Below are positions 1 to 39,782 of a DNA stretch of 39,782 bases, piece after piece. The notes under the pieces were generated by a model. It was given only the letters and a program-made list of their open reading frames with translations. It was not told the origin of the DNA and made no database searches. Source of the DNA: a plasmid; the sequence record NZ_CP071287.1; one strand, 5' to 3'. How positions within the stretch are numbered: the first letter of the stretch is position 1; every line of letters starts with the position of its first letter. Both the position numbers and the translations under genes were made by a program.

Positions 1-51
1 TACTTTTTCACTCGTTAAAAAGTTTTGAGAATATTTTATATTTTTGTTCAT
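1..51 (-). CDS. ermB: erm(B) 23S rRNA adenine N6-methyltransferase, first 17 codons (MNKNIKYSQNFLTSEKV); the gene wraps around the window joint from 39782
   Basis: Reverse complement of 1..51 translates to the canonical ErmB N-terminus and is in frame with 39096..39782 (…[14 protein letters not shown]…). The ATG on the minus strand is at 49..51. Confidence 0.9.
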   Translation of the reverse strand, partial: MNKNIKYSQNFLTSEKV

Positions 52-175
52 GTAATCACTCCTGAAGTGATTACATCTATAAATAAATACAGAAGTTAAA
101 CGATTTGTTTGTAATTTTAGTTATCTGTTTAAAAAGTCATAAGATTAGTCACTGGTAGGAATTAATCTAACGTAT

Positions 176-259
176 TTATTTATCTACGTAATCACTGTTT
201 TTAGTCTGTTTCAAAACAGTAGATGTTTTATCTACATTACGCATTTGGAATACCAACAT
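176..259 (-). CDS. ermBL: erm(B) leader peptide (MLVFQMRNVDKTSTVLKQTKNSDYVDK), translational attenuation leader
   Basis: 27-codon ORF behind GGAGG, located upstream of erm(B). It matches the known Erm(B) leader peptide. Confidence 0.85.
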   Translation of the reverse strand: MLVFQMRNVDKTSTVLKQTKNSDYVDK

Positions 260-307
260 GACGAATCCCTCCTTCTTAATTACAAATTTTTAGCATCTAA
301 TTTAACT

Positions 308-547
308 TCAATTCCTATTATACAAAATTTTAAGATACTGCACTATCAACACACTCTTAAGTTTGCTTCTAAGTCTTATTTCCATAACTTCTTTTACGTT
401 TCCGCCATTCTTTGCTGTTTCGATTTTTATGATATGGTGCAAGTCAGCACGAACACGAACCGTCTTATCTCCCATTATATCTTTTTTTGCACTGATTGGT
501 GTATCATTTCGTTTTTCTTTTTGTGCGCCTAAATTTCCCACAATCAC
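308..547 (-). CDS. omega-like repressor variant (omega'): residues 1-55 are near-identical to the Inc18 omega at 37360..37575, but the C-terminal 24 aa are unrelated (…EIRLRSKLKSVLIVQYLKILYNRN)
   Basis: Direct comparison with the omega copy in this window. The DNA is identical from about 395 to the heptad repeats and divergent below 395. Confidence 0.75.
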   Translation of the reverse strand: MIVGNLGAQKEKRNDTPISAKKDIMGDKTVRVRADLHHIIKIETAKNGGNVKEVMEIRLRSKLKSVLIVQYLKILYNRN

Positions 548-585
548 TCACTTCTTTCTATTTCTTCTTATTCTTATTTTATCAT

Positions 586-633
586 CAACAATCACAAATC
601 ACTTGTGATTTGTGATAAGTGATTTGTGATTAA
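586..633. promoter_or_regulatory. array of heptad repeats (A/T)ATCAC(A/T), the omega operator type, in direct and inverted orientation
   Basis: aatcacaaatcacttgtgatttgtgataagtgatttgtgatt. The same arrays occur upstream of omega (37616..37667) and delta (38567..38630). Confidence 0.8.
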
Positions 634-638
634 TATAT

Positions 639-662
639 AAAAGCCCTCTTTAAAGGGCTTTT
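639..662. terminator. palindromic rho-independent terminator aaaagccctctttaaagggctttt downstream of topB
   Basis: Perfect 9-bp stem with A and T tracts on either side. Duplicated at 38638..38661. Confidence 0.7.
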
Positions 663-666
663 ATGT

Positions 667-2811
667 TTATTTTGAGAAAGATATAAAATCAATATATCCC
701 TTTTCCCCAATTTTTACAACGGCATTGTAGGGCTTTTTCTCTTTGTTTTTGATTCCTTTTACCAGGGTTTCTTTTCCCTCCAGTAATTCTTTTACATTCG
801 TTTTGGTTAGTTTTTTCTTTCTAAAATGTTCAGCTAAAGTAAACTTACATTCAGGATAATTTGAACAACCATAAAACGATTTTTTTAATACAATATTGTT
901 GCCACACTTAGGACATTTTCCTACAATACTTTTTTCTGCTTCTTTTTCTTTCTGTTCCTGGTAATCAGAAAAATTTAGTTTTTCTATATCGTTAGGTACA
1001 GCTTCCAGTAAATGAACAATGAATTTTTTGATATTCGTAATAAAGTTCTCTTGATTGCCTTCTCTTTTACCGATTTTTTTTAAATACGTTTCCCATTTAG
1101 CCGTCATTTCAGCACTCGTTAAAAGGTGCTGACTTTCAACTGCCTGGCACAATAATTTTCCTTTTTCAGTTACAACAAGCTTATTCTTAATCACTTGGAT
1201 ATATTCTTTTTGTTTTAACGCTTCAATAATACTTGCTCTTGTCGCTTCTGTTCCAATCCCCTCAACTTCTTGTAAAATCTTGATTGCTTCTTCATCATCA
1301 ACCGTTTTATTCGCCGTTTTCATAGCAGTTAATAATGTACCCTCTGTAAAAGCTTTTGGCGGTTGCGTTTCTTTTTCAACACTCTTAACACCAACTTCGG
1401 CACGTTCGCCAATGATAACGAGTGGTAACGTTTGAACGTCCTCTTTTTCTTCTTTGGTTTGTTGTTTGAAAAGAATTTTCCACCCTTCTTGCTTTGGTGT
1501 CTTTCCGATCGATTGAAACAGCAAATCAGCTACTTTCGTTTGTATCTTGGTTTCTTCATACAAGTAATCAGGTAAAAACATGGCAACGGTCGTTTTAACG
1601 ACTAAAGCATATATTTTTCGTTGTAAATCGTCCATTTTCGCTAATACAGATTCGTTAGGTACTTGTTTTGTTGGGATAATGGCGTGGTGTTCCTGTACCT
1701 TACTACCGTCCACATAACGCTTTCTAGGCTCTGTTTGAACCATTTCAAGATCAAGTCCTAAAAAACCGCTATATTTGCCAAAATTCGCTTTTAAATAAGC
1801 AAATTCGTTCTCTGTAATAAATGGTGTATCTGTTCTTGGATAACTCAATAATTTTGCTTCATACAGTCCTTGCATAGCTTTTAAAGTTTGGCTCGCTGTC
1901 GCTTTATAAAGCTGATTGACTTTTGATTGCAAACTACTTAAAGAAAACAAACTCGGACTATTCGTTTTCTTCTCTTTGGTTTGAACATCAGCAATTATCC
2001 CCTCTTGATTGCCTATTTTAGCTTGTTTAGAAGAAACAAAAGCTAAAAGCTCCTCTTGGGTTTTAAAACGCTGTGTGGGGCTTAGAACGCCCTTAAACGA
2101 CCCTTGGTTTACTTTTATACTAGCTTCCACCTCGAAAAAAGGTTCTTTTTTAAAATTCTCTATGGCTTCCTGGCGCTGAAAAATAAGGTATAAGGTGGGC
2201 GTTTGAACACGTCCTAGTGAAAATGTACCTTGTACGCCCTTCTGTTGTAAATTTAACGTATACAAAGGGCTTGCGTTCATGCCGATCAACCAATCGGCAA
2301 TTTGGCGTGTTTGCGCTTCTTGATAAAAGGGATAGTAATTCATTCCAGGTTGCAAATTTTGAAAACCGCTTCGGATTACATCTTTTTCTAAGCTATTGAT
2401 CCATAGTCTTTTAAATGTTTTATCTTTTGAAAAGGCATTTGCTTTATGGATAATCGACCAGGCGATATTTTCACCTTCTCTGTCGCTATCTGTTGCAACA
2501 ATAATTGTATTTGCCTTTTTGAGAAGTTCTGCAACAATTTTAAACTGCTTTCCCTTATCTTTTGCAACTTCAAAATCGTATCGATCAGGAAAAATCGGCA
2601 AAGATTCAAGTTTCCAATTTTGCCACTTTTCGTCATAATGACCTGGTTCTGCTAATTCCACTAAATGCCCAAAACCAAAGGTGATAAACGTTTCATCTGT
2701 AAATAGTGGGTCTTTGATCTCAAAATAACCGTCTTTTTTGGTGCTTTGTTTTAAAGCACTTGCGTAGGCTAATGCCTGGCTTGGTTTTTCAGCTAAAATA
2801 ACCGTACTCAT
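667..2811 (-). CDS. topB: DNA topoisomerase III (714 aa) with C-terminal zinc-ribbon motifs (CPKCG…C…C); Inc18-type topB
   Basis: Toprim/Topo IA signature over the full length (MSTVILAEKPSQA…). Its 3' end is duplicated at 38663..38925. Confidence 0.9.
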   Translation of the reverse strand: MSTVILAEKPSQALAYASALKQSTKKDGYFEIKDPLFTDETFITFGFGHLVELAEPGHYDEKWQNWKLESLPIFPDRYDFEVAKDKGKQFKIVAELLKKANTIIVATDSDREGENIAWSIIHKANAFSKDKTFKRLWINSLEKDVIRSGFQNLQPGMNYYPFYQEAQTRQIADWLIGMNASPLYTLNLQQKGVQGTFSLGRVQTPTLYLIFQRQEAIENFKKEPFFEVEASIKVNQGSFKGVLSPTQRFKTQEELLAFVSSKQAKIGNQEGIIADVQTKEKKTNSPSLFSLSSLQSKVNQLYKATASQTLKAMQGLYEAKLLSYPRTDTPFITENEFAYLKANFGKYSGFLGLDLEMVQTEPRKRYVDGSKVQEHHAIIPTKQVPNESVLAKMDDLQRKIYALVVKTTVAMFLPDYLYEETKIQTKVADLLFQSIGKTPKQEGWKILFKQQTKEEKEDVQTLPLVIIGERAEVGVKSVEKETQPPKAFTEGTLLTAMKTANKTVDDEEAIKILQEVEGIGTEATRASIIEALKQKEYIQVIKNKLVVTEKGKLLCQAVESQHLLTSAEMTAKWETYLKKIGKREGNQENFITNIKKFIVHLLEAVPNDIEKLNFSDYQEQKEKEAEKSIVGKCPKCGNNIVLKKSFYGCSNYPECKFTLAEHFRKKKLTKTNVKELLEGKETLVKGIKNKEKKPYNAVVKIGEKGYIDFISFSK

Positions 2812-3287
2812 TAACTATCCCTCTTTTCATTGTTTTTTCTTTGATCGACTGTCACGTTATATCTTGCTCGATACCTTCTAAACGTTCGGCGATTGATTCC
2901 AGTTTGTTCTTCAACTTCTTTATCGGATAAACCATTCAAAAACAAATCGAAAGCATGCTTTAAACGTGGATCATTTTCTTTAAATTTATGCTGACGACCT
3001 TTGAATTTGCCTTTTTTCTTAGCAATTTCGATTCCTTGTGCCTGACGTTCCTTAATTTTTTTTCGTTCTGATTCTGCTTGATACTTGTACAATTCAATGA
3101 CAAGGCTATTAATCAAACGCCTTAAATTTTCATCTTCAATACCATTCATTGAGGGTAAATTTAAGACTTCCAGGGTTGCCCCCTTAATTTGAATTTGATT
3201 CATCAATTCTGTTAATTCTTTATTATTTCGTCCTAATCGATCTAATTCAGTAACAATAACAATATCCCCTTCACGAATATAGTTAAG
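2811..3287 (-). pseudogene. serine resolvase (Inc18 beta-type), 5'-truncated: it lacks the catalytic Ser region (no M.IGYARVS..DQ) and the reading frame runs into the IS1216 terminal repeat
   Basis: The ORF starts inside the IS1216 IR at 3288. The retained part has the resolvase core (DRLGR) and a C-terminal HTH. Compare the intact resolvase at 15908..16465. Confidence 0.8.
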
Positions 3288-4096
3288 GGTTCTGTTGCAA
3301 AGTTTTAAATCTACTATCAAATAAGGTAGAATAATAGAAAAAGATAGCAGGAGGAATGACGATGAATCATTTTAAAGGAAAGCAATTTCAGCAGGATGTG
3401 ATTATTGTAGCCGTGGGCTACTATCTTCGTTATAACCTTAGCTATCGTGAAGTTCAAGAAATCTTATATGATCGTGGCATTAACGTTTCTCATACGACGA
3501 TTTATCGTTGGGTGCAAGAATATGGCAAACGACTCTATCAAATTTGGAAAAAGAAAAATAAAAAATCCTTTTATTCATGGAAAATGGATGAAACGTACAT
3601 CAAAATTAAAGGAAAATGGCATTATTTGTATCGAGCCATCGATGCAGATGGTTTAACCTTGGATATTTGGTTACGTAAAAAACGGGACACACAAGCAGCC
3701 TATGCTTTTCTTAAGCGGTTAGTGAAGCAGTTTGATGAACCGAAGGTTGTAGTCACAGATAAAGCACCATCAATTGCTAGTGCCTTTAAGAAACTAAAAG
3801 AATACGGCTTTTATCAAGGGACAGAACATCGTACCATTAAATACCTGAATAATTTGATTGAACAAGACCATCGTCCAGTAAAGAGACGCAATAAATTCTA
3901 TCGAAGTTTACGCACTGCCTCTACCACGATTAAAGGCATGGAAGCCATCCGAGGATTATATAAGAAAACCCGAAAAGAAGGCACTCTCTTCGGGTTTTCG
4001 GTCTGTACTGAAATCAAGGTATTATTGGGAATCCCAGCTTAAATCATAGATACCGTAAGGGATTTTATTCTTTATTTAAAACTTTGCAACAGAACC
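3288..4096 (+). mobile_element. IS1216 (IS6 family) copy 1, 809 bp, terminal IRs GGTTCTGTTGCAAAGTTTTAAA
   Basis: The IR is present at both ends. The transposase ORF is near-identical to copies 2 and 3. The 8-bp flanks differ (tagttaag / ttcttttt), so there is no target-site duplication. Confidence 0.9.
3356..4042 (+). CDS. tnp: IS6-family DDE transposase (IS1216); the likely start is the internal ATG at 3362 (MNHFKGKQ…) behind AGGAGG
   Basis: MNHFKGKQFQQDVIIVAVGYYLRYNLSYREV… is the typical IS26/IS1216 transposase. Confidence 0.9.
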   Translation: MTMNHFKGKQFQQDVIIVAVGYYLRYNLSYREVQEILYDRGINVSHTTIYRWVQEYGKRLYQIWKKKNKKSFYSWKMDETYIKIKGKWHYLYRAIDADGLTLDIWLRKKRDTQAAYAFLKRLVKQFDEPKVVVTDKAPSIASAFKKLKEYGFYQGTEHRTIKYLNNLIEQDHRPVKRRNKFYRSLRTASTTIKGMEAIRGLYKKTRKEGTLFGFSVCTEIKVLLGIPA

Positions 4097-4174
4097 TTCT
4101 TTTTTATACTTGCTATTGTGATACCTTCATTTTATCATAAGGAAGCTCTTTCAACTATTGATTTGACATTTATT

Positions 4175-5431
4175 TCATTGTCCTTCATTTTCTAACTTTC
4201 TTTGCAAATGTTTATCATAGTTCCGAACTGAGGGCGTACAATATAATAGAGCTGCAGCTAATATGCCTCCAAAGCCTGCAATCACAAGCATGTTTTGAAC
4301 ACCTATGGATTCCGCTACTGGAGCTGCGAAGATTAGCCCAACTGGTCCGGCAATACTCATCAATGCAGAGACTATTCCCATAACCCGTCCTAAGTATTGG
4401 GCTTCAAATGATTGCTGCGTGATTGCCATATTCATTGTGGTATAAATCTGTCCCACAATTCCAGCAAAAACATTCAAAACAAGGAAAACCCAAAACCCGT
4501 TCATATTGCCAGGAAGAAAGCCTGAACCACCGATGCTCAAGCCAATGATAAGATAAGCCGCAATAATCCAGGGCATACGGTCCTTAGTTTTTCCAAAAAT
4601 ACCAACAGCAAAAGAGCCAATCAGCATCGCAGCAGCAAATAGAACTTCAACCCAACCCGCGTGGACAATCGTGCCGCCAAAATATTTTGTGGTCACTAGA
4701 GGATAAAGACTCATTGCAGGCATAAAAAGTAACATAAATAGGGCACCGATGAGTGTCATTTTCCACATCGGTTTATTCTCACGGAGAATTTTAAACCCTT
4801 CAAGCGTATCCCTAATCACAGAGATCTTTTCGCCCTGTGAAGCGACTTCTGGTATCCTGACTAAAAGCAACATTCCAGCACCAAGAATGAAGCCAATCAC
4901 ATCAAGTAAAATAACCCAATGAATCGGCATAGTTGCTACCATGAAAGCTCCAATCCCAGGTGAAACAATAACTATCAAAGATTGAATAATACCGAACTGT
5001 CCGTTGACTCGAGTAATTTCGTCTTCTGGTACCATTGTGGGCATAATAGATTGGACTGTTGGCATCTGAGCGGTCTGTGCAACCGCACGAATACCAATAG
5101 TCACAAAGACCATCCAAAGTGGATAAACATCATTATTAATCCCGTAAATAAAAAGACCCAAGGCTATTACTGCCACCACAGCATCATATGAAATAAGTAA
5201 GAACTTCTTGTTGATACGGTCAATGAATGGCCCAACAAACGGGCTTAGAAGCGCCATTGGTAACATACCTACAAGTGTAGCAATTGCAAGGACAGATTCT
5301 TCACCTGTTTCAAGGGTCAAATACCAAATAATCGCATACTGGACAATCATTGAAGTCACGCCCGTTAGGAGCTGACCTATCAAAAACAAATAAAAATTTT
5401 TCCGCCAATTTGGCGGGACTGATGTGTTCAT
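4175..5431 (-). CDS. MFS efflux transporter, 418 aa, 12 predicted TM segments, Mef/DHA3-like; size and context are compatible with lactococcal Mdt(A)-type multidrug/macrolide efflux
   Basis: Hydrophobic 12-TM architecture and an N-terminal motif resembling the Mef(A) family. The Mdt(A) assignment rests on length and context only. Confidence 0.7.
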   Translation of the reverse strand: MNTSVPPNWRKNFYLFLIGQLLTGVTSMIVQYAIIWYLTLETGEESVLAIATLVGMLPMALLSPFVGPFIDRINKKFLLISYDAVVAVIALGLFIYGINNDVYPLWMVFVTIGIRAVAQTAQMPTVQSIMPTMVPEDEITRVNGQFGIIQSLIVIVSPGIGAFMVATMPIHWVILLDVIGFILGAGMLLLVRIPEVASQGEKISVIRDTLEGFKILRENKPMWKMTLIGALFMLLFMPAMSLYPLVTTKYFGGTIVHAGWVEVLFAAAMLIGSFAVGIFGKTKDRMPWIIAAYLIIGLSIGGSGFLPGNMNGFWVFLVLNVFAGIVGQIYTTMNMAITQQSFEAQYLGRVMGIVSALMSIAGPVGLIFAAPVAESIGVQNMLVIAGFGGILAAALLYCTPSVRNYDKHLQRKLENEGQ

Positions 5432-5527
5432 AGAGTTCCTTTTTCTATATTTTCTTTAAGGAGCCTAAAATTTTATCCGTAATCCAAACAGATATTCTTC
5501 TCCATTTTAAATATTAGCATATCAAAA

Positions 5528-5656
5528 ATGGAAAGTCAACGAAAAACTAGACACGGAGTTAAGAGAATTTATGGAAAGTCAACGAAAAACTAGACACGGA
5601 GTTAAGAGAATTTATGGAAAGTCAACGAAAAACTAGACACGGAGTTAAGAGAATTT
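5528..5656. repeat. perfect tandem triplication of a 43-bp unit (atggaaagtcaacgaaaaactagacacggagttaagagaattt), starting immediately after the IS3-family orfB stop
   Basis: Three identical units at 5528-5570, 5571-5613 and 5614-5656. The unit is an inverted copy of the subterminal sequence at the other IS end (6826..6866). Confidence 0.9.
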
Positions 5657-6494
5657 AAGAATTATATTTTTCAAAGTCTTTTGGAGACTTGTAATCAAGA
5701 CCTGAATGCATCCTTTTTGTATTGTAATAGGTCTCAATGTATTTAAATATTTCTTGAGTAGCCTCAGCTCTTGTCTCAAAATGAGCATCATTAATAAGCT
5801 CCCTCTTTAGCGTCTTATAAAAAGACTCCATCATTGCATTGTCATAGGGATTTCCTTTACGACTCATGCTAGATTGAGCACCGACTTGACGAAGAGTAGA
5901 TTGATAACGAGAGCTTGTATATTGACTCCCTTGATCAGTATGGACAATCAAGCCAGGCTGAGGATGTTCTTTCCCACAAGCTTGTAAGAAGCAATCCCTC
6001 ACCAGTTTATCTTGCATCCGTGAAGACATTGACCAGCCTACAATCTTACGTGAAAAAACGTCGATATTCACGGCTAAGTATAAGGTGCCTTCTTTGGTAG
6101 GGATATAGGTCATGTCTCCCAGCCATACTTTATTAGGAGCTGTTGCTTTAAAGATCTGATTAATTAAATTGGGTCTTGAAAGCGAAGCTCCTTTTCTGTT
6201 GTAATGTTTATATCTATAACGGCTTCCCTTGGCATAAAGTCCCATCAAGTGCATCAGTTTTCCAACACGTTTCGTGTTGGTCATAATACCAGTATTATGA
6301 AGTACCTTGGTAATTCTGACCGCACCATAGCGTCCCTTATGCTCATGAAAGACAGCTTTTATCTTCTCTGAGAGAATTTCTCTCTCCACTTGTTGTTTTG
6401 AAGGACGACGATGCATGTATTCATAGAAACCTGAGCGAGAAACCTTAAGAACTTTTACTGCATGCTTAATTTTTATCTTCCCATGATGTTTCAA
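5655..6494 (-). CDS. IS3-family transposase OrfB (DDE/integrase core), expressed as an OrfAB fusion by a -1 frameshift
   Basis: …WLGDMTYIPTKEGTLYLAVNIDVFSRKIVGW…, the rve domain signature. Confidence 0.85.
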   Translation of the reverse strand: MKHHGKIKIKHAVKVLKVSRSGFYEYMHRRPSKQQVEREILSEKIKAVFHEHKGRYGAVRITKVLHNTGIMTNTKRVGKLMHLMGLYAKGSRYRYKHYNRKGASLSRPNLINQIFKATAPNKVWLGDMTYIPTKEGTLYLAVNIDVFSRKIVGWSMSSRMQDKLVRDCFLQACGKEHPQPGLIVHTDQGSQYTSSRYQSTLRQVGAQSSMSRKGNPYDNAMMESFYKTLKRELINDAHFETRAEATQEIFKYIETYYNTKRMHSGLDYKSPKDFEKYNS

Positions 6495-6511
6495 GAGAAA
6501 TTCAAAACGTT

Positions 6512-6802
6512 TTACTTGCTTCGCTTCAAGAAGACCCGGAACTTTTTTAGAAGTTCAAGTTCCTCCTGAAGATAACGATTTTCTTTCTCTAACAATTTAA
6601 TCTTATGTTGGGCATTAGCTAGGGCTGTCCCATTGCCTGGAAAAGCACTTTCTCCATATTCTTCAACTTCTTGAACCCAGCGATAAAGACTATTGGCATG
6701 AACCTCAAGCTCTTGGCTGACTTCTTTAACAGAGTAACCCTCTTCAAGAATGAGTTTTACTGCAGAATTTTTAAATTGTTTATCGAATTTTCTTCTTGCC
6801 AT
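6512..6802 (-). CDS. IS3-family OrfA (HTH and leucine zipper); the likely start is MARRKFDKQ… at 6802
   Basis: HTH (SVKEVSQELEVHANSLYRW) and a heptad-leucine C-terminus. The slippery heptamer A AAA AAG is at 6542..6548 (minus strand). Translation after a -1 shift reads …LKHHGKIKIKHAVKVLK, which joins orfB. Confidence 0.8.
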   Translation of the reverse strand: MARRKFDKQFKNSAVKLILEEGYSVKEVSQELEVHANSLYRWVQEVEEYGESAFPGNGTALANAQHKIKLLEKENRYLQEELELLKKFRVFLKRSK

Positions 6803-6900
6803 AATAAACCTTTCCACGATTTCTCTTAACTTTGTGTCTAGTTTATTATAACCTTTCCATATTTCTGCTTGGATAAAAAGTCTAACTTTTGGGGTGCACA

Positions 6901-7014
6901 TCACTCTTCGGCTTTTCGGTCTCTACTGAAATCAAAATCTTAATGGGAATATCAGCCTAAGATAATTGAAATTCAGAGAGGTTGTATTTTATTTTAAAAC
7001 TTCGCAACAGAACC
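6901..7014 (+). mobile_element. 3' remnant (about 114 bp) of an ISS1/IS1216-like IS6 element: the transposase C-terminus (…LFGFSVSTEIKILMGISA*) plus the right IR. It was truncated by the IS3-family insertion.
   Basis: Aligns with 18521..18628 of the ISS1-like copy, including the terminal aaacttcgcaacagaacc. Confidence 0.8.
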
Positions 7015-7082
7015 TTATAAATTAAGTATAACAAAAATGAGCACATTATGCTCATTTTCGCTTACTATTTTTTTTGCTATTT

Positions 7083-9125
7083 TTATCTGCTCAAACCGCC
7101 TGATTTATTCTGTTCACGGTGTTTTCTTTCCATGTCCCATTCAACTTCTTCTAACCCTTTTTTACGTTGGTTTTCATTATTATATAAAACACTAATTAAA
7201 ACTCCACTAAATAAACGATTCATATATTCTGCTGGGCTTGTATCTGCATAGGTAACTGATTGGTAGTTTTCCATATTTTTATCTCTATAAAATTCATTTT
7301 TATAGGACTGTTTATCATTCCTGTTTGTTGCTTCTTTTAGCAATTCAGGATCAATATTTTTATCTGCTTTAGCTTCTCCAATAAAGAGTTTTTTTGTTCC
7401 CTCAAATTTCAAAACTCTTGTCAGATGTTTATTATTTATATCCTCTAATCTTATTCTTCCAGCAAGATAAGAAAGTCCTTGATTATGTTCTTTTGTAGAA
7501 AATAGAATTGGCGGTTCTTTAACAATATTTTCTAATTCACTTTGAGTAAGTTTTTTGATTTTTGGGTTGAAATAGATTACTGCATTATATGTTTTTTCTT
7601 TTTCAACTAAACTTAGTTTATTTAATTCACTATCAGGGAAAATTGTTCCAAGAACAACAGAATATTGTTGTTCTACAATTTTTCTTACTTCTTCAATAGA
7701 ATTAATTTGTTTAAGACTACGTTGAATAATATCGAGTTCTTTTGAAAATTCTTCTGATTCATAATTTCTTAAAATTTTACCATGTGACATTGCAATATGT
7801 TCATAGTTATATCCTTGATAAGCTAAAACATTATTGATGTTATCAATATGATATTTTTCTTGTTTTGAAAGCATAGTTAAACTTGTAAATGGTCGCTTAG
7901 TTAAAGCAACTATTTGCCTATTTAAACTATCTGCTCTAATCATTGATAATCTATCGTCTAATTCTGCACCAGTAAATACTTTATTTTCACTCTCTGTTTC
8001 TCTGATTAATTGACGCTTTTCAGGCATAGAAAAAGCATTGCTATCTACGGTCGGATACATAGCTTTTATACTTCTATCTACAACTTTATCAATCAAACGA
8101 TTTGCATTATCAAGTGAAAATTCTTGTTGACTGACTTTGTTTAATTCTTCTGAAACATCTTTACCAACAATTTGCTTAATTAAAACACTATTTTTCCAGT
8201 TGAAAAGCATTTTATTTTTTTCTTCAAGGTGTTCTAAATCAATAAAGGTATGCAACTCTTTACTCAATTCAGCAATAACTTTCTTTTCGTTGAAAGAATA
8301 GAAATTTTTTAGTTGCTTAACTTTAAGTTCATTATTGATTTTTTCGTCAAGGCTTTCTAGTTCTGCTTTATGTTGTCTATTTTCTAAAACAAGTTCATTA
8401 AATTCAGCACGTTCATCACGATTTCCAGTCACTCCTACGTGTTGTGTTGCAATATCATTTATACCTTGTGCTTCTAGTGTTTTTTCACTAATTCTTTCAT
8501 CAATCTTTTTTTCTTGAAAAACAGAATTAACATGTTCTGCCCATGCTTTTCTCCATTCTTCAACTTTACCTACTTTATCCCAGTCAACAAGCCAAATTTT
8601 TCTACTTCTAGCATGACCATTAGCTGTATAAGTTTTGTTTCCATTTTCATCTAAAATATATTCTTTTTTAGCTTTTTGTCCCCAGCTTCCATCAGCATTA
8701 AACGGTCTATTTGTAAGCATAACATGAGCATGAGGGTTTTCATCATGATCTCTATGAATTGCAACATCTGCAACCATACCTTTATCAACAAATATTTTTT
8801 GAACATATTCGGTCAATAGTTCTTTTTGTTCATCTTCTGATAATTCAATAGGCAAAGCAACGTTAAATTCTTTTGCGTATCTTGAATTTACTTTACGGTC
8901 AATTGCTTCAACTTCGTTCCATAATTTTTGTCTATCTTTAGCCCATTCAGGTGCATTTTCAGGTAAAAGGATAAAACTTTCAGGCATGACACTACGATCA
9001 TAAAAATAAGTTTTATTTTCCATTTCGCTATAAAGTTTTTCGCCACTTCTATAACTTGCACTAGCTACTGCACTTCTTCCCTTACCAGCACTAATATTAC
9101 TAAAATTCATGTGAAATATTGCCAT
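7083..9125 (-). CDS. mobA: MobA/MobL-family (MOBQ) relaxase, 680 aa
   Basis: N-terminal catalytic Tyr motif (SAVASASYRSGE) and histidine triad (HRDHDENPHAHVML). Confidence 0.9.
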   Translation of the reverse strand: MAIFHMNFSNISAGKGRSAVASASYRSGEKLYSEMENKTYFYDRSVMPESFILLPENAPEWAKDRQKLWNEVEAIDRKVNSRYAKEFNVALPIELSEDEQKELLTEYVQKIFVDKGMVADVAIHRDHDENPHAHVMLTNRPFNADGSWGQKAKKEYILDENGNKTYTANGHARSRKIWLVDWDKVGKVEEWRKAWAEHVNSVFQEKKIDERISEKTLEAQGINDIATQHVGVTGNRDERAEFNELVLENRQHKAELESLDEKINNELKVKQLKNFYSFNEKKVIAELSKELHTFIDLEHLEEKNKMLFNWKNSVLIKQIVGKDVSEELNKVSQQEFSLDNANRLIDKVVDRSIKAMYPTVDSNAFSMPEKRQLIRETESENKVFTGAELDDRLSMIRADSLNRQIVALTKRPFTSLTMLSKQEKYHIDNINNVLAYQGYNYEHIAMSHGKILRNYESEEFSKELDIIQRSLKQINSIEEVRKIVEQQYSVVLGTIFPDSELNKLSLVEKEKTYNAVIYFNPKIKKLTQSELENIVKEPPILFSTKEHNQGLSYLAGRIRLEDINNKHLTRVLKFEGTKKLFIGEAKADKNIDPELLKEATNRNDKQSYKNEFYRDKNMENYQSVTYADTSPAEYMNRLFSGVLISVLYNNENQRKKGLEEVEWDMERKHREQNKSGGLSR

Positions 9126-9149
9126 ATCTTAGTTTCTCCTTTCCCTTGT

Positions 9150-9245
9150 TTTTTTGTTGTTGCCAAAGGCAACTTCTGATACCATTTTTTTGAGCAATTA
9201 CACCACCCAATTTTGGAGTGGTGTGTAAGTGCGCATTGTCCTCGC
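9150..9245 (+). promoter_or_regulatory. oriT: oriT. IR1 is gttgccaaaggcaac (9159..9173). IR2 is acaccac-N11-gtggtgt (9199..9223). The putative nic core GTAAGTGCG|CATTG follows, with the nick predicted near 9232/9233.
   Basis: The architecture matches the R1162/RSF1010 oriT (inverted repeat then TAAGTGCG|CCCT), immediately upstream of mobA. Confidence 0.75.
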
Positions 9246-9319
9246 TTCGCTCGGTCTGCTGACGCTTCTAAATCTTAATTCCATTTTACTATTTTTTTTG
9301 GTTTTTAGCAACTAATCTG

Positions 9320-9348
9320 TTGACATATATTTTTTATTATGATATTAT
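9320..9348 (+). promoter_or_regulatory. near-consensus sigma-A promoter: TTGACA, 17 bp, TGaTATTAT (extended -10)
   Basis: ttgacatatattttttattatgatattat is followed by the RBS GAGGTG and the ATG at 9386. Confidence 0.7.
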
Positions 9349-9385
9349 CTTGTTACGGTCAATAAAAATCAAGTGAGGTGTACTT

Positions 9386-9688
9386 ATGGCATTATCTAGT
9401 TTAGAAAAACAACAAGAAAAATTAAATAAGCTAAACGAAAAAATTAAAAACGAAAAGAAAAAAATTGATAACAAAGTAGGTCATGAAATTATCAAATTGT
9501 CTAATCTTGATTATTCAAAATTGACTACTGATAAAATCAAAGAATTAACTAAAGAATTTTCAGAATTTTTAAAAGGAAAAAATAGTTCTGATGAAACTGA
9601 AAAATCTACTGATTCTGTTTCTGATGAAAACATTAATTCAGTTCATGAAAAAACTGAAAATAATTATAAAAATGAAAACAATTTTTAA
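9386..9688 (+). CDS. hypothetical lysine-rich coiled-coil protein (100 aa) with an acidic Ser/Asn-rich C-terminus
   Basis: Strong promoter and RBS. No recognisable catalytic motifs. Confidence 0.55.
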   Translation: MALSSLEKQQEKLNKLNEKIKNEKKKIDNKVGHEIIKLSNLDYSKLTTDKIKELTKEFSEFLKGKNSSDETEKSTDSVSDENINSVHEKTENNYKNENNF

Positions 9689-9700
9689 GGTTGATTGCTT

Positions 9701-9967
9701 ATGAGTAATCAACTTGAAAATTTAATTTCTAAAAAAGAAGAAATTCAAAAAAAAATTGAACGTGAAAATTTAATTTTAAAAAAATCAAAATATCTTGAAA
9801 GTACAAAAGAAAGAAAAGCAAGAACTCGAAAATTAATACAAAAGGGTGCTTTACTAGATAAGTATTTTGAAATTGAAAATCTTTCAATTGATGAAACAGA
9901 AGATTTTTTAAAAATTTTCTCAAATTATATAAAAGAAAATAAACCTGATAAATATAAAAAAAACTAA
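9701..9967 (+). CDS. hypothetical coiled-coil protein (about 89 aa) containing …KERKARTRKLIQKGALL…; possible relaxosome accessory or DUF3847-like
   Basis: The RBS aaggttga precedes the ATG at 9701, and the gene is translationally coupled to the upstream gene. The family assignment is from memory only. Confidence 0.5.
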   Translation: MSNQLENLISKKEEIQKKIERENLILKKSKYLESTKERKARTRKLIQKGALLDKYFEIENLSIDETEDFLKIFSNYIKENKPDKYKKN

Positions 9968-10000
9968 CTACTTTATTTTTTGTAGTTAGTTTTTTTATAT
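9961..10000 (+). terminator. rho-independent terminator aactaactac-N-gtagttagttttttt
   Basis: Perfect 10-bp stem followed by a T-run, directly after the stop codon. Confidence 0.75.
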
Positions 10001-10019
10001 TAAATAAATTTACTAAAAT

Positions 10020-10269
10020 CACGTTTCATTTTATTTTGTTCTTTTACTATTTTTAGATATTCTATACATTCGTCTAATTCTAAATTATACCAGCTTCCAA
10101 ATGCTATTATATCTCCTATAATTATTTCATCTTCATTTTCGATAAAACTAACTTGTACTGATACTTCTTTTGTTGAAAGTCCTGTTTTAATTTCTAAGTT
10201 ATATCTATCAAAATCATATTTATTATTTTGAGTATCTTTTATTGTTTCAACGCTACTAACTTTTATTAT
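10020..10269 (-). other. open frame of about 83 codons from an ATA codon at 10269 to the stop at 10020, with no ATG/GTG/TTG start; about 93 codons if counted from the TAA at 10299, as in the finding. The SD AAAGGAG lies 8 nt upstream and overlaps the stop of the 10283..10600 gene.
   Basis: Translation reads IIKVSSVETIKDTQNNKYDFDRYNLEIKTGLSTKEVSVQVSFIENEDEIIIGDIIAFGSWYNLELDECIEYLKIVKEQNKMKRDFSKFI*. It is not in the ORF track because it lacks a canonical start. Confidence 0.35.
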
Positions 10270-10282
10270 TTTAAATTCTCCT

Positions 10283-10600
10283 TTATAAAAATAAATTATT
10301 ATTTTTTATATCCCATTCAAACCATTCAGCAAAATCATGCTTCATGCCATTAATAGAATATTTTTGTTGTTCTTTTTCTTCTTCTTCGTCATAAGGGTCT
10401 AACGCTGTCGGCTTGTCTTGCGGTCTTGCATATACTCCAACCCATTCATTATTATCGCCATACTCAAAACTACTATCAATTAAAAACCCTTTTTTTGCGA
10501 GTTCTTCTCTTACCTGTGCTTTGATATATTGTAATTCTGCTGTACCGTCAAACCAGTCATTTTTTAAATCTTCTAATTTGATTTTTTTGTTGTTTGTCAT
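10283..10600 (-). CDS. hypothetical acidic, Trp-rich protein (105 aa), paralogue A of the 35448..35813 gene
   Basis: About 55% identity with paralogue B over the full length (…QYIKAQVREEL…GFLIDSSFE…WVGVYARPQDKPTALDPYDEE…QYSINGMKHDFAEWFEWDIKN). Confidence 0.7.
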   Translation of the reverse strand: MTNNKKIKLEDLKNDWFDGTAELQYIKAQVREELAKKGFLIDSSFEYGDNNEWVGVYARPQDKPTALDPYDEEEEKEQQKYSINGMKHDFAEWFEWDIKNNNLFL

Positions 10601-10900
10601 AATGTTTTTCTCTTTTCTTTTTTGTTTTTAAAATTCATTTTTTTGTTATGTTTGGAAGTGAAGTTGTTAGCTGGAATTTAAAAAAATATTGAATTTCATA
10701 ATATTATGTGTCCTTTCTTTTTTGAGTGATCCATTTTTTCGCCTTGCTTGTTTTTGGTTGTTGTGATTGAGGGGGAACAGAATTTCAAAGCAGAAACAAG
10801 GGCGAGCTTGCGAGTATATTTACCCTTGTTTCTGATTTGGGGTTCTGTTAACATGATTGAATAACGACTATTAAGCAAGGCAATGGATATTTCAAAGAAA
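10601..10900 (-). promoter_or_regulatory. conserved structured leader of paralogue A: hairpin 10781..10822 (11-bp stem, 20-nt loop), 12-codon uORF 10696..10734 (MDHSKKKGHIIL) and a conserved GAAGTGAAG box
   Basis: Aligns with the leader of paralogue B (35814..36030). The hairpin stem sequences differ but remain complementary (compensatory changes). The loop core GCAAGCUCGCCC is conserved. Confidence 0.6.
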
Positions 10901-10961
10901 GATTTATAAGATTATGAAATTCATGCCCTTATTTTTTTTAATTACAGATATTTTTTATAAA

Positions 10962-11005
10962 AAAAAAGCAATTACTAAACTTTTTTAGTAGTTGCTTTTT
11001 TCCAT
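10962..11005. terminator. bidirectional terminator aaaaaagcaattactaaacttttttagtagttgctttttt downstream of repB
   Basis: 9-bp stem flanked by an A-tract and a T-tract. Confidence 0.65.
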
Positions 11006-11077
11006 GCTTTTATATCTTTTATTTTGCAGACCTACTCAAAGTTGTCGCTTTTAGGAGGTCGTCCATTTTTTCAGTCA

Positions 11078-12232
11078 TTAATCTATATCCTGCCTTTTTA
11101 CCGTAGGTAGGTATTGTTCAATTGCCTTTTTAAGATACTTTGCAATGTTCCCTTTTGAATAAGGTTCTTGCTTCTCACGAACGTATGAGAGATGCTTTTT
11201 GACCCCCTCAAGTCCTCGTAATGTTTTGAGTTCGTCATACTTTGGATAAACATTTTTTTGCAAGCCAGCCATGATTGCTGGGTCGGTCATTTCATAAGGG
11301 GATAAAAGGAAATTTTCCAGCAATAACTTTGTATATTTGCTTTTCATTGCTTTTGCATATAACCTATCTTCATTTGCTTCTTTTTCAGCTTTCGCTTCTT
11401 GATTAGTTTTATCTTCTAGCTTATAGCTGTTATCATCTGCTCGACGTTTTTTCGTAATATGAAAGACGATAGAATCAATCGAACGCCCTGCTTTGATTTT
11501 TTCATAAGTCACGTTGAAAGAAGTATGAGCGTTAATTTCTTTCAAAGAGTTTTTTAAAATATACCTATCCCAGTCATTATACTTATAATATTCATTGACG
11601 GTATCAGTCATAAGTCGCATTTCTTTAACTTTAATTGACGGATTACGGTAGGCTTCTACCTGTTTGGCTCTTCGTCCGCCCTTGTTGCTGTAATGCTCGT
11701 ATTGGTTGTAATTCATGGATAACCACCGATACAAGATAATGCTGTACTTGCTATTGAGTTCTGCAAGATCTGATAAAGCGTGTTGGGTAAAATTCTTTTT
11801 GAGATTGATTAAATAAGGCATAATTTCACGATGAAATTCAATTTTTACTTCGTCGTTATAATCCGTCCACTCCACGTAAGGAATAGGCACAATGCTTTTA
11901 AATTTAAAACCCTTGCCTGCTTCTTCTTTGATTTGAAAAAAGGCTTGTTTTTGCATTTTCTCAACCGCTTGTTTAAAGCGACTATGCTTGTCATTGTCGG
12001 ATACCTTAAAAAAGGCAAATAATTCTGCTTTTGAAAGATAGACGGTATTGTCTTTGGGTGGTTCTTCGGTATTGATACAAGATACCGCCAACTCAAACAT
12101 TTTTAAGGGCGTTTTATCCATTTTAGCGATTGATGTTATCAAGCTGTTATGCTCCACCACTTTTCTTTTTGACAATTCATTCAAGGTTAGTACCTGCTTT
12201 TGGTTTTCTTTTTTTTCTGGTATAATAGACAT
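11078..12232 (-). CDS. repB: theta-replication initiator RepB (Rep_3 family, lactococcal pCI305/pWV02 type). The likely start is MSIIPEKK at 12232 behind AAAGGAG.
   Basis: N-terminal Rep_3-like region (…NSLITSIAKMDKTPLKMFELAVSCI…) and 3.5 tandem 22-bp iterons plus an AT-rich tract directly upstream. Confidence 0.75.
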   Translation of the reverse strand: MSIIPEKKENQKQVLTLNELSKRKVVEHNSLITSIAKMDKTPLKMFELAVSCINTEEPPKDNTVYLSKAELFAFFKVSDNDKHSRFKQAVEKMQKQAFFQIKEEAGKGFKFKSIVPIPYVEWTDYNDEVKIEFHREIMPYLINLKKNFTQHALSDLAELNSKYSIILYRWLSMNYNQYEHYSNKGGRRAKQVEAYRNPSIKVKEMRLMTDTVNEYYKYNDWDRYILKNSLKEINAHTSFNVTYEKIKAGRSIDSIVFHITKKRRADDNSYKLEDKTNQEAKAEKEANEDRLYAKAMKSKYTKLLLENFLLSPYEMTDPAIMAGLQKNVYPKYDELKTLRGLEGVKKHLSYVREKQEPYSKGNIAKYLKKAIEQYLPTVKRQDID

Positions 12233-12345
12233 AGAAATACTCCTTTGTGAGTGTTTAAGAATAAGCATAGAGAAAGTTTTCTTAGCGGGAAATTTCTCTA
12301 TGCTATTATTATACCATATTATGCCGAAACACTCTAGTTTTTTTT

Positions 12346-12420
12346 CGGCATATACACAGTTTTTTTTCGGCATATACACAGTTTTTTTTCGGCATATACA
12401 CAGTTTTTTTTCGGTATATA
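12346..12420. repeat. iterons: 22-bp direct repeat cggcatatacacagtttttttt, 3.5 tandem copies
   Basis: Three perfect copies plus a half copy (cggtatata), adjacent to the repB start. Confidence 0.85.
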
Positions 12421-12582
12421 ATTCCGTATATTCTTACCAACACTGACATTTTTTGCTCGCAAAAGAATAAAAGATTAAAATATATAAGATAAATTAATAT
12501 AGGCTTCGCCTTTTTTCACTACGTTTAAAAAATCTAAAAATCAAGGTCAAAAGAAAAGGTCAAAACCAAAAGATTAAAACCA

Positions 12583-12858
12583 TAAAAGCTCATATTTTAC
12601 GTTCTAAGCGATTTTCAGCACTTACCCTCATAACTTTACCTGAATCAGTTTAAAAGCCATAAGAAACGACTATATGGCTTTCTAAGGCATAATAAACTGT
12701 TTATAGCTTTGAATATAACTTGATGTTCTCTATCAGTGGTTAGCAAAGTGATTATTTAAAGATAAAAGTAAGAGATGCTCTAAAAGCTCATGTTTTGCTT
12801 TCTAAGCCCTTTTAAGTGTTAGTCCTAATAAGTTTACCTGATTCGTTTTAAAACTCCT
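12583..12858. repeat. two imperfect direct repeats of about 75 bp (12583..12657 and 12781..12858; taaaagctcat.ttt…ctaagc…tttacctga.tc.gtttaaaa…) within the AT-rich origin-proximal region, plus aaggtcaaaa repeated twice at 12543..12570
   Basis: About 75% identity by eye. Function unknown. Confidence 0.5.
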
Positions 12859-12883
12859 TAAAAGCTCTGTAAAGCGTCAAAAA

Positions 12884-12912
12884 AGCCTTTGAAACTTTAA
12901 AAGGCTTTTAAA
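12884..12912. terminator. bidirectional terminator aaaagccttt-gaaactttaa-aaggctttt
   Basis: Perfect 9-bp stem directly 3' of the 12914..13867 gene. Confidence 0.65.
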
Positions 12913-12913
12913 C

Positions 12914-13867
12914 TTATTTATTTTGTAAAACTTCGTTCCAATCTTTAAATTCTTTTGGTAAATCATTTTGAAAAGGAATATTTTTAAATTCTAAGTGCTG
13001 TAACTTATTACAGGCTTGTTTTCCAGCAATATCATTATCAAAACAAACGTGCAAAGACTGACAAGTTTCTTTTAAATTTAAGTTTTCTATACCGTATCTA
13101 AAAAATGAATAGACTTTTTCAATCGCAACTCCATTGATAGATATTAACCAAAAATTACCAGTTTCGTTTAATTCTTCTTCAAAAATAGAATAATAACTTA
13201 ATAAATCAATCTCACTTTCAAAGAAAAAGATATGTTTTGGTTCGCCACTAAGATAATTAAAACCCCACATTGTATCAGCTTCTGTTGTTGGTGCAACATA
13301 TTTAAAGAAATCTCTTTTAGTATGATATTTCTCTTTTTCTTCGTCTGTGAGTGGGATCGTACCTTGTTTAGAAAAACCTACAACTTTGTCGCCTTTAAAC
13401 CATTTAAAAATGACTTCATTATTTTCATTTTGAGAAATTAAATCATAAGAAAAAAAGGGGCGAACAATTTTATTAGGTATTTTTCGTTTTGCAACTAAAT
13501 AGCGTTGCGTTTCTAAGGGGACAATAGCTTCTTTAACTTTATAATTAAATTTTTTAGGATAGCTTTTTTTAGGGATCGCTGGAAGAACTTTACCGTCTAA
13601 ATCTTCACTTAATTTTGAGAGTGTTTCTTGTAAAGATAAATTATGCATGATCTGCATATACTGAACAACTCCACCTCGTGAATTTTTTTCAGATGAACGA
13701 CTATTCCAAACAAAATAGTTTTTCCTTTGATTAATTTTTAAACTATCATGATGTTTATGTTGATAGTAGTTATGACCAACACTTTCAAGGGGTTCTCCAA
13801 TTGAAAGTAAGTAGTCTACGATCGGTATATTGTAAAAGTCCACTTTGTCTTTTTCCATAAAAATCAC
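12914..13867 (-). CDS. Toprim-domain primase-like protein (DUF3991/Toprim type), 317 aa, with a cysteine-poor CHC2-like N-terminal region
   Basis: Toprim motifs (ESEIDLLSY … VCFDNDIAGKQA), typical of primase-like proteins in the leading regions of Gram-positive plasmids. A second possible start lies at MEKDKVD. Confidence 0.6.
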   Translation of the reverse strand: MIFMEKDKVDFYNIPIVDYLLSIGEPLESVGHNYYQHKHHDSLKINQRKNYFVWNSRSSEKNSRGGVVQYMQIMHNLSLQETLSKLSEDLDGKVLPAIPKKSYPKKFNYKVKEAIVPLETQRYLVAKRKIPNKIVRPFFSYDLISQNENNEVIFKWFKGDKVVGFSKQGTIPLTDEEKEKYHTKRDFFKYVAPTTEADTMWGFNYLSGEPKHIFFFESEIDLLSYYSIFEEELNETGNFWLISINGVAIEKVYSFFRYGIENLNLKETCQSLHVCFDNDIAGKQACNKLQHLEFKNIPFQNDLPKEFKDWNEVLQNK

Positions 13868-13883
13868 TTTCCTTTATTAATTA

Positions 13884-14264
13884 TTATGCTTTAGTTCTAC
13901 GCTCCAATGTTTTTTCTTTTGATTCTTCATTTCTAAAAGTTGAAATTCTTTTCACTTCAAAATATTCTTTTTTACCCTCTGAATTTTCTTTATAGTAACT
14001 GTCATGATAACCAATAAGACTAACTAATGATCCTTTTGTCACATATTCTGCAATACGACTGGCAATAGGGTTGTTTTTTGTATCAATTGCGGTGTATTTA
14101 ATAAAAACAGATTCTCTTTCACCAGCTTCATTTTTTTTAAAAGGGTGTTCTTGTGCTAGTGTGATTGAAACAATAGCGTTTCCTGTTTTTTCTGAAATAT
14201 TAATTTGAGGACTGTCTACTAATCTTCCTCTTGCTGTAAATTGATTGTCAGTTGCTATAAACAT
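13884..14264 (-). CDS. ssb: single-stranded DNA-binding protein (plasmid SSB); the likely start is MFIATDNQ… at 14264 behind AAAGGAG
   Basis: OB-fold SSB N-terminus (FTARGRLVDSPQ…GNAIVSITLA). Confidence 0.75.
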   Translation of the reverse strand: MFIATDNQFTARGRLVDSPQINISEKTGNAIVSITLAQEHPFKKNEAGERESVFIKYTAIDTKNNPIASRIAEYVTKGSLVSLIGYHDSYYKENSEGKKEYFEVKRISTFRNEESKEKTLERRTKA

Positions 14265-14278
14265 AAAGTTCTCCTTTT

Positions 14279-14644
14279 TTATTGTTTTAGATTTCTTGGT
14301 TGAAACCAAAAACAGAATGGGGCTAACATACAGTAGTAAGTGATAAATAATAATAATGAGGTGTGATTTTCAAGTGGTTCATGAAAAAAAGTGAGTGGTG
14401 CTGTCGCAAACATTAAGCTAAAAATACTGAAAAACCAAATGAAAATATGAACGACACGAATTGATCCACGATTATAATTTGTTGTTTTTTCAAGTCTTCT
14501 TTGAATTAAATATTCAAAGGGAAATAGTAGTCTTCTTAATAAGAAATTGCTACTTTTATTGCTAGAACGCATGAGAGCAATTAATGGCAAAAAGTAGATA
14601 CAACTTATATAAAAGTAAAGCCATAAGTCCATGATGTTTTTCAT
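14279..14644 (-). CDS. hypothetical integral membrane protein (about 121 aa, 3-4 TM)
   Basis: Hydrophobic segments. RBS GGAGG precedes the ATG at 14644. Confidence 0.5.
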   Translation of the reverse strand: MKNIMDLWLYFYISCIYFLPLIALMRSSNKSSNFLLRRLLFPFEYLIQRRLEKTTNYNRGSIRVVHIFIWFFSIFSLMFATAPLTFFHEPLENHTSLLLFITYYCMLAPFCFWFQPRNLKQ

Positions 14645-14714
14645 GAGAACCTCCTTCAACTAAACAAATTATTTAATTATTAAATAAATAAATTATTTAA
14701 TTAATTGTTTAAAG

Positions 14715-14981
14715 TTACATTTGATCTATGAGATAAGCTAACAGTTTTGATTTTGTTTTAAAACCGTGTTTTTGTGCTTGTTCTTCAATTTTCTTTATTT
14801 GACTTTCAGTCAATGAAAAAGTGACTGATTTTCTTTTTTCACTTTTCATATCATTAGACTTCAAAATAGAACTAATTACGCTGTGAATTTCATCTTCCTT
14901 TTTTGGTTCAGGATCAATTGTTTCTTTTAAATTCTGTTTAACAATTTCATCTTTATCTTTGTTAAATGTATCAAAACTCAT
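14715..14981 (-). CDS. ribbon-helix-helix centromere-binding protein (ParG/omega-like), 88 aa; partner of the ParA at 14995..15792
   Basis: C-terminal RHH pattern (…SVTFSLTESQIKKIEEQAQKHGFKTKSKLLAYLIDQM), immediately downstream of parA. Confidence 0.65.
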   Translation of the reverse strand: MSFDTFNKDKDEIVKQNLKETIDPEPKKEDEIHSVISSILKSNDMKSEKRKSVTFSLTESQIKKIEEQAQKHGFKTKSKLLAYLIDQM

Positions 14982-14994
14982 AATTTAAACTCCT

Positions 14995-15792
14995 TTATTT
15001 TGTATGATTATATATTTTTGAAAAACTATCATTAATATTATTTAAAACTTTATCGTCTTTTTTATCTTGGGTTTTAGCAAAATCAAAAATAGATAAGTGT
15101 TTAGTAGTTGCTTTATTAAAAATTTCTCTTTCAGAAATAGTAGAAATAACAGTTTCATCATCTTTTATGTGGCTTAACAATTCATGTGATGTGCTGGTGT
15201 TATGTTTAATCATATTAGCTACAAAAAATAATTGTGCGTCAACATAAGTTTCTCCAGTTTTATAATCAAACAAAGATTTTCTGAATTTTTCTAAACGAGC
15301 TTCTAAATCAAATTTTGCTGAATATCCATGTTCACTAGGTGTAATTGGACTAACTAAATAATTACTTATTGCTACTGCATTTTTTGTTATTGTAGAAAAA
15401 TCAGGGTGTGTATCAATTAAAATATAGTCATAGCTTCCAATATTTAATTTTTCAAAATTATTTTTTAACCAAAGAAATAATAACATTTCTTTATTGCTGT
15501 TGTTTTCTAATTTGCTTCCTAGTTCATCTAAATCAATAAAACCAGCTACTAAGTCTAAATTCTCTTTAATGTTATCAATGATAACTTCTTGTGCTTCCTC
15601 ACTATCTTTAAATGCTTCTGCAATAGTATTATTTCTTCGTGTTGGTTGAAAAATTGTTGTTAAATTGCATTGATGATCTAAATCAATTAATAAAACTTTC
15701 TTTCCTTTTTTTACCAACCAATCGCTATAATTTAGTGTTAGTGTTGTTTTACCAACTCCGCCTTTAATGGCTGTAAATGTAATGATTTTCAA
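14995..15792 (-). CDS. parA: ParA/Soj-family partition ATPase (type Ib), 265 aa
   Basis: Deviant Walker A motif KGGVGKTT at the N-terminus. Confidence 0.85.
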   Translation of the reverse strand: MKIITFTAIKGGVGKTTLTLNYSDWLVKKGKKVLLIDLDHQCNLTTIFQPTRRNNTIAEAFKDSEEAQEVIIDNIKENLDLVAGFIDLDELGSKLENNSNKEMLLFLWLKNNFEKLNIGSYDYILIDTHPDFSTITKNAVAISNYLVSPITPSEHGYSAKFDLEARLEKFRKSLFDYKTGETYVDAQLFFVANMIKHNTSTSHELLSHIKDDETVISTISEREIFNKATTKHLSIFDFAKTQDKKDDKVLNNINDSFSKIYNHTK

Positions 15793-15804
15793 TGTACTAC
15801 CACC

Positions 15805-15900
15805 TTTCTATATCTATTATAACATAAATAATTTAAAAAATAAACAATTTGTTTATTTAATTAATTATTTAATTAATTATTTATTTATTTATCTAATAAA
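15805..15900. repeat. AT-rich iterated TTAATTATTTA-type repeats upstream of parA (candidate centromere or parA operator). A similar array lies at 14662..14712.
   Basis: …ttaattaattatttaattaattatttatttatttatc…. Confidence 0.45.
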
Positions 15901-15907
15901 TAAAAAA

Positions 15908-16465
15908 CTAAACTATTTTATTAAATCTTCTTTTTTGAGTAGAAACACTAATTCCAGTTTTTCGTTCGATCATTTTGTGTGTCATTCCTTGTTGTTTTAA
16001 TTCATAAGCTAATTGAATTTGTTCTTCTGTAAATTTATTGGGTCTACCCTCTTTAAAGTTTGGGTTATTTTTTCTTGAATATTCTTTTCCCTCTTGAGTT
16101 CTGCTAACAATCATATCTCTTTCAAATTGAGCAAAGGCACTAAAAATTGTAAAAATTAATTTTCCAGTTGCGGTATTATCTATCACTCCCATATTTAAAA
16201 TATTTATTTTTATATCTTTATCAAAAAGTTCTTGAATAGTTGCTAATGCTTCTCTAGTATTTCTTGCGAAGCGATCTAGCTTTGTAATGATTAAAGTATC
16301 TCCTGATTCCAATTTATTTAATAAATTTATAAAGGCTGGGCGACTATTTGTTGTTCCAGTAAATTTTTCTTGGAAAATTTCTTCTGCACCAGCATTCTTT
16401 AATTGTTCAATTTGAGATTCTAGTTTTTGGTCTATTGTACTTACTCTAGCATATCCATATTTCAT
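15908..16465 (-). CDS. serine recombinase (resolvase/invertase family), intact, 185 aa
   Basis: [13 protein letters not shown]… catalytic Ser motif and a C-terminal HTH. Confidence 0.9.
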
Positions 16466-16469
16466 GATT

Positions 16470-16560
16470 TTCTCCCTCCACTTATGAGCCTTTGTTATGA
16501 GCCTTTAAAACTCCTTTGTTTATAGTATATAAAAAAATAGCCCATAACTGTTAAGTTATG
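16470..16560. promoter_or_regulatory. candidate res site and resolvase promoter region: direct GGCTCATAA repeats and the palindrome agcccataac…gttatgagct
   Basis: Repeated half-sites immediately upstream of the resolvase start. Confidence 0.4.
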
Positions 16561-17427
16561 AGCTATTTTTGTTTTTCAGAGAATTATAATTGACTAAAAT
16601 AGACATTGTTTCAGAAGTAATATCTTTCCTACTCTTTCAAGAATAAGGGCTCACAAGCTAGTAATCATATCTTGAATAGCTTTCTAAATGTTTATCTTTT
16701 TGGAGCTATACTATAAAAGTGAACAGAAAATTGTGTGTTATAATCTGTCTAGGAAGACACAAACACGAAAGGACGTTTATTTAGTGTTTATACAAAGGAG
16801 GCCCATTTATGTATTACAGTAACGGAAATTATATTCCTAAAAAACTTACTGACTGTTACTGATCGTGAAATATGCGAAGAATTCTTATATCACATTGGGG
16901 TTCTCCTAAAAATACAATTTCAGAAATTGAAGCAAGGGAATAAAATTAAAAGAAAAAAAAGAACGTTTTGAAAACTTTTGGCAATTTTTTTCAATCTATT
17001 GGTGGATGATTTTCCCAATTTTTGGTTTTATAACTTGGTTCATTTCTTTCTTTAATAGTCTATAAAGTTTTTGTTATCGAGCGGAGAGACAACTGAATAA
17101 ATGGGTTCATACACTATCTACTTTCCGTTAGGATAAGCATAGCGCCAAACAATATGGTAACATAAGATAATCCTTTATAGAATCTTTCTTAGTAGTTCTT
17201 GACATTTAAGGTTTATTTCATTACTCATCAGAGATTAAAATATTAAAATGAGCTAGAAACTTAATGTTCATTCATTACATCCGAGAGCTCTCTCATGACA
17301 TTCCGATAAAATTAAAGTATAATTTATACATAGGAAACTTTAAGTTTTTTGAAGTTTTATATTATTTGCAAGTAAAAAAGACTTGCTATAACAAGTCTTT
17401 CAGTCGATTTATTCGGCGGCTTAGAAC

Positions 17428-17475
17428 ATTTCAAGAACCGTTTACTCGCCAAAGTAATTAACGGTTCTTTTTTTT
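17428..17475 (+). terminator. rho-independent terminator (gaaccgtt…aacggttcttttttttt); a second hairpin lies at 17375..17400
   Basis: Stem-loops followed by T-runs. Confidence 0.55.
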
Positions 17476-17778
17476 ATTTTTATTTTTAAAATAAATGAAC
17501 AGCTTTTAAGTATTCCATTATTTTAAAAAACAGTAGACCACCTTCAATACAAAGTTGAATTATTTCTACTTTGTTTTTTTTATTATATCGTGATTTGGTT
17601 CGTTTTTTCTTTTTATTATGTTTTATAGTAATTTGAATCATCCTTAAGCTCCTTTTTATAGAGCCACCAAATCTAAATCAACTGATATTTTACATTTACC
17701 ATTATACCGTAAAAAAAATATCTAGTCATTTTATAGATACCAGATATCGTCCCGAATTATGTCAAACACACAATATAT

Positions 17779-17811
17779 TGTGTTAAAATTGTGTTAAAAT
17801 TCTGTTAAATT
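17779..17811. repeat. three tandem 11-bp repeats (TGTGTTAAAAT, TGTGTTAAAAT, TCTGTTAAATT) ending 8 bp before the ISS1-like IR
   Basis: Read directly from the sequence. Confidence 0.6.
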
Positions 17812-17819
17812 CGTAAAAT

Positions 17820-18628
17820 GGTTCTGTTGCAAAGTTTTCCAAAAAAATCTATTTTATTGTAAAATTGAGAAAAAAGACAGAGAGGACAGAGTAATGAATC
17901 ATTTTAAAGGCAAACAATTCAAAAAAGACGTCATTATTGTCGCTGTTGGTTACTACCTGCGTTACAATCTAAGCTATCGTGAAGTTCAGGAATTGTTATA
18001 TGATCGTGGAATAAATGTTTGTCATACTACGATTTATCGTTGGGTGCAAGAGTACAGCAAAGTCCTCTATTATCTTTGGAAGAAGAAAAATAGACAATCC
18101 TTCTATTCATGGAAAATGGACGAAACCTATATCAAAATTAAGGGACGTTGGCATTATCTTTATCGTGCAATTGATGCGGACGGCTTAACCTTAGATATCT
18201 GGTTACGAAAGAAACGGGATACGCAAGCAGCCTATGCTTTCTTAAAACGACTCCATAAACAGTTTGGTGAGCCGAAAGCAATTGTGACCGATAAAGCACC
18301 CTCTCTTGGCTCCGCCTTTAGAAAGTTACAGAGTGTGGGTTTATATACTAAGACAGAGCACCGAACTGTGAAGTATCTTAACAATTTAATAGAACAAGAC
18401 CATCGACCTATTAAACGACGAAATAAATTTTATCAAAGTCTCCGTACAGCCTCTTCCACGATTAAGGGCATGGAGACCCTTCGAGGAATATATAAAAAGA
18501 ACCGAAGAAATGGAACGCTCTTCGGCTTTTCGGTGTCTACTGAAATCAAGGTATTAATGGGAATAACAGCCTAAGATATTTGGAGTTCAGAGAGGGCGCG
18601 TTTGATTTTCAAACTTCGCAACAGAACC
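17820..18628 (+). mobile_element. ISS1/IS946-like IS6-family element, 809 bp (IRs GGTTCTGTTGCAAAGTTT); about 85% transposase identity to the IS1216 copies
   Basis: Terminal IRs are at both ends. It lies directly downstream of lacX, as in L. lactis lactose plasmids. Confidence 0.85.
17894..18574 (+). CDS. tnp: IS6-family transposase (ISS1-like), 226 aa
   Basis: MNHFKGKQFKKDVIIVAVGYYLRYNLSYREVQELLYDRGINVCHTTIYRW…. Confidence 0.9.
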   Translation: MNHFKGKQFKKDVIIVAVGYYLRYNLSYREVQELLYDRGINVCHTTIYRWVQEYSKVLYYLWKKKNRQSFYSWKMDETYIKIKGRWHYLYRAIDADGLTLDIWLRKKRDTQAAYAFLKRLHKQFGEPKAIVTDKAPSLGSAFRKLQSVGLYTKTEHRTVKYLNNLIEQDHRPIKRRNKFYQSLRTASSTIKGMETLRGIYKKNRRNGTLFGFSVSTEIKVLMGITA

Positions 18629-18635
18629 ACAGATT

Positions 18636-19541
18636 TTAATTAAGGATCGTAATGTCATAGGACTTTTTAGAAGTATCTAGAGGTAAAACTTTCGTTACCT
18701 GTGGTTTATCTTCTAAAATATTACCTTCTTCAAGTGAAGTGGAAAGCCCACTCCAAGGTTCTAAGGCAATGAATGGACTTTTATTGGTTGTAGACCACAG
18801 AATCAAGTTTGGAAAATCATCAAAATCAACTCGAAGACCTTTACCAGACTTTCTCGAGCGAAGTGTCACGCTGCGAGATTTCAGTCGGTCAAGTGTAATG
18901 GCGTCATGAGAAAAAAGTGAGTAATCCAAATCAAGAGACTTTTGGTTTTCCAAAAATGGCGTCCGATCTTGTAAATCTAATAACCCTGTCTCAGGGAAAC
19001 TCTTTGGTATCGAACAAGACTCAACCTCACTAAATTCAAGAGAATAGTCCTCATACTTTTCGCCTTCTACTAAAGGACAATTGAATGCTGGATGGGCTCC
19101 AATGAAGTAAGGCATCGTTTTTTCAGTTTCCAAGTTCATTACCTGAAACTCGGTTCTAATAGATTTCCCATTTAAGGTATAAACAACTCTTAGTTCAAAC
19201 TGATAAAGGTAATTATCAAGCATCTCAGCATTTGGTTTAATACTTAAAGTCACGCTATTTTCATTAACTTCTTCAAGAGTAAATTCTTCTTTTCGAACAA
19301 AACCATGTCTACGAATTAGACCTGTAAAAAAGGGTCTTTCTTGAGGTCTATAAATAGCCCGATCATTACGTAAACTACCACAGATAGGAAATAGAATTGG
19401 TGCCTGTCCATTCCAATACTCTGGATCAGCTTGCCAGAGATATTCTAACCCATCTTTGTCTTTAATCGAAGTCAGTTGACCACCAAGTGTTTTAAACTGA
19501 ACCGTAAGATACTCGTTTTTTAATTCGATAGTCACAGTCAA
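18636..19541 (-). CDS. lacX: LacX, aldose-1-epimerase-family protein of the lac operon
   Basis: 301 aa, follows lacG. Mutarotase-like motifs. Confidence 0.8.
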   Translation of the reverse strand: MTVTIELKNEYLTVQFKTLGGQLTSIKDKDGLEYLWQADPEYWNGQAPILFPICGSLRNDRAIYRPQERPFFTGLIRRHGFVRKEEFTLEEVNENSVTLSIKPNAEMLDNYLYQFELRVVYTLNGKSIRTEFQVMNLETEKTMPYFIGAHPAFNCPLVEGEKYEDYSLEFSEVESCSIPKSFPETGLLDLQDRTPFLENQKSLDLDYSLFSHDAITLDRLKSRSVTLRSRKSGKGLRVDFDDFPNLILWSTTNKSPFIALEPWSGLSTSLEEGNILEDKPQVTKVLPLDTSKKSYDITILN

Positions 19542-19826
19542 TTCCTTTCTTTTTGTTATTGGAAAGGCAAATAATCTACCTCGAAGTGAACAGTCTCACA
19601 TATTGCTACATCGAGTAATTGTAAAACTTCCCATTCAAATTCGGATAATGCTAAATCAGAATGGCAAATCCACTCTTTTCCAGGTGAAACATACCAGTTA
19701 CTACATTTTGTAGTGAGGTAGCTTCAAGCTCAGGAATTATAGGACAATCTTCGAAATTAATAATATATACCTTTTCAAATCCTGATCTAAAAATCGGATA
19801 ACAAATTATTACATTCTCAGGTGATA

Positions 19827-21359
<1,533 letters not shown>

Positions 21360-21370
21360 TTACAAATTTA

Positions 21371-23077
21371 TTAATCAAACTGTTGTTGAACAAATGCAAG
21401 AGCACCTTGTCCGTCACGTGTCAATTTGATATATTGAGCTCCTTCAGTTTTTGCAAGTTTAATGCCCAATTTATCTGTTTCAGCCTTCATATCATCGAAG
21501 TTTGAAGCGACCTGTGGAGCCAAGATTACCAAGTCAAACTCTGGCAACATTTCACGGTGAGCACCGTAACCACCCGCTGCCGCCTTGACTGGAACATTGT
21601 ATTCTGCTGCTGCTTTGTTCAAGGCATTGGCAAGCAAGCCACTTGTACCTCCACCTGCACAAAGAACAAGGACATTAGTTTCTTTTGTGATATTATTATT
21701 TGCTGCTACATCTTCTTTAGCAACGCCTGCTTTTCCAAGAACGGCATCTGCTTTAGCAGTATTGAAGTTTGCAACTACTTTTTCCTTAAGAGCATCGTTT
21801 CTTTTACCAGAACGTTCTTCTTCAAGAATTTGTTCATCGTATACCTTAACAAATGGGTAATAAATGATAGTATCAACAACTACCAAGAGTCCGGCTAAGA
21901 TAAATGATAGAACTTGGAAGTTAGTACCGAGTACAATTCCCAACGGACCAGGAGTAACCCATGGAAGGTTGACAGAGAATGAGTTCATGTTCAATGTGTC
22001 AACAAAGAATTTAAAGATCCAAACGTTGACAATCGGAGCGAAAATGAACGGTACAAAGAAAATCGGATTCAATACGATTGGTGCACCAAATAAGATTGGC
22101 TCATTAACCCCAAAGAATGTTGGAACAACTGAGGCACGTCCGATGGCACGGTTACGTTCTGATTTACAAATCCACATGAACAAGAATGGAACAATCAATG
22201 TAGCTCCTGTTCCACCCATGGTAACAATAAACATTTGAGTACCAGAAGTGATAACTTTATCTGCATGTTGTCCAGCTTGGATAAGATGCAAGTTGACATC
22301 GATATTGGCATAAGTGATAGCAGCGATTGCTGGTTCGACAATTGAAGGACCGTGGATACCAACAAACCAGAAGAAGGCATAAGCACCAAAGATAAGTGTA
22401 ATTCCAAGGTAACCATCTGCAGCTGAGAAGAGAGGAGCAATAAGGGTACCAATTGATTCTGCAACAGTTACACCAAGAGTTCCCTTAACAAGGAGTTCAA
22501 GTCCATATAGGAGAACAACTGAGACGGTGAACGGAATCAAGTCCTTAAATACTTGAGAGATATTTGGTGGAACCTCTTCAGGCATACGAATGGTAACATT
22601 ATTTTTTACACAGACTTTATAAACATTAACTGTCACAAACGCTGCGATAAATGCTGTCAAGAGACCTTTTGTACCCATGAAGGCTGTCAAGAAGCCTCCT
22701 TCTTTAGCAGGTTCAGCTGCCATCAAAAGGAAACCAACCATAGACGCTAGCATTGTAGACAAGAAGTTAATTTGATTAGTCGCAGGTAGGTCACGGTTCA
22801 TCGAGTCCGTCAAAGCTTTCGCGGTAGTACCACCAACAAAGAATGCTAGGATACCCATTGAATAGCTATAAGGAGTCATCAAGAAAGTTTCAACACCTTT
22901 AGACCAGTGAAAGCCCCAAGCATTTGGCACATAGGCAATCAAGATAAAGATTGATGAGAAAAGGATGACTGGCATACCAGCGATAAATCCATCACGAATA
23001 GCACGGAGATAGGTGTTTCGAGAAATTTTCTCAAAGAACGGTTTCCCTTTCTCAATAAGTTCAATGAGTTTATGCAT
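21371..23077 (-). CDS. lacE: PTS lactose-specific EIICB component, 568 aa
   Basis: Membrane IIC domain followed by a C-terminal IIB domain (…[15 protein letters not shown]…). Confidence 0.9.
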
Positions 23078-23394
23078 TATTTTGCTCCTCTTTTATAAAG
23101 TTCGATAAGGTGATGAATCACATCTTTTAACAAGACCGTAGTCATCAAGTGATCCTGACCATGCATCATAGTAACACTGTATGGAAGTTCTTCCCCAGAA
23201 GCTTCTCGAGCCAACATAGCTGTCTGAGAATTGTGTGCCTCTGCAATGCAACTTCCTGCTTCTACTACAAGACTATCTGCCTTAGCGAAGTCACCATTTT
23301 CAGCTGCTTTAAGCGCTTCCAAAAGTTTAGAGCGAGCGTCGCCAGCGTAGGCAACAATTTCAAACCCTAAAAGAGTCATCTCTTCTCTATTCAT
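23077..23394 (-). CDS. lacF: PTS lactose-specific EIIA component, 105 aa
   Basis: Size and position between lacD and lacE. IIA-Lac type helices. Confidence 0.85.
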
Positions 23395-23421
23395 AACATT
23401 ATCCTCCGTGTTGTATTTTTA

Positions 23422-24402
23422 CTATACTTTATCAGTCCATGGACTAGCTGTTTTAACAAGAACTTTATTAAGTTCGTCAATATTTTCGAATCCAGTTGTA
23501 CGCAACCATTCACGTGCTGATGCTTCACCATCTTTGATATAAGGTTCTACAGAACCTGCCCAAGTAGCACGTCCACAAAGGACACCATTAAACTTGGCAC
23601 CTGAGTCGTGAGCAAATTGCAATGTTTCTTGGAACAATTTAGCAGATACACCTGCACTTAGGTAGATGTATGGAAGGTTAGTCGCTTCTTCTTGTGCTTT
23701 AAAGAAGTCAGCAGCTTCAGCTTTACTGTAAACCACTTCACCATCAGCAAAACCTTCAACATACTTAACGTTTACTGGTACTTCAACTTTAAGAACATCG
23801 ATGTTAAAGCGTGGGTCAGAAAAAACTTTCATTGCTTCAATGACTTTGCGAGGTTTCACTTTTGCGTATTCAACAGAACCTGCATCTGAGATTTCTTCAT
23901 CATAAGCAAGGATTTCCAAGAAGAAAGGAATATCTTCAGCGACACATTCAGAACCAACACGTTCAATATAAGCTTGTTTTTGTTGGTTAAGTTCATCTGA
24001 GCTGTCTACATCATAGTAAAGCAAGAACTTAACGGCATCAGCGCCTTGCTCTTTGATACGTTTTGCAGACCAAACATCCAAGCAGTCAGGCAAACGTTTT
24101 GTACTTGATGTATCATAACCTGTTTTTTCATAAGCAAGAAGAAGACCAGCTTCTTTATCCAATGCTTTTGTTGCTGGAAGTCCATATTCAGGGTCAAGCA
24201 ACATTGAAGAAGCGTATTTTGTAAGTTCATCAGCAACCAAAACCTTTAGTTCTTCCATTTGAGCTACAGTTGGTTCTGTATCTTGATACTGTGCCATCAA
24301 ACGTTTCAAAGCACCACGTTGGTCAAATGCCAAAGCTGAGATAACACCGTTTTTATCTGAAAGTTTTTCCAAAGATTTGCGTTTCTGTTCTGTAAGTACC
24401 AT
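23422..24402 (-). CDS. lacD: tagatose-1,6-bisphosphate aldolase, 326 aa
   Basis: LacD/DeoC-type aldolase. Operon order lacABCD. Confidence 0.85.
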
Positions 24403-24404
24403 TT

Positions 24405-25337
24405 TTATACCTCTTTTACTCCAATTTGTGAGTTTAGTATTTCGTAATTAGTCATATTCACATGCCCTGTTATTGTTTCTTGAGCATTTAACATACCCAA
24501 TGTCATCGCATGTTTTAATAAGTCAGCGTCACTTTTTTTACTATTTAAAGCTGATGCAATACCAGCTACCGTTGAGTCCCCTGATCCGACTGGATTAACA
24601 ACTGGGATATCAGGAATATCTACCTTATAGAAAACATCACCATGTTTTGCAAAGGCACCGTTTCGACCTAATGAGACCACTATCCATTCGATACCACTAA
24701 AAAGTGACTCTTTAAGAACGTCTTTGAGTTCTTCAATATCTTTTGTTACTTCTTTTCCAAGCAACTGTGAAAGTTCCTCATTATTAGGTTTGATGGCAGT
24801 AGGTTTAGCCGACGATTTTAGAACTGTTTCAAGTGGTGCACCTGAACAATCCAAAACGACTGCTACTCCTTCATCCGAAGCAAGTTGGATAAGTTTTTCA
24901 TAATAATCGTTGGGAAGTCCTGAAGGCAAACTTCCTGAAATTGTGACAACTTCTGATTGCTTAATAAGATTGCTATAGTGGTCAAGAAAGCCTTCTGCTT
25001 CTTCATGAGAAATTGTTGGTCCTTGTTCCAAAATTTCTGTTTGGTTACCCTCGTGTAAGATAGCAATACAGTTTCTAGTGTTTCCTGAGATTTTATAAAA
25101 AGCTGGACTAACAGGAGATTGTTCTAATTCGCTTTCAATAAATTCACCAATTTTACCACCTAAGAAACCTGTAGCAGTAACTTTATCACCAGATTCATAC
25201 AAGACTCTAGTAACATTTAAGCCTTTTCCACCAGCTGTCTTACTAACATCTTTCACCCTATTCACTGTATCAATTTTCAATGTTTCTAGAGGATAAGAGA
25301 TGTCTACTGAAGGATTTAGTGTGACTGTCAGAATCAT
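24405..25337 (-). CDS. lacC: tagatose-6-phosphate kinase (PfkB family), 310 aa
   Basis: PfkB motifs (…GSGDSTVAG…). Confidence 0.85.
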
Positions 25338-25347
25338 TGGTTATACC

Positions 25348-25863
25348 TTAATCGTGGTACTCACCACGGTCCCATTTTTCAAGGAATTCTGTAAAGAAAT
25401 TCTCATCTGCTTGATGTGCATTATGTGTTTCAACGTGTTCGATTTTTGCAATCAATTTTTTATTTTCTTCTGTTGGTTTGTACTCAGCTTCAATGAAAGC
25501 TTCAATGATGTCATTCATAAGAAGACCACCAGTAATCATTCCACCAAAACCGATAACATTCGCATTAAGTTCTTCCTTAGCATATAGAGCTGACGTCATA
25601 TCACGAACCAACGCTGAGCGAACACCTGGAACTTTATTGACTGCATTGTTAATGCCGACACCTGTACCACAGATACATACTCCCAAGTCTGCTTGACCAC
25701 TTACTACTGCTTCACCGACTTTTTTACCATAGATAGGGTAGTGAGTACGTACGTGGTCATATGTCCCGAAATCAAGGACCTCATGTCCTTTTGATTTCAA
25801 GAATTCTGATACTGCCATTTTTACATCTGTGACAATGTGGTCACATCCAATTGCGATTCTCAT
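25348..25863 (-). CDS. lacB: galactose-6-phosphate isomerase subunit LacB, 171 aa
   Basis: RpiB/LacA/LacB family (MRIAIGCDH…). Confidence 0.85.
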
Positions 25864-25879
25864 TTTTTAACTCCTTTTC

Positions 25880-26305
25880 TTAACACATCTTGTTAAGCAT
25901 ATCTACTCGGATTTGATGACGTCCGCCATCATATTTACCATTGACGAAAGCTTTAGCGATGTTTTTAGCAAGCTCATCACCGACGATTTCAGCGCCAACC
26001 GTAATCATTCGTGCATTGTTATGTCCACGTGTCATATAAGCTGAGCGTTCATCTGAAACTTCTGCTGCAACCATACCTTTAATTTTAGTTGCTACCATGA
26101 ATGGACCAGCTCCATAAGCATCAATTACAATACCTAAGTTTTGCTCATCTTTATTTACTTCAGAGGCAACTGCCAAGGTAACATCAACAAAATCTTGTCC
26201 GTCCTTAGTCACATCAATTACCTCAAAACCTTCTTCTACAAGAAAATTTTTCACAACATCTTTTAATCTCGTACCTTTGAGATCTGCACCAACAACAATA
26301 GCCAT
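25880..26305 (-). CDS. lacA: galactose-6-phosphate isomerase subunit LacA, 141 aa
   Basis: RpiB/LacA family. First gene of the operon. Confidence 0.85.
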
Positions 26306-26381
26306 TTTGACTACCTCCTAAATTTTAAAAAGAAATGCTACGTAGAAGTAGAAAATATTTTGCAAAATGTTCGAAATAACG

Positions 26382-26432
26382 TTTTCATCATTTCTTTGTT
26401 TATATAATATCAAACATTCAAACAAAAAGCAA
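26382..26432 (-). promoter_or_regulatory. lac operon promoter (-35 TTGCTT at 26427..26432, 17 bp, -10 TATTAT at 26404..26409). A palindromic cre-like site TGAAAACGTTATTTCG lies at 26382..26397, just downstream.
   Basis: Hexamers read on the minus strand. The cre call is by similarity to the CcpA consensus only. Confidence 0.5.
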
Positions 26433-26711
26433 CGCTTTTTTTGTTTATTTTTTGTTTATTTTTTGTTTTTTTAAAAAATAGATAACACCGTTAAATTATT
26501 GTTCATTTTTGTTCATTTAATCCATCACAAAATGGACGTGAAATATCTATTCAAGTATTACAAAAGTCTTTTACTTTCTATAACTTACTGATTAAGAGGT
26601 CCTACTTTATTTTCGTCTTATACAAAATCTGACCTAAGCTAATATACGTCAATCCTCTGTTCTTATTTCATCATCTAACGTTTGTTTTTGTTTAAAATTG
26701 TTTGTTTTACC

Positions 26712-26739
26712 TTGAAAACATTGTCTTTTATGATACAAT
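26712..26739 (+). promoter_or_regulatory. lacR promoter (TTGAAA, 16 bp, TACAAT)
   Basis: Located 55 bp upstream of the lacR ATG. Confidence 0.55.
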
Positions 26740-26792
26740 TAAAAGAGAATTATCTTTGGAAAAAAATTACTTTATGAAAGAAGAGTCTTCAT

Positions 26793-27560
26793 ATGAACAA
26801 AAAACGACGATTAGAAAAAATTTTAGATATGTTAAAGATTGATGGGACCATAACCATAAAAGAAATAATAGATGAACTAGATATTTCCGATATGACAGCC
26901 CGTAGAGACCTTGATGCTCTAGAAGCTGATGGACTTTTAACACGTACTCATGGTGGTGCACAATTGCTTTCCTCTAAAAAGCCACTTGAAAAGACACATA
27001 TCGAGAAGAAAAGTCTAAATACAAAAGAAAAAATTGACATTGCTAAAAAAGCCTGCTCTTTAATCAAAGATGGCGATACTATTTTTATTGGACCCGGAAC
27101 TACACTTGAACAACTGGCATTAGAATTGAAAGGTCGTAAAGGTTATAAAATTCGTGTCATTACAAATAGTCTCCCTGTGTTCTTGATTCTAAATGATAGC
27201 GAAACCATTGATTTATTGCTTCTTGGCGGTGAATATAGAGAAATAACTGGAGCTTTTGTAGGTTCAATGGCTTCGACAAATTTAAAAGCAATGAGATTTG
27301 CCAAAGCTTTTGTTAGTGCAAATGCTGTTACCCATAATTCTATTGCTACATATAGTGACAAGGAAGGTGTGATTCAACAACTTGCCCTAAACAGTGCTGT
27401 AGAAAAATTCTTATTAGTAGACAGTACTAAATTCGATCGATACGATTTCTTTAACTTCTACAATCTAGATCAACTCGATACCATCATTACAGATAACCAG
27501 ATTAGCCCTCAACACTTAGAGGAATTTAGCCAGTACACTACTATTTTAAAAGCGGACTAG
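26793..27560 (+). CDS. lacR: DeoR-family lactose operon repressor LacR, 255 aa, divergent from lacA
   Basis: N-terminal HTH (…ISDMTARRDLDALE…) and a DeoR C-terminal sugar-phosphate-binding domain. Confidence 0.85.
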   Translation: MNKKRRLEKILDMLKIDGTITIKEIIDELDISDMTARRDLDALEADGLLTRTHGGAQLLSSKKPLEKTHIEKKSLNTKEKIDIAKKACSLIKDGDTIFIGPGTTLEQLALELKGRKGYKIRVITNSLPVFLILNDSETIDLLLLGGEYREITGAFVGSMASTNLKAMRFAKAFVSANAVTHNSIATYSDKEGVIQQLALNSAVEKFLLVDSTKFDRYDFFNFYNLDQLDTIITDNQISPQHLEEFSQYTTILKAD

Positions 27561-27564
27561 AATT

Positions 27565-27849
27565 ATGACTTATAAAAATATTGTTTTTGACCTTGATGAC
27601 ACTCTTTATGACCATCAACTCCCCTTTAAACGTAGCGTTGAGAAATGTTTTCCAACGATTGATATCCAACAAATAGATAACATTTACAAACGTTTCAGAT
27701 ATTGGTCTGATGTTGCTTTTCCTAAATACACGAAAAAATTCATCAGTATTGAGCAGCTTAGAATTTTTCGCTGTCAGAAGACTATGGAAGAATTTGGCAT
27801 CGATAGTATTTCTAGGACAGAAGCTCTAGACTGGACTACTCTTAAATAA
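27565..27849 (+). pseudogene. HAD-superfamily hydrolase, N-terminal fragment only (94 aa; motif I FDLDDTL)
   Basis: Full-length HAD phosphatases are about 200-230 aa. The ORF stops after the cap region. A terminator lies at 27862..27902. Confidence 0.55.
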
Positions 27850-28156
27850 TTAGACATAAAAAAAGCACCGTATGAATCAAACAATTTTACGGTGTTTTTT
27901 TTATGTCTAATGTATGGTTTGTTGAAAATATGTACACATTATTTAACTTTCCAAAAAATTGGAGCTTTTCGTAAATTTCTGTTTTTGTGGTTTTTGACAA
28001 TATGACAATATTTAGTATGGAATAAAAAATTATTTTCGAAAAATGTAGTTCATTTTATGTCTAACTATTTGATGGTAGTCCAGAAATGGACTCGTTAGAT
28101 TTGAAAGCCTTACTAAACAAAAGCCAAGAAAAATTAAAAGAGGAAAAAGCTATCAA

Positions 28157-28444
28157 GTGTTTATGGAAAATATAGATATTTATCTTGATTCTAATGAGGT
28201 TAGATTAGAAATAAAAAAACTGCTTCAAGATACTAAAGATTATTTACTTCAAGGAGTCTTTGATGTTTTTGATGCTAATCGTTATCTTAGAGGTAATATT
28301 TATTTTCTAGTTCATCAAGGGAGTCAATTAAATGATTATGAACGAAAGATTCTAAAATCATTTAAAAATAAACCATATTTAAAAAATATCATTACAATCA
28401 TTAGTATTTGTGTGATATCATACTTAATCTTTAAGTATATTTAA
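28157..28444 (+). CDS. hypothetical small protein with one C-terminal TM segment (95 aa)
   Basis: A TTGACA-N17-TATGGA promoter lies at about 27998..28026. An overlapping 29-codon ORF (MDSLDLKALLNKSQEKLKEEKAIKCLWKI) sits in another frame immediately upstream. Confidence 0.45.
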   Translation: MFMENIDIYLDSNEVRLEIKKLLQDTKDYLLQGVFDVFDANRYLRGNIYFLVHQGSQLNDYERKILKSFKNKPYLKNIITIISICVISYLIFKYI

Positions 28445-28469
28445 GTGATAAAAGTTTCATAATTAGTAT

Positions 28470-28505
28470 GAAAAAAATAGAAGAGCATGTGCTCTTCTAT
28501 TTTTT
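28470..28505. terminator. perfect palindromic bidirectional terminator aaaaaatagaagagca-tgt-gctcttctatttttt
   Basis: 11-bp stem flanked by an A-tract and a T-tract, between convergent genes. Confidence 0.8.
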
Positions 28506-30557
28506 ATCATACCTCAATCCCATCGCGTTGATTGAGACAATCACGGTTGAGATTGACATCAGGACTGCTGCAATGAGAGGGTCAATATAAATCCCTGTAA
28601 ATGGATAAAGAATACCCGCTGCAACAGGAATAGCAATAATGTTATAGCCTGCTCCAAACCAGAGGTTTTGTTTCATTTTTCTAAGCATGCGTTTGGAGAT
28701 ATTAATCATATCCAAGACGTCACTTGGATTGGAGTTAACTAGGACGACATCAGCGGTACTGATAGCAACCGAAGTTCCTGCTCCAATCGCAAAACCAATC
28801 GTAGCAGTTGCAAGAGCTGGGGAATCATTGACACCATCACCAATGAAAAGCACGCCGGCTTTCTTTTGGTACTCTTTCACAATTTCTGCTTTATCTTCAG
28901 GTTTTAATTCCGCTCTAAATTCGGGAATATTTAGTGCACTAGCAATTTTTTGAGCAGTTTCTTTATTATCACCCGTGAGCATAACAGGGGTAATTCCTTG
29001 GGCTAATAAACCATTAATAAAGGCTTTCGCGTCTGCTTTAGGAGAATCTCCTAAGGCAATAAATCCTAAAACATCTTGTTGTTCATTGATTAGGAAAGAT
29101 ACAGTTAAACCTAAATCTAAATATTGAGCAATCTTTTGTTCATCATAAGAAAGTTGATTTTCACGAAGATATTTATAGTTAACAATTTGATAAAAGTTTT
29201 GATTAACTTGCCCTTTAATTCCAACTCCTGGAATATTTTCAACCGCTTCAACTTTTAGATTTTCAAGAGGTTTAGCAGCTGCAACGATTGATTGAGCAAT
29301 CGGGTGAGTGGAACTTCCTTCAAGTGCTGCCATGATTTGGAGAGTGTCTGTTTCATCAGTAAAATCAATAACATTACGAACAATAAACTTACCGTCAGTT
29401 AATGTTCCCGTTTTATCCATTAAGGCATATTTAATTGTATTTATTTTTTCTAGAGAAGTTCTGTTTTGAATTAATAAACCATTTTTAGCAGAAATACTGG
29501 TTAGGCGAGAAACAACAAGTGGAACCGCAAGACCTAAAGCGTGTGGACATGCAATTACAAAAACAGAAACCGCAAGAAGTAGAGCAAAACTAAAGTTAGA
29601 ACTAATTGTCCAAAAAATTAATGAGAAGATACCGACAATAAGTGCGGCATAGAAAAGGTAACCAGCCACTCTATCTGCCATATTTTCCAAATTAGATTTT
29701 TGAGCTTGGGCTTTCTTGACTAATTCGGCCACTTGATTGAGAAATGAATCTTTTCCAAGGGTTGTGACTTTCATCTCAAATGGTTGGTTTTGATTGAGGG
29801 AACCACCATAAACAAGGTCATTTGTTTTTTTATTGACTGCTCGGCTTTCACCAGTAATCATTGACTCATCAACGAGCGCTTCACTTAATATAAGGCCATC
29901 TGCAGGTATTTTCTCATTTTCTTTCACTAAAAGTAAATCGCCAACTTTTAGTTCTGAAAGCTCCACATCCTTCCCGCTTTTTAAGTGAGCTTTTTTGGGA
30001 ACAAGGCTTGCTAAATCTTTCAACGCATCGCCAGCACCCATGATTGCTTTCATCTCAATCAGGTGACCAATCAACATAATGACAATTAAAGTTGCCAGTT
30101 CAAACCAGAAGTTCATGCCCATATGTCCGTTAAGACTCATGATTGTGGCGTAAACAGAATAAGCATAGGCAACGGTAATTCCCATTGTAATCAGCATCAT
30201 CATGGCTGGCTTACGGCTTTTTAATTCACCTTTTGCTCCGCTAAAAAAAGGAGTCCCAGAGTAAAAGAAGATAATTGTACCAAGGATGAGTTGCAAAATT
30301 TCACTTCCGGGGAATTTAAGGATAGTAAAGCCCGCGATTGGTGAAATGAGTAGAAGCGGAATCATAAGAATGATAGCCACTTTGAGCTTTTTACTCATAT
30401 CACCCATATGCATCATGTGTCCTCCATGATTCATCATATCCATATTGTGCATGTTGTGCATCTCATGGTTTTCGTGCTCCATATCCATCATTTCATGATT
30501 ATGATGATGCTCAGCCATCATTTCATCGTGATTAGACGAATGAGTTTTATTTGACAT
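28497..30557 (-). CDS. copB: CopB-type P1B copper-translocating ATPase, 686 aa, with a His/Met-rich N-terminus and a CPH motif
   Basis: MMAEHHHNHEMMDMEHENHEMHNMHNM… N-terminus, the CPH motif in TM6 (FVIACPHALGLAVP), and DKTGTLT, GDGVND. Confidence 0.85.
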   Translation of the reverse strand: MSNKTHSSNHDEMMAEHHHNHEMMDMEHENHEMHNMHNMDMMNHGGHMMHMGDMSKKLKVAIILMIPLLLISPIAGFTILKFPGSEILQLILGTIIFFYSGTPFFSGAKGELKSRKPAMMMLITMGITVAYAYSVYATIMSLNGHMGMNFWFELATLIVIMLIGHLIEMKAIMGAGDALKDLASLVPKKAHLKSGKDVELSELKVGDLLLVKENEKIPADGLILSEALVDESMITGESRAVNKKTNDLVYGGSLNQNQPFEMKVTTLGKDSFLNQVAELVKKAQAQKSNLENMADRVAGYLFYAALIVGIFSLIFWTISSNFSFALLLAVSVFVIACPHALGLAVPLVVSRLTSISAKNGLLIQNRTSLEKINTIKYALMDKTGTLTDGKFIVRNVIDFTDETDTLQIMAALEGSSTHPIAQSIVAAAKPLENLKVEAVENIPGVGIKGQVNQNFYQIVNYKYLRENQLSYDEQKIAQYLDLGLTVSFLINEQQDVLGFIALGDSPKADAKAFINGLLAQGITPVMLTGDNKETAQKIASALNIPEFRAELKPEDKAEIVKEYQKKAGVLFIGDGVNDSPALATATIGFAIGAGTSVAISTADVVLVNSNPSDVLDMINISKRMLRKMKQNLWFGAGYNIIAIPVAAGILYPFTGIYIDPLIAAVLMSISTVIVSINAMGLRYDKK

Positions 30558-30599
30558 ATTTTCCTCCTAAATGAATGCTTTGAAATTTCTATCTATATA

Positions 30600-30619
30600 T
30601 AGTTTACAATTGTAAACTA
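30600..30619. promoter_or_regulatory. cop box: perfect palindrome TAGTTTACAATTGTAAACTA containing TACAnnTGTA (CopY/CopR-type operator) upstream of copB
   Basis: Matches the CopY/CopR operator consensus TACAnnTGTA. No copY/copR/copZ genes are present on the plasmid. Confidence 0.7.
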
Positions 30620-30664
30620 TCAAAGTCAAGGGAAAAGAATGAGTTACGAAGAATAAAAAAATAG

Positions 30665-31473
30665 GGTTCTGTTGCAAAGTTTTAAATCTACTATCAAATA
30701 AGGTAGAATAATAGAAAAAGATAGCAGGAGGAATGACGACGAATCATTTTAAAGGAAAGCAATTTCAGCAGGATGTGATTATTGTAGCCGTGGGCTACTA
30801 TCTTCGTTATAACCTTAGCTATCGTGAAGTTCAAGAAATCTTATATGATCGTGGCATTAACGTTTCTCATACGACGATTTATCGTTGGGTGCAAGAATAT
30901 GGCAAACTACTCTATCAAATTTGGAAAAAGAAAAATAAAAAATCCTTTTATTCCTGGAAAATGGATGAAACGTACATCAAAATTAAAGGAAAATGGCATT
31001 ATTTGTATCGAGCCATCGATGCAGATGGTTTAACCTTGGATATTTGGTTACGTAAAAAACGGGACACACAAGCAGCCTATGCTTTTCTTAAGCGGTTAGT
31101 GAAGCAGTTTGATGAACCGAAGGTTGTAGTCACAGATAAATCCCCCTCTATTACAAGTGCCTTTAAGAAACTAAAAGAATACGGCTTTTATCAAGGGACA
31201 GAACATCGTACCATTAAATACCTGAATAATTTGATTGAACAAGACCATCGTCCAGTAAAGAGACGCAATAAATTCTATCGAAGTTTACGCACTGCCTCAC
31301 CCACGATTAAAGGCATGGAAGCCATCCGAGGATTATATAAGAAAACCCGAAAAGAAGGCACTCTCTTCGGGTTTTCGGTCTGTACTGAAATCAAGGTATT
31401 ATTGGGAATCCCAGATTAAATCATAGATACCGTAAGGGATTTTATTCTTTATTTAAAACTTTGCAACAGAACC
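30665..31473 (+). mobile_element. IS1216 copy 2, 809 bp
   Basis: Terminal IRs are present. The 8 bp immediately to the right (31474..31481) is CACTAGAC. Confidence 0.9.
30733..31419 (+). CDS. tnp: IS1216 transposase
   Basis: Near-identical to 3356..4042. Confidence 0.9.
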   Translation: MTTNHFKGKQFQQDVIIVAVGYYLRYNLSYREVQEILYDRGINVSHTTIYRWVQEYGKLLYQIWKKKNKKSFYSWKMDETYIKIKGKWHYLYRAIDADGLTLDIWLRKKRDTQAAYAFLKRLVKQFDEPKVVVTDKSPSITSAFKKLKEYGFYQGTEHRTIKYLNNLIEQDHRPVKRRNKFYRSLRTASPTIKGMEAIRGLYKKTRKEGTLFGFSVCTEIKVLLGIPD

Positions 31474-31680
31474 CACTAGACTTATTTACTACGTTTCATA
31501 AGTCATTAATGCGTGTGCTCTGCGAGGCTAGTTTTTGTGCAAGCACAAAAAATGGACTGAATAAATCAGTCCATAAGTTCAAAACCAAATTCAAAATCAA
31601 AACACCAGCAACCAAAAATGGTAGTTGCTATAAACTTATAAATATCATAATTACTTAAGTTTATGAAAGTTATTTTAGAT

Positions 31681-32328
31681 TTAAATCCATTCATTTACAC
31701 TATCAACCATATTTTGAAATTCACTCATAAATAATGAAACATGGTAACCATCACATACCGCATGATGAACTTGCAATGAGACTGGTAAATAGATCTTATT
31801 ATTCTTACTATAAAATTTACCCATTGTAATAATTGGCAATAGGAATCTACTATTATTACCAATATTTAAATTAAATGAACTAAAATCAATCCAAGGAATC
31901 ATCGAAATAGGAACTGTGTTTTCAGGTATTGGTTTTTTAGGAAACATTTCATTTTTATCTTTATATTCAAGTAAGTCACTCTTATAACTATTATAAAAAG
32001 AATTAAAACTAACATTTGATTCTGTCCAAATGTTAGAAAATTTTTCAGTTTCTTTATTAAAGACTGTATATAAAGGGTTTAATTTGTCCCAATAACCCAA
32101 ATTTCCCTCACTATTAATTCCTGTTCTAAATACTTTATTTTGATTTATAATATTTACAATTATATAAATCAAAGCAGGATACAGTTTATATCCTTTATTT
32201 TTTATCATACTTTTAAGTAAAGTGATATCAAATTCTTTAGTAACACTGTAAGTTGTTTGTTGATTGAAATAATGATTAAAATATTCTTTTCTATCCCAAG
32301 TTTCCAAATTAATAATATTAAAAGTCAT
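31681..32328 (-). CDS. cat: chloramphenicol acetyltransferase (classical CatA, pC194/pC221 type), 215 aa
   Basis: …[16 protein letters not shown]… active-site His motif. Full-length alignment to staphylococcal CAT proteins. Confidence 0.9.
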
Positions 32329-32336
32329 ATATAATT

Positions 32337-32398
32337 TTCCTCCTAAATTTCATCTTATCTCTTTGTATTTAGGAGGAATAATCCTCTGATTTTTTCAT
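32337..32398 (-). promoter_or_regulatory. cat translational attenuator: 9-codon leader ORF MKKSEDYSS (32369..32398), and the inverted repeat ttcctcctaaa/tttaggaggaa that sequesters the cat RBS
   Basis: The cat RBS AGGAGG (complement of 32339..32344) pairs with the leader coding region 32369..32378. Confidence 0.8.
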
Positions 32399-32462
32399 AT
32401 ATTGTGTCACCTCTTAAACGTTAATTATACTAAAGTAACATTTTGTATAAAACAAAGTTACT

Positions 32463-32747
32463 TTACTTCCAAAATCTAAATTCACGTTGCCAAAAATCAA
32501 TCTGCTTTTGCAATTGTTTTTCGTTCGCTTTTAAAGTCGATTTCATTAAATCAGTTAAATCAATTAGAGATATTTCTTTAATTAATTTTTTATATTTATT
32601 CTTAGTACGTCTTTCTAATTTTCCCCATTCTTCTTCATCATTCAACAACATAAAAACCATTGCTCTATCAGAAGTACGTTCGATAGTTTTCCAATCTGGT
32701 TGTAATATATGTAAATCATTAAAACAATCGTTCCAATAATCAACCAT
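32463..32747 (-). CDS. hypothetical 94-aa protein upstream of cat, with a weak RBS; possibly a remnant of the original cat-plasmid backbone
   Basis: ORF only. No recognisable motifs. Confidence 0.35.
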
Positions 32748-32897
32748 ATCTCTTTTTAATTCAATTTTTATTTTTATTATTTTTAATCTCTTTAAATATC
32801 TTTACGCACGTATATAGACTTCATAATTTTAAAATTATATAGACTTCACAACACAATATTTCGGTACAACTTCCATGTAAAGTATAACACACTAGAC

Positions 32898-33706
32898 GGT
32901 TCTGTTGCAAAGTTTTAAATCTACTATCAAATAAGGTAGAATAATAGAAAAAGATAGCAGGAGGAATGACGATGAATCATTTTAAAGGAAAGCAATTTCA
33001 GCAGGATGTGATTATTGTAGCCGTGGGCTACTATCTTCGTTATAACCTTAGCTATCGTGAAGTTCAAGAAATCTTATATGATCGTGGCATTAACGTTTCT
33101 CATACGACGATTTATCGTTGGGTGCAAGAATATGGCAAACTACTCTATCAAATTTGGAAAAAGAAAAATAAAAAATCCTTTTATTCATGGAAAATGGATG
33201 AAACGTACATCAAAATTAAAGGAAAATGGCATTATTTGTATCGAGCCATCGATGCAGATGGTTTAACCTTGGATATTTGGTTACGTAAAAAACGGGACAC
33301 ACAAGCAGCCTATGCTTTTCTTAAGCGGTTAGTGAAGCAGTTTGATGAACCGAAGGTTGTAGTCACAGATAAAGCCCCCTCTATTACAAGTGCCTTTAAG
33401 AAACTAAAAGAATACGGCTTTTATCAAGGGACAGAACATCGTACCATTAAATACCTGAATAATTTGATTGAACAAGACCATCGTCCAGTAAAGAGACGCA
33501 ATAAATTCTATCGAAGTTTACGCACTGCCTCACCCACGATTAAAGGTATGGAAGCCATCCGAGGATTATATAAGAAAACCCGAAAAGAAGGCACTCTCTT
33601 CGGGTTTTCGGTCTGTACTGAAATCAAGGTATTATTGGGAATCCCAGCTTAAATCATAGATACCGTAAGGGATTTTATTCTTTATTTAAAACTTTGCAAC
33701 AGAACC
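32898..33706 (+). mobile_element. IS1216 copy 3, 809 bp
   Basis: Terminal IRs are present. The 8 bp immediately to the left (32890..32897) is CACTAGAC, identical to the right flank of copy 2. Confidence 0.9.
32966..33652 (+). CDS. tnp: IS1216 transposase
   Basis: Near-identical to 3356..4042. Confidence 0.9.
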   Translation: MTMNHFKGKQFQQDVIIVAVGYYLRYNLSYREVQEILYDRGINVSHTTIYRWVQEYGKLLYQIWKKKNKKSFYSWKMDETYIKIKGKWHYLYRAIDADGLTLDIWLRKKRDTQAAYAFLKRLVKQFDEPKVVVTDKAPSITSAFKKLKEYGFYQGTEHRTIKYLNNLIEQDHRPVKRRNKFYRSLRTASPTIKGMEAIRGLYKKTRKEGTLFGFSVCTEIKVLLGIPA

Positions 33707-34582
33707 GATTGGTCTTATTATCCACAAGAACCATCCGCTAACGATAGCGAAAATAGGAATGCTTATCTTCACGAATTAGGGAAAATTACTAATAGGAGTA
33801 GATTTGTCGATGGTTTAAATGTTGATGCTCCTTATACTACAACTGCTCACTATTGGTTAATTAAACAAATGGTTAATGCCGACGAATGGCGAATGATTAG
33901 TGATGATGACTTCTCTATTAGAAACGCCTTTTATAGAGTATTCACGAAAGAATTAAGGTTGAGCGATGCACATCATTTTATTTGCCAAGTTAACAAGACG
34001 AAAAGCAGAAAACAATGCTTAAAAGAATTCGGACAAGCAAAAGCAGAACTGCTCGATTGGGGAGATATCAGAGGATTCAAAACAAAGTTTCTACGGACTT
34101 TGGCATCTCATTATCTAACTGAATTACTAACAAGTCATCAATTCCACGAAGAGGCTATTAGTAAAGATGGAGAAAGATATCGCAAATATGCCGATAACCC
34201 TATCAAACATCCATTAGCCACTAAGGATAAAGGATTTTATTCAGTTGATTGTAGAACGGATTTATCTGCTCTGGAACCAAACGAAATCGCAAAGATGCTA
34301 TTAAATGTTAATGACCATTCGACCAATAGCTTTATTCAACAGATAAGACGTTATATATCATCTCTTGAAAGACCATTAACAACAGCTCGTGGTGATAAGA
34401 AGAGCTATATTTACGCTAACTTCAATCCGAAGTATGCTCAATTTGCGATTACAATTCTAAGAACTTACTACAACTTTTGTCGCCCTTTTAAATCAGCGGA
34501 TAAAAAGGTTTTGACACCTGCTCAAAGATTAGGGATTACAGATAAACAATTTGATTGGAAAGATATAATTTATTTCAAATGA
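33707..34582 (+). pseudogene. hypothetical protein, 5'-truncated by IS1216. The reading frame is open from the first base after the IS right IR (DWSYYPQEPSAND…), so the listed ATG at 33869 is internal.
   Basis: The in-frame extension 33707..33868 has no stop. At least 291 codons remain. No assignable domain. Confidence 0.55.
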
Positions 34583-34585
34583 CAA

Positions 34586-34613
34586 AAAGAGCTTGGAGTA
34601 ATCCCAAGCTCTT
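34586..34613. terminator. bidirectional terminator agagcttgg-N6-ccaagctct between the convergent genes
   Basis: 9-bp stem. Confidence 0.6.
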
Positions 34614-34653
34614 GTGCTTTATCTTTACTGTTCTTCTTCAATTAACGCACCCG

Positions 34654-35151
34654 TTAACTCAATAAGTTTTTTCTTTCATATACATGAAAATAGTAGTTAT
34701 ACGGATTTTTATCATTCTTTATCCCTTTTTGGGCAAATACCTCATTCCATTCCTCATAATTCACTTCTGGAAAAAAAGTATCTCCTTCGAATTCATGATG
34801 TATTTTTGTGATGTACATTTTCTCAACATAAGGGAAAAACAAATTATAAATCTGTTCTCCTCCGAAAATAAAAATTTCTTCTTCGTTTTTACATAACTCA
34901 AAAACATCTTCTATTGAATGAACAATTTCACAACCATTAAAGGTAAACCCCTTATCTCTCGTCAGAATAATATTTCTTCTGTCAGGTAAGGCTCTTCCGA
35001 TTGATTCAAGGTTCTTCCTACCTAATATTATCGGATGTCCCTTTGTAGTATTTTTAACATATTCCCAGTCCTTGGGAATCCTCCAAGGAATGTCATTCTC
35101 TTTGCCAATCACTCTATTCTTATCCATCGCAGCAATCAAAGAAACTTTCAT
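34654..35151 (-). CDS. dfrG: trimethoprim-resistant dihydrofolate reductase DfrG, 165 aa
   Basis: DHFR fold motifs (…LIAAMDKNRVIGKENDIPWR…). Length and sequence match DfrG. Confidence 0.85.
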   Translation of the reverse strand: MKVSLIAAMDKNRVIGKENDIPWRIPKDWEYVKNTTKGHPIILGRKNLESIGRALPDRRNIILTRDKGFTFNGCEIVHSIEDVFELCKNEEEIFIFGGEQIYNLFFPYVEKMYITKIHHEFEGDTFFPEVNYEEWNEVFAQKGIKNDKNPYNYYFHVYERKNLLS

Positions 35152-35447
35152 TTATAACACAGCCTTTTTAACTAATTTACCATCTAATTTCTTATTTCTA
35201 TCAAAAAACCTTTTCTCATTATCCTGCCCGTTAGTTGAATAAGCAATTTTTTCTATAAGTTATATTATCATAATACCACAAAATCACAAATTTTCATTCA
35301 ATTATCATTTTCAATTGCATTTTATAAATCATTTTGTATGTAATTTGGTATGTAAGTTAAAATGAAAAAAGTAGTCCATTTTGAAGTACATTTTGTCATT
35401 TTGTACTCCAAAACTGAACTACTTACTTTTTTTGCTAGGCTTTTTTT

Positions 35448-35813
35448 TTACATTTCTTTAATTTTCAAATTTTTTATTTCCCACTCAAACCATTCGCTAA
35501 AATCTTGTTTAAAGCCGTTAATAGAATATTGCTCTTGTTCTTCTGCTTCTTTATCGTTTTGAGGGTCTAAGTAGGTCGGTTTATCTTTTGGTCTTGCGTA
35601 TACACCTATCCATGTTTTAAAATCGCCCTCAAAACTGCTATCTATGATAAAGCCTTGCTCTTTTAGCTCTTCTCTTACTTGAGCTTTTAGATATTGCTGT
35701 TCTTGTGTTCCATAAAACCCATTTTCTGTAAAATCTTCTAATTGTAATTTTTTTGTTTTTTCCATTTTCTTTTCCTCTTTTCTTTTTTTGATTTTTAGTT
35801 TTTTGACAACCAT
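35448..35813 (-). CDS. hypothetical acidic, Trp-rich protein, paralogue B; the likely start is the second Met (MEKTKKLQLEDF…, about 35765), giving 105 aa
   Basis: Homologous over the full length to 10283..10600 (…QYLKAQVREELKEQGFIIDSSFE…WIGVYARPKDKPTYLDPQ…QYSINGFKQDFSEWFEWEIKN). Confidence 0.7.
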   Translation of the reverse strand: MVVKKLKIKKRKEEKKMEKTKKLQLEDFTENGFYGTQEQQYLKAQVREELKEQGFIIDSSFEGDFKTWIGVYARPKDKPTYLDPQNDKEAEEQEQYSINGFKQDFSEWFEWEIKNLKIKEM

Positions 35814-36030
35814 TTTTGTTAGGCGTTTGAGGAAGTGAAGCTGTTTTCCTCATGTTTTAAAAGCTAGAAATAAATTACAGTGTACGCTCCTTTCTTTTTT
35901 CGTTTTGTTGGTTCATTTTCGCCAGTGTGTTCGTGTCGTTTGCTGTGACGAGAACGCAACATAGACACAAAGAAAACACAAGGGCGAGCTTGCTCGTTTA
36001 TATACCCTTGTGTTTTCGACTGGATATGTT
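35814..36030 (-). promoter_or_regulatory. conserved structured leader of paralogue B: hairpin 35972..36017 (13-bp stem, 20-nt loop), 13-codon uORF 35875..35916 (MNQQNEKRKERTL) and a GAAGTGAAG box
   Basis: See the leader of paralogue A. The stem covaries, the loop core is conserved, and the uORF is conserved in position. Confidence 0.6.
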
Positions 36031-36151
36031 AAGGTAACAAACAGTAAATGGCACGTTACAGACTGCAAAATGTACCAACTGAAAAAAGAAAGAATACAGT
36101 TGTGTGCTTTATTTCTCGATCAGCTTTTAAAAAATGAGGAAATGTTTTTAT

Positions 36152-36200
36152 AAAAAAAGAGTAGTTACCGTTTTTTGGTAACTACTCTTTTACTTTTTTA
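36152..36200. terminator. bidirectional terminator agagtagttacc-gtttttt-ggtaactactct with a T-run, downstream of the zeta gene
   Basis: 12-bp perfect stem. Confidence 0.75.
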
Positions 36201-36204
36201 AGGT

Positions 36205-37068
36205 TTAAATCCCTGGAAGTTTAGGTGTTTTGGGTATTGGTGGTGTAGGTGGCTGCAAGCTTTCCATTTTTTGTTGAATTGCTTTAAATTCAGGGGTTTC
36301 TTGGTGTTGATTTTGAACCATTTTTTGCTCTATTCTCTCCAAAGTCGGTTGAATTTCTTTCCCTGATACTTTACGATTTAATTCTCTTTCTAAGGTCTCT
36401 TTCGGACTAATGGAAGGCGTTTCTAAGCTTGAATAGAGTTTCACTCCTTCTCTATTGTAAAGCCTTATATCGCTAAATAAGCCCGTTTTATGAAGGGTTT
36501 CTAAATTGGTCGGTAAGTTTTTGACAACAATATCATGCGCTTGTTTTGGTGTTGCCCTGGCTGTCATTGGATCATCTGCATACATAGTTTCATACCGTTC
36601 AATTGTTCCTAAATATGAGTTGATTTTAGGTACTGCCATGACATACATTTTTGTTTCATAATCTTTGGCTTGAAGCATTGTTGCGGTTTGAATAGGAACG
36701 TCTGTTGTTCGTCCTGTACCTTCAATCACTAAATTATACCCTTTATCTCTCAAACGGCTTATGATCGCTTCTGTCATGCGATTAGAATAAGGGGTAACGT
36801 ATTTTACTACGTCTTTTTCATAAAGTTTCACTAGTTCATCAAAATTAGGGTGCTGTTGTTTGAACGTATCATTATCAATGATAACAACATTTCCTTGTGT
36901 CTCTTCGGAAATTGCCGATCGCAAACTAGTTTTACCTGATCCTGGTTGCCCACCAAGTAAAAAAGCGGTTGGCGATTCAACCGCTAGTCTATTTTTAGTT
37001 AGTCGTTCAACATTCTTTTCTAAACGATCTTCAAATTGCTTTTCGGTGAAGTCAGTAATATTCGCCAT
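36205..37068 (-). CDS. zeta: zeta toxin (UNAG kinase) of the omega-epsilon-zeta system, 287 aa
   Basis: Walker A motif GGQPGSGKT. Full-length match to Inc18 zeta. Confidence 0.95.
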
Positions 37069-37069
37069 G

Positions 37070-37342
37070 TTAAGCCACTTTCTCTTTTGTCAAAATTTGT
37101 TTTGAATATTGATTCATTGACCGCCAATACTCATGAATAGCTTGTAATTCTTCAAATGGTTGTTGAAATAAATCAACTTCTTGTGCCACTTCTAATTGAT
37201 TTAAAAGATTCACTTCTAGTAAACGAGTATTTTTAGTATCTAGTTCATGGTTCAAAACATAGTTTAATACTCGATTATAAACGCTTGCCGATAATTCGTT
37301 AATGATCTCTATTTCAAATGTTTTTTCATACGTAACTGCCAT
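37070..37342 (-). CDS. epsilon: epsilon antitoxin, 90 aa
   Basis: [35 protein letters not shown]…. Confidence 0.95.
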
Positions 37343-37359
37343 TTCATTTTCACTCCTTT

Positions 37360-37575
37360 TTAAAGTTTATCAGGTAAATATTTCCGTATATATTCTTCTA
37401 AGGCTTGATCCATAACTTCTTTTACGTTTCCGCCATTTTTTGCTGTTTCAATTTTTATAATATGGTGTAAGTCAGCACGAACACGAACCGTCTTATCTCC
37501 CATTATATCTTTTTTTGCACTGATTGGTGTATCATTTCGTTTTGCTTTTTGTGCGCCTAAATTTCCCACAATCAC
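37360..37575 (-). CDS. omega: omega global repressor (RHH), 71 aa
   Basis: MIVGNLGAQKAKRNDTPISAKKDIMGDKTVRVRADLHHIIKIETAKNGGNVKEVMDQALEEYIRKYLPDKL. Confidence 0.95.
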   Translation of the reverse strand: MIVGNLGAQKAKRNDTPISAKKDIMGDKTVRVRADLHHIIKIETAKNGGNVKEVMDQALEEYIRKYLPDKL

Positions 37576-37615
37576 TCACTTCTTTCTATTTCTTCTTATT
37601 CTTATTTTATCATCA

Positions 37616-37667
37616 ACAATCACAAATCACAAGTGATTTGTGATTAATCACTTGTGATTTGTGATTC
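37616..37667. promoter_or_regulatory. heptad WATCACW repeats (omega operator, P-omega)
   Basis: caatcacaaatcacaagtgatttgtgattaatcacttgtgatttgtgatt. Confidence 0.85.
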
Positions 37668-38563
37668 TATTCTTTTTCGTTTTCTAATTGAATAATTCGC
37701 TCAAGCATTTCAAAAAATACGTTCTCATACATGGATAAAACTTTTTTGTCATAGCCTTTGTGTTCTGTAATTCCATTTTTAGACCAGGTACTTACTTTAT
37801 TACTTCGCTTGATAATATTTTGGAAAACCAAGTTATCTTCTTTATGTTGCTTGTACAGTTCTTCCAGGTTTGATTTTATCGTTGCGCTGTCCGTATCAAC
37901 TAAATAAGGAACAAAACCGATCATATCTAGTCCAGGGTTAAATTGTTCTTGTAAATCAATCAAATAGGAAATATAGTTTTGAATGTTGTTTGTACTTTCT
38001 TCTTCTGCTTGTAAAGGGATCATAACGTAATCACTCGCCACGATTGCATTATTTGTATAAACGCTTGGCGTTGGTACAGTATCAATAATAATGAGATCAT
38101 AGTCACTTTTTAAAGGTGCTAAAAGAGTAGCAAGCAATCTACTTTCATTTTCAAAAGTCCATGAGCGAGTTAATTTTGGCAGTAACATCAAATCAAACGT
38201 GCCAGGGATCAAGTCTAAATTATCAGTCAAATGAACAATAGAAGAAGCCAAGTTTCCATTTTTCAAGCCTTCATAAAAATTGACACGTGGCAATTCTACC
38301 TCAAAAGTTTTTGCTAAGTCTTTTGTCAATGTTGCCTGTAAGTCCTTATCGATCATTAAAACTTTTAAATTCAATTTGTCTGTCAAGTAAGCAAACATAG
38401 TCGATAATTTGGACTTTCCAACACCACCTTTAAAGTAATTATTCAAGATAATAATTGCTTCATTTTTATTGTTTAAAATACGTCTTAATTCTTCAAGTAT
38501 TTTTAGTTTTTCCTTCTCCATAACTACGCCCCATTCTTTTTTTGTATAGTAATATTGTATCAT
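37667..38563 (-). CDS. delta: delta, the Inc18 ParA-type partition ATPase, 298 aa
   Basis: Walker A motif KGGVGKS. Full-length similarity to Inc18 delta. Confidence 0.9.
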   Translation of the reverse strand: MIQYYYTKKEWGVVMEKEKLKILEELRRILNNKNEAIIILNNYFKGGVGKSKLSTMFAYLTDKLNLKVLMIDKDLQATLTKDLAKTFEVELPRVNFYEGLKNGNLASSIVHLTDNLDLIPGTFDLMLLPKLTRSWTFENESRLLATLLAPLKSDYDLIIIDTVPTPSVYTNNAIVASDYVMIPLQAEEESTNNIQNYISYLIDLQEQFNPGLDMIGFVPYLVDTDSATIKSNLEELYKQHKEDNLVFQNIIKRSNKVSTWSKNGITEHKGYDKKVLSMYENVFFEMLERIIQLENEKE

Positions 38564-38566
38564 TAA

Positions 38567-38630
38567 GAATCACAAATCACAAGTGATTTGTGATTAATCA
38601 CTTGTGATTTGTGATAAGTGATTTGTGATT
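38567..38630. promoter_or_regulatory. heptad repeats upstream of delta (P-delta operator)
   Basis: gaatcacaaatcacaagtgatttgtgattaatcacttgtgatttgtgataagtgatttgtgatt. Confidence 0.85.
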
Positions 38631-38662
38631 AATATATAAAAGCCCTCTTTAAAGGGCTTTTA

Positions 38663-38925
38663 TATTTATTTTGAAAAAGAGATAAAATCAATATATCCCT
38701 TTTCCCCAATTTTTACAACGGCATTGTAGGGCTTTTTCTCTTTGTTTTTGATTCCTTTTACCAGGGTTTCTTTTCCCTCCAGTAATTCTTTTACATTCGT
38801 TTTGGTTAGTTTTTTCTTTCTAAAATGTTCAGCTAAAGTAAACTTACATTCAGGATAATTTGAACAACCATAAAACGATTTTTTTAATACAATATTGTTG
38901 CCACACTTAGGACATTTTCCTACAA
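38663..38925 (-). pseudogene. duplicate of the topB 3' end (last about 87 codons, zinc-ribbon region); duplicates 667..about 928
   Basis: Near-identical to 667..928 together with the upstream terminator (38638..38661). It breaks abruptly at 38925/38926. Confidence 0.85.
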
Positions 38926-38995
38926 GGGGTCCCGAGCGCTTAGTGGGAATTTGTACCCCTTATCGATACAAATTCCCCGTAGGCGCTAGGGACCT
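38926..38995. mobile_element. Tn917/Tn3-family terminal inverted-repeat remnants (GGGGTCCCGAGCGC…), two back-to-back copies, at the junction between the topB fragment and erm(B)
   Basis: ggggtcccgagcgcttagtgggaatttgtacccc, and the reverse complement of ggtccctagcgcctacggggaatttgtatcgataa. Confidence 0.7.
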
Positions 38996-39095
38996 CTTTA
39001 GCTCCTTGGAAGCTGTCAGTAGTATACCTAATAATTTATCTCCATTCCCTTTAGTAACGTGTAACTTTCCAAATTTACAAAAGCGACTCATAGAA

Positions 39096-39782
39096 TTATT
39101 TCCTCCCGTTAAATAATAGATAACTATTAAAAATAGACAATACTTGCTCATAAGTAACGGTACTTAAATTGTTTACTTTGGCGTGTTTCATTGCTTGATG
39201 AAACTGATTTTTAGTAAACAGTTGACGATATTCTCGATTGACCCATTTTGAAACAAAGTACGTATATAGCTTCCAATATTTATCTGGAACATCTGTGGTA
39301 TGGCGGGTAAGTTTTATTAAGACACTGTTTACTTTTGGTTTAGGATGAAAGCATTCCGCTGGCAGCTTAAGCAATTGCTGAATCGAGACTTGAGTGTGCA
39401 AGAGCAACCCTAGTGTTCGGTGAATATCCAAGGTACGCTTGTAGAATCCTTCTTCAACAATCAGATAGATGTCAGACGCATGGCTTTCAAAAACCACTTT
39501 TTTAATAATTTGTGTGCTTAAATGGTAAGGAATATTCCCAACAATTTTATACCTCTGTTTGTTAGGGAATTGAAACTGTAGAATATCTTGGTGAATTAAA
39601 GTGACACGAATGTTCAGTTTTAATTTTTCTGACGATAAGTTGAATAGATGACTGTCTAATTCAATAGACGTTACCTGTTTACTTATTTTAGCCAGTTTCG
39701 TCGTTAAATGCCCTTTACCTGTTCCAATTTCGTAAACGGTATCGGTTTCTTTTAAATTCAATTGTTTTATTATTTGGTTGAG
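39096..39782 (-). CDS. ermB: erm(B) rRNA adenine N6-methyltransferase, codons 18-245 (…[27 protein letters not shown]…LLFNGRK*); the N-terminus is at 1..51
   Basis: Full ErmB sequence. SAM-binding motif [10 protein letters not shown]. Confidence 0.95.

Follow-up and report, generated by a model that had tools for sequence, protein, structure and literature searches.

The stretch of plasmid DNA analysed here, 39,782 nucleotides in full length and hereafter the window, very probably is the record of one complete circular plasmid, opened at an arbitrary site that happens to fall in the erm(B) gene. The original prediction had held that positions 39782 and 1 are contiguous, and the minus-strand segments 51..1 and 39782..39096 were indeed found to join in frame; translation across the joined ends resulted in a single 245-aa ErmB ORF, without stop or frameshift. 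The joined protein matched the NCBIfam Erm(B) model NF012220 with 565.9 bits (cut-off 525) over positions 1-245 of 245, and the joined gene was identical in 738 of 738 nucleotides to erm(B) of plasmid pBN62-65kb, which AMRFinder had scored as 100% to the reference. The 39782/1 joint corresponds to the adjacent positions 40461/40460 in pBN62-65kb. Since a 400-nt string spanning the joint is an exact substring of this independently assembled plasmid, a match of the ends by chance is not credible. In addition, the joined 3-kb junction was contiguous in 191 plasmids of PLSDB, pRE25 among them.

Completeness of the record

No terminal overlap of 8-3000 nt was detected between the window ends, nor any gap, and a survey of ORFs revealed erm(B) as the only gene cut by them. 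As far as the sequence goes, the proposal of an entire 39,782-bp plasmid is thus supported by the exact joint, by a full replication module and by the collinearity with pBN62-65kb. Enterococcal plasmids annotated with two or three copies of erm(B) are common, and the window might be a linear piece taken from a larger replicon, or a tandem amplification unit, with two direct erm(B) copies cut at the identical nucleotide; however, this very improbable arrangement needs both cuts to coincide to the base within a 738-bp gene, PLSDB has no record in which two erm(B) copies enclose the window content, the nearest relative pBN62 carries a single one, and the window holds exactly one complete replicon with no other truncated gene at its ends.

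That the record starts within erm(B) is a matter of bookkeeping and nothing unusual, and none of the modules is new, each being known from plasmids described before. The main value of recognising the joint lies in correct annotation, since a linear treatment hides an intact erm(B) and splits a single Inc18-derived block into two apparent fragments. As a separate observation, the odd length of 39,782 suits a whole record better than a cut window. The features identified are collected in Table 1.

Table 1. Features of the 39,782-bp window, ordered by position, with the evidence for each assignment
Feature	Position	Strand	Evidence
erm(B), codons 1-17 (5' part)	1..51	-	MNKNIKYSQNFLTSEKV, in frame with 39782..39096
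ErmL/ErmBL attenuator leader peptide, 27 aa	176..259	-	Translation; annotated ErmL in pBN62 (equivalent position) and pRE25
omega', omega repressor gene with 3' end replaced by erm(B)-upstream sequence, 79 aa	308..547	-	Pfam Omega_Repress, 1.3e-35
omega-binding heptad array (WATCACW), 6 contiguous units	590..631		Motif scan
topB (Inc18 gamma), type IA topoisomerase III, 714 aa	667..2811	-	NF005829, 621 bits (cut-off 597)
beta', N-terminally truncated serine recombinase, cut by IS1216-A	2811..3287	-	Profile positions 53-196 of 203 only; IS1216 inverted repeat from 3288
IS1216 copy A (IS6 family), accessory arc/backbone boundary	3288..4096	+	Repeat alignment and family match
mdt(A), multidrug efflux MFS transporter	4175..5431	-	100% DNA identity to pK214 10351-11868; annotation and family match
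IS3-family element, two overlapping transposase ORFs	5612..6904	-	ORFs, pK214 annotation and alignment
mobA, MobQ-family relaxase, 680 aa, complete relaxase domain	7083..9125	-	NF041496, 244.7 bits (cut-off 200), 1-197/197
repB, theta-replication initiator, 384 aa	11078..12232	-	Rep3_N, Rep3_C, L_lactis_RepB_C
ctRNA_pND324, countertranscript antisense to repB leader	12230..12316	+	RF00238, 77.8 bits (gathering score 45), full length
Origin iterons, 22 bp x 3.9	12336..12420		98% matches, score 163
Toprim-domain protein and SSB-like protein	12914..14309	-	Annotation and family matches
parA (265 aa) and small downstream ORF (88 aa), backbone partition module	14715..15792	-	Family match
Serine recombinase/resolvase	15908..16465	-	Annotation and family match
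ISS1-like IS6-family element	17820..18628	+	Annotation, alignment, family match
Lactose/tagatose-6-phosphate operon lacXGEFDCBA (-) and lacR (+, 26793-27560)	18636..27560		Annotation transferred from pBN62, 99.3% identity
Copper-type heavy-metal P-type ATPase, 686 aa	28497..30557	-	TIGR01511, 580.7 bits
IS1216-B (30665-31473), catA8 (32328..31681, -), IS1216-C (32898-33706)	30665..33706	+	Annotation, alignment, family match
3' remnant (237 aa) of a 650-aa gene, truncated by IS1216-C	33869..34582	+	100% identical to C-terminal part of the 650-aa ORF adjoining dfrG in L022
dfrG, trimethoprim-resistant DHFR	34654..35151	-	NF000143, 391.9 bits (cut-off 365), 1-165/165
zeta toxin (37068..36205), epsilon antitoxin (37342..37070), omega (37575..37360)	36205..37575	-	ORF, annotation and profile matches
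P-omega operator, 7 contiguous heptads	37618..37666		Motif scan
delta, ParA-type ATPase, 298 aa	37667..38563	-	Annotation and profile match
P-delta operator, 9 contiguous heptads	38568..38630		Motif scan
Duplicated topB 3' fragment	38631..38925	-	Within 330-bp direct repeat
71-nt palindromic element, two Tn917-type IR termini back to back	38926..38996		Exact GGGGTCCCGAGCGC at 38926 and inverted 2-mismatch copy at 38983-38996
erm(B), codons 18-245 and stop (3' part)	39096..39782	-	Translation, 228 aa and stop

The Inc18-derived block and its erm(B) region

Once the ends are joined, the Inc18 pieces lying at both of them form one continuous block, as had been predicted, with the order known from pRE25. 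In the window the block reads zeta-epsilon-omega-delta-'topB-IR-erm(B)-ErmL-omega'-topB-beta', ending at IS1216-A, and the zeta, epsilon, omega, delta, omega' and topB genes were found where the original prediction had placed them. Its size estimate of roughly 7 kb stands for the block followed out to the IS1216 boundary at 3287/3288 (6,863 bp); the limits originally drawn enclose 6,389 bp. In pRE25 (NC_008445.1) the genes from zeta, epsilon, omega and delta through erm(B) and ErmL to omega' are arranged alike, with 99.1% identity over the 3-kb junction, and the order topB-omega'-ErmL-ErmB(245 aa)-ORF3-delta-omega-epsilon-zeta was also observed in other, independent genomes.

Analysis of repeats within the block revealed a 330-bp direct repeat (597-926 and 38596-38925, 99.1% identical) and a 266-bp repeat of the omega' and omega regions (366-631 and 37395-37659, 94% identical); omega' differs from omega at a single position within residues 1-56 and has a divergent tail beyond them. 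The heptads that had been claimed were recovered as contiguous WATCACW arrays at three sites, the whole window containing 58 matches to this motif against a chance expectation of 29 ± 5.6. Both the P-delta operator with 9 heptads and the P-omega operator with 7 are kept as in pRE25 and the Inc18 group of pIP501, pAMbeta1 and pSM19035.

With regard to erm(B) itself, the leader predicted to lie intact at 176..259 was confirmed by translation as a 27-aa ORF. The terminus of the Tn917 inverted repeat, published as GGGGTCCCGAGCGC (PMC12229494), occurs exactly once in the window, at 38926-38939, directly past the end of the 330-bp repeat. The predicted Tn917 IR is therefore borne out in part, by an exact match to the first 14 nt of the 38-bp IR, the terminus quoted in PMC12229494. 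The palindrome starting with it has a predicted hairpin of -44.3 kcal/mol and overlaps the 3' end of ORF3 (39091..38960). No ORFs for the Tn917 transposase TnpA or resolvase TnpR were found in the window, which holds only the 71-nt double-IR remnant, and a look-up of ORF3 in other genomes returned many Inc18-type contexts, none of them with Tn917 tnpA/tnpR. In pTEF1, only an IS1216-flanked erm(B) is present.

The delta-omega partition and epsilon-zeta toxin-antitoxin genes, with their heptad operators, are present as cargo only. Inc18 plasmids have their own rep/cop replication and pRE25 is conjugative, whereas the window has a lactococcal Rep_3/RepB. An Inc18 rep gene (RepS/RepR/RepE) with cop control is absent from the window, in which all ORFs of at least 300 aa were accounted for (topB, mdt(A), mobA, repB, toprim, lacX/G/E/D/C and the ATPase) and the sole initiator is Rep_3/L_lactis_RepB_C. 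The block was rejected as a replicon because it has no rep gene. It follows that the ~6.9-kb Inc18-derived block supplies resistance and stability genes only, and that the plasmid is not an Inc18 replicon.

A lactococcal replicon carrying an accessory arc

The backbone arc (positions 4097 to ~16530) resembles pK214 and is lactococcal throughout. The features of a lactococcal theta replicon of the pND324/pCI305 type were found in it: RepB with the Rep_3 and L_lactis_RepB_C domains (190.2, 126 and 63 bits), 22-bp iterons upstream of repB (about 3.5 copies define the type) and an antisense ctRNA. An L_lactis_RepB_C RepB, ctRNA_pND324 and 22-bp iterons are likewise present in pMRC01 (NC_001949.1) and the pND324/pCI305-type theta replicons. 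The replication module is complete, with initiator and origin, and 99.7% identical to the replicon of pK214. These data indicate that replication would be driven by the lactococcal theta replicon (RepB, ctRNA and 22-bp iterons), the Inc18 block being cargo.

Judging from the known families, theta replication would start at the RepB/iteron origin and the ctRNA would set the copy number, and the plasmid may be stabilised by ParA together with the Inc18 delta/omega partition and epsilon/zeta toxin-antitoxin systems. It is also predicted to be mobilisable through MobQ; no inverted repeat that could serve as an oriT candidate was found upstream of mobA in 8850-9450 (7-nt seed). Resistance of the MLSB type is predicted to be inducible, through attenuation of erm(B) by stalling on ErmL.

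The accessory arc comprises about 16530..39782 and 1..4096, and is almost identical in sequence to its counterpart in pBN62-65kb. Its three IS1216 copies (A, B and C) lie in direct orientation and are 98.5-98.9% identical; one ISS1-like element is present in addition. The 8-bp sequence CACTAGAC stands on both inner flanks of the IS1216-B/catA8/IS1216-C unit.

Relationship to known plasmids and origin of the mosaic

All parts of the window are 98-100% identical to known plasmids. On the backbone side, positions 4097..14656 are 99.7-100% identical to pK214 (NC_009751.1) of Lactococcus lactis K214, with mdt(A), the IS3-family element, mobA, repB (1 aa difference) and the toprim and SSB genes in common; pK214 also has an IS1216-bracketed cat module. 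On the contrary, pK214 carries tet(S), str, mobV and cat, and lacks erm(B), dfrG, the lac operon and the Inc18 block. Furthermore, its mobA is devoid of about 71 N-terminal codons (residues 75-680 of the window MobA correspond to the pK214 protein), its parA allele is different, and it has two copies of a 43-bp repeat vs three in the window. The parA-resolvase module is 97-99% identical to that of pND324/pCI305-type plasmids such as pMRC01. Dairy plasmids of this type usually bear technological traits, and not an enterococcal multi-resistance island.

The relative on the accessory side is pBN62-65kb (NZ_CP120418.1), from Lactococcus sp. bn62 of pig lung, with a 27,959-bp collinear block of 99.3-99.7% identity that runs through the window joint (window 15921..39782 and 1..4097; pBN62-65kb 64320..36362). 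The block contains the resolvase, the ISS1-like element, lacXGEFDCBA-lacR, the copper-type ATPase, IS1216-catA8-IS1216, dfrG, zeta-epsilon-omega-delta, erm(B), omega', topB and IS1216. The backbone of pBN62-65kb is different: this 65-kb plasmid has VirB4/VirD4-type conjugation genes, its own RepB/ParA and another relaxase, and it lacks mdt(A) and the pK214-like rep-mob region.

No PLSDB record covered at least 80% of window positions 1-25000 or of 3000-18000, and the IS1216-A/backbone junction had no exact match in a scan of genome contigs. When the exact Mdt(A) protein was looked up with 10 kb on either side, the contexts recovered all had a glyoxalase gene downstream and in no case IS1216-topB-erm(B). 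In the literature, PMC12502582 does not describe this plasmid, pERM1 (PMC8346141) is a different one, and nothing relevant was found on pK214 or dfrG in Lactococcus. The exact mosaic is found in none of the collections searched, and the whole circle is therefore without confirmation from an independent assembly.

Sequence alone neither proves physical circularity nor excludes misassembly at repeats, and the window might be an assembly chimera in which co-resident pK214-like and pBN62-like plasmids were merged through IS1216 and resolvase repeats, the joint being locally real and the 39.8-kb molecule not. In agreement with this, one arc of the window is pK214-like and the other pBN62-like, with a clean division between them, the same mosaic was seen nowhere else in the collections searched, and the boundaries fall at IS1216-A (3288-4096) and at the resolvase gene (97.7% identical between both plasmid types), where misassemblies also occur. 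However, the parA-resolvase stretch (14500-16100) aligns in one contiguous piece in other Lactococcus plasmids, so this boundary is natural and not an assembly seam; a seam here was rejected on finding parA-resolvase contiguous in 25 plasmids, all from Lactococcus. The assembly also resolves three near-identical IS1216 copies and the 330-bp repeat, which implies long reads or finishing. Moreover, no rep gene lies on the accessory arc itself, so that a chimera would leave a second backbone over, and exchange of modules through IS1216 and resolvase is normal in the evolution of such plasmids. We consider a chimera scarcely probable.

For a genuine circular plasmid, the most likely origin of the mosaic would be that IS1216 acted at one of the arc boundaries, the other having arisen by recombination within the shared resolvase gene or beside it. 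On balance, we lean towards an uncatalogued natural recombinant, in which a 28-kb island with erm(B), dfrG, catA8, Inc18 stability genes, lactose fermentation and the copper-type ATPase moved, via the IS1216 junction and shared-resolvase recombination, from a conjugative pBN62-type plasmid to a mobilisable dairy-type pK214 backbone that already had mdt(A); growth on lactose in milk might then co-select the five-gene resistance set in food lactococci. The biology is that of familiar, already known mosaic-plasmid evolution. Its practical interest is that a single mobilisable replicon of lactococcal type brings together lactose utilisation with a copper-type ATPase and five resistance determinants (counted as erm(B), dfrG, catA8, mdt(A) and the stability genes by which these are maintained), an arrangement that is not new in kind and bears on the spread of resistance in the food chain.

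Closure of the plasmid within erm(B)

The two ends of the record had been predicted to adjoin inside erm(B). Positions 51..1 (minus strand) translate to MNKNIKYSQNFLTSEKV, and 39782..39096 (minus strand) to the following 228 residues and a stop codon. When the 3′ end of the window was joined to its 5′ end, a single-frame ORF of 245 aa with no internal stop was obtained, confirming that erm(B) is contiguous and in frame over the joint (39782/1). The joined protein aligned with the curated NCBIfam Erm(B) model over 1-245/245 (565.9 bits; cut-off, 525), and every base of the 738-nt gene was the same as in pBN62-65kb (NZ_CP120418.1), a Lactococcus sp. bn62 plasmid whose erm(B) is 100% identical to the AMRFinder reference. 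The ErmL leader was also found intact, as predicted. The window termini share no direct overlap of 8-3000 nt, indicating closure without gap and without redundancy.

A 3-kb junction query (window 38283..39782 plus 1..1500) was compared with PLSDB, requiring a single-piece alignment over at least 80% of its length. Such alignments were obtained in 191 plasmids, the top matches being pBN62-65kb (99.8%) and an E. faecalis D32 plasmid (99.7%); the Inc18 plasmid pRE25 (NC_008445.1) also matched (99.1%) and shows the same erm(B) context as the window. By local BLAST, a 27,959-bp stretch (window 15921..39782 plus 1..4097) was collinear with pBN62 64320..36362, with the joint at neighbouring pBN62 positions 40461/40460, and a 400-mer over the joint was an exact substring of pBN62. 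In 10 independent genome contexts of ORF3, located 3′ of erm(B), the order was topB, omega′ (an altered omega repressor copy), ErmL, ErmB, ORF3 and then delta-omega-epsilon-zeta, with ErmB unbroken at 245 aa in all of them. On these sequence comparisons, chance cannot account for so recurrent a neighbourhood. A molecule of larger size carrying erm(B) twice, with both copies cut at the identical base, is very unlikely, and none of the collections searched supports it. The sequence closes on itself and carries one lactococcal theta replicon; with adjoining ends, a single complete replication module and erm(B) as the only gene interrupted by the ends, the window almost certainly corresponds to the entire plasmid, as originally proposed.

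Features of the plasmid, in window coordinates
Feature	Position	Strand	Remarks
omega′	547..308	-	
ErmL leader	259..176	-	27 codons, intact
Heptads before omega′	631..590		six
topB	2811..667	-	
beta′, recombinase remnant	cut at 3287/3288	-	cut by IS1216-A
repB	12232..11078	-	Rep3_N, Rep3_C, L_lactis_RepB_C domains
ctRNA_pND324 countertranscript	12230-12316	opposite repB	full-length, 77.8 bits
Iterons	12336-12420		22 bp x 3.9
ISS1-like element	17820-18628		
lacXGEFDCBA + lacR	18636-27560		
Copper-type P-type ATPase	28497-30557		
IS1216-B, catA8, IS1216-C	30665-33706		
Truncated 650-aa gene	33869-34582		
dfrG	34654-35151		
topB 3′ fragment	38925..38631	-	duplicated
Double-IR element	38996..38926		71 nt
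P-delta operator			nine heptads, before delta
P-omega operator			seven heptads, before omega

The Inc18-derived block

The Inc18 pieces, expected to form one block of "roughly 7 kb", run in continuous order over the joint; they measure 6,863 bp between the zeta stop codon and IS1216-A, in fair agreement with that estimate. On the minus strand the order is beta′-topB-heptads-omega′-ErmL-erm(B)-ORF3, followed by double-IR element-topB 3′ fragment-heptads-delta-heptads-omega-epsilon-zeta; the nine and seven heptads (omega-binding WATCACW units) equal the counts established for the Inc18 operators P-delta and P-omega. On both sides of erm(B) lies a 330-bp direct repeat (597-926 / 38596-38925, 99.1% identity). 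The array before omega′ is a hybrid of only 6 units: the left portion aligns with P-omega (repeat 366-631 / 37395-37659), the right portion with P-delta (within the 330-bp repeat). This composition points to recombination within heptad arrays at erm(B) capture.

No Inc18 rep gene was found among the window's ORFs of at least 300 aa, since all of these are otherwise accounted for. The block was therefore rejected as a replicon, and the plasmid is not an Inc18 replicon: the block is cargo, bringing in resistance along with partition and toxin-antitoxin functions.

The Tn917 IR predicted here stood in part: the published terminus GGGGTCCCGAGCGC (PMC12229494), to which the comparison was limited, occurs exactly and once in the window, at the first base past the 330-bp repeat end; 44 bp off lies a degenerate copy in inverted orientation. 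Neither tnpA nor tnpR is present in the window. The 71-nt double-IR element, in which two Tn917-type IR termini stand back to back, is a near-perfect palindrome predicted to fold into a hairpin of -44.3 kcal/mol; 3′ of erm(B), it overlaps the end of ORF3. This palindrome may be the remnant of a collapsed Tn917-like element, and may double as a terminator.

Backbone and accessory arc

The replication region is 99.7% identical to that of the L. lactis plasmid pK214 (NC_009751.1), the RepB proteins differing by one residue. Further backbone genes encode toprim, SSB-like, ParA (with a small partner ORF), resolvase and MobQ relaxase proteins. The parA-to-resolvase stretch (14500-16100) closely matches neither pK214 nor pBN62; 25 other plasmids, every one from Lactococcus and pMRC01 among them, nevertheless carry it uninterrupted, which sets the backbone at 4097 to about 16530. 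We infer that the host is very probably Lactococcus. A chimeric assembly from two co-resident plasmids is unlikely: it is weakened by the natural occurrence of the parA-resolvase boundary, and by the fact that three near-identical IS1216 copies are separated in the assembly.

The window mobA (7083-9125) encodes a relaxase of 680 aa whose N-terminal relaxase domain is complete. In pK214, about 440 bp of the window are missing (region 8903-9353), and the gene there (610 aa) is consequently short of about 71 N-terminal codons; the window copy may be the ancestral, functional form. A perfect 43-bp tandem repeat between mdt(A) and an IS3-family element (5528-5657) has three units in the window and two in pK214. 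Two 105-aa ORFs, one downstream of repB (10283-10829) and one of zeta (35448-36011), are about 71% identical in nucleotide sequence across roughly 540 bp; they represent a conserved hypothetical gene, present in lactococcal and Inc18 modules alike and with no family match.

Annotation of the accessory arc, shared with pBN62, was transferred from that plasmid at 99.3% identity and checked against family models. All three IS1216 copies are in direct orientation, and two of them enclose the 1,424-bp cat segment, each bordered on its inner side by the 8-bp sequence CACTAGAC. In pK214 the arrangement is IS1216, CACTAGAC, str-mobV, CACTAGAC, cat, CACTAGAC, IS1216, so the window/pBN62 segment seems to derive from such a form by deletion of str and mobV through recombination between internal repeats. 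At only 25.6%, the G+C content of the cat segment (31474-32897) is below that of the plasmid as a whole (33.5%) and of the lac operon (37.2%), consistent with a distinct origin, probably in a small plasmid of staphylococcal type. The 237-aa ORF truncated by IS1216-C had no Pfam match; its sequence equals, at 100% identity, the C-terminal portion of a 650-aa protein whose gene lies beside dfrG in E. faecalis chromosomes.

Proposed working and origin

By analogy with known families, replication would start through RepB and the iterons, with ctRNA setting copy number; ParA, delta/omega and epsilon/zeta would provide stability, MobQ mobilisation, and ribosome stalling on ErmL inducible erm(B) expression. 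The mosaic would have been built through IS1216 at one boundary (4096/4097) and, at the other, through recombination within or next to the resolvase gene, common to pK214-type and pBN62-type plasmids at 97.7% identity. All modules are 98-100% identical to published plasmids, and their exact combination was not found in PLSDB (2024 release) or GTDB representative genomes. Judged by sequence, the combination is an ordinary mosaic, though unmatched in these collections, and the value of the finding is useful bookkeeping and no new biology.

Follow-up and report, generated by a model that had tools for sequence, protein, structure and literature searches.

A portable long hairpin ahead of plasmid leading-region genes as a putative single-strand-DNA promoter of Gram-positive conjugative elements

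The 39,782-nt stretch of plasmid record NZ_CP071287.1 analyzed here (the window) carries related genes for small acidic, Trp-rich proteins at two loci, A and B (Table 1), each gene preceded by a structured leader. As the preliminary description held, the two proteins are about 105 aa long (exactly 105 aa in both, with a pI of 4.6 and 3 to 4 Trp residues). The paralogy claimed for them stands, while their identity, put at about 55%, is higher in a sequence comparison (63/100 identities, E = 9e-46). Gene B is likewise real, but the start assigned to it, at 35813, would yield a protein of 121 aa, lacks a Shine-Dalgarno sequence, and is not used by homologues; we place the start at 35765 instead. 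Both proteins match PHROG 5149 (E of 6e-23 to 3e-32), and gp037 of Lactococcus phage LW81 is a relative in both sequence and structure. No sequence or fold similarity was found between the 105-aa protein and the characterized anti-restriction and anti-CRISPR families ArdA, Ocr, and Acr, and the family was correctly described as unassigned.

Gene A is followed by a second cassette gene that is missing from the mechanical ORF list. Inc18 loci have homologues of its 89-aa product (MRGINNHQKYDFDLY...) behind their first cargo gene, and a Pfam search returned only a weak match. Terminator-like hairpins lie at either end of this cassette, and the one next to repB, a putative terminator, insulates the locus A cassette from transcription upstream. 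A simple sigma-70 scan of the gene strand revealed no conserved double-strand promoter at locus A or B, with no site at locus B and sites at chance level at locus A. The conserved box reported ahead of the ribosome-binding site is present, although its conservation is limited to the Enterococcus/Lactococcus subfamily. Farther out, an inverted repeat and the nick-region core AAGTGCGC on the + strand bear out the oriT expected at about 9230, and with it the placement of locus A in the leading region with the transferred strand as template. The ssb gene and the primase-like gene (Toprim/DUF3991) said to lie nearby were both found, and the replicon is of the theta type (Rep_3 with L_lactis_RepB_C and a ctRNA). 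Locus B lies downstream of epsilon/zeta on a displaced fragment derived from Inc18; no oriT follows it, and it is outside this plasmid's own leading region.

Table 1. Positions of genes, structural elements, and signals at loci A and B of the window
Feature	Coordinates	Strand	Description and basis
oriT	9200..9239	+	Inverted repeat 9200-9226, then nick-region core AAGTGCGC (9227-9234)
Terminator-like hairpin and T-run, cassette end	9955..9992	-	actaactac...gtagttagt + T8; read by eye
Second cassette gene	10000..10269	-	89 aa; apparent ATA start 8 nt after AAAGGAG; sequence read
Gene A	10283..10600	-	105-aa acidic Trp-rich protein, PHROG 5149 domain
Conserved box AACAACTTCACTTCC (GAAGTGAAGYTGTT on + strand)	10653..10667	-	Between hairpin base and ribosome-binding site
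Element A	10693..10920	+	Long imperfect hairpin, proposed single-strand-DNA promoter; ssDNA fold, covariance model
12-codon uORF (MDHSKKKGHIIL)	10696..10734	-	Inside lower stem of hairpin
Apical stem-loop of element A	10792..10833		11-bp stem AGAAACAAGGG/CCCTTGTTTCT, 20-nt loop; read directly
-35-like TTGTTT, element A	10826..10831	+	3' half of apical stem; 3/6 match to TTGACA
-10-like TAACAT, element A	10849..10854	+	17 nt after -35-like, preceded by TGt; opposite GGGGG in internal loop
Terminator-like hairpin between repB and element A	10962..11001		T-run on + strand
Gene B	35448..35765	-	105-aa paralogue of gene A
Element B	35892..36090	+	Same kind of long hairpin; ssDNA fold, covariance model
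Apical hairpin of element B	35972-36017		GAAAACACAAGGG/CCCTTGTGTTTTC; read directly
Promoter-like region of element B	36008..36035	+	-35-like TTGTGT (36008-36013), 16-nt spacer ending TATGt, -10-like TAAGGT (36030-36035), internal loop
Terminator-like hairpin after zeta, upstream of element B	36155..36191		T-run on + strand

The leaders of the two loci, reported to align over about 230 nt, do so with conserved blocks, and the sequence GCAAGCTCGCCCTTGT occurs exactly twice in the window (10796-10811 and 35978-35993), against 0.10 occurrences expected. The short hairpin seen earlier is the tip of an imperfect hairpin of ~230 nt. Folded as single-stranded DNA, element A reaches -46.98 kcal/mol on the + strand (z -8.06) and -41.28 on the opposite strand (z -5.45), and element B reaches -54.1 (z -5.53) and -44.6 (z -3.67), respectively. 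In 240-nt windows across the 39.8 kb, the two elements are the most stable single-stranded folds of the + strand. A covariance model scores element A at 82.8 bits at 10745-10878(+) versus 17.9 bits on the minus strand, and element B at 127.5 bits at 35927-36062(+); the gene-antisense strand thus scores 83 to 128 bits and the other about 18. With filters off, the same model found no copies in the window beyond these two, and one each in pAM373 and p116-2.

The apical stems of the two loci differ in sequence yet remain complementary, which had been taken as compensatory covariation. Two leaders alone are weak evidence of covariation; the pattern persists across 31 distinct relatives (Enterococcus, Lactococcus, Vagococcus, and Clostridia). 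Across these phylogenetically related sequences, in a covariance-model alignment that leans towards structure, 93.5% of cells are paired, compared to 41 to 51% with slid partners, and compensatory changes are present in 20/29 pairs; none of 500 shuffles reached the observed values. Alignments produced with MAFFT, which were not fitted to the structure, retain compensatory changes in 19/29 pairs, or 29/57 over the full length. Covariation is seen in the apical stem of element A and in all three outer helices, including the helix beyond the -10-like hexamer, while the loop motif CGAGCTTGCTCG is invariant in the family.

We asked on which strand the structure is maintained. With DNA parameters, all 18 representatives folded better on the gene-antisense strand; with RNA parameters, 17 did so and the remaining one was a tie. 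Furthermore, G-T wobble cells on the gene-antisense strand outnumber A-C cells by 70 to 15. Selection for the structure acts on the mRNA-antisense strand, which at locus A, given the nick at oriT, is both the transferred strand and the template of the genes.

Each element carries promoter-like hexamers on its folding strand. A -10-like hexamer with A and T at its second and sixth positions (TAnnnT) lies 16 to 19 nt from the -35-like hexamer in 18/21 distinct transferred-strand arms, versus 4/21 mirror arms; in element A, the gene strand has TCCCCC at the mirror position. The best cases approach consensus (TTGACA-16-TATACT in L011 and TTGACA-18-TATTTT in L086), while the match is weak in the window copies, at 7/12 for element A (TTGTTT/TAACAT) and 6/12 for element B (TTGTGT/TAAGGT), and both pairs score below the threshold of the simple sigma-70 scan. 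In every family member, the -35-like hexamer is base-paired; the -10-like hexamer coincides with an internal loop or has one immediately on its 3' side. This -10-like hexamer is unpaired in part of the family and paired in the minimum-energy folds of four members (L005, L008, L024, and L064), in which the loop follows immediately. A plain promoter model leaves the loop motif and the box ahead of the ribosome-binding site without explanation.

The element B sequence was found in 749 plasmid records, mostly from Enterococcus. Database matches are limited to Firmicutes except for one Salmonella record, and the element is almost absent from phages (1 record). The same module stands ahead of genes for the W-rich protein, a DnaJ-domain protein, PcfK/AcrIIA9 with PcfJ and SSB, RadC, and HicA; it is a portable module that is not tied to the 105-aa gene. 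It always adjoins a relaxase of the MOBQ or MOBC type, and the relaxase gene has the same orientation in 16 loci. In seven MOBQ loci (locus A and six others), the nick core lies on the antisense strand 1.3 to 2.2 kb past the element. In MOBC (TraX) plasmids such as pAM373, the element lies downstream of both oriT and the relaxase, with transcription directed away from oriT, an arrangement that is not classic leading-region geometry. A motif in the element, GCAAGCTCGCCCTTG, loosely resembles the MOBQ nick core TAAGTGCGCCCTTA; we rejected a secondary oriT because this motif is partly in the stem, the real nick core of these loci is 1.3 to 2.2 kb away, and the element also accompanies MOBC relaxases. 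Homology-independent mining for hairpins returned no other convincing single-strand promoter candidate in the whole window, including the regions upstream of the ssb and primase genes and the 16.5- to 17.9-kb gap.

Considering the structure, strand specificity, covariation, promoter-like hexamers, position relative to oriT and relaxase, and modularity, all of which were established here, we regard the leader as probably, though far from certainly, a portable module of Gram-positive conjugative elements that acts as a single-strand-DNA promoter. Under this single-strand promoter reading, the nicked strand would enter the recipient (at locus A, the + strand of the window from about 9233), and its segment 10693-10920 would fold into the imperfect hairpin of ~230 nt. 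The 3' arm would then serve as the non-template strand of a promoter, with the -35-like hexamer in the fully paired apical stem and the TAnnnT hexamer, which often follows a TG, another 16 to 18 nt away from the loop; the internal loop at or beside the latter would resemble a pre-opened bubble. Host RNA polymerase, which would carry sigma-A since the hosts are Firmicutes, may bind here and copy the 5' arm outward through the base of the hairpin, starting at roughly 10760 to 10770 on the minus strand and running into the cargo genes (10600 to 10000) before the complementary strand exists. In double-stranded DNA, the hairpin would be gone, the hexamers would face in the direction opposite to the genes, and the cassette between its terminators would be left promoterless, from which we infer that expression would be transient. 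The same transcript could prime synthesis of the complementary strand, or the hairpin could delay it, as has been reported for Frpo, and the cargo proteins may have a role in plasmid establishment.

The preliminary description left a choice between a promoter of this kind and an RNA regulator acting in cis. As an RNA regulator, the hairpin and uORF would form a 5' untranslated region that acts by attenuation or translational control, on a transcript starting upstream of the hairpin. The sense RNA does fold better than shuffled sequences (z of -4.9 and -2.6), a promoter-like TTGAAA-17-AATAGT (9/12) lies at 10895..10867(-), and an ATG follows GGCGA(A)AA in every close copy. However, that site is at chance level (3.9 expected) and missing at locus B, the structure is selected on the opposite strand by both fold energies and the ratio of G-T to A-C cells, and unrelated genes stand behind the same leader. 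The 12-codon ORF behind GGCGA is present as claimed, but its peptides vary in sequence and length (MDHSKKKGHIIL, MNQQNEKRKERTL, MNHLKEKRKEQDM, and a version of 30 or more aa in pAM373), and the 'GGCGA...ATG' block is a paired part of the lower stem. We rejected attenuation through the uORF because of the antisense selection on structure, the variable peptides, and the location of the ATG block in the stem; the ORF is probably not a functional unit. The leader also lacks a terminator/antiterminator pair, and no terminator lies between hairpin and gene at locus A or B. Rfam searches at gathering and E-value thresholds yielded ctRNA_pND324 at repB but nothing at the leader, with no match better than E 0.3 in 10500-11100. 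Altogether, the transferred-strand hairpin with its strand-specific fold, the hexamers on the would-be non-template arm, the lack of a conserved gene-strand promoter, the terminators, and the modularity beside a relaxase favor the Frpo-type promoter, and we consider an RNA regulator very unlikely.

Since the hexamers lie on the + strand, they could also belong to an ordinary double-strand promoter firing away from the gene and producing an RNA of ~150 nt that ends at the upstream, bidirectional-looking terminator; at both loci, terminator-like hairpins with + strand T-runs do follow 100 to 150 nt on. Such a promoter would not account for the covariation of the arms, in which helices 1 and 2 pair a transcribed with a non-transcribed segment, or for the conserved apical hairpin, which would lie upstream of the start; moreover, no conserved product or target is apparent and the upstream context varies between loci, which makes this reading highly improbable. 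We find it more improbable still that the element is a mobile or recombinational palindrome, whether a MITE-like repeat, an attC-like single-strand recombination site, or a cruciform bound by a plasmid protein. This reading would suit a long palindromic module found in many genomes with varied cassettes behind it and with identical copies in unrelated Clostridia genomes. Those copies, however, lie on an Inc18-derived segment, no integrase or transposase is consistently linked, and the low copy number (1 to 4 per replicon), fixed orientation relative to genes and relaxase, and deep divergence with compensatory change rather than near-identity led us to reject a MITE or attC-like element. A further alternative is a single-strand initiation site or origin, at which the hairpin would draw in RNA polymerase, or else a primase of plasmid or host, for primer synthesis alone, or would act as a replication roadblock, with no role as an mRNA promoter. 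This reading draws on the same structural and strand evidence as the single-strand promoter, with which it is compatible. Genes for SSB and a Toprim primase-like protein are close, the invariant loop motif suggests a sequence-specific factor, and in MOBC plasmids the element would come close to the 3' end of the transferred strand, where a primer would be well placed. There are also precedents in Gram-positive origins, where folded single-stranded DNA is recognized by RNA polymerase as a promoter (PMC4595007), and in Frpo, which serves in addition to prime DNA synthesis and to block the conversion to double-stranded DNA (PMC12672017; bioRxiv 10.64898/2026.01.09.698686). Nevertheless, predicted transcription leaves the loop toward a gene with a ribosome-binding site 135 to 285 nt on in every copy examined, and apart from the element, the cassette has no promoter and lies between terminators. 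The origin ssoA carries a CS-6 motif (TAGCGT/A, in the terminal loop) and RSB motifs; neither TAGCGT nor TAGCGA occurs on either strand of 10693-10920 or 35892-36090. The replicon is of the theta type (Rep_3), as are the Inc18 and pheromone-responsive plasmids, and not rolling-circle. On balance, a role confined to initiation of DNA synthesis is unlikely.

To our knowledge, single-strand promoters have been demonstrated only for enterobacterial F and IncI plasmids, and the pLS20 family, in which early expression is achieved by other means, is the one Gram-positive system studied in detail. Our literature search found no description of this element or of any single-strand promoter in Gram-positive conjugative plasmids. 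We put at slightly better than even the chance that these leaders represent the first single-strand promoter family to be described for Gram-positive conjugative elements: a portable hairpin of ~230 nt with a stem-embedded -35 and a pre-opened-bubble -10, whose conservation by covariation extends from Lactococcus and Enterococcus (Inc18 and pheromone-responsive plasmids) to Clostridia. The module would serve as an early-expression switch for establishment and anti-defence cassettes (AcrIIA9/PcfK, SSB, RadC, W-rich protein) and may time complementary-strand synthesis. The module is found on Inc18 plasmids and on pheromone-responsive ones (pAM373, for example), plasmids that are major vehicles of antibiotic resistance, and, being conserved and easy to recognize, it would give direct access to early gene expression in recipients. 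It would also mark out the genes it precedes, the unassigned 105-aa family among them, as candidates for a part in establishment or anti-defence, and a sequence/structure model could guide the annotation, in Firmicutes, of leading regions and transfer polarity. As to how RNA polymerase might use folded single-stranded DNA, the apparently pre-opened -10 bubble provides a testable idea.

The element is best read as a Gram-positive counterpart of the Frpo-type single-strand promoters, sequence-unrelated to them. Frpo/ssi hairpin promoters provide the precedent (PMC9849209, PMC12672017), and several sequence-unrelated classes of them exist (PMC9849209, PMC12672017, PMC13478746). Like the element, the Frpo/ssi sites of F (Frpo1, Frpo2, and ssp2), ColIb-P9 (ssi1 to ssi3), and pESBL (classes 1 to 3) are long imperfect hairpins of the transferred strand, upstream of leading-region operons templated by that strand. 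Their -35 and -10 boxes are reconstituted in the stem, as we propose for the element, and activity only before conversion to double-stranded DNA would be expected of the element as well. The location is of the Frpo type at locus A and six other MOBQ loci, with the element 1.3 to 2.2 kb from the nick core, while locus B is displaced and the MOBC element follows the relaxase. Frpo2 of F folds in the same way as the element, a likeness of overall shape only, with the F boxes not placed confidently. Searches for sequence homology to the F leading region returned only chance blastn matches (best E 0.049) and covariance-model scores of at most 15.4 bits. The element is AT-rich (34 to 40% GC) and ~230 nt long, whereas the F hairpin is GC-rich and ~320 nt long; unlike Frpo/ssi, it has a TG-extended style of -10 and an invariant loop motif, and it occurs with MOBQ and MOBC rather than MOBF or MOBP relaxases.

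Two Gram-positive systems share other features with the element. The single-strand origins of rolling-circle plasmids and ICEBs1 (ssoA, ssoU, ssoT, ssoW, and sso1) are likewise orientation-specific folded DNA on the displaced or transferred strand in Firmicutes, and host RNA polymerase recognizes this folded DNA as a promoter (PMC4595007). Those origins yield a short primer and are uncoupled from any downstream gene, whereas the element is tied to oriT, relaxase, and cargo. EGeRS1 of the pLS20 family resembles the element in being long, structured, and conserved and in preceding variable operons for establishment or anti-defence on conjugative plasmids of Gram-positive bacteria (PMC8708921). 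EGeRS1 spans about 600 nt and its fold is branched; no promoter was found in that fold by its authors, and the strand transferred is the non-template one (PMC8708921). In contrast, the element described here folds as one hairpin that carries promoter-like hexamers, and the strand transferred at locus A and the MOBQ loci serves as template.

The leaders of genes A and B, paralogs of 105 aa whose products are acidic (pI 4.6, 3 to 4 Trp) and share 63/100 identities (E 9e-46, mutual comparison), align block-wise, and the window contains exactly two occurrences of the 16-mer GCAAGCTCGCCCTTGT, where 0.10 would be expected. As the preliminary description had noted, each leader holds a short hairpin whose stem sequence differs between the loci while complementarity is kept. 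This hairpin is the mere tip of a larger structure, the ~230-nt element upstream of each gene. In a sliding 240-nt scan, elements A and B were the two most stable + strand folds in the window (-44.5 and -49.6; mean, -19.7; sd, 5.8). An Rfam search returned no match at the element.

Coordinates of the elements, genes and neighboring features
Feature	Position	Strand	Remarks
Element A	10693-10920	+	ssDNA fold -47.0 kcal/mol, z -8.06; opposite strand z -5.45
Element B	35892-36090	+	ssDNA fold -54.1 kcal/mol, z -5.53; opposite strand z -3.67
Short hairpin, A	10792-10833		
Short hairpin, B	35972-36017		
Gene A	10283..10600	-	105 aa
Gene B	35448..35765	-	105 aa
89-aa gene	10000-10269	-	apparent ATA start 8 nt past AAAGGAG
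Terminator-like hairpin upstream of element A	10962-11001		
Terminator-like hairpin upstream of element B	36155-36191		
oriT nick-region core AAGTGCGC	9227-9234	+	directly after inverted repeat 9200-9226
MobA/MobL + NES_C relaxase	7083-9125	-	oriT core upstream of gene
Two small ORFs	9386-9967	+	100 aa and 90 aa
Rep_3/L_lactis_RepB_C replication gene	11078-12379	-	
ctRNA_pND324	12230-12316	+	Rfam, 77.8 bits
IS6-family (DDE_Tnp_IS240) transposases	30733-31419, 32966-33652, 3356-4042		228 aa
DHFR resistance gene	34654-35151		
epsilon/zeta	36205-37342		

Pattern scanning, with each species represented by a single genome, recovered copies of the element in Enterococcus, Vagococcus, Streptococcus, Lapidilactobacillus, Thermoclostridium, Vallitaleaceae, and other Clostridia; their apical stems include at least eight clearly distinct sequences, every one complementary. 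A covariance model built in + strand orientation found two copies in the window and no others, one each in pAM373 and the Inc18 plasmid p116-2, and additional diverged copies in some loci. Over 31 distinct sequences, standard pairs fill 93.5% of pair cells versus 41-51% with slid partners, compensatory changes affect 20/29 pairs, and the covariation score is 0.454 versus ~0.10, with 0/500 shuffles reaching the observed score. Covariation extends to all three outer helices, including the helix distal to the proposed -10, and MAFFT alignments, which are not structure-fitted, agree (19/29 pairs; 29/57 over the full-length hairpin). The covariation first seen between two leaders thus holds across further instances. 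The B-type element is also 100% identical in at least 13 genomes, among them unrelated Clostridia, Bacteroides-labelled assemblies, and MAGs; such identity across unrelated genomes suggests that an Inc18-derived segment has recently spread by horizontal transfer. In these genomes, a different ORF (MSMVNADSVQLF...) follows it.

In the RSF1010/pIP501 relaxase family, the cleaved strand carries the repeat on the 5' side of the nick. Since the nick core and its 5' repeat lie on the + strand, as in that family, the + strand is the predicted transferred strand at locus A; it would enter from about 9233 upward and carry the template of gene A. For this relaxase family, the nick is described as GpC (PMC4981023). 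The strand antisense to the downstream gene folds better in 18/18 representatives with DNA parameters and in 17/18 with RNA parameters (the remaining one is a tie), and its pairing cells contain 70 G-T against 15 A-C. Given this folding bias and G-T excess, the structure is under selection on the transferred strand, not in mRNA. Promoter scan and inspection of loci A and B found no conserved antisense-strand promoter able to give an RNA spanning both arms, and single-stranded DNA is therefore the most plausible molecule to form the hairpin.

The window represents a lactococcal plasmid of mosaic structure, and locus A shares 100% identity with pK214 and 97.6% with pMRC01. Cassette A consists, in order, of the hairpin, the 105-aa gene, the 89-aa gene, and a terminator-like hairpin. 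The 89-aa gene is absent from the ATG/GTG/TTG ORF list, has a weak LSM-like Pfam match (E 0.0021), and has homologs (MRGINNHQKYDFDLY...) that in Inc18 loci lie behind the first cargo gene. Among mechanically called ORFs of at least 50 aa, one on the same strand starts within 350 nt downstream of the element in 28/28 loci with sufficient flank; inspection places the start of the first plausible cargo gene 135-285 nt after the hairpin. In 11 MOBQ loci besides locus A, the order is element, cargo, oriT, relaxase, with the relaxase starting 1.4-2.3 kb downstream of the element and, in locus A and the six MOBQ loci checked, the nick core on the antisense strand 1.3-2.2 kb away. Five MOBC (TraX) loci, some with only 34% relaxase identity, have the order relaxase, element, cargo. 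In pAM373, a plasmid of the MOBC type, the module precedes genes for a 60-aa protein, an 88-aa W-rich homolog, PcfK/AcrIIA9, PcfJ, and SSB, and lies ~2 kb past a ~140-bp inverted repeat, after the relaxase gene. This repeat (800-941; perfect arms of 25 and 18 nt) separates a TraW-like gene from the TraX-like relaxase gene and agrees with the oriT described for pAD1/pAM373. In p116-2, the module precedes a gene for a DnaJ-domain protein. Locus B sits on an Inc18 fragment with epsilon/zeta, adjoined by IS6-family transposases and a DHFR gene; here, element B and gene B are cargo displaced from an Inc18 context and lack a downstream oriT, while in native Inc18 loci the B-type element lies ~1.8 kb before oriT. 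Two small ORFs between oriT and cassette A, the second with a sub-threshold DUF3847 match, may be relaxosome accessory genes; being coded on the transferred strand itself, they are unreadable from it. The ctRNA antisense to the replication gene leader is ordinary copy-number control of a lactococcal theta replicon.

The 3' arm of the transferred-strand hairpin carries a -35-like hexamer in the 3' half of the apical stem, directly past an invariant CCC, and a -10-like hexamer 16-18 nt beyond it, farther from the loop.

Promoter-like hexamers in the 3' arm of representative elements
Element	-35-like	Spacer	-10-like
A	TTGTTT	17 nt	(TGt) TAACAT
B	TTGTGT	16 nt	(TATGt) TAAGGT
pAM373	TTGTTT	16 nt	(TATGg) TACTGT
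L013	TTTACA	17 nt	(GTGc) TAGCAT
L091	TTGTGT	16 nt	TATGAT
L011	TTGACA	16 nt	TATACT
L086	TTGACA	18 nt	TATTTT

A hexamer with A2 and T6 is present in 18/21 distinct arms versus 4/21 at the gene-strand mirror position, which in element A reads TCCCCC. The -35-like hexamer is paired in all folds examined, and complementarity of the arms ends at or just past the -10-like hexamer: the hexamer's last five bases and the following 5-8 nt are unpaired in A, the B type and L011, and a 3-5-nt loop directly follows it in L005, L008, L024, and L064. This anatomy is what a hairpin promoter would need. The A and B hexamers are weak (6-7/12 consensus positions) and were missed by a simple promoter scan.

On balance, we favor the element as a single-strand-DNA promoter, the Frpo-type option of the preliminary description, on the evidence of a strand-specific, covarying fold with promoter-like hexamers. 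The 3' arm would serve as non-template and the 5' arm as template strand, transcription would leave through the hairpin base toward the cargo gene, and complementary-strand synthesis, which the element may also prime or delay, would extinguish the promoter, leaving it on only with the incoming strand. All of the structural evidence is common to this reading and to one in which the element is only a priming site or roadblock; the latter is unlikely, being hard to square with the fact that the element is always coupled to a gene cassette that has no promoter of its own and is bounded by terminators.

An mRNA leader acting through the 12-codon uORF, the attenuation option raised earlier, is contradicted by the strand asymmetry and seems very improbable. 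The uORF is not regarded as a functional unit because its peptides vary in sequence and length between copies and because the GGCGAAAATG(A/G)A block is part of the lower stem, where it is complementary to GTACATTTTGC of the opposite arm. Less probable still is a double-strand promoter directed away from the gene, which leaves covariation between the arms unexplained, and a mobile or recombination palindrome is the least probable reading. The single-strand promoter itself leaves without explanation the invariant loop motif, on the transferred strand GGG-CGAGCTTGCTCG-(A/T-rich)-CCC with a possible internal mini-hairpin, and the CAGCTTCACTTCC...AAAAATGGTTGT box, found between hairpin and ribosome-binding site in the Enterococcus/Lactococcus subfamily only. 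Some loci carry two copies (L066, 618-756; L071, 5617-5752 and 6462-6597); the second L066 copy retains the TATGtTAAGGT -10 region as well as the stems but has another loop (GGGCGAACAAAGTGAGTTCATCTTGACCC), so that the "invariant" motif cannot be an absolute requirement.

Clustering at 90% identity gives ~99 clusters for the W-rich protein family of genes A and B, with members in Enterococcus, Lactococcus, Carnobacterium, Listeria, Streptococcus, and a Lactococcus phage. It matches PHROG 5149, a family without assigned function; Pfam and PDB searches found no relative, and a confident AlphaFold model (pLDDT 89) predicts a small alpha+beta fold. Genomic context alone suggests an anti-defense or establishment role. 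The domain also forms the C-terminal half of ~160-190-aa phage and prophage proteins (Lactococcus phage LW81 gp037 and P0055, P0057, and P0090), some of which NCBI names "Phi-29-like late activator," a name that probably refers to the fused N-terminal part. Among phage records, the element occurs in one hit, though the domain does occur in phages.

No published description of the element was found in the literature searched, and Samuel et al. describe a Streptococcus island without Frpo similarity (PMC11541004). The pLS20 EGeRS1 differs in being longer, branched, and on the non-template strand (PMC8708921). The nearest Firmicutes analogs are the RNA-polymerase-recognized single-strand origins of Gram-positive rolling-circle plasmids and ICEBs1, which, unlike the element, have no coupled gene (PMC4595007); the ssoA CS-6 motif is absent from elements A and B. 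Sequence and covariance-model comparison with F Frpo gave no similarity, and F Frpo2 has a computed fold of a ~320-nt GC-rich hairpin. In shape and, for the element as proposed, in function, the match is with the Frpo/ssi hairpin promoters of F, ColIb-P9, and pESBL (PMC9849209, PMC12672017, PMC13478746).
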